Positions 1 through 50,153 of a DNA stretch of 50,153 nt are shown here, piece by piece (within the stretch, counting starts at the first letter, position 1; each line of letters starts with the position of its first letter). Where the stretch lies: the NCBI GenBank assembly GCA_048213135.1, contig PS015202.1, forward strand, positions 10,935-61,087, in the 5' to 3' direction. The DNA comes from Reclinomonas americana ATCC 50394. Lineage: Eukaryota. Under the pieces are notes generated by a model. That model saw only the letters and a list, made by a program, of their open reading frames with translations, did not search any database and was not told the DNA's origin. The position numbers and the translations under genes were made by a program.

Positions 1-445
1 CGCACCAGAAGAAGCCGACCAATAAAATGCCAAAGTGTGTGCACAAGAAGGGCACCACCACACACGCCTCTTTCAGCGCCACATTGCGCTTGTCGAATGC
101 GCCACTGTAGAACACAGAGTACACAATCATGGCCGCTGCGTGTGTGTGCGTGCGGATGATGAGTTAGACGCTGTGTGTGTGTGAGAGAGAGAGAGAGAGT
201 GCGCTCACCTAATGCCGAGCCTGCTTGAATCAACGGGAAGAAGAGAATGGTGCTGTAGTGTGTGCTTCGATGTGGTGGTCTCCGTTGCTGTCGACACTGG
301 TGTGAGCGCATGCATGTGTGTGTGTGTGAGTGAGTGGAGACGCAACGTAAATGTAGAAGGCAAAGACTGCCATCACGAGAAAGTAGATGCCATAGCAGAT
401 GGCAAGGACCAGCACACTCCAGTGTGTGAGGTCGATCACCGACAT
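1..445 (-). CDS. Multi-pass membrane protein, 5' part (continues beyond window start)
   Basis: Exons 347-445, 209-296 and <1-135 joined by GT-AG introns give MSVIDLTHWSVLVLAICYGIYFLVMAVFAFYIY|CRQQRRPPHRSTHYSTILFFPLIQAGSAL|AAMIVYSVFYSGAFDKRNVALKEACVVVPFLCTHFGILLVGFFW, with at least three hydrophobic segments. Family not assigned. Confidence 0.65.
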
Positions 446-525
446 TGCAACAAAGACGATCAATGAATGAGAGACGACGGAGGACGCATGCGGGATTGTT
501 CACTTCGTTGTTTTCATGATGGACG

Positions 526-3500
526 TCAGTCGTCTTCGGCAAACACCGCCGAGGAGGCAACCTGAAGAAGAGAGAACTCGTGAGAAGTGCACGGAAGGCA
601 GTCAGTGACGGCCACCACGGAACCTGATCGGCGTCGATTGCTGCGACATCACAACAAGTCAGTTTAGCGACTCGTTCAACAAGCACACAGACAAAAGGAA
701 ACACGGCAACGCACCCGCCGTGTGCATCATGGCGTACCGGAGCTTGGACTCGAGGACAGCTGCAGCGTAGTGTTGGTGAGGAAACACGACAAAAGACACG
801 GTTCACCGTCGTGGACTAAGTGCCTCACACCTTTCGAAGGGTACTTGGCCAGGTCGAGAGTGAAGAAGCACGTGTGCGACGCCGGCAACGGCATGTCGCC
901 CTCGGCATCAACATCTGTGTGTGGCCATTTGTGTGAGGCAGTGGCAAAAATGCAGCAGGTGCCAGCTGCGCGAAATACGAAACTTGCGCCGTATCGTTCG
1001 AGTACGTTCAAGCGAAGTCCTTGCGTCGACGGCGACATGCGTGACTGGCCAGACACGAAGCGCAGAAGCAGACAGCGCTCTTCCGGGGACCACTCGCGCA
1101 TCATCTCCCAGAACCAGTTGATTACTGGACCGAGACTGGAGTCGGCACTGGACTTGCTCTGCGTTGCTCGCCCGGTTCAGACAAGGCACGCAGCGAACCG
1201 CAACACGCGCGCACTGTAATCACAAGCTGCTCACCTTCAGCATGTCAACATCAACGTCAGGTGAGCCGCACAGCGCCACCTCGAGGCCCTCCGGCGTGCA
1301 GTAGTCCACCAGCAGGCGTCGCTCGCCCGTCGACACGGCAAAGAAACCGCGGCGCACGGCTGCCATTTGCGCGTCACACTCGTGGATGCGTGCTTGCACC
1401 ACCAAGTCGATGTAGTCACGCAAGTTGGCCCACGTGACAGGCGTGTTGGCACCGTCGGGGATGAGCTCGACTGAGCTTCCGTCCGACAGCGGACACTCGA
1501 AATTGCACTCGCCGAGCAACTCTTCCACCGAGGTCGAGTGCGCCATGACGGATTCCGCGTGAGAGCGCAACAGCTCAAGCCAGCGCGCAACGCATGCGTC
1601 AGTGGCCACAACATCGGCTTCAGTCAGCGGCTGACCGAGCTGCATATACCATCAACCCAAAGTGAGCGCCACCGCATGTAGAGCACACGACCCAGCACCG
1701 TACGAACCAGTGCCTTCCAGAACGACGGTGCCATGTTCAACGGCAGCACTTGCGAGGCCTTTTGAGCGAGACCAAGGAACGTGCCAACGCGCTCAAAGTT
1801 GCGCATGTCGACAGCAGATGTGCTCGAGGCTCGCAACAGGTAACGATCGCGATACGCACCCGTTTGTGTGCGACCTGCGGCCGATGATCATGTATGAGCA
1901 CTGGAAGGCGTGACAGCGCTTCCTCAACAACTGTCGCACACACACACACATGCGTACCGTTGGGACACAAGCACAGGAGCGGCAACAGGCGCTCGTCCAT
2001 GAGCTCCATCGTCACTTCCGAAAACAGTTCGCGGGTGAGCCCTCCACCATCCACTCCACCCTCGCCAACAAAGTCCACAGAGAACGAGACGAGGCCGGTG
2101 GTGCCGCCTTGCTTTTCCAGCTGCGCAAACAGCTGCTCAAAGCAAGTGCGGTCTGTTGCCGAGACCGGAGCAAGCGGATTCTCAGAGATTGCTGCGTACA
2201 GCACGCAATCGTACAGTTAGTTGTGTGCCCCACTCCTTTTCCCGATTTCCTCTCGCAACTCACCGCTTCGCAGACGCTGCGCGGAGACGCGATTGATCTT
2301 GACCTCCGTGTAGGTGATGTCTTCAGCTTGCGTGCTGGTGAACCAGCTGCTCATGGTCTGCGACAGGTTTTGGCGTCCGATGAGGCGCAATGCACTCTCC
2401 ATCAGCCGCTCCATGGACGGCACTGGCACAGTGTCGGGCACATTAGCGGCAGAGAAACGAGCCATTGGTATCACATACAGCCAGATTCTGATGGCCCACA
2501 GCGTGGATATGATCAGGTGCAACCGGTGCATGACGACTCGCTGCGGTACCACCGGCTGCGATGCACACAACGCGTCGGGGGCAAGTGAGACACTTGGCAG
2601 AATCGAATTGCGCGAGAACAGCAGGGCACACAAGACCAACCTGACCCGACTGCGTTGGAAAGACGACGCACACACCGTCGTAGTCTGTGAACAGAGAGCA
2701 CAGCGCACGCAAGCAGGTCGGAGGCCGGGACAATGGCAGCTGCTCCATCGCTGTCTCCACTGTCTGCCACACGGCAGACTCGAATGTGCCAGGCAGTGGC
2801 TGTGTGCTGCGCAATCGTTAGAAGAGATGAACAATCAGAGAAGCGAGCGCTTTTGACGTACCACGTGCGCGCCCACTCCGCGTGTCGCCGATGCAAGACC
2901 GCGGCCACTTCACCGACATTGGTCCAGTCCACTGCAGACGACGCAGGTGCCAGTTGCAAATCACGTGCAATCTCGGTGCCGTAGCACTCGCCGGTGTACG
3001 GCAAGCACGGCGTACAGTCGTAAATCGAATCTGTCACGCTGGCAGCACCGAGCAATCGCAGTAGACCCGGCAAGCGATCCATGGCCATGCGCAGTCGCCG
3101 ACCTGCATGCACCTCACGAAGATTGGAAGGAATATTCACGTAGCACGAGGACAGCGAGACGCACAGCTTGGATCCGGCGACTTGCCCATGAGCATGCCGG
3201 TCGAGGGTCGCACAAGCAGTGAATCGGCGGGCACGTACAACGCGAACGGCTTGATGTTGAGAGGTCGGTCGTCGCTGGTGAGTGCCGACTCTGGCACATC
3301 AGCAGGTGACAGCCAACGATTCGCATGCGTAGGGATGAGCTTCAGTGTTGCCACCGGCCTGCACCACGCACACACCATCAGTACATGCACAGAAAACTGT
3401 GTGCGAGAGGACAACCACGCGTACCCGTGCGCCACAGCCACAACAAATGACGGCAGCCAGCCGAAACAAGTGTCGTTGCCCATTTCGTCGTCCACCTGTC

Positions 3501-6500
3501 CCACGAGTTTGGGCTGCCATACGTGGTACAGATCGCCCGGTTCCGGCCCATCCGCAGGGTAAGCGTCGGCCAGCGCGAGACGGACTGTCAATGCGCGCGT
3601 TTCAATACTGCTGCCATTGCGACGACGACAACAACAACAACAGAGTACTGCAAGACGACGCAACGAGTGAGCTTGCGTGCTCGTTCGGCATGGTCGAGAG
3701 TTCGCCACTGACGAATGCCGGCAAGCACTGCGTCACGGTCCTTGTCGTCGAATGCATCACACGGGTCGGTGCTTGCCGCAGCTAGTTCGGCCTCCGACAT
3801 CTCGGTCCAGCGCTTAACTGCGCAGTTTCAAGTGAGCGAAGGGAAGGTCCCTCCCGCGTCACTTCCCTGCCGTCACTCACCAGTCGCCAGCAGCTGATAG
3901 ATGTTGTTTTCTTCGCCCAGCGCAGCCTCCAACAAGGTCTCCGGAGAATGATTGCCAGGTGCAGGGTCGAAGCGATGATCGATAATGGCGTGTGCACCAG
4001 CCGCCAGGAATGCAGCGAGCACCGACCGCGGCAACAACTCCGTGTCCATCTGCCATGCATGGGAAGGTGAGAGGACCGTGGCGGTGAACGTGTGCGCGCA
4101 CGCGTTTGGCAATCACGCACATCGTTGGCCAGCACCTCCACGAGCCGATGGACAGGCGACTGCCCGCAGCACATGCTGTGCTGCGTCGGATCTGCGCCCA
4201 GTTCCACCATCTCCAACAGCAGATCGCGGTACTTTTCGTCCTCCTCCGGCGTGTGCTCACTGTTGACCCACTCGTTAAAGACATCGATCAGCGGCAACTC
4301 GCGCGTGAGTGTCGGAGTGTTCAGCACACGCTGTGTGTACACTGGAGACAACAAATAATGTGAGCAGATGGCACTTTGCACACAAAAGGCGGTGCAGCGT
4401 ACCTGGGTCATTCAGTTCGCGAAGTTGCTGCATTTGCTCCGCAGAATAGGCGATCGCACTGCTCGTCGTGAACGGATCTCTGTAGGCTCCACCGCCCACA
4501 AAGTGCATCTACGTATTGATGCCATTCTCACACTGAGCAAACACAACGCAGATTGACATTCCGACTAAACCATGCGTACCATGAGTGTGGGATCCACGCT
4601 GGCCGCACATTCCACTCTCAACTGCGCCGGCTGCTCCACGCCTTCTTCAGTTTCGACCACAACGGCTGCGATGCGCTCATCAGTTCAGCAGAGCCACCAC
4701 AATCTCCACCCACAAAGAGAGAGAGCAGCAGACCAACAAGGAACACGTCCGCGTCGGGGTTGTACAAGTTCACTCTGTTCTCCACGCCGGCTCCATGGAG
4801 AAGCCACACTTGGGACTTTACACCGAGCGTGCTATCTGCAAACGTGGGGACGACTGAGATCAGTGCATGTGTTTGCGCAACAGAGGTGCTTGAATTCATA
4901 CCATTCGGCTCGAAGAGTGGCTCCAGCGAGACTGAGTAATTGCCAAAGTGTGCGGTGACGCACTTGTCACCACTCCACACACGACCCTTGCGATCGAGTT
5001 CGTACACAAGATCCCTGCCTTGTGAGGTGAGTGCCAAGAGAACGCCATCCACCTTGTTGGATCTGTAACTTCACCTTCGTTCCGTAAGCAGCTCACGCGG
5101 TGTTGGCAAGAACGACTCCTCCACGTTCAACCAGCAGATTGTGCCGGCAGCGACATCTGACTGCAAGATAAAGTGCTGGCCATCATAGGAATTTCGCACA
5201 ACAAACGCTGCATGTAAAACACAGTGAAAGCGAGAAGAGTGGTCATCGGGAAAGAAGAGGTACGCACGAAGTGATGTGAACGGCACATGCAGTTGTCGAC
5301 TGGGTGGCAGGTAGCGGAACGACGGACGACGGAATAGCGGGTTGTCGATGCCGAACGAGTGCATTCGGAACGTGATGAGATCAGACAGTTGGCGCACAGG
5401 CGGATCGGCCAGCACACCCTCCACCACAAAGTCACTGCTGAGCGCCACGCACACCTCGGCACGCGCCGTTCGTGTCGCCTGCAGTGTGCGGTGAGAGGAG
5501 TTCACCAGACATCAGCATGCATCTCACCACACCTTGGCCAACTCGATCCACATTCTCTCCTCCGGTGGCGTCGATGAGGAATTCAACAGACACTTGCGAT
5601 ACAACGATGCAGCTGTCAGCGCAAAGCGGTACAGAGGTGCCTTGAGCCACGTCAGCTGCGCAGGGGTGGGCGGAGGGGGTAAGATATGTGAGCAGGCCGA
5701 CTGAATATGAACACACACGAGTGGCGGCGCAGTCACGCACTCGACGGAAGAACTCCGCTGCAACCTCCAGTCGATCCATGAAACGCGAAGATAGGATTCG
5801 ATCGGGACACTTGAACATGTACCCTACAGCGCGAGCTCAGTCCATCAGCTCAGTTTGGAAGCTTGCACTCTCACATCGATGAGTGACGCACGTTCTGTGG
5901 TAATGAGAACAAACTCGTAGAGTTGCCAGTCGAACTGGCATTGTGCGGCCCCTTTCGCGGTCGACAAACAGAGCAGCAGATCAAAGTGCTCCTCCGAATA
6001 GAGCAGGTCATCGAGCGCTGCGTCGCCTACTCGACACGACAACGTTAGCTCGAGAAGGAGGCCGCAGCAATATATCCACACAAACCCGAATCGAGAAGCT
6101 CGAGAATCACGCTGCAGGCCAAGAACGACTTGCAACGATTGTGCACATGCCAGCCCTCTGGCACTCTTGTCGATTTTAAAGAACGGTGAGAGTCGATCGC
6201 CCGAGGCAAGCAACACAAGTCCACTCACTTGTCGAAGAGCCAACGTGCCGACACTCGCTTCGACACAGTCATGAATGCCCAATTGACCAAGTTCTGCACC
6301 GCAGCCGGGCTGCCGTAACGCAAGATACGCTGCACGACGGGTCGCACCGCCTCCGAGTAGCCTGCAGTACCACCCGTCAGCAAAGGCAACATGCACTCAA
6401 ATCACAGCACACTCAAGGCACTCGCTCCCACCTGCCACCGTCATCGACTCGTACATCAGTGCGGAGAGCAGTGTTTCCATGTTTTCTTCGGTGAGCACAC

Positions 6501-9500
6501 TCTCCGCCACGCACTGGAGCAGGCGCAGTACGGTGCGACGGGCGTAGCCATGCACCACTTCACACGCATGCTTGTTGACAGCCGCACACTGACCCGATGA
6601 GGCCACCAACTCTGTGCGGGTGACACCACCGGTTGAGTATCAATCACCACCTGCAGTACGCCTGCAATGAAACACGCACCACGCCAATACTTGGACCGCG
6701 AGCGCGAGAATGTGCCACCTTCGCCCATATCGTCATTGCTTTCCTGGAGCTCTTCGCCAAGAGCCACTTTCCAGTCGCCCTACACACACCGATTTGAACT
6801 GCGAGCTCACGCATAGACGACGACGACTCCGTGCACCAACCAGCAAAGTACGCCATCGCTCCGAAGGATTGGAAAAGACACTGCCGACGACGGCTGTCGC
6901 CGGCTCGTCGTTCACGGCCTCACTGCCACGCACAGACATGAGGTGTTCGTGGCCATGAACGCAGAGAACTGCACACGCTCAAACCTTGCTGGAGGAGCAT
7001 CTTCGTCTTCACCGCGCTCGACTTCTCCGCCTTCGCCATCGTCGTCGTCGCCGCCACCATCCTCCTCATCGCCACCGCTGCCGTCCTCGTCGGTGCACTG
7101 ACTGGAGGTGTCGGTGGCGAACTGTGGCTTTTCGGTCGTGATCATGCAGGTGATGTCGATATTGGCGGCCTCGAAATCGTATTCCAACTCCTCGTCACCA
7201 TAGTCGGCCTCATCTGGACCCTGTAGCAGCGCACCGCGGTCAACACCTATTCCACCACCAAAATGACTTGCCAAAATGACGAAACATCACTGCCCGTGAC
7301 CACGTCGTAGCAGTCCTGATAGCGCCCTTGGTCGTAGTTGGTGGCGGAGAAGAAAGAGTACAAGTCGGAAGCCAACGTAAGCTGGGCAAGGGATGCGCAC
7401 AATCAATGTGTGAGAGAGGGAGAAGAAAACGCAAGCCAGTGAACCTCGACATAGGTGGCTGCAGCGTCGCCAAGTCCAGCGGCACTCAAGGACGCGAGAA
7501 GCCCAGTGAGTGCATCGTCGCCTTCAGTCGCCGGTTCAAGCGAGTCTTCGTCGACACAGTAATTTGAGTCCAGCCACTTGGGAAGCGGACTCGGATGCAG
7601 TTGCTGCACCACCATGCGCGACGACTTGACAACCTTGCACGCGCGGAGAACAGTGGTCGTAACCGGACCCTCGAACAGGTCGACTGGTACCGGGTACTGT
7701 GCAGGCTGCTTGGCGAGCTCAGCAATCGACTGACACAACGCGTTGGTTTCTGGGCACGAGAAAAGAGTGAGCGTGCGCGCAGAGAAACATCGATCTGCAA
7801 TTCGCCACCGCTCACATACCAGCAGCGTGACGTGCCACAACACTGCCAGCGAGGCCACCATCTGCCGGTGTCGACAATACAATGTTCGAAACAAAGCGCA
7901 ACGCACCAACACACAGCAAGGTGCTCCACGTGCTGCTCGCGGCCGAGTCTACTTCTGGTCGCGAGGAGCGACACCAGTGCGAGCACACTTGGCTGCAAGC
8001 CGCGTACAAGCTGCCGAGCTCACTCTCCATCAACCACGTCACCGAGAAGGGTGTCTGTCATGACTGCCCGTGAAAAAAAAACAAGAGTTGACGGTGCAGA
8101 ACAGAATACAGGAGTGTACGCACCATTTCGGAGAACCGCAGTCGCAGTACCGACTGCGTACGTCGTTGCAAATCAGTGCTGAGCAAACTCGCCGTCGCGT
8201 CACGATCCAAGTAGGCCAGCAGCACGTTGGACGTCGCAGGATCCGCCCTGCTGCGTACCACACCGCCAAAGGTCAATTGCATGCCGTCGCCAGCTGCACA
8301 CGATACAGTCAGGTACGCTGCTCCGTGGCGACAGAACGCACGACACAGCGCACGCAACTGATGGCCATCAGTGCCGCACAGCCCAGTAGAATGGCACGAG
8401 GGCAGTCCCCATCGGTGCCTGCACCAGTGGACGCACGGGCACCACGGACAATCAGGCCGCACAGGTAGCCAACGACCTGGACGACGGTCACATAGGTTTT
8501 GTTGATAACATTCCAACAACCGAGATTCACAGTGCGCGAAGCACACCTCGGATCGCCAGCTCTCCCGTTCCATCATGGATCGCAGCACGGCACCGGCTTG
8601 TGCGCTGACTGTGCGTGCCAAGTCACCATCCTTGGCTCGATCTGTCGTCATGTAAGAGACGGGTAGTAGTAGTGGATGAAACAACCAAATTCTGGCGTCT
8701 GACCTTCATCATCCTCCGACTCGCCATCGTTGACTAGGACCGGCAGGAGACCACAAGCAACAAGCTCCAGCAGTGCAGAAGCGATGAGCACTAGCGGAGA
8801 GCTTTCGGGCTCGCCATCCAGCGCCGGGGCATCGGCAGGCCGGTGCTGACGCACCGACGAGGCCAGCTCAACAACTATTGCACACAAACACACATAAAAC
8901 AGAGACTGTGTGAGTGGACCAGCACGTGCACTTTGGGAGATCAAGGAAACGCACGATCAAATGACGGCAGCAATCGCTTAAACAAGAAGAGCATTCGGTA
9001 GGTGACAGAAGAGTGGGACACTTCGGCCAGCAGTCGACCGCAAATGGCAACTCTGTCGGCGCCTTGCGTCAGCATCGTAGCCACGTCCTCCTCATCCGCC
9101 GCGAACATGGATGACGGGTCCGATAGGAACACAGACGGAGTGACGGCTGGTACAGGCGTGGAGGCCGCAGATGGGGCTGCAGGTGCGCCGGCCTGTGTCA
9201 CTCTGCTAATGAGTACCTCGTGTGCACATTCTGCTCTGCAAGAACAACAATAACATCGCACCTCGTCCAGCGCAAAGTGCACAATACAAAACAGAATCGA
9301 TGCCTGCGACGACGCGCACAAATCAGCGGCGCACAAGCTCACAAACAGGCAATCCGATTGCACGCAACAGGCACTTGCGCATCGGCCTCAAGTCCACCGA
9401 ACAGACTGACCGACGCATATGCCACCTTGGCAATCTGCTGCACAAGGACGCTGGCTGAAGGCCGGTACCCGCGCATGCGCTTCTTGTTCCTGGTCAGTGG

Positions 9501-12500
9501 AAGCGCGCGACACAGGAGTACGGCCAGCGTCCGCACAGTGGCGTACACGAGACTGTACGCCAGGGCTGCAAAGAAAAAATGCACTTCCGTTCGGTGCGCA
9601 GCAAACAAAGCCGCCGTCGAGATACACAAACCTCGATTGAGCAACGGATGCAGGGGACGGCTCGAGGCTGCGCTCATGTCGGCAAATGTGCGTTCCATGG
9701 CGTGCCACGCCGACTCGGCTCCAACTCCCTGGCACGGACGATCGAGCAGCTCGGTCAACAGCTGGAAATCCCTCGGTTGCCACTGCACCGACAGCAAGTC
9801 CAACAGTCCCCCAGAGAGGCCATTGTGGTGGCCGTATGCATTCTTGCACCGCAGTTCATCCCAGAGGGTGGAGACGAGTGCGTGGAAGGTGGCCATGGTA
9901 GCAGATTGGCTCTCGTCCAACACCACCTGGTAGCAAGCAAAATGAGCACTCATCGCCGCTTACAGAATCAATCAATCACGCAGCAGCAGACGCACCTCGT
10001 CAGTGTTCGGGCCAAGGTAATGGACACCGGCCAGACTGCGACAGATCCACACACAGAAGGATGGACGCGTCGCGTGCATACTCGGAATGCTGCTGTCTGT
10101 GATGGTGCGATCCAACAGACTGCGCGTGGCCTTTAGCATGAACAGACGGTTTGCGAGGCGAGTTGAGCGATTCGTCATCACACGCAGAGCGTCGTCGACA
10201 TTGCCTGTGCCGGCAGGTGACTGGGCGTCACAACAGCGGACAGAGTCAAGAGCCACGAGGAGCACCAGTACTCACCCTTGTCTTGCACAAACTCCGTGAT
10301 GTTGGTGGCGATTTCGTGGCGCAGCGCTTCCAGTTGCGCTGCAGAGTGATTGGCAAACATGCGTCGCAGCTGTCCCCCATGATGAGATGGCTCGAGAAGA
10401 GGATACAGACTCTACAACCAGGTCACGACATGACATGATGCACACCTTGCGCTGCTGCGCCTGAATCAACGAGGAGTGGTCGCCGAACGGCGCATTGGCG
10501 GCCTGGAGCATGCCTCCCATTCAGCAGCTCACTAAATAACAGCCGCTTTCACCACAAACTCACCGACGTGGCTGGCGTCGCGGTGGCTTGTGCAGCGACC
10601 AACAGTGGATGCAGCTGCAAGTCCAAGAGGAACAGCAATCTGGCAAATGTGCATGTCAACACGTACTCCCTTGCGCACACAAAGCACATTGAGTACTGCT
10701 TATACCTTTTCTTGATGTCGGCACACACCACCTGCGTTGCGTCAGCGCTGCACACTGGTGTGAGACAACTCTAATTGCGCGTAACAAAAAAGGCGGTGAC
10801 GCACCGAGAGAGATCTCTTTCGCTCGTCAACACGGACTGCTGCATGTGAATCTGGCGTCGCAGCTGCGAGTCGACGACCACATGAGAATTGAGCGTGAAA
10901 TCTTCGTGCCAGTGTGCACGACTCACCTGCTCCGCCTTGATCAGGAGGCGCACCAACGCGTCGTTGGAGATGTCGTGCTGTCGACACGGCTCCATCGAGT
11001 CGGTGTGCTTTGCGAGGCAGGCAAAGAGCAGACGCACACACTCGTTCTCTGCGCACGACGCGAGGTGAGCGCAAACGGAGAATGTCACGATGCTCGCACC
11101 CGCCTTGCTTGCGTACCCTCATCACTGCTGCTGCCGCGTACGAGTGGCGGAAGACGATGGCGATGAGCCTCCGCAAGCCGGGAGTAGAACGCTGGTCGAT
11201 TCAGTAAGCAAGTGACACGAGAGATAGAATGGAAAAAGGTCACGTACCTCCGCCATCTCCCTCTCCCTTGCCGATTTCCACGAGCAACACGTGATCGACA
11301 TTCATGCTGGTCTCGAGGCTCGACTCAAACAGTCGCCATCTGGCCAACTTACGACCCTCCGTTGCGGGGGCCAGCGTGCCGCGCAGTGCCTGCAAGGAGC
11401 ATGCCGGTGAGTGGGCACACNNNNNNNNNNNNNNNNNNNNNNNNNNNNNNNNNNNNNNNNNNNNNNNNNNNNNNNNNNNNNNNNNNNNNNNNNNNNNNNN
11501 NNNNNNNNNNNNNNNNNNNNNNNNNNNNNNNNNNNNNNNNNNNNNNNNNNNNNNNNNNNNNNNNNNNNNNNNNNNNNNNNNNNNNNNNNNNNNNNNNNNN
11601 NNNNNNNNNNNNNNNNNNNNNNNNNNNNNNNNNNNNNNNNNNNNNNNNNNNNNNNNNNNNNNNNNNNNNNNNNNNNNNNNNNNNNNNNNNNNNNNNNNNN
11701 NNNNNNNNNNNNNNNNNNNNNNNNNNNNNNNNNNNNNNNNNNNNNNNNNNNNNNNNNNNNNNNNNNNNNNNNNNNNNNNNNNNNNNNNNNNNNNNNNNNN
11801 NNNNNNNNNNNNNNNNNNNNNNNNNNNNNNNNNNNNNNNNNNNNNNNNNNNNNNNNNNNNNNNNNNNNNNNNNNNNNNNNNNNNNNNNNNNNNNNNNNNN
11901 NNNNNNNNNNNNNNNNNNNNNNNNNNNNNNNNNNNNNNNNNNNNNNNNNNNNNNNNNNNNNNNNNNNNNNNNNNNNNNNNNNNNNNNNNNNNNNNNNNNN
12001 NNNNNNNNNNNNNNNNNNNNNNNNNNNNNNNNNNNNNNNNNNNNNNNNNNNNNNNNNNNNNNNNNNNNNNNNNNNNNNNNNNNACACACTTCACAGACGC
12101 ACATCATGACTGGCGACCTACCGAAGCCCACGACGCGAGCACCAACAGTGAAAGGTCTCGCGCGTGATCGATTGTCGCCGTGTCCACAGTCGGTGTGTGG
12201 CAGACGGCAGTCATCACGGTCGACGTGAGTTCTACCAGCCGATGCAGTGCGCGGAAAAATCTGCTTGGCGACTCGTGAGGGACACAGCAACGAAGAGGAG
12301 AGATGCTCACGGAATACGCACGATGCGTCAGCCGTGGCAACACCGGCATGCGACAGAAGTGGCATCGAAACGGCCAGGTACTTTCGCATGAAGCACACTG
12401 GCGATGAAGCGCGTTGCATGACCCGCGGCAAGTACGTCAGCTGCCTCACAAAAATGAGGACCAGTGGACGAAAAAAAGGAGAGTCGAGGCATTCAAACAC

Positions 12501-15208
12501 AAACACGCACCAGCTTGTCTCCAGTACCCAGCAGCCACTCCAGCTGTGTGGCGGCGACTCCAGCCACGACGACAAAACTCTCCGTCCAAGTGGCCCACAA
12601 TGTCGGCAGCGCAATTCTCTCAGTTCGAGTGGCCGCCAGCAGACGGGCCACACAACGGGAGAGGTCTTCCAGCAGCAGATCTCGCAGCACAAAGTCCGAC
12701 TGTGTCACACCAAGAGTTGTCGTGAATGAGCAAGTACGGTGACAGGCTTTCGCATCTTCATGCACGCTCCCATTACCTCTGCTTCAGACGGTTCGTCACC
12801 CTCACCGGGGCGGCGTCCAAGTTCCTTCTCTGACTCGTTGTCGGCGTTCTCCATGAACAGCCGGTGACAGGCCTCGATGATGGTTGCCGTGTATTGCGCG
12901 CCCAGCTGTGGCGTCTCCAACAACGCGTCTCGCACCTTCTCCGCAAGCAGGCGATGAACCATGTCGCTGATGCTGTCGTCTACAGTCGGGAAGTCGGCGG
13001 CGATCCGGGCCAGATACAGCAGTGGAGCCACTGGGGATCGACCGAAAATGATATTGGCACCCTGTGCGCAATCGTCGAGCACCGCAGCGCAGTCAGTGGC
13101 GCGAAAGAAACAAATCACGTGCTTCCTCTCTCTCTCTCGTGTACCATTTGCTGAAGGTTAACCAGTTCCTGGACAACGTTCTCAAACGCCTCGGCATCTG
13201 GACCTGCACTCAGGCCGCGCTTTCTGCACGCCACCCACAGATCCGCAAACGCCTCGCGCAGGATGGCTACAGAGTCACGAATCTACTTTTAGCCGCGCAG
13301 CTTGCAGAAGCAACACGGGTGATGCGAGCACGCACTTTGCCGGGCCGCGGGCCAGCACGCATCCTCTTCGGCCGCGCACCACAATACCGTCGTCTCGTCC
13401 GCGCGATGCGGACGTGCAACCTCGAGCACGCACAGTTCAGTCAAACGAACAACGGTGTCGAAGCTCCGGACGGCCGCCTGGTGCAACGCCGAACTCGGAA
13501 GTGCACCTGTGCCGGCCGGTGAGACACGAGATTGCCAGAAGACGCCACAAAAAGAGAGCAAACACTTCACCTGCAGCGGTGGCTGCACGGAACAATCGGC
13601 GCCGCAGCACATTGTGGAAACTGTCGAAGAAGCCGGCGAGCTCCACAAACGTGCGCGGGTTGATATCGTAGAGAAATCGTGCATGGGAAGCGGAGAGCGG
13701 GCGAGCGTCCAGCTCACTGGCCACCTTGATCTCGTCGAGTGAAGATGCCACAGAGTCCCAGGCTTGGCGCGCGTACCCTGCCCGTGGCACACGAGTGAGG
13801 GCATGTGCGCACAAAGACGACATGTGCTTTTTTGCCGACGCACAAATGAGAAGAACGAGAAGATTGAGGGCGCCGTGAGACGCAGGATCCGCGTCCTCGG
13901 AAGCGGATTCCCACTCCGCCAGCAACTGCAGCCACCAATCGCACATTAGATCGAGCGCACATATGAACAAAAGAGAACGCACACAGACCACAGTACCTCA
14001 GCCTGCGATTCTCGTGCCTCGTCACTGGCCAACTGCAGTGCACAATCGACCACACGCTGCTCCAGCGTATGACCGCCGGCGACATGCTCCAGTGTGCGCC
14101 GGAGCAGCAACACCAAGCTGCGCACCGAGCCGCACACGCCCAACGTCATGACCACCAGCGATTCGTCCAGGTCCGCGTCGGGTGGCACCCATCCGTGCCG
14201 CTGGCCGCGCGAAGCATTTTCGCTGACCTCAACCAGCATGTCTTCCACGCGAGCACGCAACGCCACGTCCACTGCGGCCGACTCCGCACCCTGACCGCGC
14301 AGCTCCGGCGCAGCCGCCAGCCCCGCCAGCGATTTCGACACCACGAACCGCTCCAGCGCTCCGTTGGCGTCCGTCGCCGCAGGTGCCAGCTGCGCGGCAT
14401 CAACAGCACGTCTCCACAAATCGGCCAGCGAAAGTGCCTGTGCGCCTCGCTCCACGCGCAGAAGCAGCGATCCTTGAACACCGCCAACCAGATCCATGTC
14501 TGGCTCAGACGGGTAGTCTTCGGGATTGAAATGCGCCCCCTCTTTGCAGGCGACAGTCATCAGCCCGGCGGCCACTTGTCGGCGCAAGTCGGCCGCACAG
14601 TACTCCACATGCCACAAATCATCGACACCGCCGACCAGCGGACGCTTCAGCGCGCGCAGGTTGTTCAAAGCCTGCAGCAAATCGCCTCCAGCAGCCTCCA
14701 CACGTCGCTGGCGACGACGCAAGTCCTCCTGCAGTGCCAGCGGCACCGTGTACGTGGCGCACAACTCCATCACCTCAGCGGCCTCACTGACACAGATGAG
14801 GAGGTGAGCAGGCAACCCACACAGAGAGCATGCCGCAGAGGTATCGCACCGCATGGCCTCCACGGCGGTATCATCGAATGACTTGAGACCGAGCGAGGCC
14901 AGCAACACAAAGTACGACGGATTGCTGCTTGCGCACATCACATGAGCATGGAAACAAAATTGAACTCTCTCTCACACACACACACACACTCACCCGCGCA
15001 TTGCGATGCTCACACCTGCACGCGCGCGCACACAGTGTGAGAGCGAGTCAAGGCCACACGCACACACACAAGCGGCGCAACTGACGAGAGGATCCTCCTC
15101 ACAGTTCCACCAGTTGTCACTGGCGCAGCGACGGGTCATGTCGAGGACGTGGACGCCGACAGTGCGTGGAGTCTCCAGCACCATCGTGTTGTCGCCTTCT
15201 GCCGACAT
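526..15208 (-). CDS. Giant multi-exon HECT-type E3 ubiquitin ligase (HERC-like C-terminal HECT domain; possible ankyrin-like segment near 3880-4280); spans gap 11421-12083
   Basis: HECT hallmarks in consecutive exons: FSVDFVGEGGVDGGGLTRELFSE, VELIPDGANTPVTWANLRDYIDLV, LEVALCGSPDVDVDML, LLLRFVSGQSR, catalytic LPASHTCFFTLDLAKYPS, and spliced end KAVLESKLRYAMMHTAAIDADQVASSAVFAEDD* (stop 526-528). The upstream minus-strand exon chain continues to a likely ATG at 15208. The HECT call is firm; the single-gene extent is less certain. Confidence 0.8.
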
Positions 15209-15582
15209 GATTCGCGCGCGCGCACCCAACGATAAGAGGTTGTACTGTATCTCCGATGCGCGCGAAGTGGGACGGACATGTATAGATGCATCTCAAGGTG
15301 CACAAAAGGGTTTGTTTCTAGTGGTAAAGCATGAGGATGAGAGAGTACAATAAACATATCTTTCATTCTTTACAAGGCATCGATGCATGCGGTCAACACT
15401 TGCACACGAGAGAGAGTGCGCGAAGGCAGAAGAGAGAGTCCAAAGAACCGAGGACTGAGAGAGAAGAAAAGCGGTCTTCCCGCTCCTCTCCCTCTCATGC
15501 CCTCCTTGTGCTTCCTTCTTCCTCCCTTCCACCCTCGTCTCCCTCTCTCGTGGCGTCGCCCACAATCGAACCGACAAGCTTC

Positions 15583-16749
<1,167 letters not shown>

Positions 16750-17050
16750 GTTTTCTTTGGAAGGAAAAAGGCAGAGGTTGTGATCGCTCACAAGAAGGGA
16801 GAGAAAATGTGGATGAATTGAGTGACAATGCGATCGAAGGCGAGCACGAAACGGGAGCGAAAAGTGGCGGCAAAGCGGTGTTCTCGCAGCCTTGTTTCTA
16901 GACACGGCTGTAGTGCGGCGGCCTACAGAAGGTGAAACGCGCGCGTTTCCTTTCGTGGATTGGAGTGTATGGTGTGACAGCAGCTGTCAGATTCAAGTGT
17001 CGGTGTTCATTGCATATGCATGCGGTTATTCGACGCGCAGCTCTACACAC

Positions 17051-18567
17051 TCACTTGCCCTTCTTGTACGTCTGCTTGGGGAAGAGATACTTTCCGGCGT
17101 CGTCCTCCACCAGCTGCCCGTTGGGCACACACGGCCCGTTCGGGGGGTAGATCGGGCGCCAGATCTCCTTGCCGTCGTTGGTGTGCCACGGGCCACCCTC
17201 GGGACCCACGGACACACGGATGCCTCGTGCCACCGGCAGGCAGATCCAATTGCCAACGGTGGGGGCGTAGGTGTAGAAAGCCTTGTCGGAACCAACAACC
17301 CACAGCGCACCAGTCGCGCCGACGCCAATGTCCAGCGCAGCACCCGGCAGCTGCTGCCACTCGCCGAATTTGATCATGCGCCAGATGCTGTTGTCGCCGA
17401 GTACGGCAAACACATTGTCGTCGGCGTCGGCGGCGATGCGCTTGACGTTGGCGGCCTGGGGATCAACTTCCTTCTTGAAGGTCTTGCGGTCGACGCGCAC
17501 CACTTTGCCGCCATTCATGTGCGGGTACCAGATGTACCGGGAGCCGACGGCAATGTCGATGGCCCAGTCGATGCCCTTCACCTCGGTCCACTTGCCGCTC
17601 TTCTTGTTGTACGTGATGATGTGCTTGCTATCATCAAGCGTGGCGTATGGCGTGCCGTCCGGAGCGACGGCAATGTTCTGCGCACGACCCTTGACGTCGT
17701 AGCCGATCCACGACCCGGTCTTGTGGACAAACTGGAAGCTGTGCAGCGTGTGAGTGTCAGCATCACCCTTCATCGCATCGACAGCAGCGACTTGATAGCA
17801 CTCAACATGTTGAAGTCGACACCGACGACAAAGACCTCTGGCTCCTTGGTGTTGCGTTTCTGCTGCACGGCAATGTCGACTGCACCGCCTGGAAGCTGCT
17901 CCCACCTGCAGGAACAATTGTATCAGGAGATGCTCCATGAGTAAGCCTTGGGGATGCCTCACAAAAGACGCACCGGTAGTCGAGGGGAAGCGGTTCGTCG
18001 TCCTTACACTTGTTGCCGTAACCGGCTTCAGCAAACAAACTGCAAAACAAGGAGAATGAGTGGACTCTCTGCGTGCACGACAGCGGCGGGACCACATCCA
18101 CTCTTCGTCTCACCCAGCGTTCTCCTCCTCCACCTCGAGCTCGGCGCGCATCGCCGCCAAGTCAAGCAGAGAGTGCTCGAAAGTTGTGCCTTTCATGCCT
18201 GTCAGCTGCCCATTTCCCATCGATACAAGAGAGGCTGCAGGAGCACGAGTTAGTGATCGAGAGGAGCGCGAGTGGGATCCAGACAGAGAGAGACTGATGC
18301 GCGAGTGACAAAAGAAGTGATCATGACGGCAGTGGCACCAAAAGAGACGAGAGAAACGTGAGCGTGCAGACAGTGTGAGAAGAGAGCAATGGACGAGAGG
18401 CAGTGCGTGGAAGAGCGACAAAGAGGGAGAGAGAGAGACTGATGAGAGACAACGAGAGTTCACTCACCAAACTCAGAGTCAGTTTCCATCATAGTGGCGT
18501 TCGCCCAGTCGCCGAATGCCACCAAGGCTATGGCGCAGAGGGCGACCACAAGCAAGAGGCGAGTCAT
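17051..18567 (-). CDS. Secreted tectonin/TECPR-repeat beta-propeller, lectin-like protein
   Basis: First exon gives signal peptide MTRLLLVVALCAIALVAFGDWANA. About six tectonin-like repeats: WEQLPGGAVDIAV, WTEVKGIDWAIDIAVG, VKRIAADADDNVFAVLGDNSIWR, WQQLPGAALDIGVGATGALWVVG, RVSVGPEGGPWHTNDGKEIWR. Confidence 0.82.
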
Positions 18568-18824
18568 GGGATGACGAATACTCGAGAACCACGCAACGTG
18601 TTCTCACGCAAAAGATGAAAAAGCGTGAGCAATTGCAATAAGGGCGGGAAGTAACGGTCGTATATTTCCTTCCATCGCTGCGATTTCGCTGGCGTTCGAG
18701 CACAGCAGGATGGACTGTACAAAGCCGTGAGACCTGTCATGAAACTGCGACGAGTGCGGCCACGTGAGAGGTTACGAGAGGCAGCATTCGCTCGGCGCGT
18801 GGTGTACAAGTTCGAAGTTCGGAT

Positions 18825-21087
18825 TCATTCGCTGTCGTGTGCGTGGGAGTGGTTGGCACTGGACTCCTCCGGTGGCCCCATGTCCGACCACCGTTCGTGG
18901 TGTGGGTTGAGCTGGCAGCCGGGCGCACTGAATTCGGTGGCCTTGCAGCATGTCCACTGTGCATTGGGGTGAGCGTACTGACAAGCGCGCAAGAATGTTG
19001 GTCGGAATACGCAGCGTGCTGTGCAGGTGGGAGAAATAAGAACACCACTCCATGGACATGAATGCAACACAAGGATATGTGAACGCAACTTGCTGCAGTC
19101 AACATCGTGGCATGGAACAGAAGGTGAACAAGCGAGTGAGAAACACAGGAATTCGACTCGTTTGTCGGAAAACATGAATTAATCGCGGCGCAACAATCTG
19201 CAAACGAGAGCGCGTTTAGTCATTAGCTGCGGTGCGGTTGTTCAGTGTGATGCGAGTCACGCAACGGTGAGCTGCAATCGGAATCGACGTGAACAGCAAC
19301 GGGAAGAAAGTCAGTATCAACTGGAGGGCATGCGCACTGGCATGACCACGCAGTGAATGGTACTCACGTGCTGTGAATGCGACAGCGTGAGTGACATGCA
19401 CGGAGGGTACGAAAGACACAGGCACTCGTACCTTCTGTGGAGGTGTGCGGGTACCAAGAGGGGGCGGAGGGAACAGTTGTTGAGAAGCAGCTTTGTAAAA
19501 TGCTGATATAAAGAAACTCACGCAACGAGCTGCGATCGGCACAGGTGAGTGAGACAGTGAGAGGCAGAGCTGACAGCGAAGACAAGCAAACGCAACAGGC
19601 TAGAGAAGGCAAGACAGGGCGATCGCAGACAGCAACAGCAGAGAGGGTGTCAGATGGAGTGCAGACTCGAGCAGGGTTGCGCCCACCACAAACCAACTGC
19701 GCCACCAACACACAAGAAAGGTGAGTGGACATTAGCGTTGCAAAACAAAACAGAGCAAACACCACGCACATGCTGTTGGCGATCCAGTTGCAGCAGCAGC
19801 GATGGGAAGTCAGTGCGAGAGCGCGAGAGTGTGACGAGCACACACGACATACCGTCTGCGATTTGCTCGACACAGTGAGCATGACAGCCACAAAACACGA
19901 AGCAGAACATGAGGAATGCACTCACCGGCTACCGGCAGCGAAGCGCATGCACAAACGAGAGGCAGTTGATTCTTCAGTCTGCAATCAACAACACCAACAC
20001 ACCGCCTACAACAGACTCACATACTGAAGCAAACAAGCAGGCAAATGTGAGTGAGAGGCAGACGACAGAAAAATGCTGCACGGCACACACAAACGACGCA
20101 ACAGCTCCAGGGTGGAAACGGCACTCCTCGGAAAAGTCGCAGGCCATCAGCCGACAGTTTCGACACTGGTACAACTGCGTGGCCATTGTCGGTCACCACT
20201 CCACCGTCATACAACATCCGGGATGGGTCTACACATACCTTGCTCTTCTCTGCTACTTCCTCGGAGCGCACCCGGACCGCAGTCATCTGCACCACACGTT
20301 CCATCACAACAACAAAACACCACTCTTCAACAAACAACTGAACGCACTTCATCGCGGATTTGCCGCCGCTCTGTCGCCTCCTCCACCTGCATCTTACTGA
20401 TCTGTGCGCGCCCCTCACATCAGCAAGTCATACGCGGTCACACCCTTCGTTCGTGGATCACCACCCACCATGGCCTGGATCCGATCTCGCTCCTCGTACA
20501 TTTGCCTCTCGCGCAACATCAGCCGCGCCTGTACAGTCTCAACCGACTCTTTCGCCGTCTCCAAACCCCCAACAAACCTGCTCTCCACCTCCTGCTCACA
20601 CGTCACTTGCCGGCTGCCAGTCTTGCGACAAGCGAACGACACACACCTGAAGTCGCGACTCCACAGTCTCGCGTCGCCCTCGCTCCTCCTGCGCGCACAT
20701 CTGCGTGTCAGTCACAGTGACCACTGTCACACACGTCACCATTGTCTCTCATCGCACGCAACAGCGAGCTCGCGTGAGAGTCGAGTGCGATCGTCATCGA
20801 GCAGCTGTTGCACGTTTGAGCGTGTCACACACACACACTCTCTCACACACGCGCGCACTACCTCCACAGCCTTTGCCAAGAGCTTCATACGATGCGCGTC
20901 CTCCTGTCGCGCCTTCTGCAGCGCTTCGTGTGCCTATTCGTTGCACACAGTGTCAACAACTTCCACTCAGTCACTGATGACAATGATCACTCGCCTGTTT
21001 CAACTCGCTCAGCTCCGCAAAGCACTGCTCCACGTGGCGCACCAGTGCCTGAATGTGCTCAGGAGTCGGCACGTGACTCGCCTCCAT
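18825..21087 (-). CDS. 22-exon coiled-coil protein with C-terminal Cys/His zinc-finger (CxxC..CRFHPG..WTCC..PGC..H, Btk/CHORD-like), ~243 aa with all exons included
   Basis: Exons 20995-21087, 20862-20933, 20763-20804, 20647-20700, 20469-20591, 20348-20401, 20239-20286, 20103-20174, then 13 microexons, then 18825-18956. All join in frame without stops. E/R/Q/K-rich helical N-terminus; LYQCRNCRLMACDFSEECRFHPGA...WTCCKATEFSAPGCQLNPHH. Confidence 0.85.
18957..20102 (-). other. Tandem array of 13 single-codon (3-nt; one 6-nt) microexons separated by 59-102 nt introns
   Basis: Recurring YAG|NNN|GT(GAGT/GCGT/ATGT/TGCG..) unit about every 60-105 nt, with pyrimidine-rich sequence and often a CTCAC/CTGAC/CTAAT branch-like motif upstream of the AG. 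Confidence 0.85.
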
Positions 21088-21155
21088 CTTCTCTCTCTCT
21101 CACACACGTCGCCGTCCGATCTGTCCTGATCTTCTCTCGTCTCTTGCGCGAAAGA
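21088..21155. promoter_or_regulatory. Putative bidirectional promoter / overlapping 5' region
   Basis: Only 68 bp between divergent start codons (21087 on -, 21156 on +). Confidence 0.55.
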
Positions 21156-22238
21156 ATGCTGTTGCATCTCGTTGACCTGCTGCGATCACGACGCATTGTG
21201 CTTGCCTCTGGTGTGTGTGTGTGTTACACAAGTTGCCAGTGTCTTGTGTACTGCTCTCACACACAACACACAGCTTCTCCTCGACGTCGCGAGATTCTGG
21301 AGAACATTGGCTTGCGTTTCGAGGTGGTGCCGAGTGCCTTTGCAGAGGACTTTGACAAGTTGCGTACGATGCGTGTGCAAGTGTGTCACAAGAGCATGCT
21401 GACAGCAGACAGACAGACGACGATTTGCGACTCCGCACGACTACGTGAAGGAGACTGCGCGCGCAAAGGGACTCGATGTGGCCAAGAGACTCACGCAGGT
21501 CTCTTGTGCATCTCACTGCGCTGTGTTGGTATGTGTGGTTCACTCTATGTGTGTGTGTTGGTGCATGCAGCCTGCGGACATGATCATCAGTGCGGATACG
21601 ATTGTGGTGGTGGCGGGTGGTAGCAAGGATGCAGATGTGACTGCCAACGGGTACCGTGTGTTGGAGAAGCCGGCGAATGCCGAGGATGCATGCCGCATGA
21701 TTCGGGAGCTCAGTGGGCGAGAGCACTTGGTCATTTCGGCTGTGGTGCTCATCTTTCCGCGGAGTGGCAGCGCCGGTTTCGTGTTTGTGTGGTATGCAAC
21801 GATCGAGCAGGCGCTGCGAGCTGACACAGTGTGTGTTTGTGGTAGAACCGGAGACTGTGGCCTTTGCGGAGGAGACGCGTGTGCGGTTTGCGGAGCTGAC
21901 GGATCGGGAAATCCGAGCGTATGTGGCGTCGGGCGAATCACTGTTGCGCGTGCTTTTCCCTTTAGCAGTGCGGGTTGCGTGCTGAATGTGTGCATGCAGA
22001 GACAAGGCGGGTGCGTATGGATACCAGGGGCTGGCGGGGACGCTGGTCAGCGCCATTGCTGGCGACTATTACAATGTGGTGGTTCGTCGCCTGCTGGGAG
22101 GCCTTCTTGCGCCTGCTGTTGTTTGCTTGTGTCTCACCGCTCGCGTCACAGGGCTTCCCGCTGCATGCTTTCTGCAAACGGCTGGCGACGATTGTGGAAG
22201 GCGCAGATGCGCAACGGCTGCTCGGCATCCGTTCATGA
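21156..22238 (+). CDS. maf: Maf-family nucleoside triphosphate pyrophosphatase (YhdE/ASMTL-type, likely dTTP/UTP)
   Basis: Spliced motifs IVLASASPRRREIL, ETARAKG, IISADTIVV, VLEKP, LSGREHLVIS, GESLDKAGAYGYQG, GDYYNVVGFPL. Confidence 0.93.
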
Positions 22239-24129
22239 ACGTTGGGATGGTGACGTTGGCGCGTAAATCGAGCACACTTCGCGCGCGCGACACAATTTCT
22301 TGTTGGTTACATCGGTCCTGGTGTGGGTGCAGTGGTGGTGGTGGTGGTGGCGGGAGCTGGTGCTCCTCCTCCTGTTGTTGTTGTCGTTGTTGGTCTCGCA
22401 TGTGTGGTGAGTGGGGGGGGGTGTCACGTGTGGCCGTTGGAACGCGGAAGGCGCCAATTGATTTCTTTTCGCGCGCAATGTCGTTGTGTGTGATACTCTC
22501 GGTACCCAATCACCATCAATCCTGCAGTTCAGCGGATTCCCTGTGCCTCTCTCTGTGCGTCAAATCATCAGTCAATTGCCTTCTCTCCCTCTCTCCCTCC
22601 TCTTCCGTGTTGCCACACTCGCGCTGTCAGACAAATCTTTTTTCGTGGCCTGGGTTTCTGTCGAGCCACGCACATTGTGCTCTCACCTCGCACAACACAT
22701 ACTCTCTCTCTCTGCCCATGTATGTCACCCTCCTGTGCACGTGAGTCTCGTGTCTTCGTTGTGGGTGACGGAGACGCGTCCGCGTTCGAGTCTGTGGTCT
22801 GAGGGCGGGAAAAAGTGGGACTCGTAGTTGCCTCTTTTGATGAACGGCTTTTTTCCCGTCTCCCACCTCGCTTCTCTCGCTTCTTTTCCTTGGCAGGCAC
22901 AGTGCAGGTGGGGAATTATGCAAACCAGGCAATCCAGACACGCGTGCGCGTGGCGGTATCCCCCAAAAGAAGCGCTGCCGTTAAAAATGGTTGAAACTGC
23001 GTCGAACACACATGCACGACCGCACGGCAATCACGGACGGAAAGCAAGGGTATCTCACGAATACGCGTGCAGGAGAAGAGAGACCGACTTGTACTCTCAC
23101 GGAATCGCGATGGCGGTATGTCGATGTCGATGCGCGCCAAAAAAAACGACCGGTCGATATCGCGCGCGCGCGTGTCGACGTCAGTTGCGACCGTGCCTGT
23201 GAGGCAAGTGGAGAGAGGAAGGCAGAGAGTGAGTGTGAGGGAGAGGAGAGAAAAAAACGGCCGTGGCACGCTCAGTCGCGGGTCGCGCGCGCGCGCGCGC
23301 GCGCACATACGCACCGTTGGTCAATTGTCCCTGGTGATTTTTTCTGGCGCCACTTGCTGAGAGCGCGTCACTCGCTCGCACTCCCGCCCAATCAACACAC
23401 GCACACACACACAGACACAGCACGAGTGACACGTCTCCTCTCCAGTGTGTGCGGTGAGTCGCCTGCATGTGCGCGTGTGAGTGAGACATGCAATGAGTGT
23501 GAGTGTGAGTGAGTGAGAAAAACTCGCGCGCGCGCGTGATACCGTTGCAAGCGACTCTTTTTTCACTCCACGTCATCCTCTCTGCTTGTCACACGCACAC
23601 ACACTGCTCTGTGTACTCTCTCACTGTCGCGCGTGTGTGAGTGAGGCGAGAGTGTTGTTTCTTTGTGAAATATATGTTGTTTTTTTGGAGGGAGAAACGT
23701 TCGGGATAACGATCACTTGGGCCCAACGGTACCATTGACGCGTGCTGCACAACACACTCTCTCGCTCTCTCTTGCTCACTGGCACACATGTGACACACGC
23801 GCGCGCTCTCTCTCTGTGTCACACACATCAATGTGCGTTGCGTGTTTCGTCTGCCTTTGTTTTTTTCATGACACACTCACGCACCTGTTTGTATTTTTTG
23901 CGCGCGCTTCCTGTGTGTGTGTTTTCGTCACCAATCTTCTCACCGTGTCTTTCTCTCTCTGCACGTGTGTGTCGTGCACACGCTCTCTCTGTGTCACACC
24001 ATGTGCGCGCGAGTGTTGTTCGTGTGCTCACCAAGTGCGGTCTCTCACAGATTCTAACCCGGAGTACGCGCGCCTTTTTTGTCTTCCCACTCCCCCGCGC
24101 CCTCGCACTTCCCCCGTTGCTGAGCAAGA

Positions 24130-25574
24130 ATGGAGGATACGCTGTCGACAACACCGCCGCACAACCGAGGCACATTGGTGTTTGCCGGTGGCACCATTGT
24201 GGTTCGCACCGCCGGCGATGACTTGGCCAACAAGAACCGCCACCTCCACCACCGAGGTTTGTCGATAGTTTGTTTGTATGCTTGTTTTTTGTTGCTGGCG
24301 ACTCACTGCACACACACGCACAGAGTATGCGAGTGGAAGGATAGGCTACGAGGACATGGAGAGCGACGAGATGCAGCAGAGGAGAGTGGCGAGCCCGGCC
24401 TCTGGTGCTGGCGGCGATGCGCTGATGCAGTTGGCAGCGTCGGTGCCGCGCAAGTCGGTGCCGCGTATCACGAGTATGCTGAGCATGGATGGCCTGCTGA
24501 ACCCGGTGGAGAGCAAGCCGCCGGTGCAGCCGACGGTGATGTCGAGAAGTATGGGTGGCAATTTGTTGCTCGATCACTTGCTCAACAAGCCCATGTCGCC
24601 GCCGACGCTGCCGAGCATGTCGAAGCGCTTCACTGCCGATGGTTTTGTGGTGCCGGACCCTGTGCCGCGCCAGCCGCCGACGTTGCCGCCGATGATGACG
24701 GTGCGGCCGCAGCTGATGTTGCCGCCCCTGTCGCCGCAGTCACCGTACGCGCTGCTCGGCCACTCGCCCGCCTTCTCGTCGTCGTCGTCGTCGTCGTCAT
24801 CTTCATCGTGCATGTCGGGCATGATGTCGTCGCCCGATAGCCCGCTGCTGTCGTCGCCGGTCTCGATGTCGTCGCTGCTGGCGTGCACGCCGCCGCCGAC
24901 GTCGCCGTCGTATGTTCAGCAGCTGTTGTTTTCTGCCTCGCGGCAGCAGGCGGTACCGCCACCACCAGTGTTGCCCATGCCCATGATGACCACAACACCA
25001 ACACCAACGACAATGCAACTGCTGGCGCAGCAGCAACAGCAGCAGCAACAGCAACAACAACAACAACAGCAGCAGCATCAAAAGACCATGGCCATGCAAT
25101 TGGCGGCCGCACAAGCAGCAGCAGCAGCCGCAGCCGCAGCCGCCGCCGCTCCACCGCCACCACCACCACCACCACCACCAGTTTCACGGCCACGACACGA
25201 GCAGCACTCACAGCATCGGCAGCACCAGAGGCAGAAGCAGCGAGAGCGGCAACTGCAGGAGCAAGCGCAAATGCCGGCACCGATGCAGCGACCGCGGTCG
25301 CAGCAACAGCAGCAGCCACAACAGCAACAGCAGCCACAGCCACCACCACCACCACCAGCACCAGTACCACAACAACAACAGCAACAACAACAGGAGAGTC
25401 GTCGGCAAGAGACTGCCCCGCAAAAGCCACAGCAGCGCGAAGCACCTTCATCATCATCGTCACAACTGTCGACGCTGCAGAGTGTGCTTGGGCGTCGCCA
25501 GCCGATTGAGGTGACGTTGCCGCGACGGAGACGGCCAGCCACCTTGGGTGATCCAGGACTGAGCTCGCCGGCGG
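24130..25574 (+). CDS. Low-complexity Q/P/S/A-rich protein, possibly a regulator; runs into gap 25575-26412
   Basis: ATG 24130, GT-AG intron about 24258-24323, then a long open exon with polyS, polyQ, polyA and polyP tracts. No recognisable domain in the visible part. Confidence 0.65.
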
Positions 25575-26869
25575 NNNNNNNNNNNNNNNNNNNNNNNNNN
25601 NNNNNNNNNNNNNNNNNNNNNNNNNNNNNNNNNNNNNNNNNNNNNNNNNNNNNNNNNNNNNNNNNNNNNNNNNNNNNNNNNNNNNNNNNNNNNNNNNNNN
25701 NNNNNNNNNNNNNNNNNNNNNNNNNNNNNNNNNNNNNNNNNNNNNNNNNNNNNNNNNNNNNNNNNNNNNNNNNNNNNNNNNNNNNNNNNNNNNNNNNNNN
25801 NNNNNNNNNNNNNNNNNNNNNNNNNNNNNNNNNNNNNNNNNNNNNNNNNNNNNNNNNNNNNNNNNNNNNNNNNNNNNNNNNNNNNNNNNNNNNNNNNNNN
25901 NNNNNNNNNNNNNNNNNNNNNNNNNNNNNNNNNNNNNNNNNNNNNNNNNNNNNNNNNNNNNNNNNNNNNNNNNNNNNNNNNNNNNNNNNNNNNNNNNNNN
26001 NNNNNNNNNNNNNNNNNNNNNNNNNNNNNNNNNNNNNNNNNNNNNNNNNNNNNNNNNNNNNNNNNNNNNNNNNNNNNNNNNNNNNNNNNNNNNNNNNNNN
26101 NNNNNNNNNNNNNNNNNNNNNNNNNNNNNNNNNNNNNNNNNNNNNNNNNNNNNNNNNNNNNNNNNNNNNNNNNNNNNNNNNNNNNNNNNNNNNNNNNNNN
26201 NNNNNNNNNNNNNNNNNNNNNNNNNNNNNNNNNNNNNNNNNNNNNNNNNNNNNNNNNNNNNNNNNNNNNNNNNNNNNNNNNNNNNNNNNNNNNNNNNNNN
26301 NNNNNNNNNNNNNNNNNNNNNNNNNNNNNNNNNNNNNNNNNNNNNNNNNNNNNNNNNNNNNNNNNNNNNNNNNNNNNNNNNNNNNNNNNNNNNNNNNNNN
26401 NNNNNNNNNNNNAGGGGGCCGCTGTTTGAGTGTGTGAGAGAGTGAGTGATCATGAGTGTGTCAGTTGCGTGTGCGCGGGAGGGTGACACGTGCCTGCGGA
26501 CGCCACGCAGGCGAGCAGCGCGATGCTGAGAATGGCGAGGAGGGTCGCTCGGCGCATGAGAGACAAAAAAGCGAAGAGGTGGTGGAGTCGCTGAGAGGCG
26601 TTTTTTTCCGAATGACGAACGTTCCCTTTTATTCCATTTCCGGCATGATTTCGAACATGACGACCGAGTGTGTGAGTGGAGGCGAGGGGTGCTGCGGCTG
26701 GAGGGTGGCGGTCGATGCATGGAGTTCCGGATGCAGAGGGTTCAGAAACAACAGGGAACGAATGCAACTGTTGAGATATCTTTGACTCATCACGGTGAAA
26801 CGAGCACAGATTCTCGCGAACAAGAAAAGGAAGAGGAGACATCGCGTAATCAGCGGACAACGCTTTAGT

Positions 26870-29800
26870 TTATTCGTCCTCCAAGGTGTCGGTGAAATCA
26901 GGCAAGAATGAACCCAACACTCGATACAGCATGTCGGGGATCTGCGTCTCGTGACCTTCGACCGTGACCGCATGGTCGGCCAACGCGCCTCGTCGCTCAT
27001 TTGTCACTGACCATACGCGAAGTGTCTTGTCGTAACTCCCACTCAGCACATGCTGACCGTCGGGAGTGACAGCGACTGACATCACCGCACCAGTGTGTCC
27101 CTCCAACCGTCGTACCTCTTCTCCAGTCGCCAGTGACCACACTCGTACTGTTGAATCATGGCTACTGCTCACAATATGATAACCATCAGAGGCGACGGCG
27201 ACGGATGACACCACATTTGTGTGTCCCTCCAACTGCAGCACTTCTTCTCCATTCAACAGTGACCACAGTCGCACTGACTTGTCATTACCTCCACTCACAA
27301 CCAACTGACCATCGACGGTGACAGTGACTGACATCACCGCGCCAGAGTGCCCATCCAATCGGTATAATTCGTCACCACAAGTCAGTGACCACACCCGCAC
27401 AGTTTTGTCCAAGCTTCCGCTCAGAACGTAAAGCCCATCGGGAGTAATGGCAACAGACATCACAGCCTGGATGTGCCCCTTTAACTGCAGCACTTCTCCG
27501 CCACTCTCCAGTGACCACACCCTCACTGTCTTGTCCCGACTCCCGCTCACGATACATTGACCGTCGGGTGTGACAGCGACAGACGACACACAATCGGTGT
27601 GCCCTTCCAACCGCAACACTTCTTTCCCATTCGCCATAGACCATACTCTCACCGTCCTGTCATCACTCCCACTCACAAGGTGCTGACCATTGGGAGTGAC
27701 GGCAACAGACAGTACTCCTCCATCATGGCCCTCCAACCGTCGTACTTCCTCGCCACTCGCCATTGACCACACTCGCACCGTCTTGTCACTACTCCCGCTG
27801 ATAATGCGCTGACCATCTGGAGTAAACGCAAAATAGTTCACAGCTGCCGTGTGTCCCTCCAGCCGTCTCACTTCTTCTCCTCTCGCCGTGGGCCACACTC
27901 GCACAGTCTCATCACTACTCCCACTAACAACACCATGGCCATCGGGCGTAACGGCGACTGAGTACACCCCTCCACAATGTCCCTCTAACCGGCGGACTTC
28001 TTCCCCATTCGCCAGTGACCACACGCGTATTGTTTTGTCATCACTTCCACTTACAACGCGCAGACCATCGGCAGTGAAGGCGACAGAGTTCACTACACCA
28101 GTGTGCACCTCAAACCGTCGCAATTCTCCATCACTCGCCATAGACCACACTCGCACGGTGTGATCCTCACTCCCACTCACTGCGTGCAAACCATCAGGAG
28201 TGATGGCGATGGACAGTACTGAATGGGTGTGTCCCACCAACCGTCGCACCTCATCGCCACTCGCCAGTGCCCACACTCGGACAGATTTGTCCTCACTTCC
28301 ACTAAGAATGTGTAGACCATCGGGAGTGACGCTAACAGCCAGCACCGGTGCAGTGTGTCCCTCCAACCGTCGCACTTCATCTCCAGTTGTCAGTGACCAC
28401 ACTCGTACAGTTTTGTCCTCACTTCCACTCACAACGTGCTGACCATCGGGAGTGACGGCAACCGATCGCACCCGATGAGTGTGTCGAAATCGTTTTAACT
28501 CCTCGCCAGTCGCCATAGACCACGTTCGAATTGACCAGTCCTTGCTTCCACTTACGATATACACCCCATCGGGGGTAACTGCCACAGCCAACACTGAACC
28601 AGTGTGGCCTTCTAGTCGGCGCACCTCCTCGCCACTTGCCACCGACCACACTCGCACAGTCTTGTCATCACTCCCGCTCACAATGAACTGTCCATTTGGA
28701 GTCACCGCGACAGACATAACGCACTCAGTGTGACCCACCATTGGCTCCCTCGGCCACTTCACACCCGCCACATCTGCCTCTCTGAAATCCGCCTCCCTCG
28801 CATACGCCATGCACACATTCACCCCTCGCAAATCCGCCCCCCTCCACACCGTCCTGTGCATCACCGCATCCCTCAAATCCGCACCCCTCACTCGCACTCC
28901 CGACAGGTCTCGCCCACTGAACGACACTTGTGCCACACACAACACCGTCGCTGCATTCGCTGCCGCCGTCACCAGTCGCTCCTCATCCACCTCCATCGAC
29001 AACTCAATCACCTCCCACAATCTTGCTTGCAATCGAGGAGATCGTCGCACCACCTCGGCCACCTGCTCCACCAGTGATGGTCTGTCGTTCAGTAGTCGCA
29101 CAGCCAACACATGCTGTTGCACATCTTGCATCGTCAACCTCCTCTCTGCATCCCACGTCTCCCACGCAAACACATGCCGTGCCACACAGTGCTCCAGCAA
29201 CGACAGATGTACGAATCCCCACTGCGTCGTCCCATACCGTCGCACAATCGGGCAGCACACTCGGACATGTTGATTTCTGCGACCAAAAAACTTGTCAAAC
29301 GGTCCCTCTTCCACTCTTCGAATATCAAGTGGCGCACCGCCGAACTCTGCAATGTCTTCTTCGAACGCACGCTCCTCTGACACAGCTCGCACCACATTCC
29401 TGTCATGCATCAACCGTGCCAGTCCCTCACAGAATGCCAGACACGTTTCCTCACTCGGCACACGCTCCGCGCCCAGACGCGTCTGCCTCTCCTGCTCCCT
29501 CACAATCCACTGTCGATTGAATCGATCAAACACATTACACCGAGTCGGTCGCTGCACACCACTCGCCACCAACTGTGGCAACACACGAGCTACCACTGCC
29601 AACAGGAACGGATTCGACACCAGCGCATCTAGTCCATGCACAATCTCCAGTGCACGAATGTACTCCTCGGCAGTCGACCATCGCACATCACCATCATCGT
29701 CAGCATCTCCACCGACTTGCACCAGTCGCGAAAAGTACTCCTCAATCTGCTCCTTGCTGAACGGTGCAACATGCCGCTCCATCAGCTGCTGCATACACAA

Positions 29801-31583
29801 TTGTCCGCGTGCATCCACCGGTGCAAACAACCGTCGATACTGCGTCACACCACCCAATGCCGTCAGAGCGTAATCACCACGACAGGTGATAATCACCTTC
29901 ACATCGCGACACACATCCAGCTGGTTCTTGACAAACAGATTCACACCACGATACAACTCATCGTACCCGTCAAGCAACAACAGCAGCGGTTCCTCCTTCA
30001 GCCGTCGCACATCCTCCTCAAGGCCCAACTCGGGTGACAGTCGCTCCAGGGCCTCCTCCAGCAATCGCTCATCGGCATTGCGCAGAGCTCCAAGAGGCAC
30101 ACGCACAGGCACTCGTCTGCTCTCTCTCGTCTGCCACTGTCGCCATGCTCGCTCAGCCAGCACCGACATGGTGGTGGTCTTGCCGGCTCCACTGTTGCCA
30201 AACAGCACCAACACACGCTGCGTGGTGTTGGTGTCGGTGAGGAAAGCATCCACTTCCGTCAACAAATCCGTCATCTTCTCACTCGATGAAACGTCACGAT
30301 CACGTGAGCACAGCAATGGCACGTACATCTGCATGTCCTTGTGCATGCTCTCGTCGTGCTGATAGAAGGAGAGCTCACGCACCGCCAGTTGATGCAGTCG
30401 CTCCTCGAAGGTGCTGACGCTGAAGTCGAGATGCCGCGCATCACGAATCCGCGTCGCGAAACCAGTCATCGTATCGGCAGGCAGCTGCAGCTTGCCAAGG
30501 AGCGATAGGAACACACCGTCCACACTGAGATACTCTTCCACACGGGCGTCGGTCCATGGACATAAACCATGAACCAAATCGTTCCGTATTGCGCGCAACT
30601 GCTCCAGCGCCTTCCGTTCATCAACATCGTCAATCAGGAGTAGTTTGCGAACGTCATCCAGAACTAGGCCGCCATACAGCATGATGGAGATGAGTGCAGT
30701 CGTGTCGAATGCGTTGCACGGAGGGTCGGATGAAGGGTCAGTGTTGAATGCATTGCGCCAGGCCAACACCAGTGGTTGCACCTCCTTGAATAGCTTGACT
30801 TGCCATCCATTCACTGGAGCATGCCGCGCACGCCAGGCCTTCACTGCCGCCGCATCCATACCAGCAGGTGTGAATGCCGCCACCCAAGCCCGCACATCAA
30901 AGTCGGGATGATCACGACTGAACTGGGCCAGAGTGCGTTGACAGCGCAGACGCACGGCCTCCTCCACCACCTCAAACGCCATGTTGATGCGCTGCGAATT
31001 GATCATGCTGTGCTTAAACAAGGTGTCATGGTCGAGATGTGGTACGGAGAAGCGCCGACAAGCAAGACGAACCGCATCTCTCGCTGACTAGCGCTGCGTG
31101 AGCATGCAGTGAGCATGCAGTGAGTACCATGACCAGAGGGAGACAAGCAAGGCACGCACGCAGGCAGACACACGCGCAAACCTCTCAGTGCCACTCTTTG
31201 CACTCGGAGACAGCAGTACGACACCAAGTGTCACACGGACGACGAGATGAGTGGATAAGTTGATGCCCAGAATGCGAAGCGAAGTACCACCACCCTCCTC
31301 CAAGTCATACGGTACCGGCTTCTCCACCCCAACAATTTCCACCGCCTCATCTCCACTCTTCTCCCGCAGCAAGCGTGTGGCCTCGCGCAGCAGGTCCGCG
31401 AGAGTGGACATGGCCGACATGCCCTCCACCACCACCGACAGCGATGAATCATGCGCCGCACTTACGTGCACAGAGAACTGCGATACCACACAGACACACG
31501 ACATACACCATGCCGTGAGAAGACAGAGTTGCACTACAGCACTCACTAAGTGGCATGTGAGTTCACACCCGACTCACCGACAT
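26870..31583 (-). CDS. NLR-like STAND protein: ubiquitin-like domain + HEPN (DZIP3-like) + NACHT + pentapeptide repeats + 14 WD40 repeats
   Basis: Exons 31578-31583, 31182-31477, 31073-31093, 26870-31007. Walker A GNSGAGKTT; Walker B LLLLLDGYDE; KVIITCR; NPFLL; FVHLSLLE; FSGRDLSGVRVRGADLRDA pentapeptides; 14 GH..W repeats; HEPN RxxxxH motif RNDLVH. Confidence 0.92.
27010..28742 (-). repeat. 14 tandem WD40 coding repeats, ~126-bp period, high internal similarity
   Basis: Repeated GEEVRRLEGHxxxVxSVAVTPDGxxxVSGSxDKTVRVWS; DNA motifs GACCACACTCG and CCCTCCAACCG recur on the + strand. Confidence 0.93.
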
Positions 31584-31727
31584 CCTTGTTGCAGTTGTTG
31601 ACACTGTTGCTTGTCTTCTGTGCAGACCTTGCTACGGACAGGTATGACTGCTTTCTCTATGCCTGTTGCTGCTGTTCGTTGTGATCGAATGGCATGCAGG
31701 ACACTTCTGGCGTGTTATCTGTGTGCG

Positions 31728-31744
31728 GTGTGTGTGTGTGTGCG

Positions 31745-31830
<86 letters not shown>

Positions 31831-31848
31831 GTGTGTGTGTGTGTGTGT
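31728..31848. repeat. (TG)n microsatellite abutting an assembly gap
   Basis: Directly visible TG dinucleotide run with few interruptions. Confidence 0.95.
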
Positions 31849-32827
31849 NNNNNNNNNNNNNNNNNNNNAGCAAAGACCAGTCAACGGTGTGGCTTGCGTG
31901 TGTATATGTGTGTGTGCGTGTTGTCAACACAAGCTTGTTGCTATTGTGTTGGTGTGTGAGTTGTCTGCACTCCACCACAGACGTAAAAAAACGATGAGGG
32001 GCCACTGGACATAAAACGACATCTTGCAAACCACCAAACGAAAAACGCCACACACAGATACACAGACACACTGGAGGCTTACAGTTTACACAACAGCACT
32101 ACATCGTTGTGATGAGAATGAGTGTGTGCTTGTGTGTGCGGTGAGCACATGAGTCGTGAGTGAGAGCGTGTGTGTGTTGGCGCGTGCCGTTGAGTGAGTC
32201 ATCGGACAGAGCAATTTTTTGTTCGATGGAGAAAAGATAAGACGAACGACAACAGCGTGAGCATTGCGGTCCGTGAGAGATGGAGTAGAAATGAGGGGAC
32301 TTTGGCTGCTGAGGCGTTGGTGCAGTTGCTGGAGGAATACAAAAGCATTCGTCGACAAATATTACATTTTTTGCGAAATATATTTAGCGTTCGGACGTCG
32401 GCCTCCAACAAGCCGGCAAGGGAGCACTGGCGATCGAGCAGGTCCGCTTTCCTGCTGATCCGATTGTGCGAGTCGACTTCGCGATTGTTCAGCGATCGTG
32501 ACATCGATATCGCAATATCGATGCGTCGACGTCGGTACTTCGAGATCATGCTTCGCAGTGGCTTGCAGACGGCATTACCAAAGTGCGGGAGAGATTTCAT
32601 GCTTCAGTGCACGCTGCGCGCGTGCACGAGCACACCTGCAATCGACTTCAAATGATCCTGAGGCGCGCTGAACACACACTCACACACTCACACGCACGCA
32701 CGCACACACACACACACACACACACANNNNNNNNNNNNNNNNNNNNNNNNNNNNNNNNNNNNNNNNNNNNNNNNNNNNNNNNNNNNNNNNNNNNNNNNNN
32801 NNNNNNNNNNNNNNNNNNNNTACTCAG

Positions 32828-35264
32828 ATGCTTGTCGACATGACGGGCACCACCACCGACGACCTGCAGCTGTGCGCCAAGTTCGAGGACAATGAGGTGT
32901 GTGATGCTTTGGGGACTCTCTGTTCTGCACTTTTTCTCTCACTCTCACTCACTTTTCTCGCTCGCAGGCGTACACTCTGCTGCCCGACAGCACCTTCCGC
33001 TTCTACGGTGTGCCGACGTACGTGCCGTACAATATCACGGTGGTGCCCGGCAGCGTCAGCTCCGAGACCTTCACTCTGCAGTGGCTGCCGCCGGTGCGTC
33101 CGGCTGGCTCCAAGCCGATTACCGGCTACTCGATTGAGATGATTCGTGACGCCGACATTCCCGCCCCCTGGGTGCAAGTCATCCCGAAGGAGACGGTCGG
33201 CGCCAACACCAAGTACAAGCTGACCAACCTCATGGCCGGCTCCGAGTACTCCAACATTCGTGTGTGGGCCTGGGAGCAGGGCGCCAGCGGCACCAACGAC
33301 ACGCGCGTTGAGCCGCCGGGTGCACTCTACCCGTCCAAGCTGCGCACGTCCATCACTGGTGAGTCTCTTTTTCTCTTTGCTCATTCCCGCTTCTGGTGGT
33401 TGTCTCATATTTTTTCTGCCCCCTCTTTGCAGCTCCTGGCTTTGTTGGCAACATTCGCGCGCTGACGGTCGCCAAGAACTCGCTGCGCATTGGCTGGGAC
33501 GAGCCGCTGAACCGCGGTGTGCGCACTGGCCTCATGACGTACGCTGTGCGCTACCGCAAGAGCACCACCACCATCTGGTACCCCGACGTGATTACGGAGG
33601 TGACGGCACTCGAGCAGACGATTACCGGCCTGCTGGGCGGCACGCAGTACGAGGTGCAGGTGCGCGCCACCAACGTCATTGGTGTCGGCAACTACTCCTC
33701 GTCGGCTCCGTTCACGACTGGCGTTGGCGCACCGAGCCCGCCCATCAGTCTCGGCTACCAGTTCCTCAACAACACGGTGACGGCGTCGTGGAACCACTTC
33801 CTCACCAACGGCATCAAGGAGGTGCAGTTCCGCGTCGAGGTGACGTACTTGGGCGCCGCCAACAACCAGACCACCACCGACAAGTTTATCGTGCCGGACA
33901 AGTTCTTCTTGATCCCGAACTCGATTCTGTCGCCGCTGCCGCAAAACGCGGACGTGTCGCTGATTGTCTACGCCATCAACCCGGCCACCAAGGAGGAGAG
34001 TGTGGCCAGCAGCAAGCTGACGTTCCAGAAGCAGTCGGATGCGCCGAATTCGGTGACCTTCTACATTGGACCGCTCAAGGACTCGTCGGGCCTGTACAAC
34101 CAGGATGTGACGACACCGGTGATTCCCTTCAACTTTATCAATGGCAAGACCGCCTACTTCACCATCACCTTCCCGCAAGGCTCGTTCCGCTGCCCGCTGT
34201 ACGACACGCGTGTGGTGCTGAGCAACAATGTCGACGACACGACGCTGCTGAACGTTGCGTCTCTTGCTCTTCTCTCTTCTTTTTCATCACACACAGAAAT
34301 GCTAACTTGTCTCTTCATCACGCACACAGAAACCGGCACCGAAGCACTCGACTGGTCGCGCCAACAACTACATGGGTGGCTTCTCGTGGTCGGCGTTCCA
34401 GCCGCCGTGCCCGGCCGGCCAGGAGCTGCGCGATCTGGAGAACGACGACGAGGACAATGACCACAGCTTCTACAGCCGTGAGTTGGCCTTCTCCGAGTAC
34501 GGACGTCGCTTCGAGGCGCGCGCCAGCAAGATGATTTACCGCCCGCCGACCCTCAACATTGTCACCAACTCGACCTCGAACGAGGACACGCAGCTGTGGT
34601 TCTACGCCTCGGCCAACGACACCTTCTTCAACTCGACGTACACTTGCAACGGCACTCAGGCCAATGGTCCGTCGTGGAATGGCCAGCTCGGCACGTTGTC
34701 GGCTCCGCTGTGCGAGACCGGCACGTACGTTGTGTACCGCGTTGACCCGCCACCGCCACCAGTGGTGGTCAACCCGCCGACTCAGCCGTCGACCAACACG
34801 ACCGACACCACGACTACCAGCTCTGGCAAGAGTGTGTGGCCGTGGCTCGCCCCGATTCTGGTCGTGCTCCTGCTCGGCATTGTCGGCGTGATTGTGTGGC
34901 TGGTGATTCGCTCTCGTCGCAACAAGCAGACCGACGACCCGCTCGGCTGGAAGCCACCGATGGTCGGTGGCACTCTGGAGGGTCCGCCCACTGCCTCGGG
35001 TCCGCCGGCCGCCATTGCGGTGGCGCCCACCGACACGGACAGCCAGGCGTCGTCGTCGAAGCGCAGCTCGTCTGGTGCCAGCAGCTCGGCGCCCATGTTG
35101 CCCACTGGCAGCAACTCGCTCGGTGCGGATCTCAGCCGCCTGCAGGGCGAGCGTCCGACGGTTGGCTTCAGCTCGGCGCTGTCGGGTCTGTCGGACGCCT
35201 TCGCGTCGCTGACTGGTGGCGTGCGTTCACCCACTGCCAACAACAATGCTGGTGCCGCCGACCN
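32828..35264 (+). CDS. Fibronectin type III repeat, type I membrane protein (receptor/adhesin-like); both ends in gaps
   Basis: FN3 motifs FTLQWLPP..ITGYSIEM..YKLTNLMAGSEY and SLRIGWDEP..TITGLLGGTQYEVQVRATNVIGVGNYS; many N-x-S/T sequons; P/T stalk; TM WPWLAPILVVLLLGIVGVIVWLVI followed by RSRRNK; Ser-rich tail. Confidence 0.88.
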
Positions 35265-35337
35265 NNNNNNNNNNNNNNNNNNNNNNNNNNNNNNNNNNNN
35301 NNNNNNNNNNNNNNNNNNNNNNNCGTCGTCGTCGTCG

Positions 35338-35339
<2 letters not shown>

Positions 35340-35400
<61 letters not shown>
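35340..35400. repeat. (TG)n microsatellite in an intron-like segment
   Basis: Directly visible. Confidence 0.95.
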
Positions 35401-35402
<2 letters not shown>

Positions 35403-35433
35403 GTTCACTCACAATCCAACTGCCTGCGCTCAG

Positions 35434-37364
35434 GTGGCCTATCACGCGTGAGCGTTGTCTCCGCAGTGTACCTGTGCTTATGGTGGACGAGGCTGACAGT
35501 GCATGCGTTGCAGATGCGATGTTGCGTGTGTGTCTGTGTCACATAAATTCCGACTGATGCTGACGAAACACGCACACACACTCTCTCGCACTCTCAGGGC
35601 GACACATGCGCATGGCCTTTGCTGTGATACCGCTGTGTGTGTCGATACTAGTGCTGTGCGGGCAGTGCATTGCGCAGGTTTGCCTCTTGCATTGGTGTGC
35701 ATTGATGATACCCGCAGCACTCAGTCACTCTCACTCGCCACACAGTCACTGTTCGCTGTGCGCTCGTGGCAGTCGACCTCACACTGGCTCTCGATTCTCG
35801 GCTTCCCCGTGCTCAGTGCCTCCTCCACACAGTGGTGGCGCATTGTGTTGTTCACTGTTCCCGACTTTCTCATTCTATTGGCGGCGATCGTGCTGCTGGT
35901 GTTTGTACGGCAAGGCATCATTGCGCGTCGAGAGCTGTCCAAGCTGGCACTGGCCGCCAATGCACCTGTGCTGCCTGCGGGTGTGGAGGTCGTTGAGGGC
36001 GTGATGGTCGGCGAAGGGGAGGACGACGACGATGATGATTACGATGACGATGATGATCATGGTGGTGGTGGTGGGGGTGGTGGTGACGGCGATGAGGACA
36101 CGGATGAGGGGCACATGGACAGCTTCTCAGACGATGATCATCACCACGTTCTCATGGACGATGATGGAGACGACGGGCGCGGCGGCGGTAGTGTGCGCAC
36201 TGGCGACGATTACGGAGTGGCGATTGATGTGTTTGGCGATGCGGGCGGCGGCAGCGTGACGGGTGAATCGGAGGCAGCCAGGCGGAACCGGCGTGCATTG
36301 GCGCGGCGATCGGCGGCCATGCAGCGCCAGATTCGTAAGCATGCTCTGCGTGCTGCGGCGTACAGCAGCGACGATGCTGCCGACGACTATCACCGCCATT
36401 TGGCGCAGTCGACCGGCGATGTGCGCATCCCGCTGTTGCGTGCCGGCGCCTCTGCTGCCTCCGTGGGCGTCGCCGGTGGTATGGACAGTGTGCATCACAG
36501 CCAGACAGCTCCGTTGTTGCTCTCCGACGAGGCCGTGGTCGATGTTCTCGCCCCGCCACCCACCAGTGGAACGGGAGGCGCCACTCTGGCCCTTGTCGGC
36601 GTGATGGCTGCCGATCCGGGCACCGATGAGCCCGACGGTGGCTTGCGAGCTGCGCACAGCCGCGCATTTGGTGCCGTGTTGTCGGTGATGGCGCTGGTGC
36701 TGCTGTGTCTGTTTGCGTGCATATCACCGTCGGTGCTCGGAATGCCACTGGTCGCCGTCATCGTCTACGAAATCTGCTGGGGTTGCTTCCGCGACGAATC
36801 CATCACCAGTCACATGCGGAATTGGCGCACGCTGTTCGATCAATGGTGNNNNNNNNNNNNNNNNNNNNNNNNNNNNNNNNNNNNNNNNNNNNNNNNNNNN
36901 NNNNNNNNNNNNNNNNNNNNNNNNNNNNNNNNNNNNNNNNNNNNNNNNNNNNNNNNNNNNNNNNNNNNNNNNNNNNNNNNNNNNNNNNNNNNNNNNNNNN
37001 NNNNNNNNNNNNNNNNNNNNNNNNNNNNNNNNNNNNNNNNNNNNNNNNNNNNNNNNNNNNNNNNNNNNNNNNNNNNNNNNNNNNNNNNNNNNNNNNNNNN
37101 NNNNNNNNNNNNNNNNNNNNNNNNNNNNNNNNNNNNNNNNNNNNNNNNNNNNNNNNNNNNNNNNNNNNNNNNNNNNNNNNNNNNNNNNNNNNNNNNNNNN
37201 NNNNNNNNNNNNNNNNNNNNNNNNNNNNNNNNNNNNNNNNNNNNNNNNNNNNNNNNNNNNNNNNNNNNNNNNNNNNNNNNNNNNNNNNNNNNNNNNNNNN
37301 NNNNNNNNNNNNNNNNNNNNNNNNNNNNNNNNNNNNNNNNNNNNNNNNNNNNNNNNNNNNNNNN

Positions 37365-37396
<32 letters not shown>

Positions 37397-40300
37397 ATGT
37401 GTGTGTGCATCTGACCATCTAATCAGAGTGTGTGTTCTCTTCGTGTGTGTGAGAGAGTGCGTGCGACCTACTGACCAATGCCCATGTGTGGCAGGCTCTG
37501 GCGCGGCATCTTCCTGTACCTGGTGGCTGTATCGGCCGTGGTATACGGCGTGCAGTTCAGCGACTCACTTGGCTACAGTCATGTTGCACGCGTCTTTGGA
37601 CTGGGTACGACAGCTCCTCTCTCTCTCTCTGTGCTTCGTTGTCGTCAACAAACTGACTGCCTGCACGGTTCGCAGCGAATGTTTACTCGTCGCCGACCAA
37701 TGCACACTGGCCGCAAGCTCCCTGGCAACTGTACACGTGCTACAGCGCGTTGTACCTGCTCACCGCCATTGTGCGTTCCACCTCGTGTCCCCGTTTGTTG
37801 CATGCGGCAGCTGATTTTGCTTGGTGCACAGATGGGAGTGCAAACGGCGCGCTGCTCCGTGGGAGCCTACTCTCCCGTTGGCAATCCGCGAGTGGGCGAA
37901 CTTGGCTCGTGAGTAATGATGCATCATCCTGCCTGGCTGATTGGTTGCTGCTAACTGGTCTTGTGACAGATCGACGCGATCGCCATTCGCGCGCCTGATG
38001 GCAGCCTCAGCTGTGGCCACGGCCTACTGGGTGAGCATGCTGTTGGTCTTCCTGTTGCTTCCCAGTCTGGCGTCCTGGGTGGGGGCGGCGGTGGCGGTGG
38101 CGGCCATTGCCGGTGCCGCATACAGGCTCGTCCGACGACTGCTGCTTCCGCTCCTCACACTCATCGCGGTGATGGTGGTCATCTGCAACATTCCCGGTGT
38201 CCTTGGTGCTGTGCGTCATCCGTCGTCGCTGTGCTGGTTGATCTGTGTGTATGTGTGTGTGCGCGCGCGCGAGTGATAATAATGATCGTCCCTGGTCGTG
38301 CAGATCGACTCGCATGAAGTGTCGTCACTCGGCTACTTTTCCGATCCACAGCGCTCTGTGGCGTCCTGTGTGCTGCTGCTGGTCCTCTCGGTGGGCTGTA
38401 CCGACGCTCACTTGGCCGTGTGGACGGGTACGTTTATCTCTGCATCATTTGGGCTTGGTTATTACCTCGCGACAAACACAATGCGCAGTTGAGTCGGCCG
38501 CACAAAAACGGCTCACCGGCGCACTCGATGCTCATGCGAGTGTCATGCGACGGTACGCGTCTCTTGCGTATGTTGTCTTCTGTGCTGAGAAGTTCTCATC
38601 CTCCTCTCGCAGCACGACCCGCATGATGAAAGTACTGCGGTGGCTCGGACGCTTCCCGAAACTGTTTGCCGACTTTGCGCTCGTGTCGCTCATGGTATTT
38701 GCCTCGATGGCCACCACCGGCATCTTTTCGATGGTGTACTTTGTGTTGGTGTTGATTGCCAGTTGCGTGAAGTGAGAGATCAAGGGAAAAGATGCACAAC
38801 TGACTCACCGCTGGTTGGCGTCACGCAGTTGCCCTTCCGGATCCCATCTCGCTCAGTGGCGGCGTGGAGATGAATCTGTGGGTCATTGTGATTGCCTGGT
38901 TCAACAACATCTTCCTGTTCCTGCTCGGCATCGTCAACACGCTCTTGTCGGACGCGCAACTGAATGCGTTGCCGCCGTGGACCAGCCTCGGTCGCTACCG
39001 CAACGTGTGGAGCGGACTCGCTCCATACTTGCTGGTCAATGCCGTCCTGCTGTTGTCACGCTGGTTCGACGCACTCGCCCGGTGGAGCGATGGGCGCATC
39101 GGCGGTTCGCTGGCCGCCATTGCGCCACGGACGCGCCACCTATCGTGGGATCTGGTGCTGAGTTTCCGCTGGCTTCGGTGCGTCTGGTGTCGCGCGTACC
39201 TGTCACACTGTCTGCTGCTGATGATCGTCGTGTTGCGCAGGCGTGTGTTGGACCTGTCGGCGTTTGTCGCCATTCTGCTACTCGGCATTCTCCCATCGCA
39301 GCACACAGTGCCGTGCATGGTGTACACGTTCATCGCCTTTACGTGGATGCTGTGCTTCACATTCGGGTGGAAGTACGCCGTGGTGAACCCATTTGTGTGG
39401 TTCACGATGTTGGTCATTGTCGGTGAGCGACCACTGCTGCACATCGTCATCGTCGTCGCGTCGTGTTCGCTCAAATATTTCTCGCGCCTGCCTGCAGGAT
39501 TGCTTGCTGCGTTCCAGGCCGTGTATCAGATTCCTCCCGTCACCGACTGGATGGACTCGTGGTCGAACGGCATGCTGGCCGAGTGGGGTCTCTCGACGCC
39601 CGGCGGCAGCGGCTACGACAGCCAGCAGAGCATTTGGGATCGCGCGTCGCTGCTCGTGCCCACTGTTGTTGTTTTTATCGTGTGCGCCTTCAAGGCACAC
39701 CACTCGGTGCCAAAGTGGCGCGCGTGGCGCGAGTCACTCCGACGTGGCCCGGCACCGCTCGGTTTGTTTGTGGAGCTCGCTCCTGAGTCCCAGTTTTTTC
39801 GTGTGACTGACACACCACCGCATCACCAGAGCGCACAGGCTCAACTTCATCATCGTCGGCAGCCGCTGCCGCCGCCGCCAGCACCTACAATACGTTCTCC
39901 ATGCCCACCTCGGTGCCGCCGACCGATGCACCCTCGAAGGTGCTGCTGGCTGTGGACCGGCAGCGAAGAGGTCTGCTTCATGTGCTCTCTTATATAAGCG
40001 TCCTCGTTCTCATCTGCTGACGGATATTAACACACAAGAAGGGTCGTCGGCCTCCGAAGTATCCATCAACGATAGCGACGGCAACAAACACCGCCGCGGT
40101 ACCGAGGCGTGGCCCGTTGGTGCGGTGGCCATGGCGGACGACGAAGTTGATGAGGCGGGCAAGCTGCCGCCGCCTGACGAGCGCAAAGAGAAACTGGCGA
40201 ACTGCTGCACGAACACGTGGGCCTGGCTGCGCCGAATCGTCGCCGACTTGTCGTATCCGGTGCGTGTGTATGTGCTCATCCCTCCCCCCATTCACTCTCG

Positions 40301-43300
40301 CATCTCTCACTGTTGGCGACAGGTCTCGCGACTGCTCTTCCTGATTCTCATGCTTTTCGCCGGCCTGGATCACATCTCCTTGTTTTCGTTTGTTGGCTAC
40401 ATTGTTCCAGGCGTGTGCATGCGTGCGTTGCTCTTGCCGGCCATTGGGTGAGACTGACTGTGTCGCGCGCAGTGTTCATTTTCCTGCTGTCAAACCTCAA
40501 CTTTGGTCTCCGTGTGGCACAACTGGTCGGCACATACACTGTGGTGTGTGTGGCTGTCCATGCGCTGCTCTTTGTCCCCTGTTTCCGCTCTTGTTGATTT
40601 GCTCGCCACCCTGCAGATATTTGTGACGGCATTCTACGCCTTCCAGTTGCCGTCCATGAGCTCGCACTCGGACTCCACGTGGCGATGGATCGGCCTGTAC
40701 TCGCAGGACTCTGCCGCCACCTCGTACTCCGTGTTCATCCTCCCATACCTCTTCTTGATGCTCTCCGGCGTCATTGTGCAGCGCACTCGTGCACCTTCTG
40801 TTGCGCTCCTCCGTCGTTGCGCTGTCTAATCCATTTTTGTGCTGCTCACTTTCGCCTCCCGGACAGCGCGATTACATTCGCTTTGAAACCATGCTGATGT
40901 CGGCATTGCGCAACCTGGTTCACCGCTTCTCGTTTGAGGTGCGCCTTGTCGCCTTCTTTTGTGATCACAGCTTCACTGACGAATCGCTCTCGTGCAGATC
41001 ATGGCGCTGGGTGTGCTCCTGCTGGCCGGCGCGCTTGCCAACGCGTTCGGCGTGTTGCTCTTTGTCGTGGTGTGGGTGACGGCGTACACTCGAGCGTTTT
41101 CCACCACTGGCCGTTGCGTGTGTGGCCTGCGATCGCCATGGAGTGCGTCGAATCGTGCTTCACTCATCTGTCGTGATTGGTGCAGGTTGGATTGTGTTTG
41201 CCTGGTTCTTCGCCCTGTTCATCTTTTTCCAGTACCTCATGGTGCTTGGTCTTCCCAACAAGAGTGCGTCACGCAGTGTGTCTCTCTTTATGTCTTGTGT
41301 CACCTACCGACGTGTGCATGCTGCGCAGTTTTCTTGTCGGACATTGATCCGCGGTGGACTGCGTGGCTCGGCTTCCGACCGCATACCACAGACATTTTTG
41401 TTGGTGCGTTCCCGAAAGTGATCGTCGCTAGGCTCAAGAATGCTGCTTACAACAAGCGATGGACACAGGCGAGTTCGCGGCACTCTTCCTGGTGGCCTTC
41501 CACATCAAGCTGAAGCGGTCGCCGTACGAGGTGAAGCCCTACTTGGACGATATTCGACCGCAAGATGTGCACCGTTGGTGAGAATGCGTTGTGAATGCCC
41601 ACGTCGGGCCGCTTGGCGAAAACTCATGTTGCTGTCCCCTTGCAGGTCCGGGTGGACGCACACGGTGATCTGGTTGCTTCGCCTGTCGCCAACTATAGTG
41701 CTGCTGGTTATGCTCGGCACGGCTGCGCTCTTTTACAATATTCTTGCGCTGGCGGTGGTGGTTGTCGCACTCGTGCTCTTGCACGTTGGTGAGCGCCTGC
41801 ACTATCGGTACACATTCTACTGGAGTGGCCTGGTCGGCTCCCTGTTCTTTGTGTCCATCCTCGCACAGCTGGCGTATCAGACGCCGATCGGTGTGTTTGA
41901 GTTGGTGGCCCGAGCTCTCGTCAATGCTCTGGCTCACAGAACATGATTGCACGCAGAGGTGTTCGACTACGCTGCCAACTTGTCGGACTGGCAAAACGTT
42001 ATCGGGTTGTACATGTTCCCGCAGTTCTTCCGCATCTGGTACCCCGATCGGTGTGTCGCTTCTCAGCAAACCAACTCGTTGCTCTTCGTGCTGCTCACAC
42101 GCGTGGACGCAGGACACCGGGAGAGTTCTCTCGCAAAGACATGTTCTGGGTGCAGGCAAGTGGTGGCCAACACGCGCTGCTGAAGAGGCACATCACTCAC
42201 TCACTTGCCCCGATGTGCAGGTCACGATGCTGGTGTTGTGGTACTGTCAGCGACGTGCCTACGACTCGAAAGTGTACAAGCTGCTCATGGCCAAGTTGCG
42301 CGACGAACGACGACACACGCGCAAGAACGCCGTGCAGTCGGTGCGCGACGACTATGCCAGTCTGCAGCGCGAGAAGGCCAAGGGTTTGTGTATTCCCCCT
42401 TTTCTCTCTCACTCTGCGTGCACTGCGTACTCATTTGTGCTTCGCAGTCGCCGAGGAGAAGCGTGGTCGACGTGAGCGACTCGATCGTGTGCGACTGATG
42501 TACCTCCGTCGTGTGCCGATTGAGGCGATTGAGATGGAGGCGGCGGAGAGCGCCGAGCCCGATTACATTGTGGGAAGCGGTGGCAGTGACGGGAACGCGG
42601 TACCACCCAGTGCACTCGTTGTGGCAAGCTCGGTGGCAAGTGCCGGCAGTGTCGGCGAGGCATCCACGCCAGCAGTGATGGAAGCGCGCTCGCCGTGGGT
42701 GGAACCCGCGGCTACCGTGCCGCAACTGTACACCGAATCGGGATCACCGCAGGCGTCACCGGCGCCTGTCGTGTCCGTGAGTGGTGTTGGCGCCATGAGC
42801 AGCGCTCTGCTTGCTCCACCGCCGCAGCAGCTCAGCTATCAACGAAGTTGCATGCGTCCGTGTTTGCTTCCGCGTGTTAGATTACTTGATCGCTGATTGC
42901 TCCACGATGCAGGTGGCGGATCGATTAGCGATACCCCGTCGCTGACCCGCCGCTCCATGTCGCGCCGCTTCTCCACGACTGGTGAGTGGAGGTGGAGGTG
43001 CAGTGATGCGTGCGGGAGTGAGGTTGCTCACCTCGGCTGCTTGTTGCTTGTAGAGTACCTCCATCCGGGCACAGAGTTTGACGATGCACCACCGACGGCG
43101 CGCTCGCTGCGCGGCAGTGAGGCCACCGATGCCGATCTGGCGCCCGAAAGCAAGCCCAAGCGCATCATTCGTCGCAGTGTCCGCTTCATCTCGCGCAACA
43201 CGCACTGGCTGTGCTACTTTACCTTTATCCTGTGCCTGCTGCTCAACCAGGACCTCATCAGCACGGTGTACGCACTCGCCCTCTTCTTGTATGTGCTGTT

Positions 43301-46300
43301 GGAGAACACCGAGTCACCGCAGGTTTGTCTTGATTGTAGCGTGTTGATTGTGCCTTGAGCTGACGACATTCTGTGCTGTTGCAGTTCTGGCAAGGCATGA
43401 TCATTTACACCGACTTGGTGATCCTTATCAAGTACCTGTTCCAGCTGCCGATCCTGTGCATCTGTCACGGTGTGGCCGGCCATTCGTATCATCTGCACAG
43501 CTACTGCGAGGATCACGTGGCGCAGTGCTCGCTGCACCCGGAGGACGAGGTGTGATCTTCTGTGCCTTGCGATGTGTGTGTGAGGTGTGCTCATCGGATG
43601 CTCCTCAGCCGGTGGTGTGGAACGTGGATCAAATCATTGGTCTGACGGCGACCGACAGCAGCTTCCTGCTGCAGATTCTCGGACCCATTCTTGTGCTTCT
43701 GTCGCTTCTCGTGCACCGCATGTCGCTACTGCAACGGGTGCGTCAGCAATCACGCTCTGTCCTCACTTGCATCATCATCACCACTGACCATCATCTTCAC
43801 GTGCAGGGATTGTGGACGTTCTCGGCCAAGGATCGTCTGGAGTGCCTCAAGTTGGCTGATCCCGCCAAGTTTCGTCCTTTCTTCTCTCACGCGTAGATTT
43901 TCGAATGCTGACCGACGTTGCTGCACGACAGGGACTGTGGCGCCGTTCGTGGCTACTTCCGACTGCTGTTCGACGATCAGATGAAGCACGGCCACGATTT
44001 CCACTTTGCCACCATGTGTCTCGGTATGCGCATGTGTGTGCAGAAGGAGTCTGTTGGACACTGAGCTGACACGATGATACACGCACACAGAGCTCGCCTC
44101 GCTGCTGTACATGCTCTTCTTCTACCCGTTCATCACCTTGTCGAACGAGGGCATCTCCACGAGTCGCATCTCCAGCACCCTCGTGCTGCTGCTGCTCGCT
44201 CAAGTGTTCCTCATTTGTTTAGAACGAGTGGTGCGTGTGTGAGTGTGCTGAGAGAGGGAGACATTCAAGAGATGTGCACGTATGCTGACCTTGTGTGTGG
44301 TGACGCGCACCAGTTATACCTGCTGCGAAGTATTCGTGCCAAGTACGTGTTATACATGGTCGAGGTCTTCGGCTACATCTACGTCTTCTTCTTCCGCGTA
44401 CCAGCCAACTCGCCAGCCGCATTTGGGCACAATGGCGCGTTGGTATTCCTGGCCCTCCTCAAGTTCTCGTTCTTGCTCCTGGCTGGCTTGCAGGTGCGTT
44501 ATTTCGTGCGCACACCGCAGTGCGTAAAAGTCAGTCGACTCACGCTGGCGACCACGAGCAGATTCGCCACGGATACCCGTTTGTGACCAAGGGCTACTTC
44601 CTCATGCGGTCGCCGTCGCAGTGGAATTATGTGGCCAGTTGCGTGCCGGTTACTGTGCTTCCCAATCGTCCCCCGCCCCGCTGACTCTTGTCCCTGCTAC
44701 GCACAGCCATGGCATACAATGCCATTCCGTTTGCACTCGAGCTGTTGCGCTGCCGTCGTCACATGCACTCCATGCACTGCTGTTTTCTCACTGCCCTTGC
44801 GCGGCGCAGACGCATGTTACTGGACTGGACATTCACCAAGACAACGCTGCGCATGGACCAGTGGCTCGAGGTCGAAGACATTCACTTTATTGCCTTTTTG
44901 CGACACTGCGGTACGTATCGCCCATACCATGTGTGTTATGACGACGATTCCTCACCGGCGCGCCGCAGACAATGTGTGGGAAACGCATCTCAATCGCAAG
45001 ACGGGCACTCCACGCCCGAAGCACCAAAAAGTGTTCCAGGGCTTCATGTTCTTCCTCGGCATCCTCATTCTGCTCTTCTTCCCGCTCATCTTCTTCTCCA
45101 ATCTCAACCCGACGGTCACCTCGGATCCGATTCAGACCGCGTCGGCCACCATTGGTGAGAGTGACAAAGCAACAAGCTCTTCTGCTCCACGATCACTCAC
45201 ACCGGTTCACAGGTCTCGAGGGCTACGAGGCGTTCTATCAGGGCTCCGCCTTGCCCGATCCACCACAACTATCCAAGGTACAACGCTTAAACATCGAGGC
45301 CATGTATCCGTCATTACGACTCGGCAGCGACCTGTTAGTGCAGTACGCGCAGTTAGGCACGGTGCGTATGCGTGCGATGTGAAGGTGTGTCGCCTTCTGT
45401 GTTTGACAAGGATGTGGCAGAACTCGGAGACGTATTGGACCATCACGCCACCTGCGCTGGAGGATCTCATTGAATTCCTCAGCCGATCGCGACAACAGTC
45501 GTCGCCAACGCCCACTTTGACCATTAGCTACACATTCAAGCGGTGCGCGATGATGTTGTCGAGTCGCTCGGTTTCCCCGCACGTTCTTTCTCACGCATTG
45601 TGTGTGCAGTCATGGCCCACCGGGCCACTCGGTTCTCAGCAGTCAGATCCGCCACCAGCTCACCGAGCAAGAGCAGGCGGGCCTGCTGGCGGTACTGCAG
45701 GCCACCGACACCGAGGCGCACACTGTCAAACTGACGCAGTTCTACCCGCCATTTGTGATACTGCCGGCGATTGAGTCGCCCGGCACTTTCACTGGATCAC
45801 CGAGCGTCGACTGCGAGCTGACACTGGTGCCGGCCAGCGTGGCTCGCTACTGGCGGCTGGAGTGCGTCGGCTTTGACGAGAACGGCAATCCCGACAAATC
45901 GCCCTTCTTCATGACGGCTTCCGAGGCCACACCGTCGGGCGTGGGCTCACTTGCCACCTACTCGATCATCGCCTTCTACGCCACCTTTGTGCTGGCCGTT
46001 GGACGCTTCCTGCGACTGTGGGTCGGCGGGCGTGCGCAACGCCTCATCGTAACCTGTGCGTCTGGCGGTCTTGCGCTCCCTCCCCTCGTTCTCTCACCCG
46101 CTCCGCGCACACACGCACAGCATTGCCCAACTGCACCCGCATTCTCCAGTTCATCAAGGATCTGTACAGTGCCCGCGAGGACGGAGACCTGGAGTTGCGT
46201 TGGCGAAGCGAGCGAGAGTCTTGTTCTCGCACCCATCACTGACAACGACGACGCGCACAGGCTGGAAGAGGAATTGTTTATCGAGTTAATCACGTTATAC

Positions 46301-46351
46301 CGCTCACCCGAGCGCCTACTCACCATGACTAGCAAGATAAAAGCCGAGTGA
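35434..46351 (+). CDS. PIEZO: Piezo-family mechanosensitive channel; first exon missing, internal gap 36849-37364
   Basis: Many TM exons; N-terminal RVSVVSAVYL..FTVPDFLIL; PFEW motif AIPFALELRMLLDWTFTKTTLRMDQWLEVEDI; outer helix GILILLFFPLIFFS; WTITPP; C-terminus SIIAFYATFVLAVGRFLR..LPNCTRILQFIKDLYSAREDGDLELEEELFIELITLYRSPERLL. Confidence 0.95.
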
Positions 46352-46954
46352 GTGAGCAGGAATGAACGCAGTAATCATCTTTCATCCTCCTCCTCCTCTT
46401 CTTCTTCCTCTTCTTCCTCTTCCGCATCGCCTCTGCTCCGCACTGCATGCACCAATCGCTCGAATCCTTCGCGATATGTGATGGGAGGGAACACCTCACG
46501 CAGAGCATCGCTGGGCCGAATGAGAGCCGATCGCGACACAGAGAAGGAGTGATGGTGAGCGGAAGGAGAAGACAGGCGACGATGTGGACGCAGTGTCGAT
46601 TGCACCCACTGCAACAAGTGCGTGTGAGTGACAGAGAGGAGAGTGTGGAGAGAGAGTGCGTAACTTGTGCCAAGGCGGTGCTCCAGGAGAGCAGCAGTGC
46701 TTGCATGGAGAGTATCGATTGAGAGTTGTCCTGTGTGTGATTCTGGTGTTCTTGCATGCAACGCGCACGAGTCTTGTCGCGACATCTTGTCGACTGTGAG
46801 GTGCGTGTGTGTAACAGAGAGAGAATCAGAAGAGATGCTGACTGTGTGTGCACAGGCGAGCATGTCTGCATTGCATGCGGAAGCGGTCAGTGTCGTTGTG
46901 TGCGGCGAGCGTGTATGCAGTGAGCTGACTGCTCTCTCTCTCTTACGCACACAG

Positions 46955-48684
46955 ATGGCTGCGATTCCTGCAGAGGGCTACACAGTGGTGTGTATCTCTC
47001 GCTTGCCTATGTGATGAGCAGTCAATCACATGCATGTTGTGTGCATGCAGACTGAGGGCGAACTGCTGAGCGAACTGTGCGAGAATGGGTGTCTGGCGTT
47101 GACTCTGAATCGCCCCAAGGCCCTCAACGCACTCACTGTGGGTGCGGAATGGCATGCTGTGCCTGCTCCACGCGCTTGCTTGCTCAACTCAGCGCACACA
47201 CACACACAGACATGATTGAGACCATGTTGGCGCTGTTGACACGCGCGTTGCACGATGATCGCGTGAAGATGGTGTTTGTGAGAGGCACGGGCGATCGTGC
47301 GTTCTGCGCCGGTGGTGATATCAAGTATCTGTACAACGCACCGAGCGATGCGGAGCGGAGGGAGGCGGCCAAGTACTTTTTCAGTCGCGAGTATCGCCTC
47401 GACTATCTCATTTCCATGTTGCGTACGCACCCGTACCCGCCCATCCGCCCGCCCAGCTGCCACCACCATTCTCACTTGGTCTGGCCCTCGTAGCTTCCCG
47501 AAGCCGTACATAAGTCTGCTGGATGGCATCACCATGGGCGGTGGTGTCGGCATCTCGGTGCACGGTCGATTCCGCATCGCCACCGAGCGTTTCCTCTTTG
47601 CCATGCCCGAGTCGGCCATTGGCCTGTTTCCGGATGTCGGTGGCTCGTACTTTCTCGCGCACTGCCCCGGCTACACGGGTCTGTGCTTGGGTCTGACCGG
47701 GCGTCGCATCAAGGCCGCCGATGCACTGTACTTGGGCATTGTGACGCACGTCATGTCGCACGACTATGTGGAGAGCTTGGAGGTGACGTCTCACCACTAC
47801 CAGTGCTTCCTTGCGTGACTGACACATTGCTCTCCTGTGTGCTTTGCAGACGGCTCTGCGCACGTGGGAGCTGCGCGAGGCGACGAATGAGGTGGTCGAC
47901 GAGTTCCTGCAGCGCTTCTCGGCGCCGCCGGCCTCGCCCGCACCCATGGAGGCGGAGAGGGAGGAGATTGACGCCATCTTTGGGCATCGATCGTTGCGTG
48001 GCATCGAGACCGCTGCGTTGCGCTCCGACAAGTATCGACAGGCGTTCACCACGCAGTGCCCGAGCAGCATGTTGGTGCGTGATCAGGGGAAGGGGGAAGG
48101 AGAGGGAAACGAAATGAGAGCGAAGGAAGTGGAGGAGGGCAGAGAGATTCAGGACGGGAGGGGGAAGGAAGTGGAGGAGGGGGAAAAGGGAGGGGATGGG
48201 AGAGGACGGGAGGGGACAGCACGGAATGGGATGGAAGAGAAATGAGGAAGATGCGGTTGCAAGAGAAGGGCAGACGAAGCAGCAAACAAAGAATGGACGA
48301 GATTAAGGGGAGCCTGAGACAAGCGATGCTCACCTTCCTCCCCATGTCACAGGTGGCATTCCGCACCTTCAATCGCGTCCGCGAGGAGCGCATGTCACTG
48401 GGCGACGCACTGCAGATGGAGCTGGCGTTGGCGGTGAATCTGACGGCGCGACGGGACTTTGTGGAGGGCGTGCGTGCCGCCGTGGTCGACAAGAGCCACC
48501 AGCCAAGATGGACAATGATCAATCTCGATGGGACCGGTGAGCAGGCCCTTGTTTTCTCTCTCTCTCTCCCTCTGTTTTTCGCCTGTTTTCAATCCACGAC
48601 GCAGACTCCAAATTCCCCAGCGACATGCACGAACTGGACACCCTGTTCGAGGCACCTGATTTGCGCGTCGATATGGACTACTGA
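46955..48684 (+). CDS. HIBCH: 3-hydroxyisobutyryl-CoA hydrolase (crotonase family)
   Basis: [92 protein letters not shown]; spliced stop at 48682-48684. ATG 46955 directly follows an acceptor-like CAG, so an upstream exon is possible. Confidence 0.93.
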
Positions 48685-48790
48685 ACCGTGGAGCCGACAC
48701 ACACACACACACACAACAGTAGTTTACGCACGTTAAAAATATGATAAGACGAGCGGGAAATAGGAAACAATGGAAAAACAATCGACGCAG

Positions 48791-50153
48791 TTACAACTTG
48801 CGGATACTCATAAAGCCCTCGCCAGGATCCTCGCAGTTGAAGGAGATCGCCACTTTGGCGCCATCCGGCAGCGCCAGGAAATCAATCATGGTGAGTCCCG
48901 TGATGGCACCGGCGGGGTGGCGACCTACTGGCGCCAGCCGGCCCGACGAGTGATGTAGTGCGTAGCTGCGGGAGGGCAAACAGGCAATCAGCACGGTGTA
49001 ACAATGTAGAGAAAGATGACGCATGGGAAACACGCACGAATTGGAGTTGAGGGCCGACAAGACGGCGTCGCCATTGACGTGCAGCTGCACTGTGGGTTTC
49101 TTGCGCGAGTAGAAGCCGAACGAGATTTCGTAGAGACCGCCCGACACCACAGTAATGTTGACACGGTCCTTCTCCCACAAAAAGTTGTCGGGGTTGGTGT
49201 TGACCACTTGCACATTCCACGGCACTCCGTGTCCGTTCTTCAACCGGCCACTCTTCCAGATCCAGCGCCCCAGCAGATTCTGCGAGCAGAGCGCATCGTT
49301 GATGACACTCTGCTCGTCCAGGCCGCGACTGTACTCGGTCGTTGTCACTCGCGTGGCAATCATGTCCTCCAGTTCACTGGCGACTCGGTTCACGTGTTGA
49401 ATGTCTGCAGCAGCACCGAGTGTCAACCTCTGCCAGAATGGTCACTCAAAAAATCGCGGTCTCTCGCTGACGAACCTGCTTTCACGTCCAGCAACTTCAG
49501 CATGTCTTCCACGTTGGCCTTGACCGCCAGCTCCCGCCTCATTTCATCCATAATCACATCCGTCGTCAGCGTCGTCAAGCAGCGTTCCACTGACCGCTGC
49601 ACGATTTCTCCACTCTTGTCGTCCACAGCTCGCATCACAAAGTCCACGTCGGCCTTGCCCTCGATTGCGCGGCGGAAGACGTCTGTCAGCGCCACATGAG
49701 CACACCTCGATCGGACGAGGAAAAATAAAGAACATACACGCACACACAAACCTGCGGTAACTCGTCCCTCCAGTGCCCTCGCCACCTCATCGCGTGTGGT
49801 GTCCAAGCGAACATTGAAAAAGTCCTTTTCCTCGTGCAGTTTCAGATCGAACGACCGCCGCAACTCGTCCACCTCGGTCATCAGCCTCGTGTCGGTTATG
49901 CGGCGCACTTCGTCGACAAACTGCAACACGCGCGCGCACAGTGAGCGAGTGACGCAAACACAGGCAGGAGACTGGTGTCACACGCAACATCAGTGCGCAC
50001 GCGCTCCTCGACAAAGCGGCGCACGGCTTCTGCGTCGGCCTTGGTTCGCTGCTGCGATTCGTGCCTCTCCGATTCGAGCCGATTGTCGAGCACCCGCCTC
50101 GTGTCCTCACTGGAAAACAACAAACTACATGAGATACTTCCCCTTCCGACCTC
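48791..50153 (-). CDS. Coiled-coil protein with C-terminal C1q/TNF-like beta-sandwich; 5' end beyond window
   Basis: Heptad-rich exons with KADVD/KANVED repeats, followed by GRWIWKSG..VPWNVQVVNTNPDNFLW..ITVVSGGLYEISFGF..QLHVNG..DFLALPDGAKVAISF..GFMSIRKL*. The C1q-like assignment is by recalled pattern only. Confidence 0.75.

Follow-up and report, generated by a model that had tools for sequence, protein, structure and literature searches.

The window, a 50,153-nucleotide stretch of DNA from Reclinomonas americana ATCC 50394 (contig PS015202.1), carries on its minus strand a large HECT-ligase gene, a small membrane-protein gene and a chain of microexons, and on its plus strand genes for Maf, an fn3-domain protein, Piezo and HIBCH. 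It is very intron-rich. In the initial annotation, 22 positions were listed at which introns would begin with GTTGCG(T) or GTTGAGT, the usual donor consensus displaced by one base. All 22 bear the motif on the strand assigned there (21 GTTGCG and one GTTGAG), the donor G of the minus-strand motifs lying at 346, 3664, 9368, 17806, 19089, 19194, 19265, 19526, 19596, 20102 and 20762. Junctions were tested by homology and by statistics on the window sequence. The proposed total of at least 20 introns appears to hold for 15 of the 22 sites, which gained independent support from homology (6), from the slot pattern of the microexons (5) or from the gene model (4); the other seven (346, 9368, 17806, 20102, 20762, 35521 and 40800) are candidates or have in-frame rivals.

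For the homology ranking, frame-compatible GT-AG candidates were scored against Maf, Piezo and HIBCH homologues. Five of the six GTTGCG junctions tested ranked first and the sixth was second by one unit; the four junctions that had been considered fixed by conserved protein motifs (44744, 46194, 21943 and 47418) all held, homology also supported 44638, and 21359 was co-best. At the three sites where GC donors at +3 were tested, these ranked below GTTGCG. Maf intron 2 (21359..21416, plus strand; donor GTTGCGTAC, 58 nt, phase 2), backed by homology and by the donor-blind model, was second of 28 GT-AG candidates (51 vs 52) with only one Maf homologue found; its splice gives a spacing equal to that of the ASMTL Maf domain alignment, and the rival, GTACGA at +5 with another acceptor, adds three residues. 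Maf intron 5 (21943..21999, plus strand; donor GTTGCGCG, 57 nt, phase 2, GESL/DKAGAYG, the slash marking the junction) ranked first of 21 (116 vs 103). The exons flanking it match positions 116-143 and 146-173 of the Pfam Maf profile, which leaves exactly two profile residues to be supplied by the join.

Three Piezo introns on the plus strand were placed by homology. The first (44638..44706; donor GTTGCGTGC, 69 nt, phase 1) came out on top (42.7, against 35.3 and 30.1 for rivals) both among 2 GT-AG and among 5 GT/GC-AG candidates, and Piezo profile positions run continuously and without indel over the exons 44559-44639 and 44811-44909. The second (44744..44809; donor GTTGCGCTG, 66 nt, phase 2, PFALEL/RMLLDW) led 5 GT-AG (116.1 vs 87.8) and 29 GT/GC-AG candidates (vs 105.1), its junction motif aligning gap-free with 9 of 9 Piezo homologues. 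The third (46194..46260; donor GTTGCGTTG, 67 nt, phase 2, DLE/LEEEL) led 12 GT-AG (96.4 vs 80.4) and 26 GT/GC-AG candidates (vs 86.8); profile positions 2395-2420 and 2419-2444 abut across it, and the homologue alignment is gap-free. The closest Piezo homologues come from Andalucia, Percolomonas and Entosiphon, at ~40% identity, and not from green algae. HIBCH intron 2 (47418..47493, plus strand; donor GTTGCGTAC, 76 nt, phase 2, LISI/FPKP) ranked first of 93 GT-AG candidates (458.5 vs 447.4; 40 homologues), and when dinucleotides were left unconstrained, top scores were reached only with 76-nt introns, the GT-AG pair lying at most 2.3 units below the best. HIBCH intron 3 (47783..47849, plus strand; donor gag/GTGACGTC) also ranked first, of 193 GT-AG candidates (386.7 vs 377.7); its homology-verified donor, GTGACGT, has G at +6 and not at +5, and keeps the G at -1.

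Further sites were assessed with a gene model in which, in its blind form, donor information was limited to GT, support being given in nats. Three further introns were selected by the blind model. In the Piezo gene, it backed 38762..38828 (plus strand; donor GTTGCGTGA, 67 nt) more strongly than any other site (+8.4 nats), a weak Piezo profile match ending at 38757, before its donor. Another (41113..41185, plus strand; donor GTTGCGTGT, 73 nt) received +0.8 nats, and a profile match begins at 41182, at its acceptor. The fn3-domain gene intron (34254..34329, plus strand; donor GTTGCGTCT, 76 nt) gained +2.8 nats when its donor was forced rather than forbidden. In the HECT-ligase gene, the intron 3585..3664 (minus strand; donor GTTGCGTCG, 80 nt) was picked once a donor table had been learned from the data, the blind model being about neutral (-0.7 nats). 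The remaining sites proposed from the motif are candidates. In the Piezo gene, the putative intron 40800..40866 (plus strand; donor GTTGCGCTC, 67 nt) competes with an in-frame GTGCAG at 40776 that shares its acceptor and is favoured by the model (-7.0 nats). The candidate donor 341..346 (minus strand) follows the first exon of the small membrane-protein gene, outside the HECT gene, whose end is at about 600; here the model favours GTCTCC at +5 with a different acceptor (-4.0 nats). The motif at 9363..9368 (minus strand; -3.0 nats) has an in-frame rival, GTGCCT at 9374, 6 nt upstream, and the candidate intron 17739..17806 (minus strand; 68 nt; -1.5 nats), the only one with a GTTGAGT donor, has an in-frame rival at 17791 (GTCGCT) that shares its acceptor. 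The model disfavours the candidate intron 20689..20762 (minus strand; donor GTTGCGTGC, 74 nt; -9.0 nats), and the candidate motif at 35521..35526 (plus strand; -11.1 nats) borders on a gap of Ns and on a (GT)n tract.

The minus-strand chain consists of twelve microexons of 3-6 nt, and GTTGCG occupies five of its twelve donor slots, in line with the reported frequency of the motif in this array; it is interchanged there with GTGAGT, GTATGT, GTGCGT, GTTTGT and GTACGA. All 12 non-overlapping spacers of the chain are 3 or 6 nt long, while elsewhere spacers of 0-12 nt are evenly distributed. Four introns were recognised by a unit of YAG, 3 nt and donor: 19530..19596 (donor cct/GTTGCGTTT, 67 nt), 19435..19526 (donor ctc/GTTGCGTGAGT), 19093..19194 (donor att/GTTGCGCCG) and the last of the chain, 18957..19089 (donor caa/GTTGCGTTC), whose acceptor is either 18957, the start of an exon with a BTK motif, or 19019. 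A fifth, 19198..19265 (donor ctcacc/GTTGCGTGA, 68 nt), has a 6-nt unit, and its 68-nt intron was reproduced in a forced model run. An overlapping GTGAGT at +5 of the 19526 donor would break the multiple-of-three spacing that every other spacer of the chain follows. By its position in the chain, the first intron would be 20024..20102, with the candidate donor GTTGCGTCG after ...FHPGA; the model, which is unable to handle microexons, is about neutral on it (-1.5 nats).

Across the window, GTTGCG exceeds background: in the blind model it is the second commonest donor hexamer and starts 7 of the 105 introns, compared with 38 of the 2986 background GT sites (5.2-fold, p=4e-4). These counts come from a model that recovers 6 of 11 homology-verified junctions when blind and 8 of 11 when trained. 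The blind model stands at least 5 nats against 8 of the 22 sites, five of them in the microexon chain, which it cannot represent. On a rough strand map, GTTGCGT occurs 24 times sense and 3 times antisense (p=5e-5) and GGTGCGT 23 times sense and 2 times antisense, and by sense excess these are the top two heptamers that are not microsatellites. From the sequence, GTTGCG thus appears to be a real and abundant donor class, used by roughly 10-30% of the introns in the 50-kb window. Introns that begin with it resemble the others in median length, 69 nt against 70 nt, in the share of CAG acceptors (8 of 9, the others 83 of 88) and in how far away the branch-like CTNAY motif lies (19 nt for either group). 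These shared features suggest the same spliceosome type and argue against a separate machinery.

Ordinary donors have the form G/GTGCGT: of 51, 39 have G at -1 and 38 have T at +6, C is the commonest base at +4 (28), and G at +5 is theirs by definition. GTT donors have T at +7 in 18 of 22. The remark that none of their exons ends in G proved correct: G precedes the cut at 0 of the 22 GTT sites, whereas 39 of the 51 ordinary donors have it (Fisher p=2e-10), and at homology-verified junctions alone the figures are 0 of 6 and 8 of 9 (p=0.0014), but compared with the local background of unlisted GTTG[CA]G words (9 of 66) the depletion reaches just p=0.04. Nor is A preferred at -1 of the 22 sites (A 5, T 11, C 6), which gives no sign of extra pairing in a shifted register. 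The class is at once narrower and broader than first described: GTTGCG is real and frequent, but GTTGAGT is represented by a single ambiguous site; analogues that might be expected are scarce in the window (GTTGAGT 4 occurrences, GTTACGT 0). GTGACGT occurs 8 times sense and once antisense, and the verified GTGACGT donor at 47783, together with GTTTCGT donors, suggests a wider "+6G" family.

On balance, we lean towards GTTGCG(T) defining a second class of 5' splice sites, real and abundant, in ordinary GT-AG introns, and towards its being read in a +1-shifted register. The donors and their sequence pattern are what the comparisons above show; U1 as the reader, and the register, we infer. /GTTGCGT is G/GTGCGT with the second base altered and the cut one base upstream, as a +1 shift predicts along with the +7T and the absence of G at -1, which a simple bulge would retain. 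The optimal ordinary donor is the heptamer G/GTGCGT with its exon-terminal G, and the second class is the same heptamer with T as second base, a change that displaces the sole GT leftwards by one base. The heptamer would most likely be read by the U1 5' end, anchored on UGCGU and placed identically on both heptamers. In the GTT class U1 would then sit +1-shifted relative to the cut, so that the G normally found at +5 stands at +6 and the one that normally ends the exon becomes the first G of the intron, and the cut would be set at GU by later steps (U6, U5, Prp8). The shifted consensus originally proposed therefore fits the sequence pattern, but predicted pairing with human-type U1 is weak, at +0.7 to -4.1 kcal/mol for the 22 GTT sites against -1.1 to -8.1 kcal/mol for 9 ordinary donors. 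The full shifted register (A7:+3 together with C4:+6) is predicted in just 3 of the 22, and canonical U1 alone would thus hardly account for the strong conservation of GCG.

It is unlikely that the GTT sites are instead real donors at which U1 (and U6) pair normally at +1/+2 with one U (+2 or +3) bulged, so that the GCGU downstream pairs as +3..+6 would. Both shifted and bulged registers are described as experimentally established for human U1 in PMC4856993, a bulge at +2/+3 among the validated ones, and with two U's the shifted and bulged drawings are near-equal in pair number. A bulged register (C9:-1, C8:+1, A7:+2, C4:+6) is also predicted for the verified donor gag/GTGACGTC, so donors with an extra nucleotide other than GTT exist here. 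That donor, however, keeps its -1G. The GTT donors do not, although in a bulged register U1 C9 would go on pairing with the last exon G, which should then be favoured as strongly as at ordinary donors; instead, G ends the exon at 0 of the 22 GTT sites, compared with 39 of the 51 ordinary donors.

We likewise consider it doubtful that a variant or extra snRNA is responsible, be it a U1 with a 5' end complementing UGCGU, or a U1-like RNA or altered U6 box for GUUGCG. The 5' end of U1 is very widely conserved, and an Rfam search of the window (gathering score or E<=1) returned no snRNA gene, U1 and U6 included. The predominance of +4C is suggestive, since it and the GTT class are both predicted to be poorly paired by human-type U1: GTGCGT outnumbers GTGAGT in the window (107 vs 74) and among trained-model donors (19 vs 5), and GTAAGT is almost absent (4). 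Composition alone may produce +4C in GC-rich genomes. For Ostreococcus, with its GTGCGTG consensus, snRNA changes were suggested as worth exploring in PMC2483917.

Mis-placed junctions, with the real introns starting nearby and GTTGCG enriched as a splicing enhancer or as a Val-Ala or Leu-Arg coding word, are decidedly improbable. Many sites do have rival donors that are in frame or frame-compatible: every GTTGCGT contains a GT at +5 and every site a GC at +3, and there are specific rivals at 346, 9368, 17806, 40800, 21359 and 21943; the blind model is almost neutral (3 nats or less either way) at 11 of the 22, and clearly exonic GTTGCG words exist, for example at 47993 and 48017 in HIBCH exon 4. 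The rival hexamer, however, changes from site to site and none is repeated, unlike GTTGCG, and homology rejects the rivals at five sites by 10-28 score units; the microexons are all multiples of three under the GTTGCG reading only, and the sense excess of 24:3 is on a par with the one seen for GGTGCGT. Least credible of all is a mobile, introner-like intron family copied with its own donor, which many short introns of similar length with one common hexamer might suggest, as the sequence beyond +7 differs at 22 of 22 sites, and a whole-window repeat search yielded nothing but coding repeats of WD40 type and tracts of (GT)n/(CA)n or CAG type, in at least 60 families of which the 20 largest include no intron family.

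The +1-shifted reading has a human precedent in 5' splice sites read by shifted U1 (Roca and Krainer 2009, as cited in PMC4856993). As that source describes them, those sites likewise keep the GU start, carry the consensus-like block one base deeper with the +5G now at +6, and lack both +5G and the exon-end G; they are, however, rare and atypical with long A/U-rich complementarity, while here a single GC-rich word, GUUGCG(U), would start ~10-30% of the introns in the 50-kb window, with weak predicted pairing to the standard U1 end. Human bulge registers are put there at 54-68 (bulge +2/+3) and 36-51 (bulge +3) of 201,541 sites; they share the one extra nucleotide between GU and the paired block, as in the GTGACGT of 47783, but the GTT class lacks the -1G that a bulge would keep. 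A second donor class beside the main one also recalls U12-type introns of the minor spliceosome, but their defining donor and branch consensus is absent, and acceptor, length and branch-like features are those of the main class. The Mamiellophyceae Ostreococcus and Micromonas have an atypical GTGCGT(G) donor consensus, which the ordinary (A)G/GTGCGT donors and CTGAC-like branch motif here resemble, and the available passages of PMC2483917 and PMC3879977 contain no mention of a GTTGCG class. In the tunicate Fritillaria, according to PMC13326754, non-canonical splicing is lineage-wide, 95% of introns escape GT/AG, and altered snRNA modification and splicing factors are offered as the explanation; it resembles the present case as a whole genome that departs from the usual donor rules, but here GT and AG are retained and the departure lies solely in the register of the block downstream.

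The 50,153 bases of the window have a G+C content of 57% outside seven N gaps and contain many (GT)n tracts. A gene map built from Pfam matches on stop-to-stop ORFs placed a large HECT ligase gene ending near 600, a cathepsin/Tectonin gene (about 16100-18566), a gene with a BTK motif at its end (18825-20900) and a WD40 ORF of 1405 codons (26873-31087) on the minus strand, and Maf (21150-22260), an fn3 gene, a Piezo gene (about 37400-46400) and HIBCH (47046-48700) on the plus strand. Introns are densely packed and short, with a median length of about 70 nt. The WD40 ORF is intronless, whereas the other genes carry one intron per about 100-200 nt; it contains 14 WD40 stretches made from 126-nt tandem units about 65% alike, and its codon usage was a poor predictor of the other genes in the window.

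The initial annotation had proposed that at least 20 introns begin with GTTGCG or GTTGAG, the usual donor consensus displaced by one base. The motif is present at all 22 positions listed (GTTGCG at 21, GTTGAG at one), the minus-strand donors having their first G at 346, 3664, 9368, 17806, 19089, 19194, 19265, 19526, 19596, 20102 and 20762, and GTTGCG occurs 61 times in the window on both strands together. The motif at 340 lies outside the HECT gene, after exon 1 of a separate small gene (444-346, minus) that starts MSVIDLTHWSVLVLAICYG and looks membrane-spanning. Strand bias was evaluated from strand only, with no further gene model required. On an approximate map of gene strands, GTTGCGT was found 24 times in sense and 3 times in antisense orientation (p = 5e-5), while GGTGCGT, the optimal ordinary donor (that is, one with G at +5) including the G that ends the exon, had a sense to antisense ratio of 23:2; (GT)n words aside, these two have the largest sense excess of any heptamer in the window. 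The (GT)n words themselves are strongly sense-biased in genes (on that map GTGTGTG occurs 150 times in sense and 44 times in antisense orientation), and several donors and acceptors adjoin GT or CA tracts, so that junction calls are ambiguous at such sites.

Junctions were tested by taking all frame-compatible, stop-free GT-AG pairs between two in-frame anchors and scoring the peptide each would give after splicing against 40 homologues of HIBCH, 9 of Piezo or 1 of Maf. On the plus strand, the GTTGCG junction ranked first in HIBCH at 47418-47493 (458.5 vs 447.4, 93 candidates), in Piezo at 44638-44706 (42.7 vs 30.1, 2 candidates), 44744-44809 (116.1 vs 87.8, 5 candidates) and 46194-46260 (96.4 vs 80.4, 12 candidates), and in Maf at 21943-21999 (116 vs 103, 21 candidates). 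The Maf junction at 21359-21416 ranked second (51 vs 52, 28 candidates) and showed the same spacing in an alignment with the solved ASMTL Maf domain. When the end dinucleotides were left free, the best scores retained the intron length at 5 of the 6 junctions, with the GT-AG placement among, or at most 2.3 units from, equal-scoring slid versions; Maf 21359 was the exception, higher scores there going to placements that changed the length of the intron. An in-frame GC donor at +3, which is always available, fell 7-11 units short at each of the three Piezo sites. The Piezo segments PFALELRMLLDW and DLELEEEL aligned without gaps to 9/9 homologues, no indel was seen in profile coordinates across 44638, 44744 and 46194, and the flanks of Maf 21943 corresponded to Pfam Maf positions 116-143 and 146-173 with no indel between them. 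The four junctions initially regarded as fixed by conserved protein motifs therefore all held, and removal of six GTTGCG introns (6 of the 22 sites, in Maf, Piezo and HIBCH) restores the frame and matches the homologous proteins. The same scoring verified ordinary donors in HIBCH at 47142 (GTGCGG), 47783 (GTGACG) and 48075 (GTGCGT), and ordinary Piezo donors were verified at 44494 (GTGCGT), 44911 (GTACGT), 45155 (GTGAGA), 45362 (GTGCGT), 45543 (GTGCGC) and 46056 (GTGCGT). GTTGCG accounted for 3/9 donors in the contiguous verified stretch of the Piezo C-terminal part and 1/4 in that of HIBCH.

At least 120 homologues were retrieved for HIBCH and one for Maf, while a representative search of a 1.8-billion-protein library returned 43 Piezo relatives, all distant; the nearest (Andalucia godoyi, Percolomonas, Entosiphon, Entamoeba and Trichoplax among those named) reached an identity of only about 40% even where the protein is best conserved, and the mid-gene Piezo profile was too weak to place the junctions at 38762, 40800 and 41113. 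A scan of metagenomes for relatives, made with a Piezo exon, gave 183 pattern matches and 0 confirmed, the 'longer' Piezo protein search came back empty, and proteins from the organism itself or from close relatives were found in none of the protein libraries searched.

Donor usage was also estimated with a Viterbi gene model that joins codon usage to a Markov chain for introns, a matrix for acceptors and a prior on intron length. Earlier forms had been set aside: codon usage learned solely from the WD40 ORF gave an unusable model (7 introns), and geometric intron lengths produced many false long introns, so explicit length and acceptor terms were used instead. With GT as the sole donor information and intron bases 1-10 neutralised (the blind model), 105 introns were called, and GTTGCG was over-represented as a donor relative to the background of 2986 GT sites (7 introns, 5.2-fold, p = 4e-4), alongside GTGCGT (11, 5.8-fold) and GTGAGT (5, 6.5-fold). 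The trained model, with a donor table learned from the data, called 108 introns, including 19 with GTGCGT, 9 with GTTGCG, 5 with GTGAGT and 4 with GTTCGT. Both are rough models, given that verified junctions were recovered exactly in 6/11 cases by the blind and 8/11 by the trained version (55-73%). Forcing rather than forbidding each listed donor changed the score by +8.4 to -12.4 nats, with 11/22 sites within 3 nats; 8/22 were disfavoured by at least 5 nats, five of them in a chain of microexons that is beyond what the model can represent. When a listed donor was forbidden, the substitute hexamer differed each time and none recurred. The claim of at least 20 introns was thus borne out in part: 15/22 sites are supported, six by homology, five by the chain pattern and four by the model, which selected or at least tolerated them (34254, 38762, 41113 and 3664), while the remaining 7/22 (346, 9368, 17806, 20102, 20762, 35521 and 40800) fall outside these classes of support.

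The GTTGCG donors differ from ordinary donors in a consistent manner. Among trained-model introns of at most 200 nt (n = 97), the 51 donors with +5G read G/GTGCGT, the slash marking the cut (-1G 39/51, +3G 35/51, +4C 28/51, +6T 38/51). At the 22 listed sites, by comparison, the -1G and +5G anchors are absent and the consensus block lies one base over (-1G 0/22, +5C 21/22, +6G 22/22, +7T 18/22), and, read as heptamers, G/GTGCGT and /GTTGCGT differ solely in the second base. The difference in -1G was pronounced both between the listed sites and the ordinary donors of the model (Fisher p = 2e-10) and at verified junctions only (8/9 ordinary vs 0/6 GTTGCG, p = 0.0014). The initial observation that none of these exons ends in G is accurate, and less striking when taken alone, since G precedes GTTG[CA]G at 9/66 unlisted sites (p = 0.04 for 0/22 against that background). 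In other respects the introns resembled the remainder: all 15 GTT-class introns with a resolved 3' end have the GT and AG termini of U2-type introns, the AG lying in most cases within CAG; the median length was 69 nt for GTTGCG introns vs 70 nt for the rest; and in the trained model CAG acceptors were present in 8/9 GTTGCG and 83/88 other introns. The branch-like CTNAY was matched, as a motif only, within 8-60 nt of the intron end in 8/9 and 67/88, respectively, and the median distance was 19 nt for either group.

Several features of the wider donor repertoire were also recorded. GTAAGT is nearly absent (4 occurrences, both strands), and +3T is accepted in the ordinary register too (GTTCGT and GTTTGT; 8/51 +5G donors). 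Donors with G at +6 and not at +5 occur elsewhere at 47783, 21776 and 43869 on the plus strand and 7285 on the minus strand. GTGACGT is homology-verified at 47783, where -1G is kept, and has a sense to antisense ratio of 8:1; GTTTCGT, with three model-predicted donors, has a ratio of 5:1. This pattern suggests that tolerance of one additional base ahead of CGT extends to a donor family wider than the GTT class.

The microexon chain comprises twelve units of YAG, a 3-nt (once 6-nt) exon and a donor hexamer, spaced 64-105 nt apart at 19090-20023 on the minus strand, between an exon ending FHPGA (donor 20102) and one beginning WTCC (18956). The donor slots hold GTTGCG five times, GTGAGT three times, and GTATGT, GTGCGT, GTTTGT and GTACGA once each. 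Eleven of the spacers across these 1.2 kb measure 3 nt and one measures 6 nt, with one overlapping 8-nt reading available through a GTGAGT at +5 of a GTTGCG, whereas elsewhere in the window every YAG-donor spacing from 0 to 12 nt is about equally common (7-19 each). Only under the GTTGCG reading are all microexons multiples of three, and, whatever the role of the chain, GTTGCG occupies the positions of canonical donors in it. The downstream exon corresponds to positions 12-26 of the Pfam BTK motif, this half alone being recognised by Pfam, and PDB searches with the two flanking exons gave no significant match. Use of the full chain would lengthen the BTK-type zinc motif by 13 codons, placed after FHPGA and before WTCC. 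With motif positions 12-26 downstream, there is presumably room for about 5 codons at the chain position, and either the BTK loop is therefore longer here or only part of the microexons is used.

At the level of sequence the GTTGCG donor class is confirmed, and we infer that a shifted register fits its pattern better than the rival explanations. In the most economical account, which is the one originally proposed, whatever reads the heptamer (the 5' end of U1 is the likeliest candidate) would sit at the same position on both donor classes; the G-to-T change would shift the only GU one base upstream, and the cut would follow the GU. The +1 shift originally proposed agrees with the loss of -1G and the displaced +6G and +7T, but the predicted pairing with human U1 is weak. 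Using the human U1 5' end given in PMC4856993, from which that of this organism may differ, predicted duplex energies were -1.1 to -8.1 kcal/mol for nine ordinary donors and +0.7 to -4.1 kcal/mol for the 22 GTT sites; a +6G:C4 pair was predicted at 10/22 GTT sites and a fuller shifted helix at 3/22. Moreover, the preferred base at +4 is C, which standard U1 is unable to pair. Because of this weak predicted pairing and the preference for C at +4, it is a live possibility that U1 has adapted to UGCGU or that some other component reads the site. A change in the splicing RNAs themselves, whereby a U1 5' end complementing the UGCGU core, a U1-like paralogue or an altered U6 box would anchor on UGCGU and accept GU at either of two distances, appears unlikely to us; were it true, two donor registers would be built in genome-wide rather than rarely tolerated, and they may permit the splicing of 3-nt exon chains. 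The window contains no snRNA genes, U1 and U6 included.

A simple bulge register is disfavoured relative to the shift because a bulge would still pair -1G, which is absent from the GTT sites; for the verified donor gag/GTGACGTC, with its +6G and retained -1G, bulged pairing is predicted. Introner-like mobile introns were rejected in that no intron family was found among the 20 largest of at least 60 repeat families of the window and the 22 sites diverge after +7. U12-type introns have an extended and conserved donor and branch consensus, whereas these introns continue from GTTGCG into varied sequence that does not conform to it, and the window yielded no snRNA of the minor spliceosome.

What is new is that a known, rare register would serve as a major donor class. 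PMC4856993 describes a +1 shifted U1 register for rare human sites and, among 201,541 of them in all, counts only 54-68 with bulge +2/+3 registers; knowledge of shifted and bulged pairing by U1 has so far concerned a small fraction of human sites, mostly in minigene work, while here one displaced-register word would open perhaps between a tenth and a third of introns. Flexible U6 registers have been proposed for one human tandem donor. Ostreococcus and Micromonas share the GTGCGT(G) donor consensus and a CTGAC branch, and, unlike the window, no GTTGCG class is mentioned in the passages on that consensus (PMC2483917, PMC3879977). For a tunicate, lineage-wide donor changes have been tied to snRNA modification (PMC13326754). 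Literature searches for GTTGCG and GUUGCG(U) donors found no report of a donor class, the matches listed being primers or unrelated. A genome with such donor usage would offer a natural system for cut-site fixing independent of U1 position, for how far U1 and U6 contacts slide, and for the co-evolution of snRNAs with the donor consensus. Gene finders that use a single donor matrix will misplace GTT junctions, in frame or out of frame; our own gene model misplaced 3 to 5 of 11 verified junctions. Maf also carries a probable 72-nt intron at 21499-21570 (+; cag/GTCTCT to TGCAG), a multiple of three with no in-frame stop, which has a weak donor with in-frame rivals at 21478 and 21529 and, if retained, would encode a Cys-rich insert of 24 residues.

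Follow-up and report, generated by a model that had tools for sequence, protein, structure and literature searches.

On the minus strand of the 50,153-nt stretch of Reclinomonas americana DNA analysed here (the window), positions 18825-21087 carry a coding region of 22 exons and 21 introns, comprising 239 codons and a stop. The joined exons, which were compared with the transcript-derived protein P0001 introduced below, make up 720 nt and translate into 239 aa; all 22 exons are multiples of three and all 21 introns lie in phase 0. The first eight exons were placed by a tblastn search of P0001 on the window and by the joined model. These are exon 1 (20995-21087, 93 nt), exon 2 (20862-20933, 72 nt), exon 3 (20763-20804, 42 nt), exon 4 (20647-20688, 42 nt), exon 5 (20469-20591, 123 nt), exon 6 (20348-20401, 54 nt), exon 7 (20239-20286, 48 nt), and exon 8 (20103-20174, 72 nt), which encodes the first half of a zinc module and ends with ...CRFHPGA. 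The seven introns within these 546 coding nucleotides, already a high intron density, are 55-74 nt long and all in phase 0; intron 1 is of the GC-AG type (GCGAGT), and intron 3 has the donor GTTGCG. The last exon (18825-18956, 43 codons plus TGA), identified by its Pfam BTK match and by P0001, starts with WTCC... and completes the zinc module by encoding its second half, which shows 95% identity with the C-terminal end of P0001. Many donors of this gene deviate strongly from the GTRAGT norm: GTTGCG occurs in 8 of the 21 introns and GCTGCG in one. Since a GTTGCGT donor is also used in the neighbouring Maf-like gene, where the junction keeps the Pfam Maf profile collinear, these unusual donors are a property of the organism and not pseudo-sites. 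Elsewhere in the window, apparent long AT-poor ORFs at 11349-12704, 24269-26434, and 35497-37419 were discarded as artefacts of N runs.

Between exon 8 and the last exon, at 18957-20102 of the minus strand, the DNA parses fully into 14 short introns of 59-102 nt alternating with 13 microexons. Twelve microexons consist of 3 nt, the remaining one comprises 6 nt, and stop codons are absent from all of them. Listed in the order of translation, they are TAT (Y, 20021-20023; Y183 in P0001), CCG (P, 19926-19928; P184 in P0001), ACG (T, 19853-19855; the sole loop residue not shared with P0001, where it is A185), CAT (H, 19770-19772), TTG (L, 19694-19696), CCT (P, 19597-19599), CTC (L, 19527-19529), AAG (K, 19432-19434), CAC (H, 19368-19370), the only two-codon exon CTCACC (LT, 19266-19271), ATT (I, 19195-19197), CAA (Q, 19090-19092), and CAC (H, 19016-19018), which is followed by a GC-AG intron. 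From the fourth microexon onwards, all encoded residues match P0001. An earlier, sequence-only reading of this DNA had proposed the array; we confirmed in the sequence every coordinate, triplet, donor, and acceptor it had listed, and its claim that each microexon is neutral with respect to the reading frame holds, as all lengths are multiples of three.

All 13 microexons, which lie within the 30-nt limit for such exons, are preceded by YAG and followed by G[TC]. The 14 acceptors are of the YAG type without exception (12 CAG, 2 TAG), and 13 of the 14 donors are GT, the remaining one being GC (GCTGCG). The 3 or 6 nt between AG and G[TC] are present in the product; consequently, these are not zero-nucleotide recursive sites. 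The lengths of the array introns are, in the listed order, 79, 92, 70, 80, 73, 94, and 67 nt for the first seven and 92, 61, 96, 68, 102, 71, and 59 nt for the last seven, with a mean of 78.9 nt. They are rich in pyrimidines (fraction 0.52-0.69 versus 0.39-0.48 in introns 1-7 of the gene), and 12 of the 14 have a branch-like motif YTNAY in their last 60 nt. Retention of an array intron would lead to a frameshift or a stop, because 12 of the 14 lengths are not multiples of three and the two others contain in-frame stops. In total, the array introns occupy 14 of 15 consecutive codon boundaries, all in phase 0.

In order to assess the parse, we counted complete decompositions in which every intron measures 45-120 nt and runs from G[TC] to YAG, and every exon has 3 or 6 nt and contains no stop. 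The 1146-nt region itself can be decomposed completely in 128 ways, whereas no such parse exists for any of 2000 random regions generated by a first-order Markov model or any of 377 real control stretches of 1146 nt, which were N-free and taken from both strands of the same window. Only one of the 128 parses yields 14 residues that depart from the loop of P0001 at just one position, and this is the one proposed by the sequence-only reading. When both strands of the window were searched for runs of YAG-NNN-GT units, a kind of scan that the sequence-only reading had suggested for the genome, the array was the single chain of at least 4 links. Its chain has 9 links and is interrupted solely by the 6-nt exon; the longest chain on the plus strand has 2 links, and 200 random windows reached at most 6. 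Contiguous coding of the loop was not found in the six-frame translation of the window. The array is not a product of chance.

P0001 is a 239-aa ORF of the EukProt set EP00694 (Reclinomonas americana, a jakobid), filed under the record EC799531.1.p1. Its header is TransDecoder-style ('ORF type:complete len:240'), and the ORF is contiguous on record EC799531.1, which we take to be a cDNA on the basis of the name format, of the EC prefix of the accession, and of TransDecoder naming. The alignment of the 22-exon model with P0001 is gapless with 232 of 239 residues identical. All 14 microexon-coded residues occur in P0001 in the same order, 13 of them identical; thus the product predicted for full inclusion is present in this protein. 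The seven differences are scattered along the whole protein. P0001 stems from this organism or a very close relative, and all 13 microexons are apparently spliced into the mature mRNA. The transcript support consists of one ORF at the protein level, whose source DNA deviates from that of the window (7 of 239 residues differ).

The gene product is predicted to be a coiled-coil protein that ends in a CHORD/Btk-like zinc module. AF2 modelled confident helices at residues 9-77 and 90-158, and the pLDDT values of the zinc domain (157-239) are below 50. The resemblance to Btk and CHORD motifs, which had been noticed from the sequence alone, was supported by two kinds of profile comparison. Pfam BTK (PF00779) was right at its threshold, with 24.1-24.5 bits versus a cut-off of 24 and the match restricted to profile positions 11-26 of 30; for the last exon, the BTK motif was matched at positions 12-26 with an E-value of 2.5e-5. 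A profile of three family members (A1) matched 2yrt_A, the CHORD domain of CHORD-containing protein 1, with an E-value of 1.2e-6 at profile positions 116-176, and this alignment covers the Cys/His pattern. Pfam CHORD (PF04968) gave no match to P0001 at E ≤ 1, and its scores for the two homologues described below were sub-threshold (P0002 15.0 bits, P0003 16.9 bits, cut-off 24.6; E 0.01-0.04). In the nearest Atlas cluster, which we regard as a lead only, CHORD is annotated on 19% of the members (score 0.92). The array gene shares with CHORD (PF04968; 2yrt, 2xcm) and with the Btk motif the pattern C-x2-C...C-x-(Y/F)-H-P-G...W-x-C-C...G-C-x4-H, and the domain is, by these matches, CHORD-like. Unlike in proteins with tandem CHORDs, a single module follows the coiled coil, and a PH domain, the usual neighbour of the Btk motif, was not detected in P0001 by Pfam. 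Moreover, solved CHORD domains have 10 residues between HPG and W, whereas the loop of the array gene has 15 and is thus 5 residues longer than that of 2yrt_A.

An exhaustive HMMER search among 1.84 billion representatives gave three matches at E ≤ 0.001, namely P0001, P0002, and P0003. In both distant homologues, the loop between HxG and WxCC comprises 15 residues, which is the length expected for full inclusion, and the alignment of the three proteins is ungapped between the invariant G181 and W197. The microexons encode the 14-residue core of this loop, three loop histidines being among these residues. The comparison of loop lengths, which the sequence-only reading had recommended, argues for the full-length loop as the functional form, since two of two homologues share it. 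P0002, a gene called by JGI/IMG, lies on one contig of 1039 nt, which suggests that its loop is encoded by a contiguous ORF. Metagenome scans with P0002 and P0001 revealed no homologous loci.

These findings are best explained by constitutive inclusion of all 13 microexons via sequential splicing of autonomous short introns, which we consider highly probable. The evidence fits what the sequence-only reading had offered as its alternative, namely extreme constitutive intron packing. The locus would accordingly be an ordinary spliceosomal gene of extreme architecture, whose 239-aa protein is made from an mRNA containing all 13 microexons. Each array intron would be self-sufficient, having its own donor, branch-like motif, pyrimidine tract, and YAG. 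We infer that splice-site pairing takes place across introns (intron definition), in which case exon length would be irrelevant to their recognition. The exon positions -3 to -1 of the donor consensus would constitute the entire microexon, with the preceding AG at -5 and -4; because the donor consensus fills the microexon and the AG adjoins it, neighbouring introns could hardly be engaged together and would be removed one by one. Most simply, removal would proceed from 5' to 3', as each acceptor gets transcribed. Such a sequential removal would resemble recursive splicing, but one codon would stay behind per step.

Alternatively, regulated or stochastic skipping of microexons might generate many variants of the zinc-module loop from one gene. 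Any skipping would keep the frame, because all 22 exons including the 13 microexons are multiples of three, and it is sterically possible, since neighbouring donors and acceptors are just 130-200 nt apart. However, the sole sequence at the transcript level, P0001, represents full inclusion; the loop length, being equal in two of two distant homologues, argues for a length constraint; and the array introns all possess YAG and G[TC] and mostly a branch-like motif, as constitutive introns do. A near search and a shorter search with residues 150-239 in a collection of 5.8 billion proteins gave no variant or shorter ORFs of this gene besides P0001. The residue-by-residue skipping with 8192 inclusion patterns, as envisaged by the sequence-only reading, is not supported, given full inclusion in P0001, the lack of variant ORFs in these searches, and the constant loop length, and we regard combinatorial diversification as improbable. 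Similarly small is the probability we assign to the array being a splicing-based editor of the zinc-binding loop or else a record of iterated intron gain. As an editor, it would delete chosen residues by skipping, the three loop histidines included, and would thereby give graded loop lengths; a loop shortened by 5 residues would match the canonical CHORD spacing. As a record of intron gain, it would have arisen by a locally iterated process stepping by 3 nt at 14 of 15 codon boundaries, for example by spliceosome-mediated reinsertion beside an existing junction, and would thus reveal a novel way of gaining introns.

The seven of 239 residues at which P0001 deviates from the window model would also be compatible with a silent or decaying copy in the window, P0001 then originating from a paralogue or strain whose loop is contiguous or contains fewer introns. 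Yet decay would not spare all 14 YAG acceptors and all 14 G[TC] donors, the meaning of 13 of 14 codons is identical and in order, the 239-codon frame and its stop are intact, and the differences are spread over the protein as in allelic or strain divergence; we therefore consider this explanation very unlikely. Least probable by our estimate, and hardly credible, is a single 1146-nt intron removed as a whole or by traceless recursive steps, with the YAG-NNN-GT units as ratchet points or chance occurrences: the sites do resemble recursive splice sites in that a donor closely follows an acceptor (as described in PMC13149111), but P0001 contains the 14 residues that a direct join would delete, only 1 residue would be left from HPG to W versus 15 in two of two homologues and 10 in solved CHORD domains, and 1146 nt is an outlier compared with the 55-74 nt of the gene's other introns.

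With respect to the origin of the array, the introns presumably entered a coding stretch that already existed, because the loop is as long as in the distant homologues. For the introns of this gene, an introner-like or transposon-derived family was rejected: pairwise local alignments of all 21, trimmed of their splice cores, had a mean score of 13.8, barely more than the 12.2 obtained after shuffling. The best pair (I8 and I14) shares 19 of 21 nt. An origin from tandem repeats was rejected as well, as TRF found no repeat in 18500-20700. No Rfam family matched the window at the gathering score; in a search of 18700-21200 at E ≤ 1 for snoRNA-like genes in introns, the only hit was a weak one to mir-194 (19 versus 52 bits), which lies outside the array.

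Among known systems, the microexons of animals and plants have several features in common with those of the array: they are far smaller than exon definition can cope with, are flanked by canonical sites, and are included in frame. The ultra-short ones measure 3-15 nt, and a constitutive 1-nt exon occurs in Arabidopsis APC11; for plants, it has been proposed that the two flanking introns are excised one after the other and not at the same time (PMC8831610; PMC4674806). The densest plant case noted in PMC8831610 is a pair described as 'two adjacent microexons', which measure 5 and 12 nt, whereas the array has 13 in a row. Animal and plant microexons are otherwise isolated, while 12 of the 13 array members are single-codon exons. 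According to PMC13149111, 3-nt exons of animals are mostly alternative and controlled by neuronal factors; in contrast, the evidence for the array of this unicellular protist points to constitutive inclusion. That source also describes recursive splicing in Drosophila and vertebrates, which shares with the array the close succession of an acceptor and a donor, and stepwise removal, in which each step creates the next 5' exon, is likely here as it is there. Ratchet sites, however, leave zero nucleotides and serve introns above 10 kb, whereas the array would leave one codon per step in segments shorter than 105 nt.

The MEGs of Schistosoma mansoni resemble the array in having tandem symmetric micro-exons that preserve the frame. 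Their coding sequence resides mostly in micro-exons, whose alternative use varies the protein. As stated in PMC10526429, MEG exons range from 3 to 81 bp and thus include 3-bp exons, their introns reach 5 kb, and their products are secreted. Unlike MEGs, the array gene has introns of 59-102 nt in its array and only 42 of its 720 coding nucleotides in microexons, and its product is predicted to combine a coiled coil with a zinc module whose loop is of conserved length.

In the literature covered (mainly non-subscription articles), we found no description of consecutive one-codon exons or of microexons in Reclinomonas or other jakobids. Isolated exons of 1-3 nt are already known curiosities; a run of 13 goes beyond them, and the array is apparently an extreme, unreported gene architecture. 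Introns at 14 of 15 boundaries are far above what the density of the gene (7 per 546 nt in exons 1-8) would predict, and they lie within a loop whose length is presumably older than the introns. Standard spliced aligners and ORF finders would drop 14 residues of a conserved domain, and similar arrays may therefore hide in intron-rich protists. The genome is jakobid-like and represents a lineage whose nuclear gene structure has been little described. If all microexons are spliced in, the spliceosome can work through back-to-back units of acceptor, codon, and donor; a run of 13 such exons would imply that splicing in this lineage relies purely on intron definition and follows an obligatory order, and would make the array a natural substrate for studying the minimal distance between a 3' and the following 5' splice site.

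On the minus strand, 1146 nt separate the exon ending in ...CRFHPGA (20103) from the exon starting with WTCC (18956). The sequence-only reading had divided this interval (18957-20102) into short introns and one-codon exons; when the minus strand was inspected between 18500 and 20700 and every array boundary was recomputed by script, the same introns, microexons and boundaries were obtained exactly. The array consists of 14 introns of 59-102 nt, between which lie 13 exons, twelve of 3 nt and one of 6 nt; each microexon has CAG or TAG directly before it and GT, in one case GC, directly after it. A branch-like YTNAY motif (mostly CTCAC, CTGAC or CTAAT) lies within 60 nt of the acceptor in 12 of the 14 introns. 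There are two intron composition classes in the microexon gene (18957-20994, minus strand): the array introns are C+T-rich with a pyrimidine fraction of 0.52-0.69, whereas introns 1-7, of 55-74 nt, are G+T-rich with a fraction of 0.39-0.48.

For a complete-tiling test by dynamic programming, introns of the form G[TC]...YAG with 45-120 nt and exons of 3 or 6 nt without a stop codon were admitted over a length of 1146 nt. The array region gave 128 complete tilings; none was found in 2000 first-order-Markov random versions, nor in any of 377 real stretches of the window that were free of N and served as controls. A scan for clustered YAG-NNN-GT units, which the same reading had suggested, was run on both strands of the 50-kb window and located a single chain of at least four units at intron-like spacing, that of the array. 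The longest chain on the plus strand had 2 units, and in 200 random windows the maximum did not exceed 6.

Transcript evidence comes from P0001, a protein of 239 aa and the sole match when a protein collection was queried with the 43-residue last exon and longer proteins were requested. Its source name is EC799531.1.p1, its description is TransDecoder-style ('ORF type:complete len:240'), and its EukProt accession leads to set EP00694, the jakobid flagellate Reclinomonas americana. ORFs of this style are called on contiguous transcript sequence; judging by the accession format, the record EC799531.1 is presumably an EST. The sequence of P0001 includes ...CRFHPGAYPAHLPLKHLTIQHWTCC... With tblastn of P0001 as a guide, a 22-exon model of the microexon gene was built, whose 239-aa translation matches P0001 without gaps and with 232 of 239 residues identical. 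Only one of the 128 formal parses, the one already chosen in the sequence-only reading, yields the P0001 loop with one mismatch, and contiguous coding of the loop is absent from all frames of the window. The gapless match, the unique parse and the missing contiguous frame together show that the array is real and that every microexon is present in one or more mRNAs of this organism or a very close one. Full inclusion had been predicted, and P0001 carries 13 of the 14 corresponding loop residues. The exception is the third microexon (19853-19855, minus strand), where the window encodes T and P0001 has A; this is one of seven differences spread over the protein, so that, among close strains or species, the one-codon exon evolves as ordinary coding sequence does.

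The Pfam BTK motif is matched just at threshold by the last exon and by the whole P0001. An HMMER search, exhaustive over 1.84 billion representative proteins, returned at E <= 0.001 only two relatives, namely P0002, an unnamed JGI/IMG gene call of 222 aa, and P0003, a protein of 317 aa that has LysM and UBA-like domains and belongs to the EukProt set of Thecamoeba quadrilineata. In the alignment of the three proteins, the Cys/His/Trp/Gly skeleton is invariant, the segment G181-W197 is gap-free, and the HxG-to-WxCC spacing is 15 residues in all cases. The three-member profile matches the solved CHORD domain 2yrt_A (CHORD-containing protein 1; E 1.2e-6), whose loop is 5 residues shorter than in the P0001 family, and weakly RAR1. 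CHORD or BTK labels are found on a minority of the protein-atlas neighbours, which is a lead only. AF2 gave two confident long N-terminal helices and a zinc module without a confident model. Based on the Cys/His skeleton, the CHORD profile match, the BTK motif and the AF2 helices, the microexons code for the loop at the centre of a divergent, CHORD-like zinc module ending a coiled-coil protein, in agreement with the Btk/CHORD-type motif proposed earlier. The suggested comparison with homologues gave the same loop length in both; full inclusion yields the length that is conserved in the family.

Each array intron has its own signals, which argues for intron-definition splicing, where exon size would be irrelevant. 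The organism evidently treats short introns as recognition units, since the remainder of the microexon gene has 7 introns of 55-74 nt within 546 coding nt and short introns are present in the neighbouring Maf-like gene, too. The exon-side contacts of a donor (-3 to -1) would comprise the entire microexon, with the preceding AG at -5/-4. Adjacent introns could hardly be bound at the same time; therefore, they are probably removed one after another. For single microexons, a plant study similarly concluded that intron removal is 'consecutive, not simultaneous' (PMC8831610). Recursive splicing (PMC13149111) is similarly stepwise, but in the array one codon would be left per step. Failed splicing of any array intron would lead to a frameshift or an in-frame stop. 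The best explanation, which we regard as very likely, is constitutive packing: all microexons are included, and the short introns would be spliced in sequence. The sequence-only reading had offered, besides such packing, a combinatorial skipping of microexons which diversifies the loop of the zinc module. Frame-neutral exons permit skipping, which may occur at a low level or conditionally, but the only transcript-level sequence, P0001, has full inclusion, no variant ORF of the gene was found in the protein collection, and loop length is kept in both homologues; diversification is thus highly improbable.

As the loop is as long as in the distant homologues, it was not grown by duplicated units of intron plus codon. 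Instead, the introns were presumably inserted between codons that already existed. They occupy 14 of 15 consecutive boundaries, all in phase 0. A tandem-repeat search and intron-intron alignments did not identify the array introns as recognisable copies of one another; consequently, no recent introner burst is visible. In the microexon gene (18825-21087, minus strand), none of the 21 introns departs from phase 0, and each of the 22 exons has a length divisible by 3. Phase 0 is not a genome-wide rule, because in the Maf-like gene the intron at about 21211-21273 is in phase 1 and that at 21359-21416 in phase 2. Eight of the 21 introns open with a donor of an unusual class, GTTGCG(T), and a ninth with GCTGCG; GTTGCG also opens the Maf-like intron at 21359 (plus strand). 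The window contains this hexamer 27 times on the plus and 34 times on the minus strand, where base composition would lead one to expect about 10 and 12. Both the uniform phase and the GTTGCG donors may be related to the origin of the array. Two introns of the gene are of the GC-AG type (20934-20994, donor GCGAGT; 18957-19015, donor GCTGCG; both minus strand), and the gapless P0001 match fixes both junctions.

The Maf-like gene (21156-about 22250, plus strand), two exons of which match Pfam PF02545 at E 7.8e-5 and 7e-12, and the microexon gene are arranged head to head. The short distance of about 68 nt between their start codons suggests that they share a bidirectional promoter of very compact size. 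The intergenic region upstream of the Maf-like gene contains simple-sequence tracts of the CTCA/CACA type and of (GC)n at about 23150-23650 (minus strand). An uninterrupted ORF of 1405 codons (26873-31087, minus strand), whose C-terminal half encodes about 14 WD40 repeats (Pfam WD40, E 9e-155), forms a long intron-free stretch amid an intron-dense region. Seven N runs of 20-838 nt (11421-12083, 15708-16036, 25575-26412, 31849-31868, 32727-32820, 35264-35323 and 36849-37364) make the GC content of the window look lower than it is when composition is profiled; they also give rise to spurious long ORFs free of stops, for example 24269-26437 and 35497-37422.

Single exons of 3 nt, and even of 1 nt, are already documented (PMC4674806, PMC8831610, PMC13149111). 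Tandem symmetric micro-exons are described as the hallmark of schistosome MEGs, with exons of 3-81 bp; there, however, introns reach 5 kb (PMC10526429), compared with 59-102 nt in the array. The densest adjacency we found described is a pair of adjacent microexons in rice (PMC8831610). Runs of one-codon exons or jakobid microexons were not found in the part of the literature that was searched. We regard the array as an extreme form of spliceosomal microexons and not a new mechanism; in degree, it appears to be without precedent. It is independently supported and opens direct tests of the limits of the spliceosome and of intron gain.

Follow-up and report, generated by a model that had tools for sequence, protein, structure and literature searches.

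The window, that is, the whole 50,153-nt stretch of DNA that was analysed, carries on its minus strand a gene that runs from an ATG at 21087 to the end of a stop codon at 18825 (Table 1). Its 720-nt coding sequence is divided over 22 exons and specifies a protein of 239 amino acids, in which a two-helix coiled coil is followed by a C-terminal Cys/His domain that resembles a zinc finger. Thirteen of the exons are microexons, twelve of 3 nt and one of 6 nt, which together contribute 42 of the 720 coding nucleotides; the remaining nine measure 42-132 nt. The 21 introns are 55-102 nt long and 14 of them bound the 13 microexons. This intron density (21 in 720 nt) compares with 18 in 5826 nt, 20 in 5715 nt, 5 in 2229 nt and 1 in 4494 nt for other genes that were modelled.

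Table 1. Positions of the exons, the microexon block and selected introns of the gene within the window.
Feature	Position	Strand	Remarks
Exon 1	20995..21087	-	93 nt, begins at ATG
Intron 1	20934-20994	-	61 nt, GC donor (GCGAGT)
Exon 2	20862..20933	-	72 nt, coiled coil
Exon 3	20763..20804	-	42 nt; donor of intron 3 is GTTGCG
Exon 4	20647..20688	-	42 nt, the size according to P0001
Exon 5	20469..20591	-	123 nt
Exon 6	20348..20401	-	54 nt
Exon 7	20239..20286	-	48 nt
Exon 8	20103..20174	-	72 nt, encodes LYQCRNCRLMACDFSEECRFHPGA, first half of the Cys/His motif
Microexon block	18957..20102	-	14 introns (59-102 nt) and 13 microexons
Microexon 1	20021..20023	-	TAT (Tyr)
Microexon 2	19926..19928	-	CCG (Pro)
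Microexon 3	19853..19855	-	ACG (Thr; Ala in P0001)
Microexon 4	19770..19772	-	CAT (His)
Microexon 5	19694..19696	-	TTG (Leu)
Microexon 6	19597..19599	-	CCT (Pro)
Microexon 7	19527..19529	-	CTC (Leu)
Microexon 8	19432..19434	-	AAG (Lys)
Microexon 9	19368..19370	-	CAC (His)
Microexon 10	19266..19271	-	CTCACC (Leu-Thr), the sole two-codon microexon
Microexon 11	19195..19197	-	ATT (Ile)
Microexon 12	19090..19092	-	CAA (Gln)
Microexon 13	19016..19018	-	CAC (His)
Intron 21	directly after microexon 13	-	GC donor (GCTGCG)
Last exon	18825..18956	-	132 nt including stop; encodes WTCCKATEFSAPGC..H, matches Pfam BTK motif

The transcript support for this gene model consists of one transcript-derived protein and applies at the protein level. 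A protein search with exon 5 as the only query recovered P0001, a complete ORF of 239 amino acids on the EST-derived EC799531.1 (EukProt EP00694, Reclinomonas americana), and no annotated protein beyond it. The product of the 22 exons joined by coordinate is collinear with P0001 without a gap and identical to it at 232 of 239 residues, and P0001 contains all 22 exons. We conclude that the gene is real and expressed, and that it belongs to Reclinomonas americana or a very close relative. The seven amino-acid differences, together with the N runs that are present elsewhere in the window, could be read to mean that the EST stems from an intron-poor paralog and that the copy in the window is decayed or mis-assembled, the apparent microexons being coincidental. 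We consider this extremely unlikely. Each of the differences can be explained by a single base change, all 22 exons are undamaged and leave the frame open, and there is no N run between 18825 and 21087. Moreover, the 13 codons occur in the right order, flanked by AG and by GT or GC and at intron-like spacing: when the 1146 nt that lie between exon 8 and the last exon were shuffled with preservation of dinucleotides, 0 of 300 shuffles contained a path that encodes the loop, versus one path in the real sequence.

The protein was threaded exhaustively through the DNA, on the condition that an intron measures 20-1300 nt, starts with GT or GC and ends with AG. Under these rules there is only one path, with 21 introns that are all in phase 0. 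Relaxation of the rules (AT and GA donors, introns of 15 nt) yielded one extra variant, in which intron 9 is split around a zero-length exon and which is likewise in phase 0 throughout. The single path and its collinearity with P0001 bear out what a preliminary description of the sequence had claimed, namely 13 in-frame microexons, phase 0 for all 21 introns and the possibility to skip any internal exon in frame, as all 20 internal exons are multiples of three with junctions between codons. The sizes it gave for the ordinary exons also stand (93, 72, 42, 123, 54, 48, 72 and 132 nt), except for exon 4, which had been put at 54 nt and is 42 nt according to P0001. The longer form would make use of a second in-frame AG located 12 nt upstream, so that the exon starts at 20700 and encodes an extra MCAQ that is absent from P0001; both forms are in frame. 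An ab initio parse of the gene was wrong and produced five introns of mixed phases.

The genes around it are of mixed phase, in agreement with the preliminary description. For the neighbouring gene, encoding 3-hydroxyisobutyryl-CoA hydrolase (HIBCH), phases were derived from homology-guided spliced alignment against seven homologs, a procedure that was added because the counts of the gene finder are rough. Introns of phase 1 were present in 7 of 7 alignments, of phase 2 in 6 of 7 and of phase 0 in 5 of 7; a protein search for this gene returned no transcript-derived protein of R. americana. A cathepsin propeptide domain in the window is interrupted by an intron that is read as phase 2. Outside the microexon gene, 109 introns were predicted (36, 43 and 30 in phase 0, 1 and 2, respectively) and a stricter subset of 37 was distributed as 15, 15 and 7, although the gene finder is crude and merges too many genes on retraining. 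The share of phase 0 in these rough gene models is 33-41%.

With a phase-0 share of 0.33-0.5 and independent introns, the probability of finding 21 of 21 introns in phase 0 is 8e-11 to 5e-7. Provided that the introns are independent, the uniform phase is not a matter of chance. They probably are not independent, in that the microexon block would carry one phase-0 boundary onward in three-base steps; as the 13 microexons propagate a single phase, the phase counts do not represent 21 independent events. With the block counted as a single event, eight out of eight in phase 0 has a probability of 1e-4 to 4e-3 for the same range of shares. One might thus argue that a single phase-0 intron was multiplied neutrally and that the seven others are in phase 0 by luck, with no selection on phase, since at 1e-4 to 4e-3 a few such genes are expected among thousands of multi-intron genes. 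However, the gene was chosen for its microexons, so that the seven other introns form an unselected sample (probability 4e-4 to 8e-3), and under random insertion the 13 further boundaries would all fall between codons with a probability of only ~6e-7. The depletion of AG within the block introns, described below, indicates selection on splicing and is also at odds with a neutral history. In our view luck and arithmetic are an unlikely explanation.

Considering all 21 introns, 19 have a GT donor and two (introns 1 and 21) a GC donor, and the acceptor is AG throughout. The block introns are ordinary spliceosomal introns, with the GT/GC-AG ends, the branch-like motif and the pyrimidine-rich 3' part of canonical U2-type introns. 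Eleven of the 14 block introns, versus 2 of the 7 upstream introns, have a CTNAY branch-like motif in their last 50 nt. The block introns have a pyrimidine fraction of 0.62; in their final 30 nt it is 0.65, versus 0.42 in the upstream introns. Internal AG dinucleotides are scarce in the block introns: 20 were observed where 32.1 were expected, a number that was equally low in 1 of 500 shuffles, and the rate is 1.9 per 100 nt compared to 4.4 in the introns of other genes. This depletion looks like selection for accurate, constitutive splicing. The signature YAG-NNN-GT occurs 12 times in 1.2 kb, at this place only, the maximum in windows of that kind that do not overlap the gene being 5. Reinforcement of the splice sites was not seen with position weight matrices (mean donor score -1.6 in the block versus 3.2), a circular test as the matrices derive from the other predicted introns and are biased against donors of the GTTGCG class.

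None of the 20 introns that were folded displayed unusual RNA structure (z -1.36 to +1.98 relative to shuffles) and hence no RNA-structure device is needed to account for their removal. The Rfam search of 18600-21300 returned only mir-194 (E-value 0.57; 19 bits, the gathering score being 52), and the whole window contained no match at gathering score. The idea that the introns host snoRNAs or other structured RNAs was rejected on these grounds: no Rfam match reaches the gathering score and the introns fold no better than shuffles. A search for relic coding sequence in the block, by tblastn with three domains, recovered real exons only. One match runs from the last exon into intron 21, but when scored by hand the extension was at chance level. 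With the intron-derived HPNAQ included, the Pfam BTK score becomes 27.7 instead of 24.5 bits, which we take to be a coincidence.

Between HPG and W-x-CC lie 15 residues, the spacer between the two halves of the putative zinc motif, and 14 of them come from the microexons. The complete C-terminal domain reads C-x2-C-x10-C-x2-H-x17-W-x-C-C-x9-C-x4-H, and zinc binding is predicted from this zinc-finger-like motif, in which the Cys/His order is C,C,C,H,C,C,C,H. The same order is found in the CHORD domain; however, CHORD (PF04968) was absent from the Pfam hits of P0001 at E-values up to 1. The Pfam BTK profile (PF00779) matches P0001 in a borderline manner (24.1 bits, the curated cut-off being 24; E 3.4e-5), and the match, at profile positions 11-25 out of 30, is limited to the motif's second half; with the last exon alone the score is 24.5 bits. 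The BTK motif sits directly behind the PH domain in Tec kinases and some RasGAPs. In the present protein no PH domain was found among the Pfam hits of P0001, and the region upstream of the motif is coiled coil. Matches in a protein atlas that are labelled BTK or CHORD stay under the lead threshold with a score of 0.87; the one hint of CHORD is a cluster in which 19% of the members have it. The AlphaFold model, built on three sequences, is confident only for the two helices (residues 9-77 and 90-158), whereas the pLDDT of the zinc domain (residues 157-239) is below 50. As judged by eye, the N-terminus lacks a hydrophobic signal.

Only two distant relatives, P0002 and P0003, were identified among 1.84 billion representative proteins, and scans of metagenomes with alignment A1 and then P0002 as query confirmed no homolog loci. 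The spacer is 15 residues long and ungapped in P0001, P0002 and P0003. Within the loop, positions 2, 7 and 11 are identical to P0003 and positions 13 and 14 to P0002. Although the conservation of loop length is based on just three sequences, the microexons most likely cut up an ancestral, continuous coding stretch and did not add residues, because the length of the spacer and several of its residues are common to distant homologs.

We propose, with a probability of about 0.5, that introns subdivided this ancestral loop under an in-frame filter and that they are spliced one at a time by intron definition. Insertion of an intron is in itself presumably indifferent to codons, and therefore the strict three-base step would be best explained by a filter. 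An exon of 3 nt should be easily skipped, when the donor of one intron pairs with the acceptor of the next, and after such skipping only exons that are a multiple of three would yield an in-frame product. The same filter would favour short, symmetric phase-0 exons elsewhere in this intron-dense gene. In line with this, it is plausible that tolerance of exon skipping or mis-splicing is a cause of the uniform phase, as the preliminary description had put forward. In organisms with short introns, though, splicing errors are mostly intron retention and seldom exon skipping, which makes the argument weaker for the ordinary exons. The proposed reading also provides no cause for the gain of 13 introns within 45 nt, and the mutual similarity between introns that could betray a mechanism of gain was not seen.

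Splicing most likely proceeds by intron definition, with the introns removed singly, because an exon of 3 nt is too small to accommodate the factors that bind the upstream acceptor together with U1 on the downstream donor. Each removal would leave the next donor behind an exon of normal size, as in recursive splicing, with which the AG-NNN-GT layout of the block is compatible. Skipping, the order of splicing and the constitutive use of the microexons are all deduced from the sequence. In plants, the introns beside microexons have a tendency to be detained, with splicing following polyadenylation, according to the available part of the report (PMC8831610), and this behaviour fits an ordered and slow removal.

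Alternatively, single-codon exons may have been added one by one to a long phase-0 intron or to a lone microexon, either by exonisation of AG-NNN-GT sites that resemble recursive splice sites and retain 3 nt, or through unequal crossing-over in which a microexon was copied together with one half of the intron on each side, while the length of the loop was held by compensating losses from a flanking exon. Since the downstream frame is held only by additions whose length is divisible by three, phase 0 and the 3-nt step would be automatic; in fact such addition requires the strict step, whereas intron insertion does not. Further points that speak for addition are the size of an undivided intron of 1.1 kb, an outlier with respect to the predicted introns (median ~70 nt, largest 278 nt in the stricter set), the weak five-residue echo within the loop (HLPLK-HLTIQ-H) and the enrichment of GTTGCG donors, which make up 7 of the 21 donors in the gene versus 3 of the 109 predicted outside it (Fisher p 1e-4). 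However, GTTGCGT donors occur in neighbouring genes too, which points to a genome-wide class of donors and not to a mark of common descent. Moreover, with a spacer that is ungapped in all three members and identical at five positions to one or other homolog, the residues look ancestral rather than added. The introns themselves are dissimilar. All-versus-all blastn-short and global alignments with shuffles revealed splice motifs only, the longest words that introns of the gene have in common are 13 nt, and comparison of the introns with the rest of the window gave no matches except for a (GT)n run in intron 2. An origin from introners or paralogous introns was rejected because the similarity between introns is limited to the splice motifs. 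Likewise, duplication of a five-exon block, as the echo would suggest, was rejected since the intron pairs it predicts rank 50 to 180 of 210. For these reasons the stepwise addition of exons appears rather unlikely.

A more specific form of the favoured subdivision is that the 15-residue loop was 'shredded' codon by codon in a local burst of intron gain, in which the steps or the filter measure exactly three bases. We put this forward tentatively, as a possible but doubtful course of events. If true, it would imply that introns beget introns beside existing junctions, for instance by reverse splicing a few bases away, and that a spliceosome can join a chain of a dozen single-codon exons constitutively and in a set order.

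The fact that every exon can be skipped in frame, and that exon 4 is preceded by another in-frame acceptor, might also point to a deliberate skipping of microexons or coiled-coil exons that varies the length of the loop or the rod. Schistosome micro-exon genes provide a precedent, as their proteins are varied through symmetric short exons (PMC8293314, in the part of the text available). Nevertheless, the sole transcript-derived protein has all exons, the spacer is conserved at 15 residues, so that a loop of reduced length would probably not adopt a similar fold, the missing N-terminal signal argues against a secreted variable antigen, and the depletion of AG suggests that splicing errors are selected against. 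Such regulated variation is therefore highly improbable, and the 'tunable length' that had been suggested for the gene is disfavoured for the microexon part, where both homologs have a spacer of 15 residues and internal AG is depleted.

With twelve single-codon exons and one two-codon exon, all of them in the sole known product, the gene lies at or beyond the accepted limits of exon size. The microexon run cannot be spliced through exon definition and would consequently offer a clean natural system for ordered, intron-defined (recursive-like) splicing. It is an extreme natural test case, both for the splicing of tiny exons and for the origin of such a structure. In addition, the three-base step within a loop of constant length separates the sites of intron insertion from the survival of insertions, two aspects that are usually confounded. 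Similar genes have probably been overlooked or truncated in the annotation of protist genomes.

A comparable chain of consecutive single-codon exons was not found in a literature search; the accessible portions of the sources describe isolated 3-nt exons only. Those of animals (cytohesin-1, Drosophila homothorax, MAP4K5) likewise consist of a single codon and contribute one residue each, but in the texts available they are solitary, usually alternative and flanked by long introns, whereas here twelve exons of one codon and one of two codons follow each other, are separated by introns of 59-102 nt and are all included in the known product. Plant microexons, in the accessible part of the study, are constitutive, coding, 1-15 nt long and located within conserved domains; they frequently escape annotation, and their clusters are of mixed phase (phase 0, 16; phase 1, 21; phase 2, 8), a gene region having one or two of them (Yu et al. 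2022, PMC8831610). Here, 13 are consecutive and in phase 0 throughout. Schistosome micro-exon genes resemble the present gene in that short symmetric exons, which can be removed without harm to the frame, lie between ordinary first and last exons; as far as the available text goes, they are composed mainly of exons of at most 36 bp, are alternatively spliced, encode host-exposed proteins and seem restricted to schistosomes (PMC8293314). In the present gene all 20 internal exons are symmetric (multiples of three, phase 0), but the microexons make up just 42 of the 720 coding nucleotides, and the one known product, with all exons present, is a coiled-coil and zinc-finger protein of a free-living flagellate. 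In recursive splicing, very long introns are removed stepwise at AG/GT ratchet points, where a donor is regenerated directly after the acceptor and no bases are contributed to the mRNA. In this gene, in contrast, 3 or 6 coding bases are kept at each step and the segments removed are normal short introns.

The microexon gene is a single gene on the minus strand, in a eukaryotic window of about 57% G+C where introns are short and where several N runs fall outside the gene. Its exons 1-8 encode a charged, helical product whose C-terminal part, read by eye, is ...CRNC...CRFHPGA, and throughout the 1146 nt that separate exon 8 from the last exon (the block) AG-NNN-GT recurs. A protein search with exon 5 (41 aa), with longer proteins requested, yielded one match among 12 candidates: P0001, a complete ORF of 239 aa whose source sequence bears the name EC799531.1 and which is entered in EukProt under Reclinomonas americana. 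Judged from its form, EC799531 would be a GenBank EST accession; the TBestDB description lists 17,644 ESTs for this jakobid (PMC1899108). P0001 reads ...CRFHPGA-YPAHLPLKHLTIQH-WTCCK... and holds, in order, what the 13 candidate microexons encode. Joined by coordinate, the 22 exons give a 239-aa protein that is collinear with P0001 and identical to it at 232 of 239 positions; each of the seven differences needs only one base change, which another strain, another allele or single-pass reads would be expected to produce. The DNA thus belongs to R. americana or a near relative.

The DNA was then threaded exhaustively, with GT/GC donors, AG acceptors, introns of 20-1300 nt and either residue permitted at the 7 variable sites. 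Exactly one path encodes the protein and it contains 21 introns, all of phase 0, as the preliminary description had claimed. Looser rules added one variant only (a zero-length exon in intron 9), also entirely of phase 0, and none of 300 dinucleotide-preserving shuffles of the block permitted any path. The signature YAG-NNN-GT occurs 12 times in 1.2 kb at the gene, with maxima of 5 in windows clear of it and 4 on the opposite strand. The analysis establishes 22 exons and 21 phase-0 GT/GC-AG introns (GC donors in introns 1 and 21), with one product that includes all exons. The exon sizes described before are confirmed except for exon 4. Both of its candidate acceptors are in frame, but P0001 lacks MCAQ, and therefore the exon starts at 20688 (42 nt) and not at 20700 (54 nt). 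As a CTGAC lies 19 nt upstream of the distal acceptor, the proximal AG may sit too near the branch point for use.

Three further features were found within the limits of the gene. The Ala codon of the decoy in intron 9 is absent from the EST-derived protein. With intron 21 read through, Pfam scores the BTK motif at 27.7 instead of 24.5 bits, and a tblastn match of P0002, one of two distant homologs, becomes longer; we judge this resemblance a coincidence. The simplest account of the antisense open frame is that it results from the G+T richness of the sense strand and is no gene.

Features of the microexon gene and its surroundings in the window
Feature	Position	Strand	Remarks
Microexon gene	18825-21087	-	
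Exons 1-8		-	93, 72, 42, 54 or 42, 123, 54, 48, 72 nt (read by eye)
Last exon		-	132 nt; starts with WTCCKATEFSAPGC
Introns 1-7	20175-20994	-	
Introns 8-21	18957-20102	-	
In-frame AG, exon 4	20689-20700	-	12 nt upstream of EST-protein acceptor; use would add Met-Cys-Ala-Gln
Decoy, intron 9	20003-20005	-	TAG-GCG-GTGTGT, mimics fourteenth single-codon exon (Ala); 15 nt past intron 9 donor
Intron 21 read-through	18957-19026	-	Last-exon frame: ...C..C...C.Y.HPNAQ ahead of WTCC
Antisense open frame	20401-21129	+	242 codons, opposite exons 1-5 and their introns; low-complexity, Ser/Thr/His/Leu/Arg-rich
Intergenic region	21088-21280		Microexon gene and opposite-strand Maf-like gene head to head; starts ~190 nt apart
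GTTGCGT example	21359-21365	+	
GTTGCGT example	47418-47424	+	
GTTGCGT example	20756-20762	-	
Intronless open frame	26870-31087	-	1405 codons; NTPase-like region (GNSGAGKT), then many WD40-like repeats
HIBCH gene	47100-48960	+	3-hydroxyisobutyryl-CoA hydrolase; at least 3 introns, phases 1, 2, 0
HIBCH intron	47142-47209	+	Phase 1; 7/7 alignments
HIBCH intron	47418-47493	+	Phase 2; 6/7 alignments
HIBCH intron	47783-47849	+	Phase 0; 5/7 alignments
N runs	~11.4-12.1, 15.7-16.0, 25.6-26.4, 35.26-35.32, 36.85-37.36 kb		Several genes broken, including a cathepsin L-like gene

The only Pfam hit in P0001 is to BTK, in the last exon, with a borderline score (24.1 bits, cut-off 24; 24.5 bits when the exon is searched by itself), and the AlphaFold model is confident for two long helices only. 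When 1.84 billion representative proteins were searched exhaustively with HMMER, two relatives reached E < 1e-3, namely P0002, from a 1039-nt contig, and P0003, from the amoeba Thecamoeba quadrilineata, which has additional LysM and UBA-like Pfam domains; a profile search revealed no further relatives. Invariant in the three-protein alignment are C162, N164, C165, C176, H179, G181, W197, C199, C200, G209, C210 and H215, a set that includes eight residues which could bind metal, ordered C,C,C,H,C,C,C,H. The 13 microexons encode residues 183-196 (14 residues) and the end of exon 8 encodes residue 182. The spacer between HPG and W-x-CC is 15 residues long, without gaps, in all three proteins. It agrees with P0003 at positions 2 (Tyr), 7 (Pro) and 11 (Leu) and with P0002 at positions 13-14 (Ile-Gln). 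On the strength of these three sequences the microexons therefore seem to subdivide an ancestral coding sequence rather than to add residues, which argues against their birth as new insertions. The earlier inference holds in part: the gene is modular in frame, all its introns being phase 0, as had been proposed, but the constant, apparently ancestral length of the spacer argues against the suggested selection for tunable length.

That other genes in the window mix phases was borne out. For the HIBCH gene, seven homologs were aligned with a custom spliced aligner; the placement of a fourth intron was inconsistent among the alignments. In the cathepsin gene the I29 propeptide domain breaks at the final residue of an exon piece (profile position 51/59) and continues in another frame across a 73-nt intron, read as phase 2. 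The first intron of the Maf-like gene is, by eye, apparently phase 2, with Pfam backing the upstream piece only. A crude Viterbi gene finder predicted 109 introns outside the microexon gene with phases 0/1/2 of 36/43/30 (15/15/7 in a stricter subset of 37), counts that are approximate as it over-merges genes and mis-models the microexon gene. The probability of a run of 21/21 is 8e-11 to 5e-7 (p0 0.33-0.5), but this treats the 14 block introns as independent, which they are not. With the block taken as one event, 8/8 has a probability of 1e-4 to 4e-3 (p0 0.33-0.5), and for the 7 introns outside it, an unselected sample, the value is 4e-4 to 8e-3. Were 13 introns placed randomly in a pre-existing 45-nt coding stretch, all would fall between codons with a probability of ~6e-7. 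The uniform phase most likely represents a single phase-0 boundary repeated in 3-nt steps, and selection probably maintains it, since loss of a tiny exon through skipping would then remove one residue but leave the frame intact.

Intron composition divides the gene in two. Introns 1-7 are G+T-rich (G 0.37) and pyrimidine-poor (0.43, p 3e-4), with CTNAY in 2/7, whereas introns 8-21 are C+T-rich and A-poor, with CTNAY in 11/14 and a pyrimidine fraction of 0.62 versus 0.56 in the stricter set of other genes' introns (p 0.007). Internal AG is depleted in the block introns (20 observed versus 32.1 expected, equally low in 1/500 shuffles; 1.9 per 100 nt versus 4.4 elsewhere), which we read as selection against cryptic acceptors. 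The introns of the gene showed no mutual similarity beyond splice motifs, no Rfam families and no unusual folding. A 3-nt exon would be too small to hold the upstream acceptor-recognition factors and U1 on the next donor together; the introns are thus most likely removed singly, by intron definition, and each removal would place the next donor behind a normal-sized exon, like a recursive splice site. In plants, detained introns are described as adjoining microexons (PMC8831610), which is consistent with slow, ordered intron removal here.

GTTGCG donors are found in 7/21 introns of the microexon gene against 3/109 predicted elsewhere (Fisher p 1e-4), the latter count being a lower bound since the gene finder takes donors of this type for GC donors 3 nt further downstream. 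In the window GTTGCGT is present 28 times (12.9 expected), its strand tracks gene direction, and it serves as donor in the HIBCH gene; inspection by eye points to the same role in the Maf-like gene. The excess following the gene strand, together with the use in the HIBCH gene, therefore identifies GTTGCGT as a genome-wide recurrent 5' splice-site class; it may be a form of the common GTGCGT donor in which a single additional base bulges out.

As to the neighbouring genes, the head-to-head arrangement with the Maf-like gene suggests a common promoter region. The long intronless frame stands in sharp contrast to the densely interrupted microexon gene. Among the matches listed for one HIBCH exon, many are enoyl-CoA hydratases of alphaproteobacteria, which share 65-77% identity with it, and two are animal proteins, with 56-60%.

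Single 3-nt exons are documented in animals in the literature surveyed, where no chain of single-codon exons was encountered. The conserved plant microexons, as tallied in PMC8831610, have mixed phases (16/21/8), unlike the uniform phase 0 found here. Symmetric short exons are a feature in common with the micro-exon genes of schistosomes, which are described as consisting mainly of microexons, encoding host-exposed proteins and being alternatively spliced (PMC8293314). However, the present gene does not consist mainly of microexons and is therefore not classed with them. Its microexons are symmetric microexons, known in kind, at an extreme.
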